A stretch of DNA of 64,000 nucleotides from Antedon mediterranea (Eukaryota > Animalia > Echinodermata): positions 20,655,045 to 20,719,044 of the forward strand of contig NC_092680.1 in the NCBI RefSeq assembly GCF_964355755.1, written 5' to 3'. The position numbers were made by a program, and so were the translations under genes. The notes under the pieces were generated by a model, which saw only the letters and a program-made list of their open reading frames with translations, was not told where the DNA came from and did no database searches. How positions within the stretch are numbered: position 1 is the stretch's first letter; the number at the start of each line of letters is the position of its first letter. Positions 1 to 64,000 of the stretch are shown here, piece after piece.

Positions 1-16
1 GTTATTCCAACAAATT

Positions 17-2143
17 ATGTTACAATTGGGCATAGAGCAATCAACATCTAGTGCGTATCACCCAGAGTCTCAAGGTGCTATAGAAAGATTTCACCAAACG
101 TTAAAAAACATGTTAAGGGCATATTGTGTAGAGTTTCAAAGGGAATGGGACGAAGGGGTACATTTAGTTCTTTTTGCAGCCAGAGAATCTGTACAAGAAA
201 CATTAGGTTTCAGCCCATTTCAGTTGGTCTTCGGTCACTCCGTGCGGGGACCATTAAAATTGCTGAAAGATAAGTGGCTCCAGGGAGAACTAAATAATGT
301 AAATTTATTGGATTATGTATGTGACTTTAGGCATAAACTTAACAGGGCGACCGTCATTGCTAAAGCAAATTTAGTAAAAGCACAAACTAAGATGAAAACT
401 TGGTATGATAAAAATGCAAAAAGCAGGGTTTTTAAACCTGGGGACAAGGTTCTGGCGTTGTTTCCCATTCAGGGGAGCCCAATGCAAGCGCGATTTCACG
501 GTCCATACAAAATCGACTCAAAAATAAATGATCTAAATTATGTCATAAATACACCAGGGAGACGGAAGAGTAGACAATTATGTCACATTAATATGCTTAA
601 AAAATATGCCGAACATGGTTCTAGCGATGTAAAACCAAATTGTGCGGCTGTAGCTTGTAACAATGACGGTGGCTCTCACAATGATTTAAAAGAAAAGGGC
701 AAGGAATATGATTTAAAACTAAGCAACTCTGATGTAATGAACAATTTACAACAAAAGTTAACTCATTTATCAATAGAACAACAGAGTCAATTGAGTACAC
801 TGGTGAATAAATGGAACGGTATCTTTTCTGACACCCCTAGTGTAACAAATGCTGCAATCCATGATATCATTGTTGGGGATACACAACCTATTAAGCAACA
901 TCCTTACAGGGTGAATCCAATTAAAATGAAGTATCTCCATAAGGTAATTGAATATATGTTAAAAAATAGTATAATTGAGCTTAGTAAAAGCGACTGGAGT
1001 TCGCCATGCATGCTTGTTCCCAAGTCTGATGGTTCATATAGACTCGTGGCGGATATGCGAGCAGTTAATCGTTGTTCAAAAACAGACTCGTATCTAATTC
1101 CGAAAATTGAAGATTTAATAGATAAGGTGGGGAACGCAAAATTTGTTAGTAAATTTGACCTTTTAAAAGGCTACTGGCAAGTGCCACTAACGCCGCGCGC
1201 CCAGGAAATTTCTGCTTTCTGTACCCCGTTCGGGCTTTATCAATACAGGGTGATGCCGTTTGGCCTTAAGAATGCGCCCGCGACATTTCAGCGAATGGTA
1301 AATCGACTTGTAGCTAACGTAGAAGGCTGCGAGGCGTATGTTGATGACCTGATAGTATACAGTCAAACTTGGGAGCAACACATGCAACAGTTAAATGAAA
1401 TGTTTAAAGCTTTGTCACAAGCAAACCTAACTGTAAACTTAAGTAAGAGTGAATTCTGTCATGCTACGGTTACGTATCTTGGTCATGTTGTGGGGCAGGG
1501 AAGGGTTAGACCCATCAGGGCTAAGGTTGAGAGTATTTATCGGTACCCAGCACCCACAAACAAAAAATCGTTGATGAGGTTTTTAGGGATGGTGGGGTGC
1601 TATCGGAAGTTTTGTCCCAATTTTTCTAGCGTAGCAGGTCCTCTTACAGAATTGCTTAAGAAGAATGTAAAATTTAAGTGGTCAGATATATGTGAAAGTG
1701 CCTTTAGGAAAATTAAGTCTATGCTAATGTGTGAACCAATCCTTATAGCACCGGATTTTAAGAAACAATTCCGTTTGTATGTAGACGCCTGTGATGTGGG
1801 GATTGGTAGCGTTCTCATGCAGAAGAACGTTGATGGGATAGAATGTCCCGTATGTTATTTTTCTAGAAAATTAAGTAAACATCAAATGAATTATTCGACT
1901 ATTGAGAAAGAATGTCTGGCACTATTGGAGTCGTTAACGCATTTTGATGTATATCTAAGCACTACCGTAGACCCAATACTTGTGTTCACTGACCACAACC
2001 CACTTACCTTTATTTATAAAATGCGAAATAAAAATCAGCGGTTGCTGAGGTGGGGACTAACTTTACAAGAATACAATGTTGAGATTAAGCATGTTAAAGG
2101 AAAGGAAAATGTGATTGCCGACGCTCTGTCTCGTGGGGTGTGA
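17..2143 (+). CDS. pol: Ty3/Gypsy pol, 3' part, with integrase upstream of RT-RNase H (Gmr1-like order); 5' end outside window
   Basis: Integrase core end SAYHPESQGAIERFHQTLK and GPY module (FHGPYKI) come first, then RT (DLLKGYWQV, MPFGLKNAPATFQR, YVDD), then RNase H (DACDVGIG, TDHNPL, NVIADALSR), with a stop right after RNase H. Confidence 0.93.
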   Translation: MLQLGIEQSTSSAYHPESQGAIERFHQTLKNMLRAYCVEFQREWDEGVHLVLFAARESVQETLGFSPFQLVFGHSVRGPLKLLKDKWLQGELNNVNLLDYVCDFRHKLNRATVIAKANLVKAQTKMKTWYDKNAKSRVFKPGDKVLALFPIQGSPMQARFHGPYKIDSKINDLNYVINTPGRRKSRQLCHINMLKKYAEHGSSDVKPNCAAVACNNDGGSHNDLKEKGKEYDLKLSNSDVMNNLQQKLTHLSIEQQSQLSTLVNKWNGIFSDTPSVTNAAIHDIIVGDTQPIKQHPYRVNPIKMKYLHKVIEYMLKNSIIELSKSDWSSPCMLVPKSDGSYRLVADMRAVNRCSKTDSYLIPKIEDLIDKVGNAKFVSKFDLLKGYWQVPLTPRAQEISAFCTPFGLYQYRVMPFGLKNAPATFQRMVNRLVANVEGCEAYVDDLIVYSQTWEQHMQQLNEMFKALSQANLTVNLSKSEFCHATVTYLGHVVGQGRVRPIRAKVESIYRYPAPTNKKSLMRFLGMVGCYRKFCPNFSSVAGPLTELLKKNVKFKWSDICESAFRKIKSMLMCEPILIAPDFKKQFRLYVDACDVGIGSVLMQKNVDGIECPVCYFSRKLSKHQMNYSTIEKECLALLESLTHFDVYLSTTVDPILVFTDHNPLTFIYKMRNKNQRLLRWGLTLQEYNVEIKHVKGKENVIADALSRGV

Positions 2144-2145
2144 AC

Positions 2146-2270
2146 AATATAAATATTATGAATGTAACGCAAATGAATATAAATATTATGAATGTAATGC
2201 AAATGAACATAAATATTATGAATGTAATGCAAATGAATATAATGTTATGAATGTAATGCAAATGAATAAA
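2146..2270 (+). repeat. ~30-bp tandem repeat (about 4 copies) in the retrotransposon 3' UTR
   Basis: aatataaatattatgaatgtaatgcaaatg repeated. Confidence 0.85.
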
Positions 2271-2572
2271 GATGTGTAAAATTAAGAATTATAAAAAAAA
2301 AATGTATGTATACTTGTGTGAAAAAAAAAAAAAATAGTAAATAATACAAGTTAAAATAGTGATATGTAGCCCTAAGGTAAAGAAAAAGTAGGAAATGCAA
2401 TAAAAATTGAAGTGTTAAAAAAAAAAAAAAAGTAGATGAATAAAATGATAATATATGATGTAATGTGAAATTGAAATTGGGTAATAAATTAGAGATTTTT
2501 TTGTAAATACCAGTGGTTGGTGAGGAGGCACCAAAAGTTTTCCTGACGAAAAACTAACTTTAAGGGGGAGAG

Positions 2573-3015
2573 TGTTACGTGTGACGAGAGTCAGGTGTCA
2601 CATGTCACATGCAAATGAATCAAGTCGCCGGTGGTCAAGTGGACGAATCAGAATGGAGCATGGTGGTGCGCGGTATTTTGGAAAGCTGTGCTGGGTGTGG
2701 GATACAAAAAAGGGAGTCACTCAGGAGACAGGGCCAGCTAAGGACGCTTGCGGTTAGAACTGTGCTTGAGACTGGAAGCGAGGCAGGACGATAAGAATGG
2801 GGAGGTTGTGATGTGTACAGATGGCCAGGCAAACCAACCACTCGGTATCATACGTATCTATAATTGTGTTGTTATGTATTTTGTGCTTCGTGAAAGGAAA
2901 TAAATGGAGCTCGTGCTCTTTGCATAATACTCTGAGTGTCGACTATTGTTTGTTCCAAGCCTCGTTGTTGCTATTTATTTAGGTATTTCGGCCTAGGCCA
3001 AAAGTGGTCGTAACA
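2573..3015 (+). repeat. 3' LTR (443 bp)
   Basis: Starts TGTTACG and ends CGTAACA (7-bp terminal inverted repeat), directly after the PPT; AATAAA near 2899. Confidence 0.9.
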
Positions 3016-3059
3016 ACTGTCATACAGTAATTGTGTATTATTGTAAATAAAACAATTAC

Positions 3060-5644
3060 CTTAGCTTGCAATGACAATGATGCACCATGCTGTTGTATGA
3101 GGAATTCCACTATTTCCAAGGTACAATGTTCATAACACAGATATGAATGAAGTGGAGTGTCTCCCTCCTTGATGAATAAAATCATAATTATAAGTTCAAT
3201 ATATTGATAACAGCTATATAAGTAATTGATAAGTGCTAAATAGACAACCAATAAATGTATAGCAAAACACATCTCATCACAAATGGTAAAGTATACTGTG
3301 TGTTCTAAAATATTTTGCAGCTAAATTCATTATAATTTACATCATTGTCTACCTTTGTTACAGTATCTTTACATAGTAATTTATGCAATCTTATGAATAA
3401 TTGTTATACCTATAGTCCAGTAAAAATATGGTTGAACATAGAACAAATTGCAACAGAATTTTTTTTTGTTTTATTTGGTTGATATGGTGAACATGAACAT
3501 CATATCCAAAGTTTACCAAAATCGGACATCGGGAAGTGGGTTAATTAGCATAAATTCAAAATGGCCGCCATTTGCTATTTTAAAGCCCCATATCTCCTTA
3601 ACGGTTGGATTTAGACCACCTATATGCATTACGAGTAGATATAAATGTGATATTAAACATTCTAACTGGCATATTTAAATTTCCATAGGACGTACCTATG
3701 ACGTCATATGGTAGTTGTGACGTCATAAATTATGTTATAAATGCTTAAATGACATTATACTATGCGAACAATTTAGAAACTGCAGAAAAACAAGTTTCCT
3801 AACATTCTCCTTGTTGAAATGAACATAATTTCCAAAGTTTACCAAAATCGGACGTCAGGAAGTGTGTTAATTAGCATAAATTAAAAATGGCCGCTATTTA
3901 CTATATCATTTTGAAGCCCTATATCTCCTTAATGGTGGTTTTAGACCACCAAAGTGCATTGCGAGTAGATATAAATGTGACATTAAACTTCCCAATTAGC
4001 ACATTTAAATTACCATATGACGTAAATATGACGTCATAAGGTAGTTGTGACGTCATATATTATGTTATAACTGCTTAAATGGCATTATCCCATGCTAAAA
4101 AATTTAGAAACTGCAGGAAAACAATTTTCTAACAATTTCCTGTTGAAATGAACATGATATCCTAAGTTCACCAAAATCAGACTTCAAGAGGGTCAATTAG
4201 CATAAATTCAAAATACCATTTTGAAGCCCTGTATCTCCTTAGCGGTTGGGTTTAGACAGCCTATGTGCATTACGAGTAGATATACATGTAAAAACCATTG
4301 AAATTTATCATTAAGTTTCCATTTACAAAATCTTATGAAAATAGATATTCTACAGAACCGTATGAAAGGTGATCATCAACTGTATTTCCGAAACTGATTT
4401 GTACTCAAGCGCACATCTTGTTTTGTGTTTTCTAAAACTACATCTTTTAGAACTTTATCTCTTTAAATTGGTAAAGGAATAAAAAAAATATTGTAATGAG
4501 GCGATTGATTGTGGATCAGGCTATTCAAACCCATCATTCCCACTAACTCATCTCAATTGAAATGAAAATGATAAATGTCATACTGTAGTTTTCTGTATAG
4601 TCAGCATCTCCATTCTGCTCTTTCAAATTTGCTATTTCATTGCATCTGTTTGGTGTCGATCATTTATGAGACAACAACTTTTTATGATGTTTTATATAAT
4701 GTTTATCTTTTGAATGCTGTTTCCACGATTCAATGAGCATATAACAAGGACACTTCATCCTAGTGTTAACTAGGGTGAAGAACCATCAGTTAAAAGATAC
4801 ACATCAACGGAATCCAAAAAGGGGTTGTTAAGGTAATACAGTAATTTTCAAACTTGCCACTACTAATTACAGTATTTTATTTTTCGACAAGACAGTATTC
4901 AACTTCCTTGACAAAAAATGTCAGAAAAATGGAATAGAAACTTTGAATGCAGATGGGGATCTATTAAATATCTTACTTTGCCTTAATTAAAAAAAGCGAT
5001 TGCGTTTTAAGTTAAGACAGAAGAAGCAAAAAATAGTGGAATAATTGGTACTTAAAGAAAACATCTTAAGGAGCAAATTTGCAACATCTTTGTAATGCTC
5101 TGCACTTGCAAAGAAACAGGGGGATGCATTCTATTCTAAGCAAGAACTGTTTGGTCCAAAATTTAAAAAGACATCAGAAAAGCCAATGAAGTAGACTTGC
5201 TGTGCCTACATGTATGGTGGAAGTATTTTGACGGCGCCAACATTACATTTTCTATGTATGTACTTTGGATTGGAAACTTACTGTGATCCAACTCCATATT
5301 TAGGATGGGGTCGAATTATTAAATCCCAGACTCATTACTTAATTAAGAATCCTATTTCTTTAAATATATATGAGATATATGAGATATATATGCAGTTATA
5401 AAAAGTTGCAGTTGCAGAAAATTAACTGGAATGTTCTATTGCATGTTGTGAAGAGTGGCCGAATAACTTCTGATACCCTTCAATTCAAATATTCTTTATT
5501 CATCCTCTATCATGAAAATATACAACAACAATATATGAGAACATAAAAAAGATGAAAAGGAAACACATAAAAACTCAAAAGAGCTTGATTAGTTGTGTCC
5601 CCCTATGTCCCTAACTAGCCTAAAAAACTAAAACATAAATAATA

Positions 5645-5687
<43 letters not shown>

Positions 5688-8600
5688 AATCCTGCAACAA
5701 GTATAATTTTTAAAATTATTTGTAAAATGATAATAAATGTTCTTTAAACAATGATTTAAATATATATATTGATTTGGTACTTTGTAGTTCGTAATTCAAG
5801 TCATTCCACAATTTGGGTCCCACACATGACACAGTAAAACTAGTAGAAGTACGATTACGTTTTCTGAGTCTCATTTTGTCTTTAGATCTTGTATTATAAT
5901 TATGGTAAGAACCATTTTTAATAAAGAGCGATGAAAAACGCACGTCCTGATTAGTAGTAACATTATACATGAAAAGCCCAATTTGGTACTTATTGATATC
6001 CGCAATTTTAAGAAGTTTAAATTTATAGAAACATTCAGTCATTGAATCATTAAACTTTGACCATGTTATAGCTCGTAATGCCCTTTTCTGGAGTTTAAAT
6101 AACTCATCTAAATAACTTGGAAATGTGCTACACCATATTATGTTGCAATAATTTAATACTGGTTCAATGAGTGATTTGTATATTGTCCAGAGAGCATAGG
6201 TTGGTAAAAAATGTCTTACTTTATATAGTATGCCTACATATCGAGATATTTTCCTAGCTGTAACATTGATGTGGTTCTTATATGTGAGAAATTCATCAAT
6301 ATGTACTCCAAGGAATTTAGTCGATTTAACTCTATCTATTCTTTTATTGTTGACATAAATATTTACATTCTCTAAATTACTTGGATTTCGCTGATTGCGG
6401 AAAATTATGTAATTAGTTTTTTTAACGTTGATTGATAGTTTATTGCACATGAACCAATCCGAAACATTTTTTAGTTCACCATTAACTAGTTCTATGAGCG
6501 TATCCAAGTTTTCGTGAGATGCAGATATGTTTGTGTCGTCAGCAAATAAAACAAAAGATAACGAGTTTGAGCAATTAAATACATCGTTAATGTACAAAAT
6601 AAAAAGTAGAGGCCCCAGAATTGAACCCTGTGGTACACCGCAATTTATATCCATCAAACACGAACTTGTGTTATCAATAGACGTAAATTGTTTCCTTCCA
6701 CTAATATAGTTTCTAAACCATTTAAGGGCCGTGCCTCTTATGCCATAGTGTTCCAATTTTTTAAGAAGTATATCATGGTTGATGGTGTCAAACGCTTTTG
6801 ACAAATCAATAAATATTCCGATGGTATTTTTTTTCTTATCAAGCGCATCGGTTATTCGTTCAACCAGATCTATAACGGCCATAAAAGTAGAACTGTTTTT
6901 TCTGAAACCATATTGTGCATTATTAAGGATGTTAAACTTTGTGATATAATTATTTACTCTAATTTGAACAATTTTTTCAAGAATTTTTGAAGCGGTAGGC
7001 AGAATAGAGATCGGCCTATAATTACTGACGTCACTTTTATTGCCAGATTTAAAAATTGGAACTACTCTAGCTACTTTCATACTATCAGGGACCATGCCTG
7101 TCTCAAGAGAGAGGTTAAAGATATGTACAAGAGGAGATGCCACAGCAGCAATAATATGTTTTAGAATGCGATTACTTAAGTTATCAACACCTTCTGAATT
7201 TGAATTTTTGATTTGACTAACTATTTCAATGACCTCTTCTTCATTCGTAGGATTGAAAAATATGGATTGGGATTGACTCTCTTTCATATATTGTTTAAAG
7301 TCAGAATTGTTTACATTTGGTATTTTGTTTGCTAATTCATTTCCAATGTTGGAGAAGAAGTCATTAAAAGCGTCAGACATACCTTTTGGATCACATACCA
7401 AAGTTTTATTACTATGGTTAATTACCTCATTTGGCTTAACACTCGATTTTTTTCTATTTAGAACTTCATTTAAAACTTTCCATGTTTGCTTTGAATCGTG
7501 TCGAGCTGCATCCAGTTTTTTGGAATAATATTGTTTTTTCCGAATTCTAATTAAATGAGTTAATTTATTTTTGTACTTTTTATATATATTTTTTAATAAT
7601 TGTGTTGGGTTTTTAAGGTATTTTTTATAAAGTTTATTTTTCTTTTTTATTGAAATCAAAATTCCTGTTGTGATCCATGGTTTTTTCTTTGTATTACCAT
7701 TTGGCTTATTACTTTTTGTAGGTATGTTATTATCTATGAGATTGGATAGTTTTTTAATAAATAGGTTATATGATGTATTGGTATCTGTGCATAAATATAG
7801 TTCACCCCAATCCTCATTAGAAATAGCAATAAGCAAGTTATTTAATGTTGTATCATTAATTATTTTTTGTTTTGTAATTGGAGCTTGTGTGTTAGTATTT
7901 AATGACAAGTGTGTTGTCATGAAAATGGGTAGATGATCGGTAATGTCAGTGACTATTACTCCACAATGCGAAATGTTATCATCATTTGTAATAATATTAT
8001 CTAAAATTGTAGCAGAAGACGATGTTATTCTCGTGGGTAAGTTGATTAATGGATTAAAAGATGTTGAGTAAATAATGTTTGTGAATTCCTGTGTTGTTTT
8101 TTGAATGTCATATTTTAATAAGTCTTGATTAAAATCTCCTAAGATATAGCAGTTTTTGTTTTCGCGATTAAGTTTATGTAAGATTTCTTCCAGATCAGAG
8201 TTAAATGAGTTGACGTTTGAATTTGGTGGTCGATACAACATACCTACAATAGTATTTTTGCCGTTTGTGTTTATTATTTCTAGAAAAAGTGAATCAATGG
8301 AGTTATCATTAAATACAAAATCATCACGTGTTACGGTGTTGATTTGTTCTTTTAAATATAGACAAACTCCACCACCGACTCTACCTTCTCTATTACAAGT
8401 GTACATATTGTATCCATTGATATTTAATAAGTCAATTGGCGTGTTCTTATTTATCCAGGTTTCCGAGAAACCAAGTACATCAAACGCACGACCTATGGTA
8501 TCTAACATAATGCTAATTTCGTCGAAGTGTTTTGGAAGACTACGTGCATCCATTACCCATGATCTTAACCTGGATGTGGTAAATGTTGTACTATTTTCAT

Positions 8601-11600
8601 GAGATTAAAAACATTTTTTCCTTTCGGTTTCTATATTTTCCCCTTAGAATAATGCCAATTGTCATTATTGTGACAAAATACATGACGTCATATGTCTTAT
8701 GACATCATAGGTACGTTATATGGCAATTTAAATATGCTAATTATAAAGTTTAATATCACATTTATATCTACTCTCAATGCACTTAGGTGGTCTAAAACCA
8801 AGCGTTAAGGAGATATGGAGCTTCAAAATGGTATGATAAATAGCGGCCATTTTGAATGTATGCTAATTAACCCACTTCCTGACGTCCGATTTTGGAAATA
8901 ATGTTCATTTTAACAAGGAGAATGTCAAGAAACATGTTTTCTTGCAGTTCCTAAATTGTTCGAATAGTATAATGTCATTTAAACAGTTATAACATAATAT
9001 ATGACGTCACAACTACCATATGACGTCATAATTACGTCATATGGAAATATAAATATGCTAATTAGAATGTTTAATATCACATTTATATCTACTCGTAATG
9101 CACCTAGGTGGTCTAAATCCAACCGTTAGAGAGATATGAGGCTTCAAAATAGCAAATGGCGGCCATTTTGAAATTATGCTAATTAACCCACTTCCCGATG
9201 TCCGATTTTGGTAAACTTTGGATATGATATTCATTTGAACCATATTTACCAGACAAAACAAAAAAAAATTCTGTTGCAATTTGTTCTAGGTTCACCCTAT
9301 TTTTTACTTATCTTTACTGGACTACTAGTACTAGTCGTGAAAATAATTTCATTTTGAAATGAGTAAATTATTTCTTTTTTGTTAATCCAATACAAGAAAA
9401 CAAATAAGTATGTAATATAAGTATGTGTAAATGTGTGTATGTACTGTCATACAGTAATTGTGTATTATTGTAAATAAAACAATTACCTTATTTTGCAATG
9501 ACAATGATGCACCATGCTGTTGTATGAGGAATTCCACTATTTCCAAGGTACACAATCGATTTCCCACATACAAATGAAGTGGAGTGTCTCCATCCTTGAT
9601 AAACAAAATCATAATCATAAGTTCAATAATATTGATAACAGCTATATAAGTAATTGATAAGTGCTAAATAGACAACCAATAAATGTATAGAAAAACACAT
9701 CTCATCACAGATGGTAAAGTATACAGAGTGTATTCTCTTGCAACTTAATCCTGTAGTAAATTTGTTGCAGTTAAGTTCATTATAATTTACGTCATTGTCT
9801 ACCTTTGTTACAGTATCTTTACATAGTAATTTATACAATCTTATGAATTTTTATACCTATAGTCTTGAAAATAATTTCATTTTGAAATGAGTAAATTATT
9901 TCTTTTTTGTTAATCCAATACAAGAAAACAAATAAGTATGTAATAAGTATGTGTAAATGTGTGTATGTATAGTGTCATACAGTAATTGTGTATTATTGTA
10001 AATAAAACAATTACCTTATTTTGCAATGACAATGATGCCCCATGCTGTTGTATGAGGAATTTCACTATTTCCAAGGTACAATATATATTTTTCACATGCA
10101 AATGAAGTGGAGTGTCTCCATCCTTGATGAACAAAATCATAATCATAAGTTCAATAATATTGATAACAGCTATATAAGTAATTGATAAGTGCTAAATAGA
10201 CAACCAATAAATGTATAGCAAAACACATCTCATCACAAATGGTAAAGTATACTGTGTGTATTCTCTTGCAACTTAATCCTGTAGTAAATTTGTTGCAGTT
10301 AAGTTCATTATAATTTACATCATTGTCTACCTTTGTTACAGTATCTTTACATAGTAATTTATGCAATCTTATGAATTTTTATACCTATAGTCTTGAAAAT
10401 AATTTCATTTTGAAATGAGTAAATTATTTCTTTTTTGTTAATCCAATACAAGAAAACAAATAAGTATGTAATAAGTATGTGTAAATGTGTGTATGTACTG
10501 TCATACAGTAATTGTGTATTATTGTAAATAAAACAATTACCTTATTTTGCAATGACAATGATGCCCCATGGTGTTGTATGAGGACTTTCACTATTTCCAA
10601 GGTACAATGTTGATAACGCAGGTACAAATGAAGTGGAGTGTTTCCATCCTTGATGAACAAAATCATAATCGTAAGTTCAATAATATTGATAACAGCTATA
10701 TAAGTAATTGATAAGTGCTAAATAGACAACCAATAAATGTATAGCAAAACACATCTCATCACAGATGGTAAAGTATGCTGTGTGTATTCTCTTGCAACTT
10801 AATCCTGTAGTAAATTTGTTGCAGTTAAGTTCATTATAATTTACATCATTGTCTACCTTTGTTACAGTATCTTTACATGGTAATTTATGCTATCTTCTGA
10901 ATCGTTACACCTCGTCTTTAAAATAATTTCATTTTGAAAAGAGTAAATTATTTCTTTTTCGATCCAATATAAGAAAACAAAAAATTACCTTATTTTGCAA
11001 TGACAATGATTCCCCATGCTGTTGTATGAGGACTTTCACTATTTCTGAGGTAGGGTTATATCTACTACTCACATACAAATGAAGTGGAGTGTTTCCATCC
11101 TTGATGAATAAAACCATAATCATAAGTTCAATAATATGATAACAGCTATATAAGTAATTGATAAGTGCTAAATAGACAACCAATAAATGCATAGCAAAAC
11201 ACATCTCATCACAAATGGTAAAGTATGCTGTGTGTATTCTCTTGCAACTTAATCCTGTAGTAAATTTTTATTTATTTTTTTTTTTTAACCATATTTAATG
11301 AGGGTGATCCATCCAGCTGTTGCTGATCATTAGGGACCCTCAGAGGTTCACAAGACAAACATATACACAAGATGCTCTACATAAACAAAGTCTTATACAA
11401 GTCTTTGGGAGTGGGGTAATTTGGTCCTTAGAAAAAATCCTGACATGTGACGGGACTTAAACCCAGGACCATTGGAGTGGTAGACAAGCATCATAACCAC
11501 CAAGCCACAACTCCACTGTTGCAGTTTAAGTTCATTATAATTTACATCATTGTCTACCTTTGTTACAGTATCTTTACATAGTAATTTATACAATCTTATG

Positions 11601-14600
11601 AATAATTGTTATACCTAGTCGTGAAAATAATTTCATTTTGAAATGAGTAAATTATTTCTTTTTTGTTAATCCAATACAAGAAAACAAATAAGTATGTAAT
11701 AGGTATGTGTAAATGTGTGTATGTACTGTCATACAGTAATTGTATAATTGTGAAAAAAAATTACCTGATTTTGCAATGATAGTGATTTACCATCGTGTAT
11801 GAAGAATTCCACTATTTCTAAGTTAGGTTCGATATCATACAAGTATATTCGATAATGCAGATAAAAATGAAGTGGAGTGTCTCCATCCTTGATAAACAAA
11901 ATCATAATCATAAGTTCAATAATATTTATAACAGCTATATAAGTAATTGATAAGTGCTAAATAGACAACCAATAAATGTATAGCAAAACACATCTCATCA
12001 CAAATGGTAAAGTATACTGTGTGTATTCTCTTGCAACTTAATCCTGTAGTAAATTTGTTGCAGTTAAGTTCATCATAATTTACATCATTGTCTACCTTTG
12101 TTACAGTATCTTTACATAGTAATTTATACAATCTTATGAATAATTGTTATACCTAGTCGTGAAAATAATTTCATTTTGAAATGAATAAATTATACATATC
12201 TTTTTGTTGATCTATTACAAGAAAAAAAATGTATGTAATAAATGTATGTAAGTTTGTGTATGTACTGTCATAAAGTAATTGTGTATTATTGCAAATAAAC
12301 AATTACCTGATTTTGCAACGACAATGATGCCACATGCTGTTCTATGAGGAATTTCACTATTTCCAAGGTACAATGTTCATTCCACAAATATAAATGAAGT
12401 GGAGTGTTTCCTTCCTTGATGAATAAAATCATAATCATAAGTTCAATAATATTGATAACAGCTATATAAGTAATTGATAAGTGCTAAATAGACAACCAAT
12501 AAATGTATAGCAAAACACATCTTATCACAAATGGTAAAGTATACTGTGTGTACTCTCTTGCAACTTAATCCTGTAGTAATTTTGTTGCAGTTAAGTTCAT
12601 TATAATTTACATCATTGTCTACATTTGTTACAGTATCTTTACATAGTAATTTATGCAATCTTATGAATAATTGTTATACATAGTCTTGAAAATAATTTCA
12701 TTTTGAAATGAGTAAATTATTTCTTTTTTGTTAATCCAATACAAGAAAACCAATAAGTATTTAATAAGTATGTGTAAATGTGTGTATGTACTGTCATACA
12801 GTAATTGTATAATTGTGAAAAAAAATTACCTTATTTTGCAATGATAGTGATTTACCATCATGTACGAGGCATGTCACTATTTCTAAGTTAGGTTCTGGAT
12901 CGTACTTGTAACGCAAATACAAATGAAGTGGAGTGTATCCATCCTTGATGAACAAAATCATAATCATAAGTTTAATATATTGATGCTACATAAAGTAATA
13001 ATTGATAAGTCTTAAATAGACAACCAATAAATGTATAGCAAAACACATCTCATCACAAATGGTAAAGTATACTGTGTGTATTCTCTTGCAACTTAATCCT
13101 GTAGTAAATTTGTTGCAGTTAAGTTCATTATAATTTACTTCATTGTCTACATTTGTTACAGTATCTTTACATAGTAATTTATGCAATCTTATGAATTGTT
13201 ATACTTAGTCTTGAAAATAATTTCATTTTGAAATGAGTAAATTATTTCTTTTTTGTTAATCCAATACAAGAAAACAAATAAGTATGTGTAAATGTGTGTA
13301 TGTACTGTCATACAGTAATTGTGTAATTATTGTAAATAAAACAATTACCTTATTTTGCAATGACAATGATGCACCATGCTGTTGTATGAGGAATTTCACT
13401 ATTTCCAAGGTACAATGTTGATAATACACATACAAATGAAGTGGAGTGTCTCCATCCTTTATAAACAAAATCATAATCATAAGTTCAATAATATTGATAA
13501 CAGCTATATAAGTAATTGATAAATGCTAAATAGACAACCAATAAATGTATAGCAAAACACATCTCATCACAAATGGTAAAGTATACTGTGTGTATTCTCT
13601 TGCAACTTAATCCTGTAGTAAATTTGTTGCAGTTAAATTCATTAATTTACATCATTGTCTACATTTGTTACAGTATCTTTACATAGTAATTTATGCAATC
13701 TTATGAATTGTTATACTTAGTCTTGAAAATAATTTCATTTTGAAATGAGTAAATTATTTCTTTTTTGTTAATCCAATACAAGAAAACCAATAAGTATGTA
13801 ATAAGTATGTGTAAATGTGTGTATGTACTGTCATATCAAGCTGCAGACCTGTTACATGTGGTGTCCCCAAGGGTTCGATTCTGGGCCCACTTCTCTTCAT
13901 AATTTATGCAAATGATTTCAATAATATATCTAATGTCATGTCGTCAATACTGTTTGCGGATGATTCAAGTCTGTTTTATTCACATGATGATCCAGATAGT
14001 CTCTGTGACATCGTTAATCAAGAACTAAAAAAGGTTACTACTTGGATACATGCAAACAAGCTATCACTAAATATGCTAAAAACCAATTTTATGTTGTTTA
14101 GTAACAAATATAGTATGTTACCAAAAGATATTATTTTCAACAATGTTCCTATTAATCAAATAACCAACACAAAATTTCTTGGTATATTTATTGACGACAG
14201 ACTTGACTGGAAAGCTCATGTTAATTACCTTTGCAAATTATTATCAAAAAATGTTGGCATGATGTATAAATTGAAATCAATATTTCCTCAAAAAGTATTA
14301 AATATTTTATATTCTACTCTTATTTTATCGTACTTAAATTATGGTGTTCTTGCTTGGGGAAATGCTTCAAAATCAATTATTACTAAAATTTTATTAATCC
14401 AGAAACGAGCTGTCAGAATTATCTCAGGGGTAACTTTTCGTGCTCACACCCAAGATCTCTTTCAAAAAAATAAAATATTAAAAATTGAGGATCTCTATAG
14501 ATTTAATGTTGGTGTCATCATGTTTCAATTAACCGTCGGACACTTACCACCTATAATATCCAGTAAATTCACTCAAAATAAACAATACCACACTCATCAA

Positions 14601-17600
14601 ACAAGACAAAAAGATCAGTATCACCTGCCATTTACTCGAACTAGACTTAAAATGAATACCCTTGTATATACTGGACCTAAACTCTGGAATTCTCTTCCTT
14701 TATCTCTTAAAAAATCTCATAACTGTGCTTTATTTAAACGTCAATTTAAACTATTATTGGTTGAAGGTTCTTTGTAAATTCTTTTATTATTGACATATTT
14801 GATATTTCTTAAATAATTTATATAATCTATTTAGTTATCCGCACTTGGCGGATAACTCCTTGTGATTGTATGGGATCATCATTTTTTTTTTTTTGGTTAT
14901 CCGCAACTAGTAAGTTGCGGATAACCCTTGTTATTGTAAAAATCTTTTTTTTCATCTTTATTCTTCTTTCTTTCCCAGATTTTTGTTGCAGCTATATCTC
15001 AAATTTTTATAGACATAACTTTTTATAACTTTGTCATAAGATTGACCTGTAGCTGTAGATGTGCAGGAAACTTCATTATATGACGTTAGAGTCGCGCAGC
15101 GTAAGTTACGCGCGATTTTATGAATTTCAACGATTGATCATAGATTATAAACCAAAAGTCATTTTGTATTGACACTTGGTGAAAATTTAAGTCATATCAA
15201 GGGCAAACTTTCTATGGATTAAAAATGGCATGTTTTACAAGAAGTTACGCGCGCACGCGCATTTGAAGTTTCAAAATGCGCAAAATTAATTTCTAACCAA
15301 CTTTCTGCGCTGATCATGACATTTTGAGCATGTCAAAAATTACCGCGCGCGCGAAAATATTTACGCGTATGGTGCGCACGGAGTACGAAAATCATGTTTT
15401 TTTCTCTTGAATTGTAATTTTCCAGCCTTTCCTAGTCATTTTAAAAAAGATTGACATCATTTCAAATTAAAATGACGTCATATGAACACGTTGATTTAGG
15501 CAATTTGCGTGCGTTTTAGTTGCAAAAGTGACAAAATATTGTCAAAATTATGCTTACTTTGAATCTATTATAGCTCCTCAGGATCAACCGTTACCCCCAA
15601 TTTTTTTAATTTAATATGTAAGCAGATATGTTGTAGATATGAATTCATGCAGAATCTTTATCCCTCGGATGTTATGACGTCATCGTATGGCCACACGAAT
15701 GTAAAATATTGGATTTTTGACTGTTTGGCTATTGCTCATTACATTAAATAGAGCGCATATCACTTATACGTATTCCATTTCCCCAGATATTTTAATACTG
15801 TCTAGGTCAATCAACTATATTTCGCATGAGTTAAAAATATTTTAATTTTTATGACGTCATCATTTCTAAAAATGTAAATAACGTGGGTCACCTATTTTCA
15901 TCTTTACAGTAAATTTCAATCTGTTATAGCTCGTCAGGATAAAAAGTGATCATCATGATTAAAACGTTTTCTGGAAGCTATTGGATTGTAGATACAAATT
16001 CATGTGAATATTTTGCCAATCAGATGTTGTGACGTCATCATATGGCCAGTTGAATACAAAAAGTCGTATTTTCATATTTTGCGTCATAGTTCATCACATT
16101 TAAAAGAGCGCGCATCTGTATTTTACGGATTTAAATTTCTTAAAATTTGTATTAATGTAATTATTTAGATAATTATCTTCTAAAATTGTTATCTTTATAG
16201 GTCGATTTGATGACGTCATCGTGTTAATAATTGGATTTAAAAGATGGGTCTCGTAATATCGTCTATGCTACACTGTATATAACATATACAGCATATTCTG
16301 TAAACACTGTAATATGATGTATGCTACAAAATAGGTACAATTCAGCACTGTAAACATATTTATTTCATGTCATAGGATGGAATAATAATTGTCGAGGTTC
16401 ATATGGTTAAGTAGGTGCATGTTGCGTTTGCGCGGATAACCCGAACTCGTCAAAGTGACGAGTTCAAATCTAGTTTTTCTGTATTATTAGTTATCCGCTT
16501 AGTAGCGGATAATTAGTTATCCGCTTAGTAGCGGATAACTTCTTGTAATCGTCCTGTTACTTTTTTTCTTATTTCTTTCTCCTCCATTTTTGTGCCTCAC
16601 GTATCTCAAAAACTTGTAAACATAACATTTCATAACTTTGTCAACATATGGGCATTTACGTGAAGTTGTGCACCTCCTATTTTTGAATGACGTCAGAGTT
16701 GCGCAACGTGACTTACGTGCGATTTTATGATTTTTTATGATTGATCATAGACTAAAAACCAAGCATAAATTTGTTTTGACACTTTGTGAAAATTTAAGTC
16801 ATATCAAGGGCAAACTTTTTGTGGATTAAAAATGCCATGTTTTACAAGACGTTACGCGCGCACGCGCATTTCTCCTCTATTTTTGTATCTCGCGTATCTC
16901 AAAAACGTGTAAACATAACATTTCATAACTTTGTCAACATATGGGCATTCACGTGAAGTTGTGTACCTCCTATTGTGAATGACGTCAGAAATGCGCAACG
17001 TGACTTACGCACGATTTTATGAATTTCGCGTATTTAACATAGATTTAAAACCATATAACAATTTAAATTGAAACTTAGCAAAAGTTTAATTTATATCATG
17101 CGCTAACTTTCTGTGGAAAAAAAATTGCGTGTTTTACACAAAGTTACGCGCGCACGCGCATTTAAAATTCAAAATGCGCAAAATTAATTTTTAATCAACT
17201 TTCTACGCTGATCATGACATTTTGACCATGTCAAAATTTCCCACGCGCGCGAACAATTTTATGCGCGTGGTGCGCACGTAGCGCTAAAAGTATTTTTTTT
17301 TTATTGAATTATGTTTTTCCAGCCTTTTATAGTAATTTTACCAATTTTAAAACAATTTCGACTTACAATTACTTCATACGGGCACGTTGAATTGGATATT
17401 TTACGTGCGTTTTTTATGAAAAAGTTCAAAAATTTGTCAAAATTATGCCTTTTTTTAAACAGTCATAGATTCTAAACAACGAGGTGAACTTTTTTTTAAT
17501 TACATATTCTGGAAGTTGATGAGTTGTAGAAATCGGATCATGAATCAATATGGCTAACCGGACATTGTGACGTCATCGTATTGCCACACGAATGTAAAAT

Positions 17601-20600
17601 ATAGGATTTTTGTCTCTTTCGTTATTGCTCATCATATTCAATGGAGCGCATCACGCCTATCTGTAATCCTTTTTCTCTGAGATTTTAATATTGTCTAGGT
17701 CAATCAACTATCTTACGCATGAGTTAAAAATATTTTAATTTTTATGACGTCATCATGCCTAAAAATTTAAATTACGTGTGGCATAAATTTCATATTTACA
17801 GTAAAATTTAATCTGTTATAGCTCGTAAGAATGAAATGTGATAATCATTATTAAAACGTTTTCTGGAAGCTATTGAATTGTAGATACGAAATCATGTGAA
17901 CATTTTGCTAATCGGATGTTGTGACGTCATCATATGGCCAGTTATATAAAAAAAGTCGTATTTTCATCTTTTGCGTTATAATTAATTACATTTAAAAGAG
18001 CGCACATCAATATTTCACGTATTCAAATTTCTTGTACACGGTAATATGTTGTTGCTGAGATAATTTCCTTCCGAAATTGCTACCTTCGCGTTTCATTTTG
18101 AAACCGTCAGCATGTTAAAAATTGGAATAAATAGCGGGTCCCGTATTTTCCCTTATTCTACACTGTATGTGATTGTGATATGTACAGTATACAGATTATA
18201 CTGTGTATACTATATGACACAAAATAACAGAATTCAGCAATAACAACATAATCATATTCTTCAGTCCAGGTCATAATGCCATAATCTTTTTCCGTGTGCA
18301 ATATTCCAACGTATGACGTGCTCGTGGCGTTTGTCGTGCGGATAACTAACTCGTCAAAGTGACGAGTTTCATGTCTAGTTTTCACTTGTTTTTTTTAGTT
18401 CTAAACATGTTAAACTTGTGTTAGAGAAAAGATATTAGTTTAATTGTTGTTTTTTTGGAGTTTCTAATTGTGTTATATTATTTATATTTTATTTGTTTTG
18501 TTTTGAGGAGCCTATTCACCACAAGCTTTGCTTTCTTTTAGGCTCCTCCACTTTATATTTATATATTTGTAAAGTGAAATAAATAAATGAAATGAAATGA
18601 ATGAAATACAGTAAGTGTATAATTGTGAAAAAAAATTACCTTATTTTGCAATGATAGTGATTTACCATCATGTACGAGGCATGTCACTATTTCTAAGTTA
18701 GGTTCGGTATCATGCAGGTACTTTTCATAACGCAAATACAAATGAAGTGGAGTGTCTCCATCCTTGATGAACAAAATCATAATCATAAGTTTAATATATT
18801 GATGCTACATAAAGTAATAATTGATAAGTCTTAAATAGACAACCAATAAATGTATAGCAAAACACATCTCATCACAAATGGTAAAGTATACTGTGTGTAT
18901 TCTCTTGCAACTTAATCCTGTAGTAAATTTGTTGCAGTTAAGTTCATTATAATTTACTTCATTGTCTACATTTGTTACAGTATCTTTAGATAGTAATTTA
19001 TGCAATCTTATGAATTGTTATACTTAGTCTTGAAAATAATTTCATTTTGAAATGAGTAAATTATTTCTTTTTTGTTAATCCAATACAAGAAAACAAATAA
19101 GTATGTAATAAGTATGTGTAAATGTGTGTATGTCCTGTCATACAGTAATTGTGTAATTATTGTAAATAAAACAATTACCTTATTTTGCAATGACAATGAT
19201 TCCCCATGCTGTTGTATGAAGAATTTCACTATTTCCAAGGTACAATATCTATTACTCACATACAAATGAAGTGGAGTGTTTCCATCCTTTATAAACAAAA
19301 TCATAATCATAAGTTCAATAATATTGATAACAGCTATATAAGTAATTGATAAATGCTAAATAGACAACCAATAAATGTATAGCAAAACACATCTCATCAC
19401 AAATGGTAAAGTATACTGTGTGTACTCTCTTGCAACTTAATCCTGTAGTAATTTTGTTGCAGTTAAGTTCATTATAATTTACATCATTGTCTACATTTGT
19501 TACAGTATCTTTACATAGTAATTTATGCAATCTTATGAATAATTGTTATACCTAGTCTTGAAAATAATTTCATTTTGAAATGAGTAAATTATTTCTTTTT
19601 TGTTAATCCAATACAAGAAAACCAATAAGTATTTAATAAGTATGTGTAAATGTGTGTATGTACTGTCATACAGTAAGTGTATAATTGTGAAAAAAAATTA
19701 CCTTATTTTGCAATGATAGTGATTTACCATCATGTACGAGGCATGTCACTATTTCTAAGGTAGGTTGTGGATAGCTTCTACTCACATACAAATGAAGTGG
19801 AGTGTCTCCATCCTTGATGAACAAAATCATAATCATAAGTTTAATATATTGATGCTACATAAAGTAATAATTGATAAGTCTTAAATAGACAACCAATAAA
19901 TGTATAGCAAAACACATCTCATCACAAATGGTAAAGTATACTGTGTGTATTCTCTTGCAACTTAATCCTGTAGTAAATTTGTTGCAGTTAAGTTCATTAT
20001 AATTTACTTCATTGTCTACATTTGTTACAGTATCTTTACATAGTAATTTATGCAATCTTATGAATTGTTATACTTAGTCGTGAAAATAATTTCATTTTGA
20101 AATGAGTAAATTATTTCTTTTTTGTTAATCCAATACAAGAAAACCAATAAGTATTTAATAAGTATGTGTAAATGTGTGTATGTACTGTCATATCAAGCTG
20201 CAGACCTGTTACATGTGGTGTCCCCAAGGGTTCGATTCTGGGCCCACTTCTCTTCATAATTTATGCAAATGATTTCAATAATATATCTAATGTCATGTCG
20301 TCAATACTGTTTGCGGATGATTCAAGTCTGTTTTATTCACATGATGATCCATCTCTGTGACATCGTTAATCAAGAACTAAAAAAGGTTACTACTTGGATA
20401 CATGCAAACAAGCTATCACTAAATATGCTAAAAACCAATTTTATGTTGTTTAGTAACAAATATAGTATGTTACCAAAAGATATTATTTTCAACAATGTTC
20501 CTATTAATCAAATAACCAACACAAAATTTCTTGGTATATTTATTGACGACAGACTTGACTGGAAAGCTCATGTTAATTACCTTTGCAAATTATTATCAAA

Positions 20601-23600
20601 AAATGTTGGCATGATGTATAAATTGAAATCAATATTTCCTCAAAAAGTATTAAATATTTTATATTCTACTCTTATTTTATCGTACTTAAATTATGGTGTT
20701 CTTGCTTGGGGAAATGCTTCAAAATCAATTATTACTAAAATTTTATTAATCCAGAAACGAGCTGTCAGAATTATCTCAGGGGTAACTTTTCGTGCTCACA
20801 CCCAAGATCTCTTTCAAAAAAATAAAATATTAAAAATTGAGGATCTCTATAGATTTAATGTTGGTGTCATCATGTTTCAATTAACCGCCGGACACTTACC
20901 ACCTATAATATCCAGTAAATTCACTCAAAATAAACAATACCACACTCATCAAACAAGACAAAAAGATCAGTATCACCTGCCATTTACTCGAACTAGACTT
21001 AAAATGAATACCCTTGTATATACTGGACCTAAACTCTGGAATTCTCTTCCTTTATCTCTTAAAAAATCTCATAACTGTGCTTTATTTAAACGTCAATTTA
21101 AACTATTATTGGTTGAAGGTTCTTTGTAAATTCTTTTATTATTGACATATTTGATATTTCTTAAATAATTTATATAATCTATTTTTCACTTGTTTTTTTT
21201 AGTTCTAAACATGTTAAACTTGTGTTAGAGAAAAGATATTAGTTTAATTGTTGTTTTTTTGGAGTTTCTAATTGTGTTATATTATTTATATTTTATTTGT
21301 TTTGTTTTGAGGAGCCTATTCACCACAAGCTTTGCTTTCTTTTAGGCTCCTCCACTTTATATTTATATATTTGTAAAGTGAAATAAATAAATGAAATGAA
21401 ATGAATGAAATACAGTAAGTGTATAATTGTGAAAAAAAATTACCTTATTTTGCAATGATAGTGATTTACCATCATGTACGAGGCATGTCACTATTTCTAA
21501 GTTAGATCCGGTATCATGCAGGTACTTTTCATAACGCAAATACAAATGAAGTGGAGTGTCTCCATCCTTGATGAACAAAATCATAATCATAAGTTTAATA
21601 TATTTATGCTACATAAAGTAATAATTGATAAGTGCTAAATAGACAACCAATAAATGTATAGCAAAACACATCTCATCATAGATGGTAAAGTATGCTGTGT
21701 GTATTCTCTTGCAACTTATTCCTGTAGTAAATTTGTTGCAGTTAAGTTCATTATAATTTACGTCATTGTCTACCTTTGTTACAGTATCTTATAGTAATTT
21801 ATGCAATCTTATGAATTGTTATACTTAGTCGTGAAAATAATTTCATTTTGAAATGAGTAAATTATTTCTTTTTTGTTAATCCAATACAAGAAAACAAATA
21901 AGTATGTAATAAGTATGTGTAAATGTGTGTATGTACTGTCATACAGTAATTGTGTTTTATTGTAAATAAAACAATTACCTGATTTTGCAATGACAATGAT
22001 GCACCATGCTGTTGTATGAGGAATTCCACTATTTCCAAGGTACAATTTATATTTCTCACATACAAATGAAGTGGAGTGTTTCCATCCTTGATAAACAAAA
22101 TCATAATCATAAGTTCAATAATATTGATAACAGCTATATAAGTAATTGATAAGTGCTAAATAGACAACCAATAAATGTATAGCAAAACACATCTCATCAC
22201 AAATGGTAAAGTATGCTGTGTGTATTCTCTTGCAACTTAATCATGTAGTAAATTTGTTGCAGTTAAGTTCATTATAATTTACGTCATTGTCTACCTTTGT
22301 TACAGTATCTTATAGTAATTTATGCAATCTTATGAATTGTTATACTTAGTCGTGAAAATAATTTCATTTTGAAAAGAGTAAATTATTTCTTTTTTGTTAA
22401 TCCAATACAAGAAAACAAATAAGTATGTAATAAGTATGTGTAAATGTGTGTATGTATAGTGTCATACAGTAATTGTGTATTATTGTAAATAAAACAATTA
22501 CCTTATTTTCCAATGACAATGATGCACCATGCTGTTGTATGAGGAATTCCACTGTTTCCAAGGTACAATATCTAATAATCACATACAAATGAAGTGGAGT
22601 GTTTCCATCCTTGATGAATAAAATCATAATAATAAGTTCAATAGATTGATAACAGCTATATAAGTAATTGATAAATGCTAAATAGCCAACAACAAAAAAG
22701 TATGTAATAAAATAATGTATGTAAGTTTGTGTATGTACTGTCATAAAGTAATTGTGTATTATTGTAAATAAAACAATTACCTTATTTTGCAATGACAATG
22801 ATGCCTCATGCTGTTGTATGAGGACTTTCACTATTTCCAAGGTACAATATTGATAACACAGATATGAATGAAGTGGAGTATTTCCATCCTTTATAAACAA
22901 AATCATAATCATAAGTTCAATAATATTTATAAAATCTATATAAGTAATTGATAAGTGCTAAATAGACAACCAATAAATGTATAGCAAAACACATCTCATC
23001 ACAAATGGTAAAGTATACTGTGTGTATTCTCTTGCAACTTAATCCTGTAGTAAATTTGTTGCAGTTATTAGTTTATTATAATTTACATCATTGTCTACCT
23101 TTGTTACAGTATCTTTACATAGTAATTTATGCAATCTTATGAATCGTTATACCTAGTCTTGAAAATAATTTCATTTTGAAATGAGTAAATTATTTCTTTT
23201 TTGTTAATCCAATACAAGAAAACAAATAAGTATGTAATAAGTATGTGTAAATGTGTGTATGTACTGTCATACAGTAATTGTGTATTATTGTAAATAAAAC
23301 AATTACCTTATTTTGCAATGACAATGATGCACCATGCTGTTGTATGAGGAATTCCACTATTTCCAAGGTACAATTTATATTTCTCACATACAAATGAAGT
23401 GGAGTGTTTCCATCCTTGATAAACAAAATCATAATCATAAGTTCAATAATATTGATAACAGCTATAAGTAATTGATAAGTGCTAAATAGACAACCAATAA
23501 ATGTATAGCAAAACACATCTCATCACAAATGGTAAAGTATGCTGTGTGTATTCTCTTGCAACTTATTCCTGTAGTAAATTTGTTGCAGTTAAGTTCATTA

Positions 23601-26505
23601 TAATTTACGTCATTGTCTACCTTTGTTACAGTATCTATATATAAATTTACGTAAGGGCAAAATTCGGTCAATCGCGCCTTACTTCTAGAATTTTTACTCG
23701 ATGGTATATAAAGTTGGTTCGTACTTTCGGTACTGATTTTAACCACCTGATGTTACCCTGTTTACTAATTAAATTAAGTTAGATAATTAGTTATTGACGA
23801 TTAAAACGAATTTAGGTTCAACGATTTGCCCCAAATAGGGGTGTTTTCCGATCGTGGTATACACTGTCTAATGGATGTCCATCTTGAAAAATACCCGCCA
23901 CAAAAATGCGAGGAGGCTTCGCATTTTCCTATCTCCTCCTACGATAATTGTTTTTAATAGCTGAAAACCGGTTGAACAGTTCGAGTACAGCATCATAATG
24001 TTGAAGACAGGCCGATTTTCTTTAAAAAATACTATTTTGATACATTTAATATACGTTTTTACAAATGTATTGATTTGTGATGAATGGAACATTCCAAATT
24101 ATTTGGTTTAACCATACAGGTATAGATTTAGATTTATGGGCCCCCTTGGAGAATAAGCATAAATAGTATTGCAATGCTGTACAATACTGTTAAGGTATTA
24201 ACCACTTTTGATCGCAATTTGAATCGCAAATTTCTTACTGTGAGTGTTGGTACTGTTAGATGTAATATAAAAATATATACAAATAAACTTTATTACTGTG
24301 AGTGTGGGTAGGCCCTACTGTTAGATTATAAACATATAATATACAAATAAACATTCCAAATTATTTGGTTTAACCATAGAGGTATAGATTTAGATTTATG
24401 GGCCCCCTTGGAGAATAAACATAAATAGTATTGCAATGCTGTACAATACTGTTAAGGTATTAACCACTTTTGATCGCAATTTGAATCGCAAATTTCTTAC
24501 TGTGAGTGTTGGTACTGTTAGATGTAATACTGTATAAAAATATATACAAATAAACTTTATTACTGTGAGTGTGGGTAGGCCCTACTGTTAGATTATAAAC
24601 ATATAATATACAAATAAATAAACGTTATTACTGACAGTTGCTTCTCAACGTTTGTATTAATTAATAATTTAAAAATATATAAACGTCGTAGTGGTGTATC
24701 GTTACATGTACTTTACTATTTCAATCGACTATGACAGTGAGAGTTTTAACAAAATACCGTATTAAATCGTAAATGTTTTACTGTATTTAGTGGTATATTA
24801 TTTATAGGCCTATAAAACATTAAAAACAATATTTCGTTACTGAGTGGATAAGAATATATTTTAAAATGTTTCCTCTTTGTACCTATCTTCTTCCCCCATC
24901 TCTCAACCCTTAATGTTACATACAAAACACAAATTGGGTTTGTTTGACTCATTTTGTTTCTCTCTCGGAAGTAATTCCCAGGGTGCTAATTTTGGTTGAC
25001 TACATAAATCATTGTGTATATTTATTCGTTTCTGTAAACGACAATGTATTATAGTCCTGCGGTACGTACATTTGAAATCTCCATTTTTTTCTCGCTGGAA
25101 ATACTGTGTATTCGAGAACCATCTGTGGGCACGACCTAGATGGTACGCGAGCGAAGCGAGCGTGCCATCTAGTCTTATAGTAATTTATGCAATCTTATGA
25201 ATTGTTATACTTAGTCGTGAAAATAATTTCATTTTGAAAAGAGTAAATTATTTCTTTTTTGTTAATCCAATACAAGAAAACAAATAAGTATGTAATAAGT
25301 ATGTGTAAATGTGTGTATGTATAGTGTCATACAGTAATTGTGTATTATTGTAAATAAAACAATTACCTTATTTTGCAATGACAATGATGCACCATGCTGT
25401 TGTATGAGGAATTCCACTGTTTCCAAGGTACAATATCTAATACTAATAATCACATACAAATGAAGTGGAGTGTTTCCATCCTTGATGAATAAAATCATAA
25501 TAATAAGTTCAATAGATTGATAACAGCTATATAAGTAATTGATAAATGCTAAATAGCCAACAACAAAAAAGTATGTAATAAATGTATGTAAGTTTGTGTA
25601 TGTACTGTCATACAGTAATTGTGTATTGTAAATAAAACAATTACCTTATTTTGCAATGACAATGATGCCCCATGCTGTTGTATGAGGAATTTCACTATTT
25701 CCAAGGTACAATATATATTTCTCGCACACAAATGAAGTGGAGTGTTTCCATCCTTGATAAACAAAATTATAATCATAAGTTCAATAATATTAATAACAGC
25801 TATATAAGTAATTGATAAGTGCTAAATAGACAACCAATAAATGTATAGCATAACGTCATTTCACACAAGTGTGTTTTGTAAAAAGGAAACGTTCTCTGTA
25901 AATCTAAACTATGCATAATGTATGATTCTTTTTATATACCTCATCAGTAGTTTTTAAAATATCTGGATGTTTCTTGCAAATTTGTTCAATTGTTTTCAAG
26001 TCCCCATTATGCACAGCTTGTTTCAAATCGTACCTGTCAAAATGCAAGAAATAATGCATTACTGTATTACCAGAGATTTGATGAGAATGATAATAATATT
26101 TATAATTCTTATTTTCAGTGTAACATATGAACATTAATTTAATTTTAATCTTTTAAATAATTATGCTTGGTTACACTTGATTCAGCCAAGGATGTTTTTC
26201 AGGCACAGCCATAAATAAACAATATAGGCCTATAGACACAAAAGAAAACATTAAAAATACTGCTGTATAATAATTTATATTAGTAAACTCATTTCACATT
26301 GTTTTTCAATTATTATGCACGTCAAAGTAACATTTGAGAATGAATCTCATGGTGGATTTAAAATAAAATTTAAAAATCCCATCTTTTCATTTATTTACAT
26401 TTTAATTATTTCTATATTTTTTAATGTTAGCGTATACATCAAATCTTTGCTTGATTTGAAGTAAAAAATAAAAACAACATACCACTGGAACTCAATTGAA
26501 GACAT
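3060..26505 (-). CDS. Gene 2 (3'-partial): multi-exon ankyrin-repeat array protein, probably the N-terminus of a second ANK-ROCO paralog
   Basis: Exon 1 26505-26483 (MSSIEFQW, in-frame TGA 4 codons upstream, phase 2) joins exon 2 26033-25940 (YDLKQAVHNGDLKTIEQICKKHPDILKTTDE). Then 19 AG/GT-bounded phase-0 ankyrin exons: 25645-25752, 25367-25480, 23307-23414, 22781-22888, 22502-22609, 21979-22086, 21444-21566, 19702-19812, 19179-19286, 18640-18762, 13349-13456, 12830-12943, 12307-12414, 11765-11887, 10989-11099, 10541-10648, 10015-10122, 9487-9594, 3060-3167. Each reads (D/E)GxTPLH...EIV...SLSLQNK with no stops. ROCO identity of the missing 3' part is inferred from gene 1. Confidence 0.85.
5481..8553 (-). 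mobile_element. 5'-truncated LINE, ORF2 plus 3' UTR, nested in the TIR element
   Basis: On the minus strand the 3' end reads aataaagaatatttgaattgaa near 5481-5500; no ORF1 is visible upstream of 8553. Confidence 0.8.
5716..8553 (-). CDS. Non-LTR retrotransposon ORF2 (APE endonuclease + reverse transcriptase), CR1/L2-group
   Basis: 945-aa open frame with APE motifs (FSETW, YRPP, GDFN, LDNI, TDHLP) and RT motifs (YRPISIL, DLSKAFD, GVPQGSILGPLLF, FADDT, KFLGV). Confidence 0.95.
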   Translation of the reverse strand: MDARSLPKHFDEISIMLDTIGRAFDVLGFSETWINKNTPIDLLNINGYNMYTCNREGRVGGGVCLYLKEQINTVTRDDFVFNDNSIDSLFLEIINTNGKNTIVGMLYRPPNSNVNSFNSDLEEILHKLNRENKNCYILGDFNQDLLKYDIQKTTQEFTNIIYSTSFNPLINLPTRITSSSATILDNIITNDDNISHCGVIVTDITDHLPIFMTTHLSLNTNTQAPITKQKIINDTTLNNLLIAISNEDWGELYLCTDTNTSYNLFIKKLSNLIDNNIPTKSNKPNGNTKKKPWITTGILISIKKKNKLYKKYLKNPTQLLKNIYKKYKNKLTHLIRIRKKQYYSKKLDAARHDSKQTWKVLNEVLNRKKSSVKPNEVINHSNKTLVCDPKGMSDAFNDFFSNIGNELANKIPNVNNSDFKQYMKESQSQSIFFNPTNEEEVIEIVSQIKNSNSEGVDNLSNRILKHIIAAVASPLVHIFNLSLETGMVPDSMKVARVVPIFKSGNKSDVSNYRPISILPTASKILEKIVQIRVNNYITKFNILNNAQYGFRKNSSTFMAVIDLVERITDALDKKKNTIGIFIDLSKAFDTINHDILLKKLEHYGIRGTALKWFRNYISGRKQFTSIDNTSSCLMDINCGVPQGSILGPLLFILYINDVFNCSNSLSFVLFADDTNISASHENLDTLIELVNGELKNVSDWFMCNKLSINVKKTNYIIFRNQRNPSNLENVNIYVNNKRIDRVKSTKFLGVHIDEFLTYKNHINVTARKISRYVGILYKVRHFLPTYALWTIYKSLIEPVLNYCNIIWCSTFPSYLDELFKLQKRALRAITWSKFNDSMTECFYKFKLLKIADINKYQIGLFMYNVTTNQDVRFSSLFIKNGSYHNYNTRSKDKMRLRKRNRTSTSFTVSCVGPKLWNDLNYELQSTKSIYIFKSLFKEHLLSFYK
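11265..11516 (-). mobile_element. tRNA-derived SINE inserted in a cassette intron
   Basis: Interrupts the cassette motif gtagtaaatt/tgttgcag. The minus-strand head has an A box (TGGCTTGGTGG) and B box (GGTTTAAGTCC); the A-rich tail appears as a T-run at ~11265-11286. Confidence 0.8.
14893..16473 (+). mobile_element. Non-autonomous Helentron/HINE-type rolling-circle element A
   Basis: 5' palindrome gttatccgcaac...gttgcggataac, 3' subterminal gcggataac, hairpin ctcgtca-aag-tgacgag, end TCTAG within a T-run. A further 5'-end fragment sits at ~14832-14890. Confidence 0.75.
16488..18378 (+). mobile_element. Non-autonomous Helentron/HINE-type element B (diverged relative of A)
   Basis: Duplicated 5' palindrome gttatccgct-tagt-agcggataa, the same 3' hairpin and TCTAG end; internal duplication ~16585-16870 vs ~16880-17160; LINE copy 2 shows the empty T-run site. 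Confidence 0.75.
20193..21409 (+). mobile_element. 5'-truncated LINE copy 2 (segmental duplicate of copy 1, without Helentrons)
   Basis: Same truncation point, insertion site and tail as copy 1; a 5-bp deletion near 20351 causes a frameshift. Confidence 0.92.
23634..25172 (+). mobile_element. Non-autonomous Helitron
   Basis: Begins TC, ends CTAG, inserted between A and T of cassette sequence cagta/tcttatag with no TSD; 3' hairpin ctagatggtacgc...gcgtgccatctag; internal ~263-bp tandem duplication (24088-24620). Confidence 0.88.
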
Positions 26506-26839
26506 ACTGCGTATTCATTTACCAGTATTTGTGTGCCAATGACTTAGAAAAAAAAAATAGGAAAAGCAAGGTGTAAATTATGTAATCTCTTCTCTTCTTA
26601 TTTTCTCTCTGAATAATTCTTCTCTGGAGACTTTTTAGGCATTAGTTAAGTTTTTAAGGGTTCAAATAGTTTTACGTAATAATCAATTATTATTTATTAT
26701 CTATAATGCTAATTGTTTAGGGTTACTGATTATCAGTTTCAATAGATTGACCACAAAAATAAATATTAACAATATTTGTCATATGGTACAAAGTGATACT
26801 AAATATTATTTCGCCTAAAAGCACTAGACATTCAATATG

Positions 26840-27290
26840 TATGGACTCTTGTTAAATAGTAATATTAGACATTCAAAATAAACAACAGGCTTGTATTAAC
26901 ACCCAGCCTATGGACTCTTGTTAAATAGTAATATTAGACATTCAAAATAAACAACAGGCTTGTATTAACATCCAGGCTATGGACTCTTGTTAAATAGTAA
27001 TATTAGACATTCAAAATAAACAACAGGCTTAACACCCAGCCTATGGACTCTCTTGTTAAATAGTAATATTAGACACTCAAAATAAACAACAGGCTTGTAT
27101 TAACATCCAGGCTATGGACTCTTGTTAAATAGTAATATTAGACATTCAAAATAAACAACAGGCTTAACACCCAGCCTATGGACTCTCTTGTTAAATAGTA
27201 ATATTAGACACTCAAAATAAACAACAGGCTTGTATTAACACCCAACCTATATACTTTTGTTAATTACCTGACATTAAAAATAAACAATAC
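26840..27290. repeat. ~66-71-bp minisatellite (about 6 copies) upstream of the gene 2 start codon
   Basis: tatggactcttgttaaatagtaatattagacattcaaaataaacaacaggcttgtattaacacccagcc repeated. Confidence 0.9.
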
Positions 27291-29442
27291 CTGTATAGGC
27301 TGAGTCAGTTATGTGGGACATGGTACACTGATTATGAACACAAAGAGTGCACAAACTCAATGAGCATGCTATGCAAAGTACAAATAAAGCATATATATTA
27401 TATAAATCCAAAGCCAAATTTGTACAGATAAAAAATAAAATGAGACAAACTCAGAGGAGATGTTAAAATGGATGGATTTATTTAACATAAAATAGGTTAC
27501 TAGATAATCTGTATTAAGAAATGTATACGAGTATAAATTATGTATGTAGATGATGTAAAAAAATAACTATGTTACTAAGGAAAATAATGTTTGCTTTTAA
27601 TCGAAAATGTGTTCAAAATGATATATATAAAAAGAGGAATGCAATATTAGTAAATGTACTAAGTTAAACAGATGGAAAAAAAATGGAAAGAGTGATAATA
27701 TGTAAGAAATGAATACAACTTTAAAACAAAAGTTGTATGTAATGTAAACAGATTATAAAAACAAATATTGTAAATAGAATAATAGAATAATATATATAGT
27801 GTATAGAAATGAAAATGTGTTTAAGAGTAAAAATATGTAAAGAGGAACATGTAATGGAAATAAAAGTGGGAAGAACCCACATAAAATAAAATTTACTGTA
27901 AAATGTAAAATTTTAATTTCTAAGTTTTAAAAGGGTTATGGAGATATGGCCATTTGGTCGCCATTTTGAACTTGGGGCCGTTACCATGGTTACGGGATCG
28001 TGAAAATTTGTTACCTAGCATTTTTGGTATCCTAGCACCATAATAAAGTGAAATCAAGTGAAATATCTCACTTTGGGCATTAAAATCCTACGGAAATACA
28101 TGAGGACCCTGAATATTAGGACGAACGAAACGTACGACATAAGCACAACGCAATTGACCAATGACAAGCATTGGAGTAATTGAACTATAAATAATTTGTC
28201 ATTGATGAACTCGCTTGCATTCATTTCATTTATTTATTTGACCAACAAAACATAATATACAATGTAGGCCTACAAAGATGAATTGGTCAGGGACTGCTAA
28301 GTAATACGATTACTGTAAGTTGTAACTACAAGAGTCAGCAGTCCCATGATCTTAACTAAAATAAATATATAATTTTATAAACAAATAAAGTAAAAAGCTG
28401 CGAGTATACAGAAAAAAAAAGAACAAATATAATATACAAAAAAAAAGAATTAAAGATTATTATCATGAAGGAAAGAGTCAATAGATGATAAAAGATGAGG
28501 AAAAGATTTAGTAATATTTGGGCTTGCGTTGTGTCCTAGTTGGAACCCTACTTACATCGCTAAAAATATTACTTTCCTCTCATAGTTAGTGCGCACGCTA
28601 TACGAATAATGGGAGTGTGATTTTTACATTTTACCATAGAGATATTCTCTATGATTTTACCAATGAAAGTGTGGGAGCATCAATCGCCTCTTTGATCTCT
28701 AGAGAGCTGCAAGATGACTTCTGTAGCAGCAGCAGCACGAACATCGGCTGCACAACTTTGTGTTCTCCTCCATGGTGGTACCTACCTTATCCTATCTGTC
28801 TCATGCAGTTGCGTAGAATTTAGATTGAGAGTAACTGTAGTTACTGTTCCATTCTATCTTATAGAAGATACCATGAAGAGTTTTAAAACGAAATGTCTGA
28901 TTTCATGGGTAGATTGTTAAGCGTCGGTAGTTATTTCCGGGTGTGTTAATCCCTTTGCACCAAAGAATGCACAACACACCTACACCTTTCATTCTTTCGG
29001 AAAATAAATCGTCATGCTGACGAAACTGGCATTCTCTACTTATTATATACGGAGAGCCATTTATGCATTTAAACTTTTAAAATAAAAATAGTACTACGGT
29101 GTAACTGCTCCAGTGGAACCAATTTGGCACAGCGGGAGCACAGTGAAAAGTCACTAAATTGTACTATCTTTCTGTATGTACACTATGCTCCATTGGACTC
29201 AATTTGATCACACTATTTTACTTTCAAATCTCTTTAACTAATGGTATCCTGGCATTACTCTTGACCTATTCAAAGATTATATGTCCAATCGACTTCAATG
29301 CACATACAGTATATATCAACAATGTTTGTTCTTATTTTAAAACCTATTGTTTGTGGTTTAGGCCTACTTCAATTAGGTCGTTCTTTTTTATCATTATTGT
29401 ATATCAATGGTTTACCTAATGCTGACATCCTTTCTCTCTATA

Positions 29443-30740
29443 TTCAAGATTCAAGATTCAAGATTCAAGAAATTTAATTTGTCCATAAAAATGGAAATCC
29501 ACTTTGCTTGGTAGATTAAAACAACAATATTGCAACAATTTAAAACGTGCAGTATTATAACAGATAAAAATACAAGATAAAAAGTTATAAATACTGTTAA
29601 AAATGTAAAACTATTTAAAAATTGCATTAAATATAGAATTAAAAATATGAATGCTATTTACAACGAAGGATTTTCTAGTTCTACAAAGATTTGCTCTTAG
29701 AGGTCGTAGCCTAATGCCTGATCTATTTAAGTTATAACAGTAATGTAACGGATGAGTGGGGTCTTTCATAATATTGTTTACTTTTTTAAAAATACTCTTT
29801 TCATAGATAAATGAACAAGTCGTTAGATCAGCTTTAATAATACGTTGTGCAATTTTACGTGGTCTCTCAATATTTTTCTTATCATTTTCAGTAAAGTTAC
29901 CATAAAAACATCCAATGCTAAAAGATAAAATACTTTGAATAATACTAGTGTTATCAACTCTAATTTGCTTGAGTTTTCTGAGAAAATAGAGCCTTTGAGA
30001 TGCCTTCTTGGAAATCATGAGAGAGTTTGACTCCCAATTTAATTTGTTGTCAATTATAGTACCTAAGTTTGTATTGGGTTACTCTTTCAACCTCGGTTTC
30101 TTTAATAGTTATTACATTATGTTCAACTGCGGTTTTACGAAAATCTATTATCATCTCTTTGGTTTTAGTAATATTAAGTATTAAGTTCATATCCTCACAC
30201 CAATTTACAAATCTTCAAACTTCATTAACAAATTTATTTACATTATGCTTACTATCGCAAAGAAAACCACTAATTACAGTATCGTACAGCGTACTTTACA
30301 ATATTGCAATCTTTACTTAAAATATTAAAACTACTTGAATAAAAAGAGAACAAAATTGGAGAAATAACACATCCTTGAGGAGCTCCAACACTGATAGATT
30401 CTTTGTTGGATAGGATACCATTGCACTTAACCATCTGCGGTCTATTAATCAAAAAACTATATATAACTTTGGCGAGCTGAGGTGAGACATTAAAACTTAA
30501 TAATCTATCAATTAAAACATGTGGTAAAATAGTATTAAAAGCACTGGAGAAATCGAAAAATATAGACCGTACATAATTTCTTTTTAAATCAAGGTGATGA
30601 TATGTATCATGGAGATAAGAATTAACAGCATCGTCAACCCCTCTGTTTTTCTTGTATGCAAATTGATTCTTATCTACATTACCAATATTTTCCTTAAGTC
30701 TAGAAACAATCAACCTTTCTAAGCATTTCATTAAATTTTT
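29443..30740 (-). mobile_element. Truncated, frameshifted Rex1/Babar-type LINE
   Basis: ORF fragments FDFSSAFNTI, GAPQGCVISPILF and KKASQRLYFLRKL; (TCTTGAA)n tail seen as ttcaaga x4 at 29443-29470. Confidence 0.8.
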
Positions 30741-31830
30741 GCTGATGACACTACCATACTTTGTAGTCACACACAGATTTTGATTTTATTTTTAAAACTT
30801 TGAATAGGGAATTGAAGAACGTTAATGATTACTTCAATGCAAGCAAACTTTCCATAAATATTAGCAAATGCCATTTATGCTTTTTGGTTTTCGACACCAA
30901 GACTTGAATAATGACTCACATAATGTTTACCTCGCTACCCATAAAATTCCTCTTGCTAAGCATACCAAATTTATTAGAGTAGAAATAGATGAAAAACCGT
31001 TAAACTTAAATACATATTAAAGACATCGAAACTAAAGATATCTAAAAATATTCGAATTGTATATCATCTCTCCTTTTACTTATCCAAACAAATCCTTTGC
31101 ATTATTTATTGTTCACTTATTTTACCTTTTATTTCTTAGTGCAATATTGTCTGGGCAAACAACTATATTTCAAACCTCAACAATTATGCTTATTCTTCAA
31201 AAAGAAACAATTCGCCTCATCTCTGATGCATCACGCCTAGATCACATTAGTGTGCTTTTCTCTGATCTTAAATCGTTAACCGAACATCAATATATCCTCC
31301 AACAGTGCACTCGTCTATTATGAACGTCAATTGTCTACTTCCAACTAAAATTACTTGCAGCTTCATAAAAACAACAACATTCATACTTATAACACTAGAT
31401 CCTCTTGTAACCTCCACCCGCCACTTACCAAATTAACATTATGCAACATAATATCCGTTATATAAGTGGCACCAAATTATATACCGATCTCCATTAAAAT
31501 GACACCTTCAACAAAATATTTTCTTTTAAATAAAAAAAAGAAGTAAACACATTTATTTGGTTTTATGTGATTCCATAGTGTTAACATTATCTTGTCTTGT
31601 TGAGTGTTTTTCTTGTTTGTCCTGTTTGTTTATTCATGTTAAATTAAACATTAACATGATTACAACTTGTTTGTTTTTTTTTTCTTAACTGGCCACCCGT
31701 CACAAGTTTTTTGGAGGGAGACCTTCAAATGTTGTTACTTCCTGGGTTTTGCCTCTTTATTATATATATATATTTATATTTGTATTTTTTTACCTTGAAA
31801 GAGAAAAGAAATAAATGTATTTTTGTATTT
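30735..31830 (+). mobile_element. Old decayed LINE RT fragment with 3' UTR; upstream part probably 29180-29440, split by the Rex/Babar copy
   Basis: tttgctgatgacact (FADDT) at ~30738, ILQKETIRLIS remnant, AATAAA and tail near 31810. Confidence 0.6.
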
Positions 31831-32296
31831 GATTTAACGCCAATGGAGCACATTGATATCAAATATAATTCAAATCACTAAACTTTGATATTTGTTCGTG
31901 TGTTTATTGTATATACACTGCATGTGCTCCAGTGGACCCTATTTGGCGCCAGTAGATCACAATGATATAAAATACAAATATATTACATACATTTTAAGAT
32001 CTTTTCGTACACACTGCGATACAGTGGACCCGATTCGGCGCCAGTGTCATCTGTTCATATGTAATAATATACACTGTGCTCCAGTGAACCCTATTTGGTG
32101 CCAGTATCATCTTTTCGTATGTAATACAATGTGCTCCAGTGAACCCAATGTGGTGCCAGTGGAACACAGTGAAATGGTCACATACAAAACACATCGAGAA
32201 CAAATACTTTTTGAATGTAAAAATGTTTCAAACTTGTTGGTATAATGTATATAATAGACCAGCTTCCGATTGGTTCCACCACCCACCCGGAAAGGG

Positions 32297-35200
32297 CATT
32301 AATGACACGATGTGTGTATATATTATAGACCAGCTTTAGATCTAGCTGGTGCCACCAGGAAAGGACATTAATGACACGATGTGTGTATATATTATAGACC
32401 AGCTTTAGATCTAGCTGGTGCCACCAGGAAAGGACTTTACAGTAATGACACAATGTTTGTATATATTATAGACCAGCTTTAGATCTAGCTGGTACCACCA
32501 GGAAAGGACATTACAATAATGACACAATGTTTGTATATATTATAGACCAGCTTTAGATCTAGCTGGTGCCACCAGGAAATGACATTACAGTAATGACACA
32601 ATGTTTGTATATATTATAGACCAGCTTTAGATCCAGCTGGTGCCACCAGGAAAGGACATTACAGTAATGACACAATGTGTGTATATATTATAGACCAGCT
32701 TTAGATCCAGCTGGTGCCACCAGGAAAGGACATTACAGTAATGACACAATGTTTGTATATATTATAGACCAGCTTTAGATCCAGCTGGTGCCACCAGGAA
32801 GGACATTACAGTAATGACACAATGTGTGTATATATTATAGACCAGCTTTAGATCTAGCTGGTGCCACCAGGAAAGGACATTACAGTAATGACACAATGTT
32901 TGTATATATTATAGACCAGCTTTAGATCTAGCTGGTGCCACCAGGAAAGGACATTAATGACACAATGTTTGTATATATTATAGACCAGCTTTAGATCTAG
33001 CTGGTGCCACCAGGAAAGGACATTACAGTAATGACACAATGTTTGTATATATTATAGACCAGCTTTAGATCCAGCTGGTGCCACCAGGAAAGGACATTAC
33101 AGTAATGACACAATGTTTGTATATATTATAGACCAGCTTTAGATCCATCTGGTGCCACCAGGAAAGGACATTACAGTAATGACACAATGTTTGTATATAT
33201 TATAGGCCAGCTTTAGATCCAGCTGGTGCCACCTGGAAAGGACATTACAATAATGACACAATGTGTGTATATATTATAGACCAGCTTTAGATCTAGCTGG
33301 TGCCACCAGGAAAGGACATTACAGTAATGACACAATGTGTGTATATATTATAGACCAGCTTTAGATCTAGCTGGTGCCACCAGGAAAGGACATTACAGTA
33401 ATGACACAATGTTTGTATATATTATAGACCAGCTTTAGATCCAGCTGGTGCCACCAGGAAAGGACATTAATGACACAATGTCTGTATATATTATAGACCA
33501 GCTTTAGATCTAGCTGGTGCCACCAGGAAAGGACATTACAGTAATGACACAATGTTTGTATATATTATAGACCAGCTTTAGATCCAGCTGGTGCCACCAG
33601 GAAAGGACATTAATGACACGATGTTTGTATATATTATAGACCAGCTTTAGATCTAGCTGGTGCCACCAGGAAAGGACATTACAGTAATGACACAATGTTT
33701 GTATATATTATAGACCAGCTTTAGATCTAGCTGGTGCCACCAGGAAAGGACATTAATGACACGATGTGTGTATATATTATAGACCAGCTTTAGATCTAGC
33801 TGGTGCCACCAGGAAAGGACTTTACAGTAATGACACAATGTTTGTATATATTATAGACCAGCTTTAGATCCAGCTGGTGCCACCAGGAAAGGACATTACA
33901 ATAATGACACAATGTTTGTATATATTATAGACCAGCTTTAGATCTAGCTGGTGCCACCAGGAAAGGACATTACAGTAATGACACAATGTCTGTATATATT
34001 ATAGGCCAGCTTTAGATCTAGCTGGTGCCACCAGGAAAGGACATTACAGTAATGACACAATGTGTGTATATATTATAGACCAGCTTTAGATCTAGCTGGT
34101 GCCACCAGGAAAGGACATTACATTAATGACACAATGTTTGTATATATTATAGACCAGCTTTAGATCTAGCTGGTGCCACCAGGAAAGGACATTAAAGTAA
34201 TGACACAATGTGTGTATATATTATAGACCAGCTTTAGATCTAGCTGGTGCCACCAGGAAAGGACATTACAGTAATGACACAATGTTTGTATATATTATAG
34301 ACCAGCTTTAGATCCAGCTGGTGCCACCAGGAAATGACATTACAGTAATGACACAATGTTTGTATATATTATAGGCCAGCTTTAGATCTAGCTGGTGCCA
34401 CCAGGAAAGGACATTACAGTAATGACACAATGTTTGTATATATTATAGGCCAGCTTTAGATCTAGCTGGTGCCACCAGGAAAGGACATTACAGTAATGAA
34501 ACAATGTTTGTATATATTATAGACCAGCTTTAGATCTAGCTGGTGCCACCAGGAAAGGACATTACAATAATGACACAATGTTTGTATATATTATAGACCA
34601 GCTTTAGATCTAGCTGGTGCCACCAGGAAAGGACATTACAGTAATGAAACAATGTTTGTATATATTATAGACCAGCTTTAGATCTAGCTGGTGCCACCAG
34701 GAAAGGACATTACAATAATGACACAATGTTTGTATATATTATAGGCCAGCTTTAGATCTAGCTGGTGCCACCAGGAAAGGACATTACAGTAATGACACAA
34801 TGTTTGTATATATTATAGACCAGCTTTAGATCCAGCTGGTGCCACCAGGAAATGACATTACAGTAATGACACAATGTTTGTATATATTATAGGCCAGCTT
34901 TAGATCTAGCTGGTGCCACCAGGAAAGGACATTACAGTAATGAAACAATGTTTGTATATATTATAGACCAGCTTTAGATCCAGCTGGTGCCACCAGGAAA
35001 GGACATTACAATAATGACACAATGTTTGTATATATTATAGACCAGCTTTAGATCTAGCTGGTGCCACCAGGAAAGGACATTACAGTAATGACACAATGTC
35101 TGTATATATTATAGGCCAGCTTTAGATCTAGCTGGTGCCACCAGGAAAGGACATTACAGTAATGACACAATGTGTGTATATATTATAGACCAGCTTTAGA

Positions 35201-38200
35201 TCTAGCTGGTGCCACCAGGAAAGGACATTACAGTAATGACACAATGTTTGTATATATTATAGGCCAGCTTTAGATCTAGCTGGTGCCACCAGGAAAGGAC
35301 ATTACAGTAATGACACAATGTTTGTATATATTATAGGCCAGCTTTAGATCTAGCTGGTGCCACCAGGAAAGGACATTACAGTAATGACACAATGTTTGTA
35401 TATATTATAGGCCAGCTTTAGATCTAGCTGGTGCCACCAGGAAAGGACATTACAGTAATGAAACAATGTTTGTATATATTATAGACCAGCTTTAGATCTA
35501 GCTGGTGCCACCAGGAAAGGACATTACAGTAATGACACAATGTTTGTATATATTATAGACCAGCTTTAGATCCAGCTGGTGCCACCAGGAAAGGACATTA
35601 CAGTAATGACACAATGTTTGTATATATTATAGACCAGCTTTAGATCTAGCTGGTGCCACCAGGAAAGGACATTACAGTAATGACACAATGTTTGTATATA
35701 TTATAGACCAGCTTTAGATCTAGCTGGTGCCACCAGGAAAGGACATTACAGTAATGACACAATGTTTGTATATATTATAGACCAGCATTAGATCCAGCTG
35801 GTGCCACCAGGAAAGGACATTACAGTAATGACACAATGTGTGTATATATTATAGACCAGCTTTAGATCTAGCTGGTGCCACCAGGAAAGGACATTACAGT
35901 AATGACACAATGTGTGTATATATTATAGACCAGCTTTAGATCTAGCTGGTGCCACCAGGAAAGGACATTACAGTAATGACACAATGTTTGTATATATTAT
36001 AGACCAGCTTTAGATCTAGCTGGTGCCACCAGGAAAGGACATTACAGTAATGACACAATGTTTGTATATATTATAGACCAGCTTTAGATCTAGCTGGTGC
36101 CACCAGGAAAGGACATTACAGTAATGACACAATGTTTGTATATATTATAGACCAGCTTTAGATCCAGCTGGTGCCACCAGGAAAGGACATTAATGACACA
36201 ATGTTTGTATATATTATAGACCAGCTTTAGATCCAGCTGGTGCCACCAGGAAAGGACATTACAGTAATGACACAATGTGTGTATATATTATAGACCAGCT
36301 TTAGATCTAGCTGGTGCCACCAGGAAAGGACATTACAGTAATGACACAATGTGTGTATATATTATAGACCAGCTTTAGATCTAGCTGGTGCCACCAGGAA
36401 AGGACATTACAGTAATGACACAATGTTTGTATATATTATAGACCAGCTTTAGATCTAGCTGGTGCCACCAGGAAAGGACATTACAGTAATGACACAATGT
36501 TTGTATATATTATAGACCAGCTTTAGATCTAGCTGGTGCCACCAGGAAAGGACATTACAGTAATGACACAATGTTTGTATATATTATAGACCAGCATTAG
36601 ATCTAGCTGGTGCCACCAGGAAATGACATTACAATAATGACACAATGTTTGTATATACTATAGACCAGCTTTAGATCTAGTTGGTGCCACCAGGAAAGGA
36701 CATTACAGTAATGACACAATGTTTGTATATATTATAGACCAGCATTAGATCTAGCTGGTGCCACCAGGAAAGGACATTACAATAATGACACAATGTTTGT
36801 ATATACTATAGACCAGCTTTAGATCTAGCTGGTGCCACCAGGAAAGGACATTAATGACACAATGTGTGTATATATTATAGACCAGCATTAGATCTAGGAC
36901 ATTACAGTAATGACACAATGTGTGTATATACTATAGACCAGCTTTAGATCCATCTGGTGCCACCAGGAAAGGACATTACAATAATGACACAATGTTTGTA
37001 TATACTATAGACCAGCTTTAGATCTAGCTGGTGCCACCAGGAAAGGACATTAATGACACAATGTTTGTATATATTATAGACCAGCATTAGATCTAGGACA
37101 TTACAGTAATGACACAATGTGTGTATATATTATAGACCAGCTTTAGATCTAGCTGGTGCCACCTGGAAAGGACATTACATTAATGACACAATGTTTGTAT
37201 ATATTATAGACCAGCATTAGATCTAGGACATTACAGTAATGACACAATGTGTGTATATATTATAGACCAGCTTTAGATCTAGCTGGTGCCACCAGGAAAG
37301 GACATTAATGACACAATGTTTGTATATATTATAGACCAGCATTAGATCTAGGACATTACAGTAATGACACAATGTCTGTATATATTATAGACCAGCTTTA
37401 GATCTAGCTGGTGCCACCAGGAAAGGACATTACAGTAATGACACAATGTGTGTATATATTATAGACCAGCTTTAGATCCAGCTGGTGCCACCAGGAAAGG
37501 ACATTACAATAATGACACAATGTTTGTATATATTATAGACCAGCTTTAGATCTAGCTGGTGCCACCAGGAAAGGACATTACAGTAATGACACAATGTGTG
37601 TATATATTATAGACCAGCTTTAGATCCAGCTGGTGCCACCAGGAAAGGACATTACAATAATGACACAATGTTTGTATATATTATAGACCAGCTTTAGATC
37701 TAGCTGGTGCCACCAGGAAAGGACATTACAGTAATGACACAATGTGTGTATATATTATAGACCAGCTTTAGATCCAGCTGGTGCCACCAGGAAAGGACAT
37801 TACATTAATGACACAATGTTTGTATATATTATAGACCAGCTTTAGATCTAGCTGGTGCCACCAGGAAAGGACATTACAGTAATGACACAATGTTTGTATA
37901 TAATATAGACCAGCTTTAGATCCATCTGGTGCCACCAGGAAAGGACATTACAATAATGACACAATGTGTGTATATATTATAGACCAGCTTTAGATCTAGC
38001 TGGTGCCACCAGGAAAGGACATTACAGTAATGACACAATGTTTGTATATATTATAGACCAGCTTTAGATCTAGCTGGTGCCACCAGGAAAGGACATTACA
38101 GTAATGACACAATGTTTGTATATATTATAGGCCAGCTTTAGATCCAGCTGGTGCCACCAGGAAAGGACATTAAAGTAATGACACAATGTTTGTATATATT

Positions 38201-41200
38201 ATAGACCAGCTTTAGATCTAGCTGGTGCCACCAGGAAAGGACATTACATTAATGACACAATGTTTGTATATATTATAGACCAGCTTTAGATCCAGCTGGT
38301 GCCACCAGGAAAGGACATTACATTAATGACACAATGTTTGTATATATTATAGGCCAGCTTTAGATCTAGCTGGTGCCACCAGGAAAGGACATTACAGTAA
38401 TGACACAATGTGTGTATATATTATAGACCAGCTTTAGATCTAGCTGGTGCCACCAGGAAAGGACATTACAGTAATGACACAATGTTTGTATATATTATAG
38501 GCCAGCTTTAGATCTAGCTGGTGCCACCAGGAAAGGACATTACAGTAATGAAACAATGTTTGTATATATTATAGACCAGCTTTAGATCTAGCTGGTGCCA
38601 CCAGGAAAGGACATTACAGTAATGACACAATGTTTGTATATATTATAGACCAGCTTTAGATCCAGCTGGTGCCACCAGGAAAGGACATTACAGTAATGAC
38701 ACAATGTTTGTATATATTATAGACCAGCTTTAGATCTAGCTGGTGCCACCAGGAAAGGACATTACAGTAATGACACAATGTTTGTATATATTATAGACCA
38801 GCTTTAGATCCAGCTGGTGCCACCAGGAAAGGACATTAATGACACGATGTTTGTATATATTATAGGCCAGCTTTAGATCTAGCTGGTGCCACCAGGAAAG
38901 GACATTACAGTAATGACACAATGTTTGTATATATTATAGACCAACTTTAGATCTAGCTGGTGCCACCAGGAAAGGACATTACAATAATGACACAATGTTT
39001 GTATATATTATAGACCAGCTTTAGATCTAGCTGGTGCCACCAGGAAAGGACATTACATTAATGACACAATGTTTTTATATATTATAGACCAGCTTTAGAT
39101 CTAGCTGGTGCCACCAGGAAAGGACATTAAAGTAATGACACAATGTTTGTGTATATTATAGACCAGCTTTAGATCTAGCTGGTGCCACCAGGAAAGGACA
39201 TTACATTAATGACACAATGTTTTTATATATTATAGACCAGCTTTAGATCTAGCTGGTGCCACCAGGAAAGGACATTAAAGTAATGACACAATGTTTGTAT
39301 ATATTATAGACCAGCTTTAGATCTAGCTGGTGCCACCAGGAAAGGACATTACAGTAATGACACAATGTGTGTATATATTATAGACCAGCTTTAGATCTAG
39401 CTGGTGCCACCAGGAAATGACATTACAGTAATGACACAATGTTTGTATATATTATAGACCAGCTTTAGATCTAGCTGGTGCCACCAGGAAAGGACATTAC
39501 AATAATGACACAATGTTTGTATATATTATAGACCAGCTTTAGATCTAGCTGGTGCCACCAGGAAAGGACATTACAATAATGACACAATGTTTGTATATAT
39601 TATAGACCAGCTTTAGATCTAGCTGGTGCCACCAGGAAAGGACATTAAAGTAATGACACAATGTTTGTGTATATTATAGACCAGCTTTAGATCCAGCTGG
39701 TGCCACCAGGAAAGGACATTACAGTAATGACACAATGTTTGTATATAATATAGACCAGCTTTAGATCCAGCTGGTGCCACCAGGAAAGGACATTACAGTA
39801 ATGACCCAATGTTTGTATATATTATAGACCAGCATTAGATCTAGCTGGTGCCACCAGGAAAGGACATTACAATAATGACACAATGTTTGTATATATTATA
39901 GACCAGCTTTAGATCTAGCTGGTGCCACCAGGAAAGGACATTACAGTAATGACACAATGTTTGTATATATTATAGACCAGCTTTAGATCTAGCTGGTGCC
40001 ACCAGGAAAGGACATTACATTAATGACACAATGTTTGTATATACTATAGACCAGCTTTAGATCCAGCTGGTGCCACCAGGAAAGGACATTACAGTAATGA
40101 CACAATGTGTGTATATATTATAGACCAGCTTTAGATCTAGCTGGTGCCACCAGGAAAGGACATTACAGTAATGACACAATGTGTGTATATATTATAGACC
40201 AGCTTTAGATCCAGCTGGTGCCACCAGGAAAGGACATTACAATAATGACACAATGTTTGTATATATAATAGACCAGCTTTAGATCCAGCTGGTGCCACCA
40301 GGAAAGGACATTACAGTAATGACACAATGTTTGTATATATTATAGACCAGCTTTAGATCTAGCTGGTGCCACCAGGAAAGGACATTACAATAATGACACA
40401 ATGTTTGTATATATTATAGACCAGCTTTAGATCCAGCTGGTGCCACCAGGAAAGGACATTACAGTAATGACACAATGTTTGTATATATTATAGGCCAGCT
40501 TTAGATCTAGCTGGTGCCACCAGGAAAGGACATTACAGTAATGACACAATGTGTGTATATATTATAGACCAGCTTTAGATCTAGCTGGTGCCACCAGGAA
40601 AGGACATTACATTAATGACACAATGTTTGTATATATTATAGACCAGCTTTAGATCCATCTGGTGCCACCAGGAAAGGACATTACAGTAATGACACAATGT
40701 TTGTATATATTATAGACCAGCTTTAGATCCAGCTGGTGCCACCAGGAAAGGACATTACAGTAATGACACAATGTTTGTATATATTATAGACCAGCATTAG
40801 ATCTAGCTGGTGCCACCAGGAAAGGACATTACAGTAATGACACAATGTTTGTATATATTATAGACCAGCTTTAGATCCAGCTGGTGCCACCCGGAAAGGA
40901 CATTACAGTAATGACCCAATGTGTGTATATATTATAGACCAGCATTAGATCTAGCTGGTGCCACCCGGAAAGGACATTACAGTAATGACACAATGTTTGT
41001 ATATATTATAGACCAGCTTTAGATCTAGTTGGTGCCACCAGGAAAGGACATTACAGTAATGACACAATGTGTGTATATATTATAGACCAGCATTAGATCT
41101 AGCTGGTGCCACCAGGAAAGGACATTACAGTAATGACACAATGTGTGTATATATTATAGACCAGCTTTAGATCCAGCTGGTGCCACCAGGAAAGGACATT

Positions 41201-42384
41201 ACAATAATGACACAATGTTTGTATATATTATAGACCAGCTTTAGATCCAGCTGGTGCCACCAGGAAAGGACATTAAAGTAATGACACAATGTTTGTATAT
41301 ATTATAGACCAGCTTTAGATCCAGCTGGTGCCACCAGGAAAGGACATTACATTAATGACACAATGTCTGTATATATTATAGACCAGCTTTAGATCTAGCT
41401 GGTGCCACCAGGAAAGGACATTACAGTAATGACACAATGTTTGTATATATTATAGACCAGCTTTAGATCTAGCTGGTGCCACCAGGAAAGGACATTACAA
41501 TAATGACACAATGTGTGTATATATTATAGACCAGCTTTAGATCTAGCTGGTGCCACCAGGAAAGGACATTACAGTAATGACACAATGTTTGTATATATTA
41601 TAGACCAGCTTTAGATCTAGCTGGTGCCACCAGGAAAGGACATTACAGTAATGACACAATGTTTGTATATATTATAGACCAGCTTTAGATCCAGCTGGTG
41701 CCACCAGGAAAGGACATTACAGTAATGACACAATGTTTGTATATATTATAGGCCAGCTTTAGATCTAGCTGGTGCCACCAGGAAAGGACATTACAGTAAT
41801 GACACAATGTGTGTATATATTATAGACCAGCTTTAGATCTAGCTGGTGCCACCAGGAAAGGACATTACATTAATGACACAATGTTTGTATATATTATAGA
41901 CCAGCTTTAGATCCATCTGGTGCCACCAGGAAAGGACATTACAGTAATGACACAATGTTTGTATATATTATAGACCAGCTTTAGATCCAGCTGGTGCCAC
42001 CAGGAAAGGACATTACAGTAATGACACAATGTTTGTATATATTATAGACCAGCTTTAGATCTAGCTGGTGCCACCCGGAAAGGACATTACAGTAATGACA
42101 CAATGTGTGTATATATTATAGACCAGCTTTAGATCTAGCTGGTGCCACCAGGAAAGGACATTACAGTAATGACACAATGTTTGTATATATTATAGACCAG
42201 CTTTAGATCCAGCTGGTGCCACCAGGAAAGGACATTACAGTAATGACACAATGTGTGTATATATTATAGACCAGCTTTAGATCCAGCTAGTGCCACCAGG
42301 AAGGACATTACAATAATGACACAATGTTTGTATATATTATAGACCAGCTTTAGATCTAGGACATTACAGTAATGACACAATGTT
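32297..42384. repeat. 74-bp satellite array, ~10 kb, roughly 135-140 copies
   Basis: Unit gacattacagtaatgacacaatgtttgtatatattatagaccagctttagatctagctggtgccaccaggaaag, with 69-bp and 56-bp deletion variants and no unique spacers. Confidence 0.98.
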
Positions 42385-43109
42385 TTCTTGAGTCCTATAT
42401 ATTATTATGTGTCAACAGGAAAGTTCAGTAAACGTTTCAGGTACCCGAAACGAAAAAAGAGCGTAAAAAGTAAGTATCCAGAAATTAAAAGAAAGAAAAA
42501 TAAATAAATCAAAATCAATGTTTGGTACTCTAATGGGTTGTGTAGAATTACCATCAGCATCTTGGAAATACTACTCAAGTTAAGGATCAGGATGGATTTG
42601 AGGAAATTATTTTCTAGTCAGGTTTGTAGAAATTATTTTCTAGTTAGGGCTGTGATTTTTTTTAGTCAGGGTTGCGTAAATTATGTTTACTCACTGGCTC
42701 CTACTGTAATCATCGTTGGAAGATACATGAGCATGTCACGGAGGCATTCGAGAGACTGCTGTCTCGGATTGATATTACTGACTGCAACTGCAGAATGACA
42801 AACAAACATATGCATGTCTATGACAATAAACTATGGTTACATTCAGTTTATACTCATCGTATGATATTGTTAAATTGTGTTGTACCTGGTTAAGAGAGTA
42901 AACAAGGCAAAACCCTTTTAAATTCAATAACACTCTATGGCACTATCTATGGTGATGATAAAACAATACATCTGCATTTTTTACAGTTCAGTGCATAATT
43001 CTTAAATTCCATATTTGGTGATTTTTCTTAGCTCTATCTGAACCTATTAGGAATATACGATACGATAATAATACACCTGAATATATCAATTACAATTTTA
43101 TTTACAATA

Positions 43110-43740
43110 ATTATAAGTCTGACATTTCACTAGATGTTTTTTTTTTGTCTGAGATCTTTCAGATGATTCTGTACAAAGACAAAACAAGAAATGAACATTT
43201 AATAATTTTAACAAATAGTATATTATGGCACAAACAATGGAAATAAATTAATAAAATTAGGCCTAGCATAATTATTGAGTAAATACCCAGAAACAAAAAG
43301 TTCTACTGCCAGGCAATATATTAGACTGAAATGAAGATATAGCATGTAGGCGTCGTGCCATCAGAGAAGCAGATTACGGTAGCTTAGAGTGCCGATTGTA
43401 GTGTTTAGAATAGTGATGATGAAACAATTGAGATTTAATCAAGATGAGTTAATGGTGAAACAAACATGAACTAAGTACCTGTTGCAAAGAGTGCTTGATA
43501 TGAGCAGTATTCATAGCCTTCTTTCTTACACATGGAACAGAATCCTTTTGCAAAAACTTGTCAAGATCGATTAGGTTAATGATAAAGATCATTAAACAAA
43601 CTAATTAAATCTGATTTTATTCTCTAAAACACAATTGAACATATGTGCATAGGCAGAATATTGAAGATGTTACCTATACATAACAAATATGATTTCTCTT
43701 TAAATTGAAATTTTATAGAAATTCTGAAAAAATTTAGGAC
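43110..43740 (-). pseudogene. Relic of a further COR-end / DED-exon-start module
   Basis: 43115-43330 matches 46663-46890 (start of the second tandem-DED exon); 43485-43570 matches 52475-52555 (last COR exon); 43628-43720 resembles 52893-53000. Confidence 0.7.
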
Positions 43741-45132
43741 AAAAAGTAATTGATTTCATACCATTAATGCTCAGGCCTCTAACTTGTTTCATAACAATCG
43801 CTATGCTTGTCTGAAGTTTGAATTGTACTGCTGATAAACTTGCTAATAAACCATTGCATTCCACGCAGCGGCACTTAATTGTAATTTATAAAATCACAAT
43901 TTTTTCCTCCCCGCAAAATGCTCTGTGCCATCCACTTTTGAAGACGCGTGTGTGCGCGCGCTGCAGGATCAATTATTGCTATAAATGTTCGCGGGAAATT
44001 CAAGTACTGTCTCGAATGCGTATTTATAAGCACAAGCATACCCAGGTTGCCTTTGATGATTCACCTGCTTGTGTGTTGGTAGAAATACGTGTGTACTGTC
44101 GCACTTTGTAATACCTGTCGCACTTTGTAACAAAACTATCCCACTTTGTAATATTACAAAGTACGACCATTATACAAAGTGTGACAATAGGCCTACCTAT
44201 GTGGCCTGGTTTCTTGAAACTGACATGTTTACTCAATACAAAAATTACTAAATTTGAAAATTAGCATTCAGATTCTAATTTATTAAAATGTTTCATTCTG
44301 TATGGACTAAACTAATAATTCAATACAGTATATTTTATATAAAATATGTCTTTAAATATACATATAAACACAATCACTTTAAATTTGATGAAATCTTAGT
44401 AGCAAACTCAAACATATAAAATAATAATAAAAAATAAATATATAGTAATAAAAATACATACTTTAACATTAGGGAGTAAAAAAAAAATCATTTTTACTGT
44501 TTTATTTACATACATATGATGATATGCCAGTTTTCATAACAAATTTCTGTTAATTCTTTGTAATGGACAAAAAAAGATAATATGACTATGAGATAGAGAT
44601 CCAATGAGATAATCTTAAATACAAAACTACTATGGTACAATGTTGTAATAAGGAAAAACATAGAATCAATTGTGGTCTAATAGTTGGGATTTCCAGTTCT
44701 ATGGTTGGTCAAGTTATGATTGGGCCTGTGTGCTAAACTACACATGTCATCTCTTAATTTCAAAGTGGTGACTTCTGGGTGCTTTAAACAGAAAATACTG
44801 TAACCTATAGTTACAATACCAACTGTCAATTACCAAGCCAATACTTTCACCTATAAACAATATTTATAACAACTAAATACAGTATCAATTATCAGGGTAT
44901 ATTGCCTCTACCTTTTGATTACGTAGGCCTCTATGTCCACAAACAATTTCTGCACAGAAGTATATAGAATTATGGAGTGGAGAAGATATCCCAACTCTTT
45001 AGACAGCGAATCTTCAAAAGGTTGTCTGTAAATTATTAAAATAAGAACCAAACAAGTCAACCATTTGATACTTTCTTAACCATCACTGTATTTCCCTAAC
45101 TACCATTGTTTTGGTGATACTTCAAATCGGGT

Positions 45133-45895
45133 CTATTCTAACTTTTCCGCAGCAACTGTCAACTCATTCTCTTTCAAATGTTTGATAAATGATTGCAGTT
45201 TATCTTCCCTTAGAGTACCCCTCTGTTCAAGATATAGAATGACAGTCCACTGGTTGTCACGTTTTTTCCTAGGAACATTGTTTAGATGGATGAGCTTTCT
45301 TACATGGTCTTGGGAAAGCGTTTTGCCGAAATCTATCAGCTTCTGTCGATACATTGTAACTGCAGTTGTTACATGATGGTCGGATTCCTCAAACGTGTTC
45401 TTCAGATATTTGTTAGCCTCAAGAGCACCTTCGGTACCAGTGACATTGATGATATCGAAAAGAACTTTAAAGTTGGTAGTGGTAAGATGGCCAGCTTGTT
45501 TCAACAAATTACTCCATGGTGGTATCAGCCTTCTGTAGAGCATTGTAAGGCGTTACAAGATCTTTGCACAACACCTTCAGCATATCAAGTGAATCATGCT
45601 CATCATACCAATTCGATACTTGTACCAACATTGTCTGAAATTGTTTTCTCAGGTGATTCTGTATAAAAACAATACTTAATATATTAACATGATATTGTAG
45701 AAATTGGTATACAAACGAGTAATTAACAATCTATGTAGTTATTTTACTTAATATAAATAAATATCATTACCTCCAAAAATTCTCAATGACACTGACCCTG
45801 ACTGGCTTTGGCACTGACATCAGCTTTAGCTCTGACTCTGGCCTTGGCTTTAACACTGGCGCTGGCACCATCTTTAGCTCTGGCTTTGGCACCGA
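45133..45895 (-). pseudogene. Disabled duplicate of the linker + tandem-DED exon module
   Basis: Paralogous to 51560-52330; lies after the in-frame TAG at 45896-45898; 5-bp deletion near 45511 (ATG GAG TAA vs ATG AAG TTG TTT AAT); another TAG at 45133. Confidence 0.8.
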
Positions 45896-48800
45896 CTATG
45901 ACTCTATATCTGATGCTGGCAATGACTCTGGCTTTGGTACTCGCTCTTTAGTAGGGCCTATATAATAACAACATAATACTAGCATTAGTGTAGTTTTTAT
46001 TTTGATTGATAATGATGAATAGTGATGACAACGACTGAGATATAATTATGATGAAGTAATGACGACGATAAAGCATAAAAGTCGATGCGTATCCATAGCT
46101 TTCTTTCTTCCACATGAAACAGAAATAAAATATAATAATAGAAAATTAAATACTTACATAAAATATTCCTTGCTCGTATTCCAATATGTGCTGCAAACGT
46201 ATTTAATTTTGATGGTTCATCCTCAAGAAGTAATTTACTTTCCAAGTAAAAAACCATGTCCCACATGTTTTTTAAACTAAATCTTCGCAAACCATAATGA
46301 GCAATGATATCTTTTAACTCGTCTTGTCCAACTTCTTTCAGCGCCCTTAATAATCGTTTCCGGTAAGAAGATAACTTTTCGCTAGTACCTTTGACGTTGT
46401 TATCTTTCATATACTGCTTTACCAGATCTACAGCAAGCTGCAAACCTGATAATTCGGCAACCTCAAAAAGGATGGTGACATCATCTGGTTTGATTTCACA
46501 GTGGTCATGGAGGACATTGAACAGATCAGTTGCTTTGAAATCAGTACGTGTAAGGTCTGATCTAGGAATAACATCAAATAAGCAACATTTTAGCCAAAGG
46601 TATCTTTCTTCCCCATCATAATGTTTGCCAAGATCACATTTCAAGTCGTTGAACTTGGTTTGTAAGTCTGACATTTCACTAGATGTTGGTTTTGTCCCAG
46701 TTCTTTCAGATGATTCTTTAGAAAGAAAAAAACGAAGAAATGAACATTTAATAACGTTAGCAAATAATATATTAGATGGCACGGACACTGGAAATATAAA
46801 TTAGGCCCATCATAATTATTTAATTAATAGTGGAAAACAGAACATTTAAATTATAAACTGCCAGCAATGGGCTGAAATGTAGGCATACCACTAGGCCTAT
46901 AGAGAAGTAAGATAGGTTACACTAAGCGCGTTTTTGATCGTAGCCTACCTTTTCCCCTGGTAAACCATGATGCAAGGGTAATACACACATAACTGAGGAT
47001 AACATATTTTGCGTTCAATGCAAACATGAACAACTTCGTGTAGAAAAACAATGAAACTGTACAGTCTATTGCAGCGGGCATCCCTGATATTGCGCAATAT
47101 GGCAAGCAGGCGTAAATTATTGCGCAATATTTTCAATGACAGCGTCCGTGCATGAAAGATTTTATCTTAGTTCTTTGGACCACAATAATAGGCCTGTAAA
47201 ATCGTAGTGGAGTATATGAAATAGTTTCGCTTTGTCTGGGTTGGTAAAGTATTTTATGTTGTAACATAAATATTTTAATACGCGCCACGCGGAGCTCTCG
47301 AAGAATGTGGCGGTGGTGGGAGCTAAGCTTCCGACGACATGACGATGACGTCCTCTGTTGCATTTGCTTGTCGATTGAAGTGCATGCATGCAGCCAACGA
47401 CTTGTTTTACATTAGTAACTTTACTTCTACCGTTTTTCGTGATTCAAACTGTAAAATTATTGTGCTTTATTTATTTTGAAATTAGATAGGTTAACGTAAT
47501 ATAATAACGTAGTAATGACATTTTTTTTTTTGTAAACCATGACTGGATACGTATTTGAAAAATGTATTTCATTTTTTTTAAATGGAAAAAATATTCTGCA
47601 AAAAACCCCAGATCCACCACTGTAATCATCAGTCATCATTTAAAAACCAATTTCTTTGTCAATACCATAACTATAATATATGGCTATATTGTATAAATAT
47701 AAACACTAGTAAAGACAGGGTAGGGTATATACAATGTGTTTCTATAAAGGAAGTAAAGTTGTAAGGTTTGCATAGAGTGCAAATAAACACTAGTAAAGTC
47801 AGGGTAGTGGTATATACCATGTGTTTCCATAAAGGAAGTAAAGTTGTAATGTTGAGAAACTGATGAATGAAAAAATGATCAAAATTAGATGCTGATTTCC
47901 AAATTAGGAAAATATTTATAGTACATAATTCCTTTTTACAGTTGTCTGTGGTGTTGAAAATGTTTACAGCGAGTTCTTCAGGAAGAAATTAGTAGTGCAT
48001 TTACTTAATATCAACTTTACTCTATAATTGCCATATTAAATATAACATACCTTGATATGACTTTGCTGTTCCAACAACCCCTGTAACAAACAAAATATGC
48101 AATAATTCATTCATGTTATAAAAATTCCATATTTCGTACGATACGATGCCTGCTATGACGCACATTATCACAAGTTGAATTGTTATCAATTATCAATGTC
48201 CTTATAAACTATTTAGTGTTTTTTTTTTATCCTAAATGTAGATATGAATTGCTAATTAAATTGTATTACTGTTAGCATTTTAAATACTTACAATTCACTT
48301 TCACTGGATCAATATCATTTGACTCTTGTGACAGCGATACTGTCGCCTTTAGGACTTTTACTGATGAATTACTTCTTCTTAAAATAAAAGTGTTTAATGG
48401 TTCTATATGCCATAAGCATTCAGCATCGACAGTCTAAAAAAAGTCATACTCATATCAAATGTTAAATTGATTGCTGTGGTGAATAAATATTAATTTTTTT
48501 ATTTATATTTTTTAACCTGTAAAACTTTCAATAAATTTAAAATAAGGAGACATTTTTAAAAGGCTATACAGCTCCACAATTAAAACTCTGCATCTTCCTG
48601 GGATCAATATGAAGATGCAATGTAATATCATGGCATAGCACATTTCATTAGATAGCAACAGAGATTTTTGTTATTTATTGATTTAACATTAACATCTAGT
48701 TATGTGGTGTTACTGGAAAAACATATCTTTACCATGCCAATCTATTAAAAAATTTGTATAAAAACAAATACTGTATTCTTTACTTGGTTTTTATCCTGAA

Positions 48801-51800
48801 CATTCCATTTCTGTTCTACTGCTACAGTAATTACCATCTTTTTATACCTAGTAAGTATATTTACAGGTGGTTGTAAAAGTTGGTCACCAATTTTGCTGTG
48901 GTCTTCTTCTATCTTCTGAAATATATATATACTTAATGTTATGTTTATGACTCTGTACATATTTGTTTCTTAATTATCTGAGGGAAGTGCACAAGGCAAT
49001 CAGCATGTTCACTTCTTTACAGCATATTTTATAATGATCACGAATCAATTCAATTTTGATTTATTAATACCTAAATTTTCAATTAATAAACTGTAAACAA
49101 ATTTTGAATTTTCTGGCATCAATATGTCATATGTTAGCTCAAATTTTGTGCCTCCGAATCTCCAGGTATGAAGGTGGTCTCAGGGAAATTCATTTTTCAT
49201 CGTGTACGAGAGAAAAAATATTATGCCAAGTTAACTACTCTAGGATAATATTATTATCGACCAAATATAAGAATGAGAAGTAACAGTGACTTCACTCTTT
49301 ACAGAATTATAAAATCGTGACAAAACAACTATTTAACTTATCTATATTTTGAACCGGTAATGTAAGTAAAATAATACAAATTTTAATTACATTATTTAAA
49401 TAGAGTTTAAAACAAGAAATATTTCTTACAAAAAACGCTGCTCGCTTATTGAAAAATATTTTTTATTTCAAATGTTTTTTAATGTGTCATTTTATTGTCA
49501 CATAATAGTTATTTTACCTGAAAAAAATGTAATTTAAAGCAACAAATACTTAAATTGTCTGTCAGACAATGGTTTTTGGGTTTCTTTTCTTTTTTTATAT
49601 GTGAATAAATATTATATTTTTGTTACAGAAGTGAATACTCAATTTCTGTCACTTTAGTTAATTTTATTGCTAAGGTCAAATCTGGGGGTCACTTCATCAC
49701 CCTAGATATTTCAATTGTGAAGTATCCTATTACAAACACAAACTTTAATGGACTGTTTCGATAATAATTCAATGAATATCTGACAGTGAATATACCAGAA
49801 ATGCTTAGGGATTTGTAATTTTAGCATGACATGTCCTAATAGACTCTTTCCCAGACGTTTTTTGGGTCTACTGTGAATCAATAAATTATAGTGGAGTTTC
49901 CATTTTCACAAAACTGTCTGTCCTTAGAACTATAACTGCTGCTTGCTTTAGCTTCTGATTGAGTAGTCCTAATGGGACGTAGCGGGCTAGAGCAGCAGCG
50001 TGAAAAATTATAATAATTACCTTTTCATATGACGGCTTATAAAGTCTTGTTTGAAGTTGATATTCATCATCTGCAAGCATCTTTCCAAAAATTCTTAACG
50101 ACATTATTTTCTTAACACGAAAGACATTTTTAACAAGACCCATTAGTGCATGCGAACAGAAATGATTCAAAGTTATACAACATCGACCTTTGCTTAAAGT
50201 AAAATGTATGTTCTTTTCACCATTTTTTAATGGTATGTGTTTCCATTCATCTTCAATGCGATCTTTAACAAGTAGAGTAAATTCCCAATTCTCTTCATCT
50301 ACAGCATCGTGTGGAAAAGACAATGAACAGGGCTTGTTGAAGATGGTGCCTTCTGGTCCACATTTAACAATAGGTGATATTATTGATTCAAGTGGAAGGG
50401 ATACGACAGGCAGATCTGTTTCCTCAAAAACGTTTTCTAGCGATATGTTAACTTTCTTTCCTTCTTCAATTGCTCCAGGATATATCTCCAACTTTATGTT
50501 TTCATTTTTAAGATGAAGTGTTCCACCAGTAGAGCCCACAATTAGCTCCAGTCGATCTGCAGAATGAAAATATCAGATATTAGTGATGGTGTTAATGGTG
50601 TTTTTCATGTCGTAATCATTATCTACTAGTAATTTTCTGTCAAAAATGTTGAGTTAAGTATATTCCAGTATTTAGAGCCCAATTTTAAATCTCTGCCACA
50701 CATATATAGTGGCCGAGATATGGAAATGCTACATAGATAAAAGTGAAAGGTCAATAACCTTTACTTCTAACCATTTTGTGACAAAATGTCATTTCAAACA
50801 ATTTGAGCCATAATTTGTATCTCTACGGTCAGTTGTTACCAAGATACAACATATCAAATTCAAAGGTCAAACATTTTTGGCCAAAATGTTCCATATAGAG
50901 CAAATATAAATATGTATGTTCTGAGTGTCATACCAGAAATATGTCAATAAACCAAGTAATTTAGAAGATATGGACAATTTTTGCGGTAGTCCAAACTCTT
51001 TTTTTCTGTTATTTAGTACAACCAATATTACCAAAATCAATTGAAAATACTTTTGTTGCAATTTGTTGAGGTTGCCCCCGTTTTTTAGTTAGTTCTACTC
51101 TACTATTGGTTGTGATTGGCGAGTCATTGTGGTACCTGCATTTTGGTCCTCATCACCACTGCATAAAAATGATAACAATTTCTATAGGCCTAGTATATAA
51201 TGCATTTTTACAGTTCATGAAGAAATTAGTGAATTACTTAATAACCCTTTTTATGTCATTACAATAGTAAATAAAATACCTGAATTTGAACTTGCTGTTC
51301 CAACATCACCTGCAACAAATAAAATTCACAATAATGCTTTCAATAGATGCTATAAAAATGCCATATTGTGTATGGCTGCACAGTACACTACAGATTGGTT
51401 TTTCATTCACCAGATTAAGTTAGTAGTCTTGCTAAACTGTATTAATTACTATTTTAATTACTTATTATTTGAAATTTAATTATGTTAAAATATTGGTGAT
51501 GACGATAAGCCAAAACAAACCATCAGTAAATGACAGCAACCTATCCCTCCTCTGTTCAAGATCTAACGTTTCTGCAGCAACTGTCATCTTATTCTCTTTC
51601 AAATGTTCAATAAATGATTGCAATTTGTCTTCTCTTAGGATGCCCCTTTCTTCTAGATCTAGTATCACAGTCCACTGGTTGTCATGTTGTTTTCTAGAAA
51701 CATCGTTTAGATGGATGAGCTTTGTTACATTGTCTTGGGAAAGCTTTTTTCCAAAATCAATCAGCTTCTGTCGGTACGTTGTAAAAGTTCTTACAAGATG

Positions 51801-54800
51801 GTCGGATTCCTCAAACATGTTCTTCAGATATTTGTTAGCCTCAAGAGCACCTTTGGTACTGGTGACACTGATGATATCAATAAGAACTTTAAAGTTGGTT
51901 ACGGTAAGATGGCCAGCCTGTTTCAATAAATTAAACAACTTCATGGTGGTGTCAGCCTTCTGTAGAGCATTGTAAGGCGTTATCAGATCTTTGCACAACA
52001 CCTTCAGCATATCAAGTGAAACATGCTCATCATACCAATTCGATACTTGTACCAACATTGTCTGAATTTTTTTCTCAGGTGATTCTGTATAAAAACAATA
52101 CTTACGATATCAACAGTATATAGTATAAATTGGTATATACAACCAACGAATAAGTAACAATCTTTTTTGTTATTTTACTATATATAAATATATACCTCCA
52201 AATACCCTCAATGACACTGACTCTAGCTTAGGCGCTGACACTGGCATTAGCTCTGACTCAAACTTTGAGACTGACTCTAGATCTGATGCTGGCAATGACT
52301 CTGGCTTTGGAACTAACTCTTTAGTAAGACCTAAATGCAATAACACAATACTAGCATTTGTATAGTTTTTATTTTGATTGATAATGATGAATAGTGATGA
52401 CAACGATTGAGATATAATTATGATGAAGTAATGACGACAATAAAGCATTAAAAGTCCAACTTACCAGTTGAAAAAAAGTGCTTGATATGAGCAGTTTTCA
52501 TAGCCTTCTTTCTTCCACATGGAACCAAATCATTTTGCAAACACTTGTCAAAATCAATCAAGTGATGATTACTTGGTGCACAAGCAGTGCACAACACACA
52601 TAGATTGTAGCCAATGCCCTCATAGATATTGCAAACAGTTTTCAGTTGCTCCTTCAAATAGCTTAGTACCTAAAACATGAGGTCAACGTGTTATTTATAA
52701 ATTTATATTATGTGATAACTATGTTTAAAAGTAATAATCTTTTATTTATTACCTCCATGCAGACACTTGGTTCTGGTTCAAATATCACCTCCTCTGTTTC
52801 TTTGCCATCATTAATTTCAGTCCAGCGTGATATTTCAAGCTGCGAAAATGAAAGATATTCACTTTTCACAAACTCATCTGACTATTCCCTAATACACAAT
52901 TGAACATATCTGTATGATAGAGGCATGGTGTATGGGCAGACTACTGTATAAACCAAAAATGCACAATGTTACCTATATATTTTATAGAAATTTTCAAAAG
53001 TGTACCATATTGATAGTAAAAGTAGTAATCAACTTCATACCTTTAATGCATATGGTTTTTCCTTTTCATGGTTAATTTTGACAGAACCTAAACTGACAGT
53101 GTGATTACTAAATTTGAAATCACTACGATTACGGAACACTTCTGAATCATCACTACCCTTTTCGGTCATCAATTCCAGGAATGCAACAACCAAAGTGTTG
53201 TACACAGCATCAGGAAGAAAGTCTGTCGGAGTCAGATAAATTGATACCGTTTGTGTGTCATCTGCTTTGACTTTCAGAAAGTCTTTTTTGTCAACTTTCA
53301 TTCGGCAGGGAACCAGGAATACCCGATTACCTTCTTCAATTCCCTGTTAATATAAACATCACAATTACACATAAATTGGTACAAGTGATTAGTAAGAGCT
53401 TAATCAAAGAAACGATTAAAAGTTTATCGTATTTGCCAACCTTTGTCTTCTCAAAGAGCAAACGAAAAACTTTCATCAATTCTACAAAGACATCAAAGAG
53501 ATCTTCATCTTCGTTTCTCCACAAATAACGTAGTAACTTTTCCTCAAGAACTCCTTCATTGCTCAGCTTTTCCCATAGCATCTGTAATTGCTTCCGATCT
53601 TCTGCTTCATTCTGTGCACAAAAAACACAGTAAAAATAGAACAACTGATATATTAAAGCAACCAATATAATACCAAGTTTCAAAACTATAGAAGGCTACA
53701 TTACTCAGGGTCATATTATTTTACTCTAATGTGAAATCTAGTATTATATATAATATGCCATGCTTATTATATATACCTACCACTGTAATAGTTGGCGTAA
53801 CTACTGTGATAACTTTAGTCAAAATTTTAATCATCCAGCAAATATTTGTTATCACAATGTTTCTTAATTTCTCATTAGTGCCGTTATACATGATTATTCC
53901 AGTGTCATTCAGATAAGTTATCACAGTGGTGAGCACATGTTCGGATATACCACATTGTCTTGCAATCTCACATACCTATAAATACACAAATGACATTTTA
54001 ATAAAACGGTATTTCTCAACAAAATTAGCATTAGTAAACAACAGTACTGTTTTCCTCCAACTACAAGTTAAATTATGCTTACATCAGGGAGTCTTATTTT
54101 ATAACATTCTGTGAGAAAAGCCTATACAAAGTTTAGCCTAAACAAAGAGAGTTTACTGCTTTGAATAGATTGTTTTACATGACAGCTGTTTTTAATGTGT
54201 ATATTATTTCTAACTGTATATATTTGGATTTGTGTTGTAGAAAAATGTTTTTATGTTGAAAACCAAATTAAAACCTTACCTCTGCTAAGGTAATGTTTAA
54301 CCTTGTTTTCCCAATTTTTTGCAACTTTTCCTGCAAATCAACCCACTTTACAGGAACTTTCTTCACCATTGCTTTCATGTATCTACCAACGTTTCGCTTA
54401 AGTTTTTCAATACCTTTATGTGACTTGTTATCCACCATGTACATTTCACAATCTACATGCTTGGCATACGGCATCCCTTTCATTGCATCAAACATCTGCA
54501 TGAACATCTCCTCAGCCTTTATTTGATGAAATTGTATAATCATTATAACTTTACTAATAATAAAATATGTTTCTTTTCTATCTTATACTACAAATCTGTT
54601 GAGCATATTGCAGGTTCAGTTTTGTCAAATGTTTTGTTGAATAGTTATATAAATGTATACTACAGTTATTACCTTCATCTGCTTTTCTAATTTTGTGCCT
54701 GGCAATTTGTCCATATGGGTAGCAACCAAACAGATAGGAGGTGACTCTATGCTCTTGCCATTAATTAAAATGGGGTTTCCTGAACCATGTTGTGACACAG

Positions 54801-57800
54801 TATGTTCATAAATAGACCTTACCCAGAACAAATTCACGTCCAAATTAGTCATACCAAGCGATTCCTAAAATCAAATATGGATAAACAAAAAAGGATATTG
54901 AAATTGAAACTACAATTTAACACATTTGTATTAAAACAAACAAAATTGCTAAATAATAAATTTTACTTACTATTGTCGAATCTCGTGGATTAGCTAGCTC
55001 ATTCAAGTTGTCCTCGACATTAAATGTAACACAGTATGATACTTTATTTGTGAGGAAAAACTGAAAAAAAAATACAAGTTAAGGGACCATGTATCTTTTC
55101 TTTATCTTAATTCCTTATTGTAATTAAATACCTGATTCGTTATAACTATCTTTGGATGTCATACTGGTAAAGATGGTTAAACATTGTTTGGTGTTTTAGT
55201 CAGTACCATGCACATATTATATGCAGTAATTTACAGTAATTTAATAACTGAATTTTATAATGAATTTCTAAAAATGCCGACATTTTTAGAAAGAAATGTC
55301 ACTGATATCAGATACACTGTACTAGTCTACAATATTACATTATATCGAATAGTAAAATATAGTGGTAGTACTTTACAGAATAAGTAATTATGTATTCTTT
55401 CAAGCTTTCATGTACAAAACATACTTATTCAGGTGAAGGTTAGAATAATATATAAATGCATAAAGTTTGTAAAAATGGTATTTGGGTAAGAGAACACAGT
55501 TTTACTCTGGTGGTCCATAAATTTAACTTATAGGCTTACATTGTTTGTTACTACTTTCTATTTAGGTCTAGAATAAATTATAATAACGGAAGCGAACAGA
55601 TACAATTACTTGTATCTATATTAATACCAAAATAAGGAAAATCTAGTTTTAAAGTCCAAAATTTATCTTATTAGTGTAATAAAAATGCCCCAAAACAAAC
55701 ATACCCTGTGTGTTATGTAGTAGTCTAGTTGACCAGCATAGTCCCATATACTAGTGATGTCACTCACATTTACTTTTTCTTTTCCAATTGTTTTCATCAA
55801 AATATTCAAAAGTTGCCCCCCAATTGTTGTATCATTGCTTTCTAAAACAAACATTACAATAACAGTTTTCTTTAATTAAAGACTGTGTGTATATGAAATC
55901 TACAAAATAGATTGATCAATCTGTTGTAAATCTGCAGATGATTTTAGAATGATTTTTTAATTCAGTAGTCTGTGCCTACCTTTCCCTAATTTCTTATCCA
56001 CATTTTCTGCTAATGCATGTGTACGTATTTTCTTGGATAACTCAACACCTTTACAAAGCAAGAAATATAATAAAAACATGATTGTAGACAGAGGGGGTAC
56101 GAGTTAGAGAAAGAAATACAAATAGTAGGCCCTACATATAAATAGAAATAAATAATTCATTCCTTTTAAACTTTGATAGGGTGCAAATTTATGGAATTGG
56201 TGCAATATTTCTAAAGACCACTCGAAAATATTTTAATTAAATTTAATTTAGAGCATACACATACAAATTCTTTCTAAAATTGTTCAATCTGTCTGTCTTT
56301 ATACTATGTATGTAACTGAACAATACTTTGTTTATTTGTTAATGTTCTGAGAGTTTGTTTGGTGCTGACTCACCATCTACATCTTCCACCTTCTTCCACT
56401 CACTACAATCCTTCTTTGTTGCTTGAAACACTGTAGTTGTTACGATACCATCTGTTGATGGCTCTCTGGAATTAAACCTATTATAATAATGCATAGTAAA
56501 GTTAAACATAATTAAAGAATATTCAAGACTGAAACATCTATTATTTACTTTTGTAGAACTATGCATTTAATAGTAAAAAAATCATCTAAAAATTCAATTC
56601 AATCTTCAATTCAACAGGGAATAATGTTTATTTGAATAAACAAACAGGCTTTCTATCAAAGTACTATCATCACTCATAGCGGTTATTTGTTACCTTTTAC
56701 CAAGCATAGCCTTTACACAACTAGTCTTGCCAGCACCTTCTTTCCCAAGAAACATACACCTTGAATTCACAACAGCAATCTCACCATTTTGAAGCTCATC
56801 TTTGTATATTCTAATAGCATATTTACCCTTTGAATATATCTCTGCTGGAACTAATAATTCTAATATAAAAATATTAATATAACAAATGTTTCAAATGTCA
56901 AATTTACTTTATTATTTGTTTTCTTACATAACCTCTTACAAGCTAATAATATTAACATCTAAATAGTCATTGATAAATAATTTAAATTTTGTCAAAGATG
57001 TATTTTTCCACCCAAAACATTAAAAATTTGAATAAGCCATTATGCAGTTTTAATAAAGTTATTCACTTTCGTGGAGAAAAAAAAGAACAAAAATAATAAG
57101 CAAAACAATGTCTGACAGACGACAAATATGACTATTTTTTTGCTTTAAAGAAAAAATAAAATTGTGTTCAAGTAGGCTACTCTAAATCCTTATTTTTTTC
57201 AATCCAATTTTTGGTCAAAGTGAACAAGCTTATTTACGATTGGAATATACTGCTGGAATTAATAAATGTAATATAAAAATATCAACATTTTAAACAATTT
57301 AAAATAAATTTTTATTGTTCATAAATAACCTCTTACAAGTTAAAAATAACAAAGTAAGGCATCACTTACTGTCAAAGTCAAATTTTAAAATCTTGTTTCT
57401 TTCATCTGGGTCTGTGTATCTACTATTTTCTAAAACAGTCATTGGTGTATTTCCTTCCTATAAACAAATTAATGTTTTAGTTAGTATTAAAAAATAATAT
57501 GAATTGATAATATTGGCTACTGAGCGGTACTATCCAGACACCCTTATCAAATAAAAAACCATTATCAATAGTAGACTATGATATCTATAAATATGAAAAT
57601 AAACACACATTAGTATGCTAATAATGTGTGAAAGAGACACACATGCTAGTATGCTTCATATACAGACACTACTGTACCATTAAACCAATGGTGATTTCAT
57701 GCTATCTCAAAGTCAGATTAAATAGCAAACTCCTTTATTGTATTTATTTATTATTAATAAGTATGTGTAAATGTGTGTATGTACTGTCATACAGTAATTG

Positions 57801-60800
57801 TGTATTATTGTAAATAAAACAATTACCTTATTTTGCAATGACAATGATTTCCCCTGCTGTTGTATGAGGACTTTCACTATTTCCAAGGTATAATATCTAC
57901 TACTCACATACAAATGAAGTGGAGTGTTTCCATCCTTGATAAACAAAATCATAATCATAAGTTCAATAATATTGATAAAATGTATATAAGTAATTGATAA
58001 GTGCTAAATAGACAAACAATAAATGTATAGCAAAACACATCATCTTATCACAAATGGTAAAATATACGTAGTCCTGAAAATAATTAATTTTGAAATAAAT
58101 AAATCATTTCCTTTTTGTTGATCCAATACAAGAAAACAAATAAGTATGTAATAAGTATAAATAATAAATATAATAAATAAATAAATAAGTATGTTTAAGT
58201 TTGTTTATGTAATGTCATACAGTAAGTGTATAATAGAACACATATTATAGTAAGAAGGCTATCAAAGGCAATGCAATGATCCATATTAGGTGAAATGCCT
58301 TTTAATGAACCAATCAATTTATGGTACATTTTTATATATTTTATGATGTAAATTATTTTATTTGCTATTTTGTTGTTATTATATTACAAATAGTTTAAGA
58401 CTTAAAGTAGAACTGAAAAATCTTTATATAATTATAATAATCATGAAGTTTAAAAAAAAAAACTAGATAAAATATTTTTCTGACACATTAAAGGGGGGTT
58501 CCGGGTTTAAAATGAATAGTAAAAAATGTAAAATATATTTGTTTGTCTCTTGAACGGTAAAAGTTTCAATTTATATAAGCGCCCAGTGAAGCAGAACGAA
58601 GGCTGTGAAATGAGGCCAGATTACAAGTGCAGCTACGGCGATATGACACTGTGTTACAGAATAGGAAATTCGTGAAATGATCAATCTTCCGACGACTCGT
58701 TATCATTAACCATATCAATTACTTTTGTAAAAGTATACTTATCTGATGTAATTTTAGTCGGTCTTCCCATTTATAAAGTCAATTTTCTATGAAAATTCAT
58801 CAAAACAGTGAAAAATTAGATAAGTTTGCACTTTACGTTTGCCGATTTTCGCACTGACTTAGGGAAAGCCTTCAAAATCAATGAAGCGTAACGTATACAT
58901 TCCTGCTGCAAGAGCGAGACGACGATACACGTGCTCTCTCTGCCCATGCCTGGCATCGTCACGTGATATACAGATTCAGTATACAATACCAAACTGGTCG
59001 GGTCGAGTATACCCCGTCTATAATCACAACATGAACGATGTACATACATAACAGTATTTGATTGAAGGTCGGCTCGACCTACCGGAATGGTATAGATAAT
59101 ATAGCTCGAATGAGAGAGTTGGAATATTTGTAAACATAAGTATTGCTAATTTTAACAAGTGTAGCCTGGGTGTCACGAAAGCTCAGACCACGAAAGCTCA
59201 GACCCCCTAAGACCTAAGATCACGAAAGCTAAGACCCAACACCTAAGATTACAAATACTAAGATATACTACAGCTTAAAAACAATACTTGTTTATCCATA
59301 CATAATTTTAAACACAGTAGGTTTCATTTATTACCATAAATATAATTTAATACTACCGCAAAACATAGATAAAGTCACATTATTTTCGCCCGTTGAGTAA
59401 ATGTATATTTTTTCTTTACAACAAACAAACTTGACGGGTTGTTTGTTGGTATATATTTACTCCATTGTGTTGGTTCAGAGGATGTTTTTCTTACGCACCT
59501 GCCTTTCTTGTATTTTGACTCCAAATTTGTTGACTAACTTTATCCTGAACACCACACTTTAAAATTAGGACTTATAAGTACTTTCAGAAGGAGAAACACA
59601 TAATAACAAATAAATAAATCCTTTAAATTGATGATTTTACAGATGTGTTTCTTTGTATACTGTAATGACAATGTAACTCCTCGAGCTCCCCATGCTCAAT
59701 GTTTTTGTTTCTATGGAGCGCCAAAAGAGCAACAATAATAGTACAAGTATAAAAACAGAAAGAAAACGAAACAAAAAAACTTATCATGATTTTTAAATTA
59801 AAATTTATTTGCCAGTATTTATTTCTTCGTACTTGCATGATTATACTATTATCATTACAATTTTAATTTTACATTGTTCCATCCACACTGTAGATGGACT
59901 CCACAGAGTTTTCAGCCCTCTATATAATTTTTGCTCTTTTGACGTTCCATAGAAACAAAAACATTGAACATGGCCCATGGGGTAGGCCTACTGTACTGTA
60001 GGCTAGTCATTTTGTGTGCGAGAAAAACGTCTGTAAAATCATCAATTTAAAAATGTATTTGTTACTTTTTATGTGATTCTTTTTCATGAAAGTGCCAATT
60101 CTAAGGTGTGGTATTCAGAATAAATGTTGGGAGTTAAAATACAAGGCAGGTGCGAAAGATAAATATTTGTAATCTTAGGTGTTGGTGTTATGCGCGATTT
60201 GAACGATTTGCGCAATTTGAAATTGCGCAAAAAAATCCTTGCGCAATTTGAAATTGCGCAAAGAATTCTTGCGCAATTTAAAATTGCGCAAGGATTTTTT
60301 TGCGCAATTTCAAATTGCGCAATCAACTTGCGCAATTTCAAATTGCGCAAGAAAATCTTTGCGCAATTTTAAATTGCGCTGCACAATTTGTAAATTGCGC
60401 AAGATAGTTCTTGCGCAATATGACACCTTTGCGCAATTTGAAAACGAACTGTAAATTTTCCCATACATGGCTAGGCTAGGCCTAGGCAGAGGAGTTTAAA
60501 ATTTAGTATTTTATTATATAAATAAGACCATTTCAATGAAGATAATGTTTAATACTCACTTTTTAAGTTTTTAATATTAGTTTAAGCTAGGCCATGTAAC
60601 CTAGTCAGTATCAGTAGTCCAGACCCTAGCTAGGCTAGAGTAGTATAGCCGGCCGCCCGCGCCGCGCCCGCCTGGTGGAACACCACCGCTTCGTTTTCCT
60701 TCGTCGGTTCTTCGACAATATGCTAACTTATACAGTAACAATATTTGCACTACTAAAAATAAGGAAATGCGATATTTATCTTTAATTTTGAATCATTCTT

Positions 60801-63800
60801 AGAAATTACTATAAAAATATGGGTGTGCATGATTTCACAATCTGTCGGCAAACCTTGCGCAATTTGCAGATTACTTGCGCAATTTAATACGTTGCTTGCG
60901 CAATTTGAAACACATGTTTCAATTCAAATTGCGCAAGGATTTTTTTTGCGCAATTTCAAATTGCGCAAATCGTTCAAATCGCGCATAACAGTTGGGTCTT
61001 AGCTTTCGTGATCTTAGGTCTTAGGGGGTCTGAGCTTTCGTGGTCTGAGCTTTCGTGACACCCAGTGTAGCCTATAGTAAAGGCCTGGTAGTATCAATTC
61101 GCATAGGGTCTACTACACTAGCTAGCTCAATTTTTAACTGGGCCGGATCGGTTAGGTCTCCTTCTTACTACCTGGTCTACTTGCTTGATGCAATTTTTGG
61201 AGAGTAAACTAGGCCTATTAGTATTTAGGCCTACTATACTTTAGACGATCGGGACACCATCCATGCGTATGGACTGCGATCGGACCTTGTTTTGCCTCAA
61301 TATTTACAGCCGATTTTGTAGAATGTTTTAGATTTAGATTGTTTAGGAGTTTGGTTGATAGGATGGGTCTTGGAATTCACTGAGTTTTGTTATTTATGGG
61401 CCAATCGTTTGGTAATAGGCTAGCTAGGCCGCATGATGGGCCCCCAGTGTTTTAACGTAGCCATCGTGGCATGGAATCCCTAGTCAGAATGGCTCTCACC
61501 CATGAAAAAAAAAATGATTTAGGCTAGGCTAACCTAGTACGTGAAGCCGATAACACGATCTGTCTGTACTATTCGAGGTATAAAAATAGTATATAATTTA
61601 TGACTCCGTAATCTGTACTAAATTTTGTATTTTATTAAATGTCAAATAAATGCTACTACTGTTATTATTACACTTTAGGCCTAGCTTAGAAAATCTACAA
61701 AAAATGTATTTCACAATGATCAGGTGGTCGTTGTTTGACAGGGGAGAGAGATGTAAATTAGTTGACAAATGCAACGTACATGACGTCGCGAGTTTGGAAT
61801 CCACTGATGACGTGATTTTGTGAATATCTCATGAATATTAATGAGCTTCCCTAAGCTGCTGAAAAACAGACTTTCCATGAATTTACCCTAAAATGTATAT
61901 GAAATTTAATTTTTTTAATTTCTCGTTATTACTTCTTCATTCTGACATGTCTATATTGTTATAATGTTTTTTATTTAATAAATAAACAATATTTAAAAGC
62001 AATTTTAAACCCAGAATCCCCCTTTAATAATAATAATACATTTTACTCTGTTATGTTAGGTTTACAATATATACTATATTATTCATTATTATGATATTAC
62101 AGGTATAACATTCTCAATGCAGTAAATAATCCTAATTACAGTATTTTTATTGATAAACAAGAAACAAAAAGTGATTAATTGATATTGCAACTTAATTCTG
62201 TAGTAAATTTGTTGCAGTTAAGTTCATTAATTTACATCATTGTCTACCTTTGTTACAGTATCTTTACATAGTAATTTATGTAATCTTAGGAATCGTTATA
62301 CAGAGTCTTGAAAATAATTGTATTTTGAAATGAGTAAATTATTTCATTTTTGATCCAATATAAGAAAACACAAAGTATGTAATAAGTATGTGTAAATGTG
62401 TGTATGTACTGTCATACAGTAATTGTGTATTATTGTAAATAAAACAATTACCTTATTTTGCAATGATGCCCCATGCTGTTGTATGAGGAATGTCACTATT
62501 TCCAAGGTACACTTTCCATAATACATATACAAATGAAGTGGAGTGTCTCCATCCTTGATGAACAAAATCATAATCATAAGTTCAATTATATTGATAAAAT
62601 CTATATAAGTAATTGATAAGTGCTAAATAGACACAAAAAAAAGTATGTAATAAATGTATGTAAGTTTGTGTATGTACTGTCATAAAGTAATTGTGTATTA
62701 TTGTAAATAAAACAATTACCTTATTTTGCAATGACAATGATGCACCATGCTGTTGTATGAGGACTTTCACTATTTCCAAGGTACAATTTATATTTCCCAC
62801 ATACAAATGAAGTGGAGTGTCTCCATCCTTGATGAACAAAATCATAATCATAAGTTCAATAATATTTATAAAATCTATATAAGTAATTGATAAGTGCTAA
62901 ATAGACACACAAAAAAAGTATGTAATAAATGTATGTAAGTTTGTGTATGTACTGTCATAAAGTAATTGTGTATTATTGTAAATAAAACAATTACTATAGC
63001 AAAACACATCTCATCACAGATGGTAAAGTATACTGTGTGTATTCTCTTGCAACTTAATCCTGTAGTAAATTTGTTGCAGTTAAGTTCATTATAATTTACA
63101 TCATTGTCTACCTTTGTTACAGTATCTTTACATAGTAATTTATGCAATCTTAGGAATCGTTATACTTAGTCGTGAAAATAATTTCATTTTGAAATGAGTA
63201 AATTATTTCTTTTTTGTTAATCCAATACAAGAAAACAAATAAGTATGTATATAAGTATGTGTAAATGTGTGTATGTACTGTCATACAGTAATTGTGTATT
63301 ATTGTAAATAAAACAATTACCTTATTTTGCAATGACAATGATGCACCATGCTGTTGTATGAGGAATTCCACTATTTCCAAGGTACAATGTTGATAATACA
63401 CATACAAATGAAGTGGAGTGTCTCCATTCTTGATGAACAAAATTATAATCATAAGTTCAATATATTAATAACAGCTATATTAGTAATTGATAAGTGCTAA
63501 ATAGACAACCAATAAATGTATAGCAAAACACATCTCATCACAAATGGTAAAGTATACTGTGTGTATTCTCTTGCAACTTAATCCTGTAGTAAATTTGTTG
63601 CAGTTAAGTTCATTATAATTTACATCATTGTCTACCTTTGTTACAGTATCTTTACATAGTAATTTATGTAATCTTAGGAATCGTTATACTTAGTCGTGAA
63701 AATAATTTCATTTTGAAATGAGTAAATTATTTCTTTTTTGTTAATCCAATACAAGAAAACAAATAAGTATGTATATAAGTATGTGTAAATGTGTGTATGT

Positions 63801-63952
63801 ACTGTCATACAGTAATTGTGTATTATTGTAAATAAAACAATTACCTTATTTTGCAATGACAATGATGCACCATGCTGTTGTATGAGGAATTCCACTATTT
63901 CCAAGGTACAATGTTGATAATACACATACAAATGAAGTGGAGTGTCTCCATT
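45896..63952 (-). CDS. Gene 1 (5'-partial): ankyrin array - Roc - COR - DED-DED - ZU5/UPA-like - DED-DED ROCO protein
   Basis: Phase-compatible AG/GT exons. ANK: 63845-63952, 63321-63428, 62720-62827, 62452-62553, 57827-57934. Cap: 57370-57457. Roc: 56694-56859, 56374-56477, 55980-56048, 55705-55841, 54971-55060, 54673-54864. Roc/COR: 54280-54516, 53781-53975, 53441-53611, 53041-53343, 52753-52839, 52465-52669. Linker 52196-52330; DED-DED 51521-52084; microexon 51280-51309; ZU5 50021-50556; 48784-48915; 48292-48433; microexon 48051-48080; DED-DED 46158-46715; last exon 45957 to stop 45896. Confidence 0.85.
46158..46715 (-). CDS. Tandem death effector domain exon B
   Basis: FNDLKCDLGKHY...LKCCLFDVIP...DLFNVLHDHCEIKPDDVTIL and YRKRLLRALKEVGQDELKDI...MVFYLESKLLL. 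Confidence 0.72.
50021..50556 (-). CDS. ZU5 domain exon
   Basis: VGSTGGTLHL...LEIYPGAI...ISPIVKCGPEGTIFNKPCSLSFPH...ITLNHFC matches the ZU5 pattern of UNC5/PIDD/ankyrin. Confidence 0.88.
51521..52084 (-). CDS. Tandem death effector domain exon A
   Basis: Two ~80-aa helical units with DED-like patterns (LDMLKVLCKDLI...LFNLLKQAGHL...NFKVL; YRQKLIDFGKKLSQDNV...LDLEERGIL). Confidence 0.75.
52465..54360 (-). CDS. COR domain exons of gene 1
   Basis: YLNDTGIIMY, IVITNICWMIKILTKVI, LMKVFRLL, FLVPCRM and FLPDAVYNTLVV follow the Roc domain as in ROCO proteins. Confidence 0.85.
54280..56859 (-). CDS. Roc GTPase domain exons of gene 1
   Basis: P-loop FLGKEGAGKTS, switch I STDGI, G3 IWDYAGQLDYYITH, G4 LVATHMD, G5-like MVDNK, followed by the COR start VPVKWVDL. 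Confidence 0.92.
59168..61063. mobile_element. MULE/Mutator-like MITE nested in the Kolobok-like element
   Basis: Long TIR GGGTGTCACGAAAGCTCAGACC...; 10-bp direct repeat AGTGTAGCCT on both flanks. Confidence 0.8.
60186..60990. mobile_element. TGT...ACA MITE (Ginger-like) nested in the right TIR of the MULE-like element
   Basis: TIR TGTTATGCGCGATTTGAACGATTTGCGCAATTTGAAATTGCGC; 5-bp TSD GTTGG; many TTGCGCAA palindromes. Confidence 0.78.
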
Positions 63953-64000
63953 CTTGATGAACAAAATTATAATCATAAGTTCAATATATTGATAACAGCT

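Follow-up and report, generated by a model that had tools for sequence, protein, structure and literature searches.

One-repeat ankyrin exons with a hypervariable patch in Roc-COR-death-effector genes of the feather star Antedon mediterranea: candidate intracellular non-self sensors

Two arrays of ankyrin repeat exons

The analysed window, a stretch of 64,000 nucleotides, comes from the crinoid Antedon mediterranea, so that its earlier assignment to an animal was correct. Its minus strand contains 24 stop-free ankyrin exons distributed between two genes, five in gene 1 and 19 in gene 2 (Table 1). As described in an earlier note on this DNA, all of them are phase 0-0 and each encodes a single ankyrin repeat, of 36–41 aa; every exon was located and its borders were checked. 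Exon length varies from 102 to 123 nt and is always a multiple of 3, the splice sites read AAG (acceptor) and GTAATT (donor) in 24 of 24 cases, and not a single exon has a stop, a frameshift or a lost splice site. The first ankyrin exon of gene 1 scores 37.6 bits with the Pfam Ank model (cut-off 21.1). Nearly all exons are distinct (23 of 24), as are 21 of the 24 variable patches considered below. A search of the window with two exon queries revealed no degenerate or inverted further copies outside the 24 exons.

The introns were previously thought to form uniform cassettes of ~525 bp. They are indeed near-identical, but of 22 introns lying within the genes, no more than 11 have the standard length of 405–420 nt; three others have 164–171 nt, two have 340 and 493 nt, and six have 665–6319 nt, several of these long introns holding transposon or other repeat inserts. 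Several transposon inserts reside in gene 2 introns, and cassettes differ in the inserts that they carry. The window has a GC content of 32% and includes a satellite repeat.

Table 1. Features of the two ankyrin-exon genes within the window (all on the minus strand)
Feature	Coordinates	Strand	Remarks
Gene 1 ankyrin exons (n=5; span 63952-57827)	63952-63845, 63428-63321, 62827-62720, 62553-62452, 57934-57827	-	further exons may lie past the window end
Gene 1 C-terminal capping-repeat exon, phase 0-1	57370..57457	-	matches P0003 cap; cap exon joined to next exon in RNA-like contigs
Gene 1 Roc-COR, 12 exons	52465..56859	-	P-loop (GKEGAGKT), STDG, WDYAGQ and ATHMD motifs intact
Gene 1 Pro/Glu/Ser-rich linker exon	52196..52330	-	
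Gene 1 first tandem death-effector-domain (DED) exon	51521..52084	-	Pfam DED E 9e-9
Gene 1 ZU5 exon (50556-50021), UPA-like exons, two 30-nt linker exons	48051..51309	-	Pfam ZU5 E 1.4e-19; UNC5B ZU5-UPA E 1.7e-8
Gene 1 second tandem-DED-like exon, divergent (46715-46158), plus stop-containing last coding exon	45895..46715	-	weak Pfam DED E 0.015
Broken third tandem-DED exon copy, in-frame stop	45133..45656	-	downstream of gene 1 stop
Gene 2 N-terminal capping-repeat exon	25940..26032	-	tblastn with P0003 N-cap: 67.5% identity, E 7e-16; start exon not among identified exons
Gene 2 ankyrin exons (n=19; span 25752-3060)	3060..25752	-	starts 25752, 25480, 23414, 22888, 22609, 22086, 21566, 19812, 19286, 18762, 13456, 12943, 12414, 11887, 11099, 10648, 10122, 9594, 3167; gene continues beyond window
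Recent multi-cassette duplication (gene 2)	13845..21566	-	two intronic LINE fragment copies: 21130-20205 and 14800-13845

Domain architecture of gene 1

Gene 1 was modelled as one open frame of 27 exons with GT-AG introns, encoding 1588 aa in the order ankyrins, Roc-COR, tandem DED, ZU5-UPA and tandem DED. The Roc acceptor in this model was set from a paralog and from RNA-like contigs. The latter belong to two sets (X8 and X9), neither recorded as RNA, which were counted as RNA-like on the grounds of exon enrichment and the absence of GT-AG introns that they skip. The four Roc motifs correspond to G1–G4 of the G-domain. In P0002, which is the RefSeq model for gene 1, Pfam COR-A scores 66.4 bits (cut-off 35.3), with COR directly following Roc; Pfam Roc is above its cut-off in the paralogs P0003 and P0006, and the family profile matches structure 3dpu (E 1e-12), which we take to be the Chlorobium Roco structure. 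At least three of the gene 1 Roc-COR introns are bridged by RNA-like contigs (15 of 152 joints listed). No STAND domain (NACHT, NB-ARC) was detected by Pfam in gene 1 or in the scanned paralogs. The predicted structure of the first tandem DED exon (pLDDT 86.7) has its best fold matches in the caspase-8/cFLIP tandem DED (TM 0.72). The second exon of this type shares 24% identity with the first, and the C-terminus of gene 1 is the same as that of P0002. It should be noted that P0002 begins inside Roc and lacks the ankyrin, cap and P-loop exons; thus, such arrays may be missed elsewhere.

The proposed ROCO-DED scaffold below the ankyrin repeats is therefore borne out by the single open reading frame of gene 1, and likewise in paralogs, but not for gene 2, which runs off the window and for which tblastn found no Roc-COR within it.

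Family members and splicing

The COR domain matched 29 models, 21 from Antedon and eight from Anneissia. In a quick midpoint-drawn tree of 31 rows chosen from the matches, with most short fragments omitted, the two genera fall on separate sides; this tree depicts the genus split and no order of events. The Anneissia models have few and divergent repeats, suggesting that the cassette state may be young. Annotated paralogs possess 1–11 repeats, compared with 19 in gene 2. Among the matches listed by the word-based search, there were no full-length relatives outside crinoids. A 41-aa exon query matched only P0003; since proteins of up to 2000 aa were searched, this does not make gene 2 an unannotated gene.

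Both ankyrin-ankyrin and cap-Roc splicing were found in RNA-like contigs at the level of the family, and variant repeats occur in such contigs from two studies. The ankyrin-to-cap junction was found in the letters of a paralog, and that of gene 1 itself is absent among the six joints listed, so the splicing of variable exons to Roc-COR is corroborated for the family and not for this particular joint. Two RefSeq isoforms of a paralog, P0283 and P0192, differ by the skipping of exactly one repeat, and exon skipping probably adds combinations.

A hypervariable patch in the ankyrin repeat

Sequence diversity of the exons is concentrated in codons 11–14, a patch of 12 nt with pi of 0.41, which, as anticipated in the earlier note, is above the intron diversity, by a factor of ~8 (patch pN 0.45 vs. 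intron pi 0.051), and exceeds that of every intron window. Among 404 intron windows, pi reaches at most 0.32, in a window with four haplotypes in 11, and the maximum haplotype number for any of them is six in 11, compared with 14 patch haplotypes in 16 exons. The stretches directly flanking these 16 exons have pi of at most 0.12. The framework, which had been described as constant, varies about as much as the introns: its pN is 0.058 and its pS 0.042, compared with an intron pi of 0.051, both exon framework and introns being ~5% divergent. In codons 12 and 13, variation is confined to the first two positions, the third being invariant. All six length changes observed in exons are in frame, compared with three of 14 in introns (p 0.002). 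A 6-nt duplication resembling slippage accounts for one patch variant (25480 vs. 22609). Tyrosine makes up 21% of the patch, which is rich in TAT/AAT codons; AT bias may account for this, and we draw no conclusion from it.

In the predicted ankyrin fold, the patch covers the last part of helix 1 and extends into the loop behind it, which reaches 26 residues in one paralog. The beta-turn positions have three states each and 0.8 and 1.2 bits, compared with 1.8–2.8 bits in the patch. Positions 11–14 are also highly variable in three other Antedon arrays (P0006, P0049 and P0050), each of which has its own homogenised framework.

Selection on the patch

Codon tests were performed on 16 of the 24 exons, excluding seven with patch-length changes and one exact duplicate. 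Patch codons, which were picked after the data had been seen, demonstrate 20 replacement vs. one silent change, whereas a simulated neutral hot spot gives ~18:5 (p 0.006–0.028). Patch omega is 9.6–12.2 under a shared silent rate, and a neutral patch with its own rate is rejected in six of six settings (p 0.006–0.032). In agreement with the suspected diversification, the M2a site model is better than M1a (p 5e-7 to 8e-9; sites 11, 13, 14 and 21), although recombination violates the assumptions of such tree-based codon tests. However, a neutral mixture model with fast codons fits the exons equally well as positive selection (LR 0.2, -1.3 and 2.75). Judged by these codon patterns, positive selection on the patch is supported but not watertight; the tests speak against a neutral hot spot (p 0.006–0.03), although one mixture model would allow it. 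The framework has omega of 1.3–1.6 with 26 replacement vs. seven silent changes, i.e., no net purifying selection, suggesting that some exons may be dispensable.

Recombination and duplication of cassettes

The cassettes are mosaic and common to both genes. In a recombination test of 14 exons, 53% of informative site pairs are incompatible (PHI-like p 0.001), and patch distance is uncorrelated with flank distance. Each gene 1 cassette is closest to a gene 2 cassette, except for one tandem twin pair, and patch DNA is identical in gene 1 (63952, 63428) and gene 2 (13456). A recent whole-gene duplication could contribute to the repeats common to both genes. Between cassettes 19286 and 13456, the intron downstream of the exon has two differences in 405 nt, compared with six in the 12 nt of the patch. 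Cassettes 21566 and 18762 differ at one of 1185 downstream nt and at two exon nt, both of them loop replacements. The two LINE fragment copies of the multi-cassette duplication (Table 1) have one substitution in 926 aligned nt, and exons 63952 and 63428 are identical within cassettes that are ~0.5% different. Nothing points to somatic rearrangement, and cassette exchange likely takes place in the germline. A mechanism driven by reverse transcriptase was dropped, as the LINE and Gypsy ORFs belong to ordinary transposons and no template copy was found with two exon queries.

Comparison with known repeat-based receptors

The brown-algal LRR-ROCO genes, proposed immune receptors with one repeat per exon and exon shuffling (Zambounis et al., PMC3341825; Teng et al., PMC11378527), were rightly named as an analogy. 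Both systems have a repeat array ahead of Roc-COR, one repeat per exon with the same phase on both sides, exon shuffling and birth-and-death gene clusters. The algal repeats have a few positively selected sites on the binding face, for which the crinoid patch is a candidate counterpart. In contrast to the 72-nt, phase 2 LRR exons of the algae, the animal exons encode ankyrin repeats, measure 102–123 nt and are in phase 0; the variable site extends into a loop that differs in length between copies, inverted intronic copies were not found with two exon queries, and C-terminal tandem DED and ZU5-UPA effectors, absent from algal ROCOs, are present. Alternative splicing is reported for the algae, whereas the crinoid has a single RefSeq paralog isoform pair.

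In fungal NLRs of high internal conservation (HNWD WD40; NACHT-ANK), repeats are 80–100% identical with about four hypervariable positions, ankyrins included (PMC13449251). The design principle is already described for these NLRs. Like them, the crinoid genes combine repeats that are almost identical apart from a few hypervariable positions with concerted evolution, the recurrence of the same repeats in different genes and coupling to cell-death effectors (in the crinoid, a predicted tandem DED fold). Unlike these NLRs, the crinoid genes use a Roc-COR GTPase as the switch rather than NACHT/NB-ARC, encode repeats in separate exons with introns within the recombining unit, and have C-terminal effectors.

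Among animal ROCO proteins, DAPK1 and LRRK1/2 likewise combine ankyrin repeats with Roc-COR, and DAPK1 additionally carries a death-fold domain at its C-terminus and acts in cell death (PMC6337361). The crinoid proteins differ by the lack of a kinase, by tandem DEDs with no death domain, and by being multi-copy, lineage-specific and hypervariable. In the literature, we found no animal ankyrin-ROCO case that works like brown-algal LRR-ROCO or fungal HNWD genes.

DARPins are the top fold matches of the crinoid ankyrin model (Z 21.4, rmsd 1.8 A over 196 residues), sharing with it an N-cap, interchangeable internal repeats and a C-cap. The suggested likeness holds for codons 11–12, which align to residues 56–57 in helix 1 of DARPins, listed as randomised (PMC3602593). 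It fails for codons 13–14 and all length variants, located in a helix1-helix2 loop that is missing from DARPins. Of the six randomised concave-face positions, the two in helix 1 thus have hypervariable counterparts, and variation at the turn positions is modest. The crinoid repeats are natural and germline-encoded, with much of their diversity in a helix1-helix2 insertion of 2–8 residues.

Possible function and alternative explanations

Variable ankyrin exons, which in gene 1 read in frame into GTPase and cell-death domains, make these proteins likely immune sensors. We consider it probable that they represent an expanded feather-star ankyrin-Roc-COR-death-effector family of intracellular non-self sensors with germline-shuffled exons and a selected loop. 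In the germline, the near-identical introns would let one-repeat exons be copied and swapped, by putative unequal crossing-over and short-tract gene conversion, and selection would diversify the short loop, the candidate binding site. Ligands, possibly pathogen molecules, would then drive Roc-COR dimer or GTP switching, and DED-DED contact may recruit a caspase-8-like partner and lead to caspase-type signalling. A bolder version, which we regard as doubtful, is a natural ankyrin binder library with an antibody-CDR-like, Tyr-rich, length-variable loop, intron-guided reshuffling between genes, per-cell exon skipping and a ROCO switch to caspase-8-type death. It would provide an invertebrate deuterostome with a combinatorial repertoire of intracellular receptors, the ROCO equivalent of NLRs.

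Diversification may also be real but serve allorecognition, symbiont or gamete discrimination, or the guarding of a fast-evolving host protein. The closest functional precedent, the fungal HNWD genes, is known from allorecognition (PMC13449251), and a ligand cannot be named from sequence data. Genus-specific expansions with truncated copies, tandem DED and ZU5-UPA nevertheless fit the conflict systems of sessile marine invertebrates (PMC8195603), and inspection of the gene 1 frame, whose N-terminus lies beyond the window, showed no obvious signal peptide or transmembrane segment; we find a role other than direct pathogen sensing unlikely. Neutral concerted evolution, with conversion homogenising the array while an AT-rich, slippage-prone or conversion-resistant loop drifts under weak constraint, appears quite improbable. 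It would accommodate the neutral mixture model, framework omega near 1.4, the slippage-like duplication and the TAT/AAT-rich patch in a window of 32% GC; it does not readily explain invariant third positions next to varying first and second ones in codons 12 and 13, the 20:1 replacement excess, a haplotype count unmatched by any intron window, exon indels that are all in frame, or the same variable positions in three arrays with different frameworks.

It is very unlikely that the long arrays are a reservoir, with most exons skipped or in decaying copies and serving as donors for shorter expressed paralogs or Dscam-like splice variants. Such a role would suit the AAG acceptor and symmetric phase of all cassettes, the isoform pair one repeat apart, the lower repeat numbers of annotated paralogs and the transposon inserts in gene 2 introns. 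However, exons with a stop, frameshift or lost splice site number zero, inverted or decayed intronic copies like those of Ectocarpus were not found with two exon queries, and the isoform skip is one annotation, which mis-mapped reads could produce. Uncollapsed haplotypes or over-expanded repeats in the assembly are hardly credible: the identical exons 63952 and 63428 in cassettes ~0.5% apart would fit such an artefact, whereas 23 of 24 exons are distinct, different cassettes carry different inserts and variant repeats recur in RNA-like contigs of two studies.

If the favoured sensor interpretation is true, receptor diversification by repeat shuffling, known from algal LRR-ROCO genes and fungal NLRs, would extend to a deuterostome animal, with another type of repeat, a GTPase as the switch and death effectors as an explicit output. 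It would also provide a testable function for the kinase-less ROCO expansions of invertebrates and a simple system for ligand control of Roc-COR, the module mutated in LRRK2, through a repeat arm. Finally, evolution appears to use the ankyrin helix1-helix2 loop as a length-variable surface, whereas DARPin design keeps this loop fixed.

Ankyrin exon arrays and the scaffold of gene 1

A six-frame search of the window placed all 24 ankyrin exons on the minus strand, in two neighbouring genes. Each exon is 102–123 nt long with an AAG acceptor and a GTAATT donor, and all 24 are in phase 0-0 and free of stops, as the earlier note had read them. Distinct patches, the hypervariable segments after TPLH, are present in 21 of the 24. 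The array is real and functional-looking. The near-identical intron cassettes described previously were recovered in part: introns of standard length (405–420 nt) differ on average by 5.1%, but only 11 of the 22 within-gene introns have this length, the others being shortened or insert-bearing.

Ankyrin exons and other features of the window
Feature	Position	Strand	Description
Gene 1 ankyrin exons	63952-57827	-	5 exons; six-frame search
Copy of the beginning of Roc exon 1	57230-57350		Degenerate; inside the intron preceding that exon
Duplicates of gene 1 linker, DED and COR-end exons	43100-46100	-	Decaying; past the gene 1 stop
Satellite	32300-42359		Between gene 1 and gene 2; 10 kb, 74-bp unit, about 137 copies, 92% matches
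Tandem repeat	26840-27263		Upstream of the gene 2 N-cap exon; 69-bp unit, about 6 copies
Gene 2 N-cap exon	26032-25940	-	
Gene 2 ankyrin exons	25752-3060	-	19 exons; six-frame search
LINE ORF	5716-8604	-	Within a gene 2 intron; intact-looking, 962 aa (endonuclease, RT), then a T-rich tract on the minus strand
Gypsy-type pol frame	2-2143	+	Just downstream of the window's last gene 2 exon; integrase, RT and RNase H pieces

The gene 1 model joins 27 exons with AG/GT ends into a single open frame of 1588 aa, encoding five ankyrins, a C-cap, Roc-COR, a linker, a tandem death-effector domain (DED), ZU5-UPA and a second DED-like pair. The P-loop and switch motifs are intact; Ank, COR-A, DED and ZU5 are all backed by Pfam, and the predicted fold of the first DED exon (pLDDT 86.7) resembles the caspase-8/cFLIP tandem DED (TM 0.72, E 6e-4). 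The COR exon matches RefSeq model P0002 (XP_071965522.1, from the crinoid Antedon mediterranea) at 100%; that model starts within Roc, without the ankyrin, cap and P-loop exons, and ankyrins ahead of Roc-COR are annotated in paralogs P0001, P0003, P0006, P0008 and P0024. Gene 1 is a true ROCO. The proposed ROCO-DED scaffold stands for gene 1, whose open frame continues into Roc-COR and the tandem DED, but not directly for gene 2, which runs off the window ahead of any Roc-COR and for which we infer the scaffold from paralogs.

The COR exon search gave 29 matches, 21 from Antedon and 8 from Anneissia japonica. In a quick tree of Roc-COR cores, a single branch divides 17 Antedon models from 14 Anneissia models, consistent with separate expansions. 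The decaying duplicates past the gene 1 stop suggest that the effector end, too, grows via exon duplication. C-termini are swapped among family members, P0001 carrying a second Roc-COR, and P0023 and P0028 (Anneissia) HEPN domains.

Diversity of the patch and probable shuffling of the cassettes

Among the 16 of 24 exons used, those lacking patch-length changes (one duplicate dropped), patch codons 11-14 have pN 0.45 and pS 0.19, compared with 0.058 and 0.042 in the framework, the rest of the exon. The expected excess of exon over intron diversity was confirmed, patch pN far exceeding the 5.1% of standard introns, and the haplotype diversity of the patch is matched by none of the intron windows. 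The framework, previously called constant, is so relative to the patch, but its omega of 1.3-1.6 (changes 26:7) reveals no net purifying signal.

One alternative to selection is a neutral hot spot. A tree-free count gave 20 replacement and 1 silent patch changes, versus about 18:5 in a simulated neutral hot spot (p 0.006-0.028). Partition models gave omega 9.6-12.2 and rejected a patch that is neutral but evolves at a rate of its own (p 0.006-0.032). M2a outperformed M1a (p 5e-7 or lower; selected codons 11, 13, 14 and 21). Against selection stand a mixture model in which the fast codons are neutral and whose fit is equally good, the post hoc choice of the patch, the effect of recombination on the trees, and the lack of a net purifying signal in the framework. 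Independent support for patch selection comes from the intron haplotypes and from three further observations: in-frame length changes (6/6 in exons, 3/14 in introns); cassette pairs near-identical in the following intron yet sharply different in the patch; and high variability at positions 11-14 in three other Antedon arrays (8, 6 and 11 repeats, with their own frameworks), whose patches reach 26 residues. The exon of one cassette pair, 21566/18762 of gene 2, may straddle a breakpoint, since its upstream introns differ by 3%. Overall, the array is probably under diversifying selection.

In the 14 exons used to test recombination, incompatibility affects 53% of informative site pairs (PHI-like test, p 0.001), and the distance between patches shows no relation to that between their flanks. 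Gene 1 and gene 2 have one identical patch in common. A recent duplication spanning several cassettes can be recognised by its two copies of a LINE fragment; the order of the exons has diverged since. The shuffling would run through the introns, by unequal crossing-over and short-tract gene conversion.

Predicted structure of the ankyrin arm

The predicted fold of the P0003 ankyrin arm (pLDDT 94.9) has DARPins and RNase L as its best matches, with Z scores within 1 of each other (highest Z 21.4, at rmsd 1.8 A over 196 residues). Codon 11 lies at the end of helix 1 and codons 12-16 in the loop to helix 2. Codons 11-12 align to DARPin residues 56-57 and codons 1 and 3 to residues 46 and 48, all four given as randomised in PMC3602593 (for further DARPin background, see PMC4308713, PMC8229355 and PMC9611651). 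Per-site diversity is 1.8-2.8 bits at codons 11-14, and 0.8 and 1.2 bits at codons 1 and 3. The suggested likeness to DARPins extends to codons 11-12, whereas the remaining patch is an insertion that DARPins lack.

Splicing

Of the sequencing runs listed, none is recorded as RNA. X8 (organism A) and X9 (organism B), from different studies, show exon enrichment, and among 15 of the 152 joints their contigs span three modelled introns of GT-AG type, which those of the DNA-like X1 do not. For a stretch with one ankyrin exon, one contig in each of X8 and X9 joins ankyrin end to ankyrin start; in two X8 contigs a cap exon is followed directly by sequence that matches Roc exon 1, and in another X8 contig the cap follows an ankyrin end of paralog type. 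An unspliced cassette contig is also present in X9, and gene 1's own ankyrin-to-cap junction is absent among the six joints listed. The splicing evidence is at family level. On another chromosome, a truncated paralog has two RefSeq isoforms whose difference is exactly one repeat of 36 aa; this suggests in-frame skipping but could also stem from mis-mapped reads.

Possible function and comparison with known systems

The ankyrin arm would most likely bind a fast-evolving ligand via its stacked patches; binding could shift the GTP or dimer state of Roc-COR, by analogy with PMC6337361, and the tandem DEDs would then nucleate a caspase-8-type complex. The immune reading builds on the signal of selection, on the birth-and-death expansion of the family and on the effector domains (compare PMC8195603). 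ROCO receptors with one repeat per exon are described in brown algae (PMC3341825; PMC11378527), and ROCO domains fused to TIR in Aplysia (PMC9334734). PMC13449251 describes fungal NLRs, ankyrin types included, whose repeats are near-identical apart from about four hypervariable positions and are exchanged between genes; NLRs of this kind are said to exist in animals too. Gene 1 appears to work like the algal LRR-ROCO and the fungal high internal conservation receptors, yet is a member of neither. In mainly open-access literature, and apart from the forty animal domain combinations of PMC11378527, no report was found of ankyrin-ROCO cassette genes in crinoids or any other animals.

In P0050 (XP_071943401.1), one of the three other Antedon ankyrin arrays, the patch between helix 1 and helix 2 is 9-26 residues long; the model matches a KH domain weakly and contains no Roc. 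In abalone (Haliotis), the P-loop proteins P0054 and P0061 carry a long array of near-identical ankyrins at the C-terminus, variable after TALH.

Follow-up and report, generated by a model that had tools for sequence, protein, structure and literature searches.

Nineteen single-repeat ankyrin exons on the minus strand of a 64,000-nt window (the whole stretch of DNA analysed) from the feather star Antedon mediterranea probably encode the variable recognition domain of a Roco sensor, in which the loop specified by codons 10-14 of each exon has likely been diversified by selection and exchanged by recombination. The concentration of change in this patch is very well supported, and its attribution to selection rather than to a mutational hotspot is moderately supported.

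Single-repeat ankyrin exons in the window

By scanning both strands for the repeat motif, we found 24 homologous exons, all on the minus strand, with 19 at 3060-25752 (gene 2), one at 57827-57934 and four at 62452-63952 (gene 1). All 24 are in phase 0, have AG and GT ends, are stop-free and encode one ankyrin repeat apiece; the scan demanded splice-like ends, yet discarded no match. Neither blastn nor tblastn revealed further or decayed copies in the window. The exons are 102-123 nt long, every one divisible by three, with a length of 108 nt in 16 of them, and 12 such standard exons lie at 3060-25752. Short exon names denote the upper coordinate (e.g. 13456 for exon 13349-13456).

3060..25752, minus strand: single-ankyrin-repeat exon array of gene 2 (19 exons; phase 0, AG..GT, stop-free)
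3060-3167, 9487-9594, 10015-10122, 10541-10648, 10989-11099, 11765-11887, 12307-12414, minus strand: gene 2 array exons 1-7, in order of coordinate
12830-12943, 13349-13456, 18640-18762, 19179-19286, 19702-19812, 21444-21566, minus strand: gene 2 array exons 8-13
21979-22086, 22502-22609, 22781-22888, 23307-23414, 25367-25480, 25645-25752, minus strand: gene 2 array exons 14-19
9553..9567, minus strand: the hypervariable patch in one exon, given as an example (codons 10-14, lying 27-41 nt into an exon; between exons of the array its length ranges from 5 to 11 codons)

Ankyrin repeats are recognised by a G-x-TPLH motif and a helix-loop-helix of about 33 residues, and the array exons agree with both, the helices as read from a paralog's model. 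Exon 9487-9594 matched Pfam Ank with an E-value of 5e-8 (33.2 bits against a cut-off of 21.1), and one long-loop exon scored 18.5 bits, under the same cut-off. The exons sit in near-identical units of about 530 bp whose introns are homologous too, the shortest intron being 164 nt. Exon length classes differed by multiples of three in 6 out of 6 cases, as opposed to 5 out of 14 intron gaps (p 0.012); constraint on the exons is thus visible in frame conservation rather than in substitutions. A second exon subtype (21566, 19812, 18762, 12943 and 11887), with longer loops, a shorter helix-2 end and flanks of its own, alternates with the standard type, and exons 11887 and 19812 resemble mosaics of the standard and long-loop subtypes. 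Copies of the downstream intron flank with no adjoining exon were seen at 62945-63000 and 58205, which suggests clean loss of a whole exon from the unit.

Gene context and annotation

Upstream of the array, a start exon and a capping exon were predicted from sequence, the splice sites of the latter being read directly.

26483..26505, minus strand: gene 2, predicted first coding exon (23 nt, with ATG and GT donor; phase fitting the cap exon)
25940..26033, minus strand: predicted N-terminal capping-repeat exon of gene 2 (phase 2 to 0; 67.5% identity to XP_071964214.1 residues 1-40)

The capping exon alone gave no Pfam match. Because it matches the beginning of the complete paralog XP_071964214.1 at 67.5% identity and is preceded by a predicted start exon, the array looks like the 5' half of a second gene of gene 1's family. 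The gene runs off the left end of the window, where its Roc-COR half would lie; this link draws on the capping exon and on the layout of gene 1, as follows.

62452-62553, 62720-62827, 63321-63428, 63845-63952 (62452..63952), minus strand: four ankyrin exons of gene 1 (motif scan)
57827..57934, minus strand: last internal ankyrin exon of gene 1 (motif scan)
57370..57457, minus strand: predicted C-terminal capping-repeat exon of gene 1 (66.7% identity to XP_071957837.1 residues 119-148; splice sites read)
56694..56859, minus strand: gene 1 exon with the Roc P-loop (75% identical to the corresponding stretch of XP_071957837.1; missing from RefSeq model XP_071965522.1)
52463..56494, minus strand: remaining Roc and COR exons of gene 1 (tblastn of XP_071965522.1; Pfam Roc E 7e-5, COR-A E 3e-18)
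51519..52091, minus strand: death-effector-domain (DED) pair of gene 1 (in two stretches; Pfam DED E 1.3e-8, with 35.4 bits where the cut-off is 35.9)
50015..50563, minus strand: ZU5 domain exon of gene 1 (Pfam ZU5 E 2e-19)
46156..46719, minus strand: second, weaker DED-like region of gene 1 (Pfam DED E 0.028, under the cut-off)

The ankyrin array of gene 1 may continue beyond the window end. With a Roc GTPase followed by COR in one gene, gene 1 has the arrangement that defines Roco genes. The A. mediterranea RefSeq protein XP_071965522.1 corresponds to its 3' part (1332 out of 1342 residues within exact 10-mers of the window); the model begins after the P-loop exon and leaves out the ankyrin part. 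In this protein COR-A is over the cut-off; Roc reaches 23.4 bits and, for want of the P-loop in the model, stays under its cut-off of 27. Both domains clear their cut-offs in the paralog XP_071964214.1. The P-loop exon on its own gave no Pfam match. No protein kinase family, as in the DAPK and LRRK Roco kinases, was found in XP_071965522.1, XP_071964214.1 or XP_071964198.1, nor was a NACHT or NB-ARC domain, as expected of fungal-type NLRs, found in gene 1 or the paralogs scanned. Downstream of gene 1, at 45136-46120 and 43305-43577 on the minus strand, the exons for the COR end and the DED pair recur as partial extra copies, which suggests that the effector end has undergone internal duplication.

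The full ankyrin-Roc-COR-DED-ZU5 layout is present in gene 1 and in Antedon paralogs, which are located on several sequences, with more distant relatives in Anneissia japonica. The ANK-Roc-COR(-DED) RefSeq proteins of Antedon and Anneissia (XP_071964214.1, XP_071964198.1, XP_071965522.1) are the array's own family, all named 'uncharacterized', and the array is in none of them; as annotated, the Roco paralogs carry roughly 3 to 8 such repeats. Searches spanning 73-2000, 662-2109 and 2110-5000 residues returned no annotated protein containing the array exons among the matches listed, the best 120 of 643 included no Antedon protein above 2109 residues, and a profile search of 50% representatives returned mostly generic ankyrin proteins. 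As the annotation missed the array exons in these searches, the system may be under-reported in existing gene sets. Near-identical repeat arrays were not found in the Anneissia relatives inspected (the first 330 residues of four proteins with ankyrin matches). Repeats of this type, with loops of up to 24 residues, also occur in the Antedon protein XP_071943401.1, which had no Roc match in its listing; the variable-loop repeat hence serves more than one architecture.

Several repetitive elements share the window. An LTR retrotransposon occupies 2-3015 on the plus strand, with a stop-free frame of 713 codons in which the integrase lies upstream of RT and RNase H, the order of Gmr1-like Gypsy elements; its probable LTR (about 2573-3015) is inserted some 45 nt past the donor of exon 3060-3167. 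A LINE with a stop-free endonuclease-RT frame of 962 codons lies inside the array at 5716-8604 on the minus strand. Genes 1 and 2 are separated by a satellite of about 137 copies of a 74-bp unit (32300-42359), and a tandem repeat of about six 69-bp units (26840-27263) is found just upstream of the predicted start of gene 2.

Variability of codons 10-14

Rates and codon tests were based on the 17 standard-loop exons, i.e. 12 from the array and five from gene 1. Seven long-loop exons (25480, 21566, 19812, 18762, 12943, 11887 and 11099) were left out of the codon tests since their loops cannot be aligned codon by codon. In pairwise comparisons of the 17 exons, pN and pS were 0.45 and 0.10 at codons 10-14 and 0.060 and 0.057 in the rest of the exon, with a diversity (pi) of 0.038 in the flanking introns; in the 12 array exons alone the patch gave 0.44 and 0.12, respectively. 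Counted without a tree, at least 19 changes fell on the ten first and second positions of the patch and 3 on its five third positions; the remaining 93 exon sites had a minimum of 29, and 117 intron sites one of 20. Corrected for 32 windows, the excess at first and second positions had a Poisson p of about 1e-12 against the intron and 3e-8 against the other exon sites.

The original prediction was that the variable codons change at positions 1-2 while third positions stay fixed. Codons 10, 12 and 13 indeed invariably read NNG, NNT and NNA, respectively, codon 11 takes exactly nine states where at least nine had been claimed, and codon 14 is CAT, TAT or AAT in 15 of the 17 standard-loop exons, the other two having TTG and AAG. 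The codon states that had been listed all occur, although ATG at codon 10, GGA at codon 13 and AGT at codon 12 appear, as far as standard-loop exons go, only in 62553 or 57934, which belong to gene 1 and lie outside the range for which they had been claimed. Third positions are fixed at codons 10, 12 and 13 but vary at codons 11 and 14, and three fixed third positions are what background divergence leads one to expect (p 0.39-0.60), so the fixation is unremarkable in itself, the emphasis put on it is misplaced, and the signal resides in the excess at positions 1-2. The patch had also been called rich in Tyr, Arg, Asn, His and Trp, as in paratopes. Tyr, Asn, Arg and His make up 42 of the 68 residues at codons 11-14, but Trp only one of 68, in a region of about 30% GC; the likeness to paratopes holds better for position, two codons aligning with variable DARPin positions, than for composition.

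Structurally, the patch was placed by means of an AlphaFold2 model of the paralog XP_071957837.1 (mean pLDDT 60.5, 81-89 over the first repeats). In the 36-residue repeat of this model, helix 1 spans codons 5-11, the loop codons 12-16 and helix 2 codons 17-26, which places the patch at the predicted end of helix 1 and in the length-variable helix1-helix2 loop. DARPin libraries randomise hairpin positions, and these positions barely vary in the Antedon array. The modelled paralog matches DARPin folds with a TM of up to about 0.75 by target length, and when the repeat is aligned to DARPin 6MOL, the two variable residues that follow TPLHLAA correspond to codons 11-12, with extra residues in the Antedon repeat directly after them. 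The same loop is the most variable part, also in length, among 36 repeats of nine other Antedon proteins, reaching 2.4-3.2 bits at its positions 2-5 while the first nine positions of the repeat stay within 0-1.8 bits; some helix 2 positions are variable as well (up to 2.5 bits).

Tests for selection

Site models were run in our own GY94-type implementation, with branch lengths fixed from M0 and rescaled and with naive empirical Bayes posteriors; simulations and tree-free counts served to deal with recombination. Across two trees combined with two frequency models, the likelihood ratio statistic (LRT) was 24.1-33.1 for M7 vs M8, 23.7-32.5 for M8a vs M8 and 23.8-32.4 for M1a vs M2a, M8 assigning 12-21% of the sites an omega of 6.3-8.2. 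Codons 11, 13 and 14 had posteriors of 0.99-1.0 in all four runs. Codon 10 was flagged in two of the four, its posterior being 0.99 with the exon tree and 0.44-0.48 with the flank-inclusive one; codon 12 never exceeded 0.3 and was flagged by M8/M2a in none, and codons 3, 21 and 22 reached intermediate posteriors in some runs. An omega well above 1 had been expected throughout codons 10-14 in the comparison of M7 and M8; this applies to codons 11, 13 and 14 and in part to codon 10, but not to codon 12. Under heavy recombination, 20 of 54 neutral simulations passed the nominal 5% threshold, for which reason the nominal site-model p-values are unreliable. The largest LRT among these simulations was 21.0, and none of the 54 reached the 21.75 observed under the simulation pipeline. 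The tree-free best-window statistic, 19 in the data, never rose above 11 in 1200 neutral simulations with two diversities and four recombination rates. An omega at or below 1 after accounting for recombination would have spoken against the original prediction; the tree-free excess persisted under simulated recombination (0/1200). Together with the omega of 6.3-8.2 and the moderate rejection of a neutral hotspot described below (p 0.0001-0.10 across the tests), this supports diversifying selection, as had been proposed, and makes it the best reading of the patch.

Likely spread of variants between exons

Duplicated blocks of 1-2.6 kb make up parts of the array, and the loops do not follow their flanks. 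The sister units 13456 and 19286 differ at 6 of 15 loop bases but at 7 of 717 intron bases, and 12943 and 19812 at 5 of 21 loop bases but at 7 of 718 intron bases. In two other sister pairs, loop differences amounted to 0 of 15 and 1 of 33 aligned bases, the first pair with a 6-nt insertion. With intron divergence of about 1% and loop divergence of 24-40% between sister units, the loops have likely been moved between copies by conversion, and part of the overall pattern likely stems from such movement of existing loop alleles. The 15-nt patch of exon 13456 is identical to those of 63428 and 63952 in gene 1, and the loop of exon 19286 recurs in XP_071964214.1. For the 17 exons, a PHI-type test was significant whether the loop was excluded (p 0.036) or included (p 0.0018), but it was not significant for the full set of 24 with the loop excluded (p 0.89). 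Two copies of a truncated LINE, at 13836-14830 and 20193-21184 in equivalent intron positions, agree at all but one of 990 bases; they mark a very recent duplication of a segment inside the array or, alternatively, a duplication in the assembly. The pattern of a diversity-generating retroelement was set aside, as changes are not limited to one base and no template repeat was seen.

Splicing of the array

As all exons are in phase 0, any subset of them would splice in frame between the capping repeats, and constitutive use of all 19 is possible. Nothing was seen that would enforce mutual exclusion, with introns of at least 164 nt, uniform phase 0 and, in the part of the locus scanned, no docking pairing that clearly beats shuffled sequence. 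In the part of the locus scanned, comparison of the cap exon with every donor site gave a 23-nt, 74% complementary match that was equalled by 7 of 100 shuffles, and the best duplex between the cap region and an acceptor was equalled by 50 of 100. The Dscam1 gene of arthropods has mutually exclusive clusters of tandem duplicated exons that code for variable binding modules. The Antedon array likewise consists of tandem duplicated exons for variable modules, yet no steric or frame constraint forcing exclusivity was seen, nor, in the part scanned, docking pairing clearly beyond shuffles. In the RefSeq annotation of another gene, a paralog, what sets isoform XP_071957837.1 apart from XP_071957838.1 is a single whole repeat of 36 residues, whose boundaries are those of the array exons.

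Alternative explanations

A conceivable but unlikely explanation is that the patch is a local hotspot of mutation or slippage in an AT-rich, micro-repetitive and structurally tolerant loop, with the copies homogenised elsewhere, so that no selection for diversity is needed. The loop does carry indels, one of them a short tandem duplication (25480 compared to 22609), and omega outside the patch is about 1.1-1.5, i.e. near 1, which makes purifying selection on the framework invisible in substitutions; as noted, recombination inflates the site-model LRTs. In one intron window of 15 columns, nine copies showed 12 changes, where their patches had 16; by eye the intron changes are mostly due to one divergent haplotype that is perhaps partly misaligned. 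Since the neutral simulations assume an even mutation rate, the hotspot was tested separately. A model giving the patch its own rate at omega = 1 fitted worse than one with free omega on both trees, p being 0.0001 with the exon tree and 0.010-0.016 with the flank-inclusive one, and on the latter tree the synonymous rate of the patch was 0.9-1.35 times the background, with an omega of 6.6-8.4. Of a minimum of 22 changes, 3 fell on third positions, for which permuting columns gave p 0.014 and counting parsimony steps over three trees p 0.015-0.045. In a tree-free allele network, 25 steps over 24 links contained 0-2 synonymous ones where 20-24% would be expected (p 0.001-0.10, the conservative form being borderline at 0.04-0.10; 0.02-0.16 in the 12 array exons alone); the alleles of codons 10-13 are joined by single-base steps, only TTG at codon 14 needing two. 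Every length change, furthermore, keeps the frame.

Two further alternatives accept the variability and place its use or its cause elsewhere. The 19 exons could be an orphan or silent library of untranslated donors whose loop variants are gene-converted into expressed Roco paralogs. This is in line with the absence of the array exons from annotated proteins among the matches listed, with the transposons that break the array at several places, with the identical or near-identical loops in other genes and with the approximately 3 to 8 repeats of the annotated paralogs, yet the array has its own predicted start and cap exons with matching phases, all 24 exons are stop-free with intact splice dinucleotides and no decayed copy was found, and selection on donors would need to work through the recipients; we deem such a library improbable. 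It is also rather unlikely, though it fits with real selection, that the driver is something other than pathogens, be it allorecognition, another kind of self/non-self sensing, or a fast-evolving endogenous partner such as a transposon product. The available part of PMC4986451 links the concerted, positively selected ankyrin repeats of fungal NLRs to non-self recognition, but the DED and ZU5 output domains and the lineage-specific multigene family in Antedon fit defence in general.

Comparison with known systems

The closest known system is the LRR exons of brown-algal ROCO genes. As far as the available parts of PMC3341825 and PMC11378527 describe them, these genes in Ectocarpus and Saccharina have one LRR per exon, exon shuffling and four selected sites, with alternative splicing also described (PMC11378527). 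Common to both systems are repeats N-terminal to Roc-COR, one per exon of constant phase, with few positions selected in M7/M8 comparisons, and shuffling; the algal proteins have been proposed as immune receptors (PMC3341825; PMC11378527). The algal exons are 72-nt phase-2 LRR exons with the selected sites on the concave sheet (PMC3341825; PMC11378527), whereas the Antedon system has 102-123-nt phase-0 ankyrin exons, its selected sites fall in a loop of variable length, DED and ZU5 domains come at the C-terminus, and the host is an animal. Constant-phase one-repeat exons were found in 24 out of 24 cases, site-specific diversifying selection in the repeat was found with the caveats of recombination and of the synonymous deficit, and ankyrin takes the place of the 72-nt LRR repeat; the array works like the brown-algal exon-shuffled ROCO group but is not a member of it. 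Given these differences in repeat, exon, domains and host, the two designs most likely arose independently.

Fungal NLR-like STAND proteins (ANK/TPR/WD) offer another parallel. In the available part of PMC4986451, their within-gene ankyrin repeats show above 85% identity, concerted evolution, repeat-number variation and about five selected positions per repeat, the five lying on inner helices and the hairpin, and highly conserved repeats are given as rare in animals (0.8%). The fungal proteins differ in having a NACHT or NB-ARC ATPase instead of Roc-COR, C-terminal repeats, and selection on inner helices as well as the beta-hairpin (PMC4986451), the hairpin positions being nearly invariant in Antedon. 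The DARPin design, outlined in the available part of PMC8229355 as an N-cap, interchangeable internal repeats and a C-cap, resembles the array in its caps and interchangeable repeats, and codons 11-12 align with variable residues of PDB 6MOL. The Antedon repeats are instead natural, have 36 residues rather than 33, and possess a helix1-helix2 loop that is extended by additional residues and varies in length. The available part of PMC8195603 places Roc-COR proteins whose N-terminal LRRs evolve fast in conflict systems, while that of PMC6321704 has nothing on Roco genes. The literature searched contained no description of a Roco array made of ankyrin exons, be it in crinoids or in any other animal, which is weak evidence of absence as subscription papers fall mostly outside its coverage. 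What is new is the exon-per-repeat ankyrin array of a crinoid Roco-DED family, the design itself being known from brown algae and fungi.

Proposed mechanism and implications

Returning to selection on the loop of a recognition domain, unequal crossing-over would copy whole exon units, short conversion tracts would move loop alleles between them, and selection would favour new loop residues and lengths. By analogy with other systems, a ligand bound to the surface that carries the loops would switch the Roc-COR module, which would in turn signal via the DEDs to a defence or cell-death response; it is this analogy that suggests an immune-sensor function for the array protein. More speculatively, and in our estimation rather doubtfully, the locus could amount to a natural DARPin library in a crinoid, with in-frame ankyrin cassettes, antibody-like loops, germ-line conversion, alternative splicing between fixed caps and a Roc-COR/DED death-signalling output. 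If true, such a library would give an invertebrate deuterostome a combinatorial repertoire for immunity inside the cell, convergent with the brown-algal ROCO genes by way of a different repeat.

Beyond LRRK2 and DAPK, Roco proteins have few assigned roles. The helix1-helix2 loop points to a natural route to diversity on the ankyrin scaffold, unlike the usual DARPin design, and the sensor model predicts isoform diversity, high polymorphism between individuals and a ligand specificity set by five to eleven residues per repeat. The locus would be a concrete animal case of the exon-per-repeat, loop-under-selection design proposed for the brown-algal Roco receptors, here with ankyrin repeats and death-effector domains.
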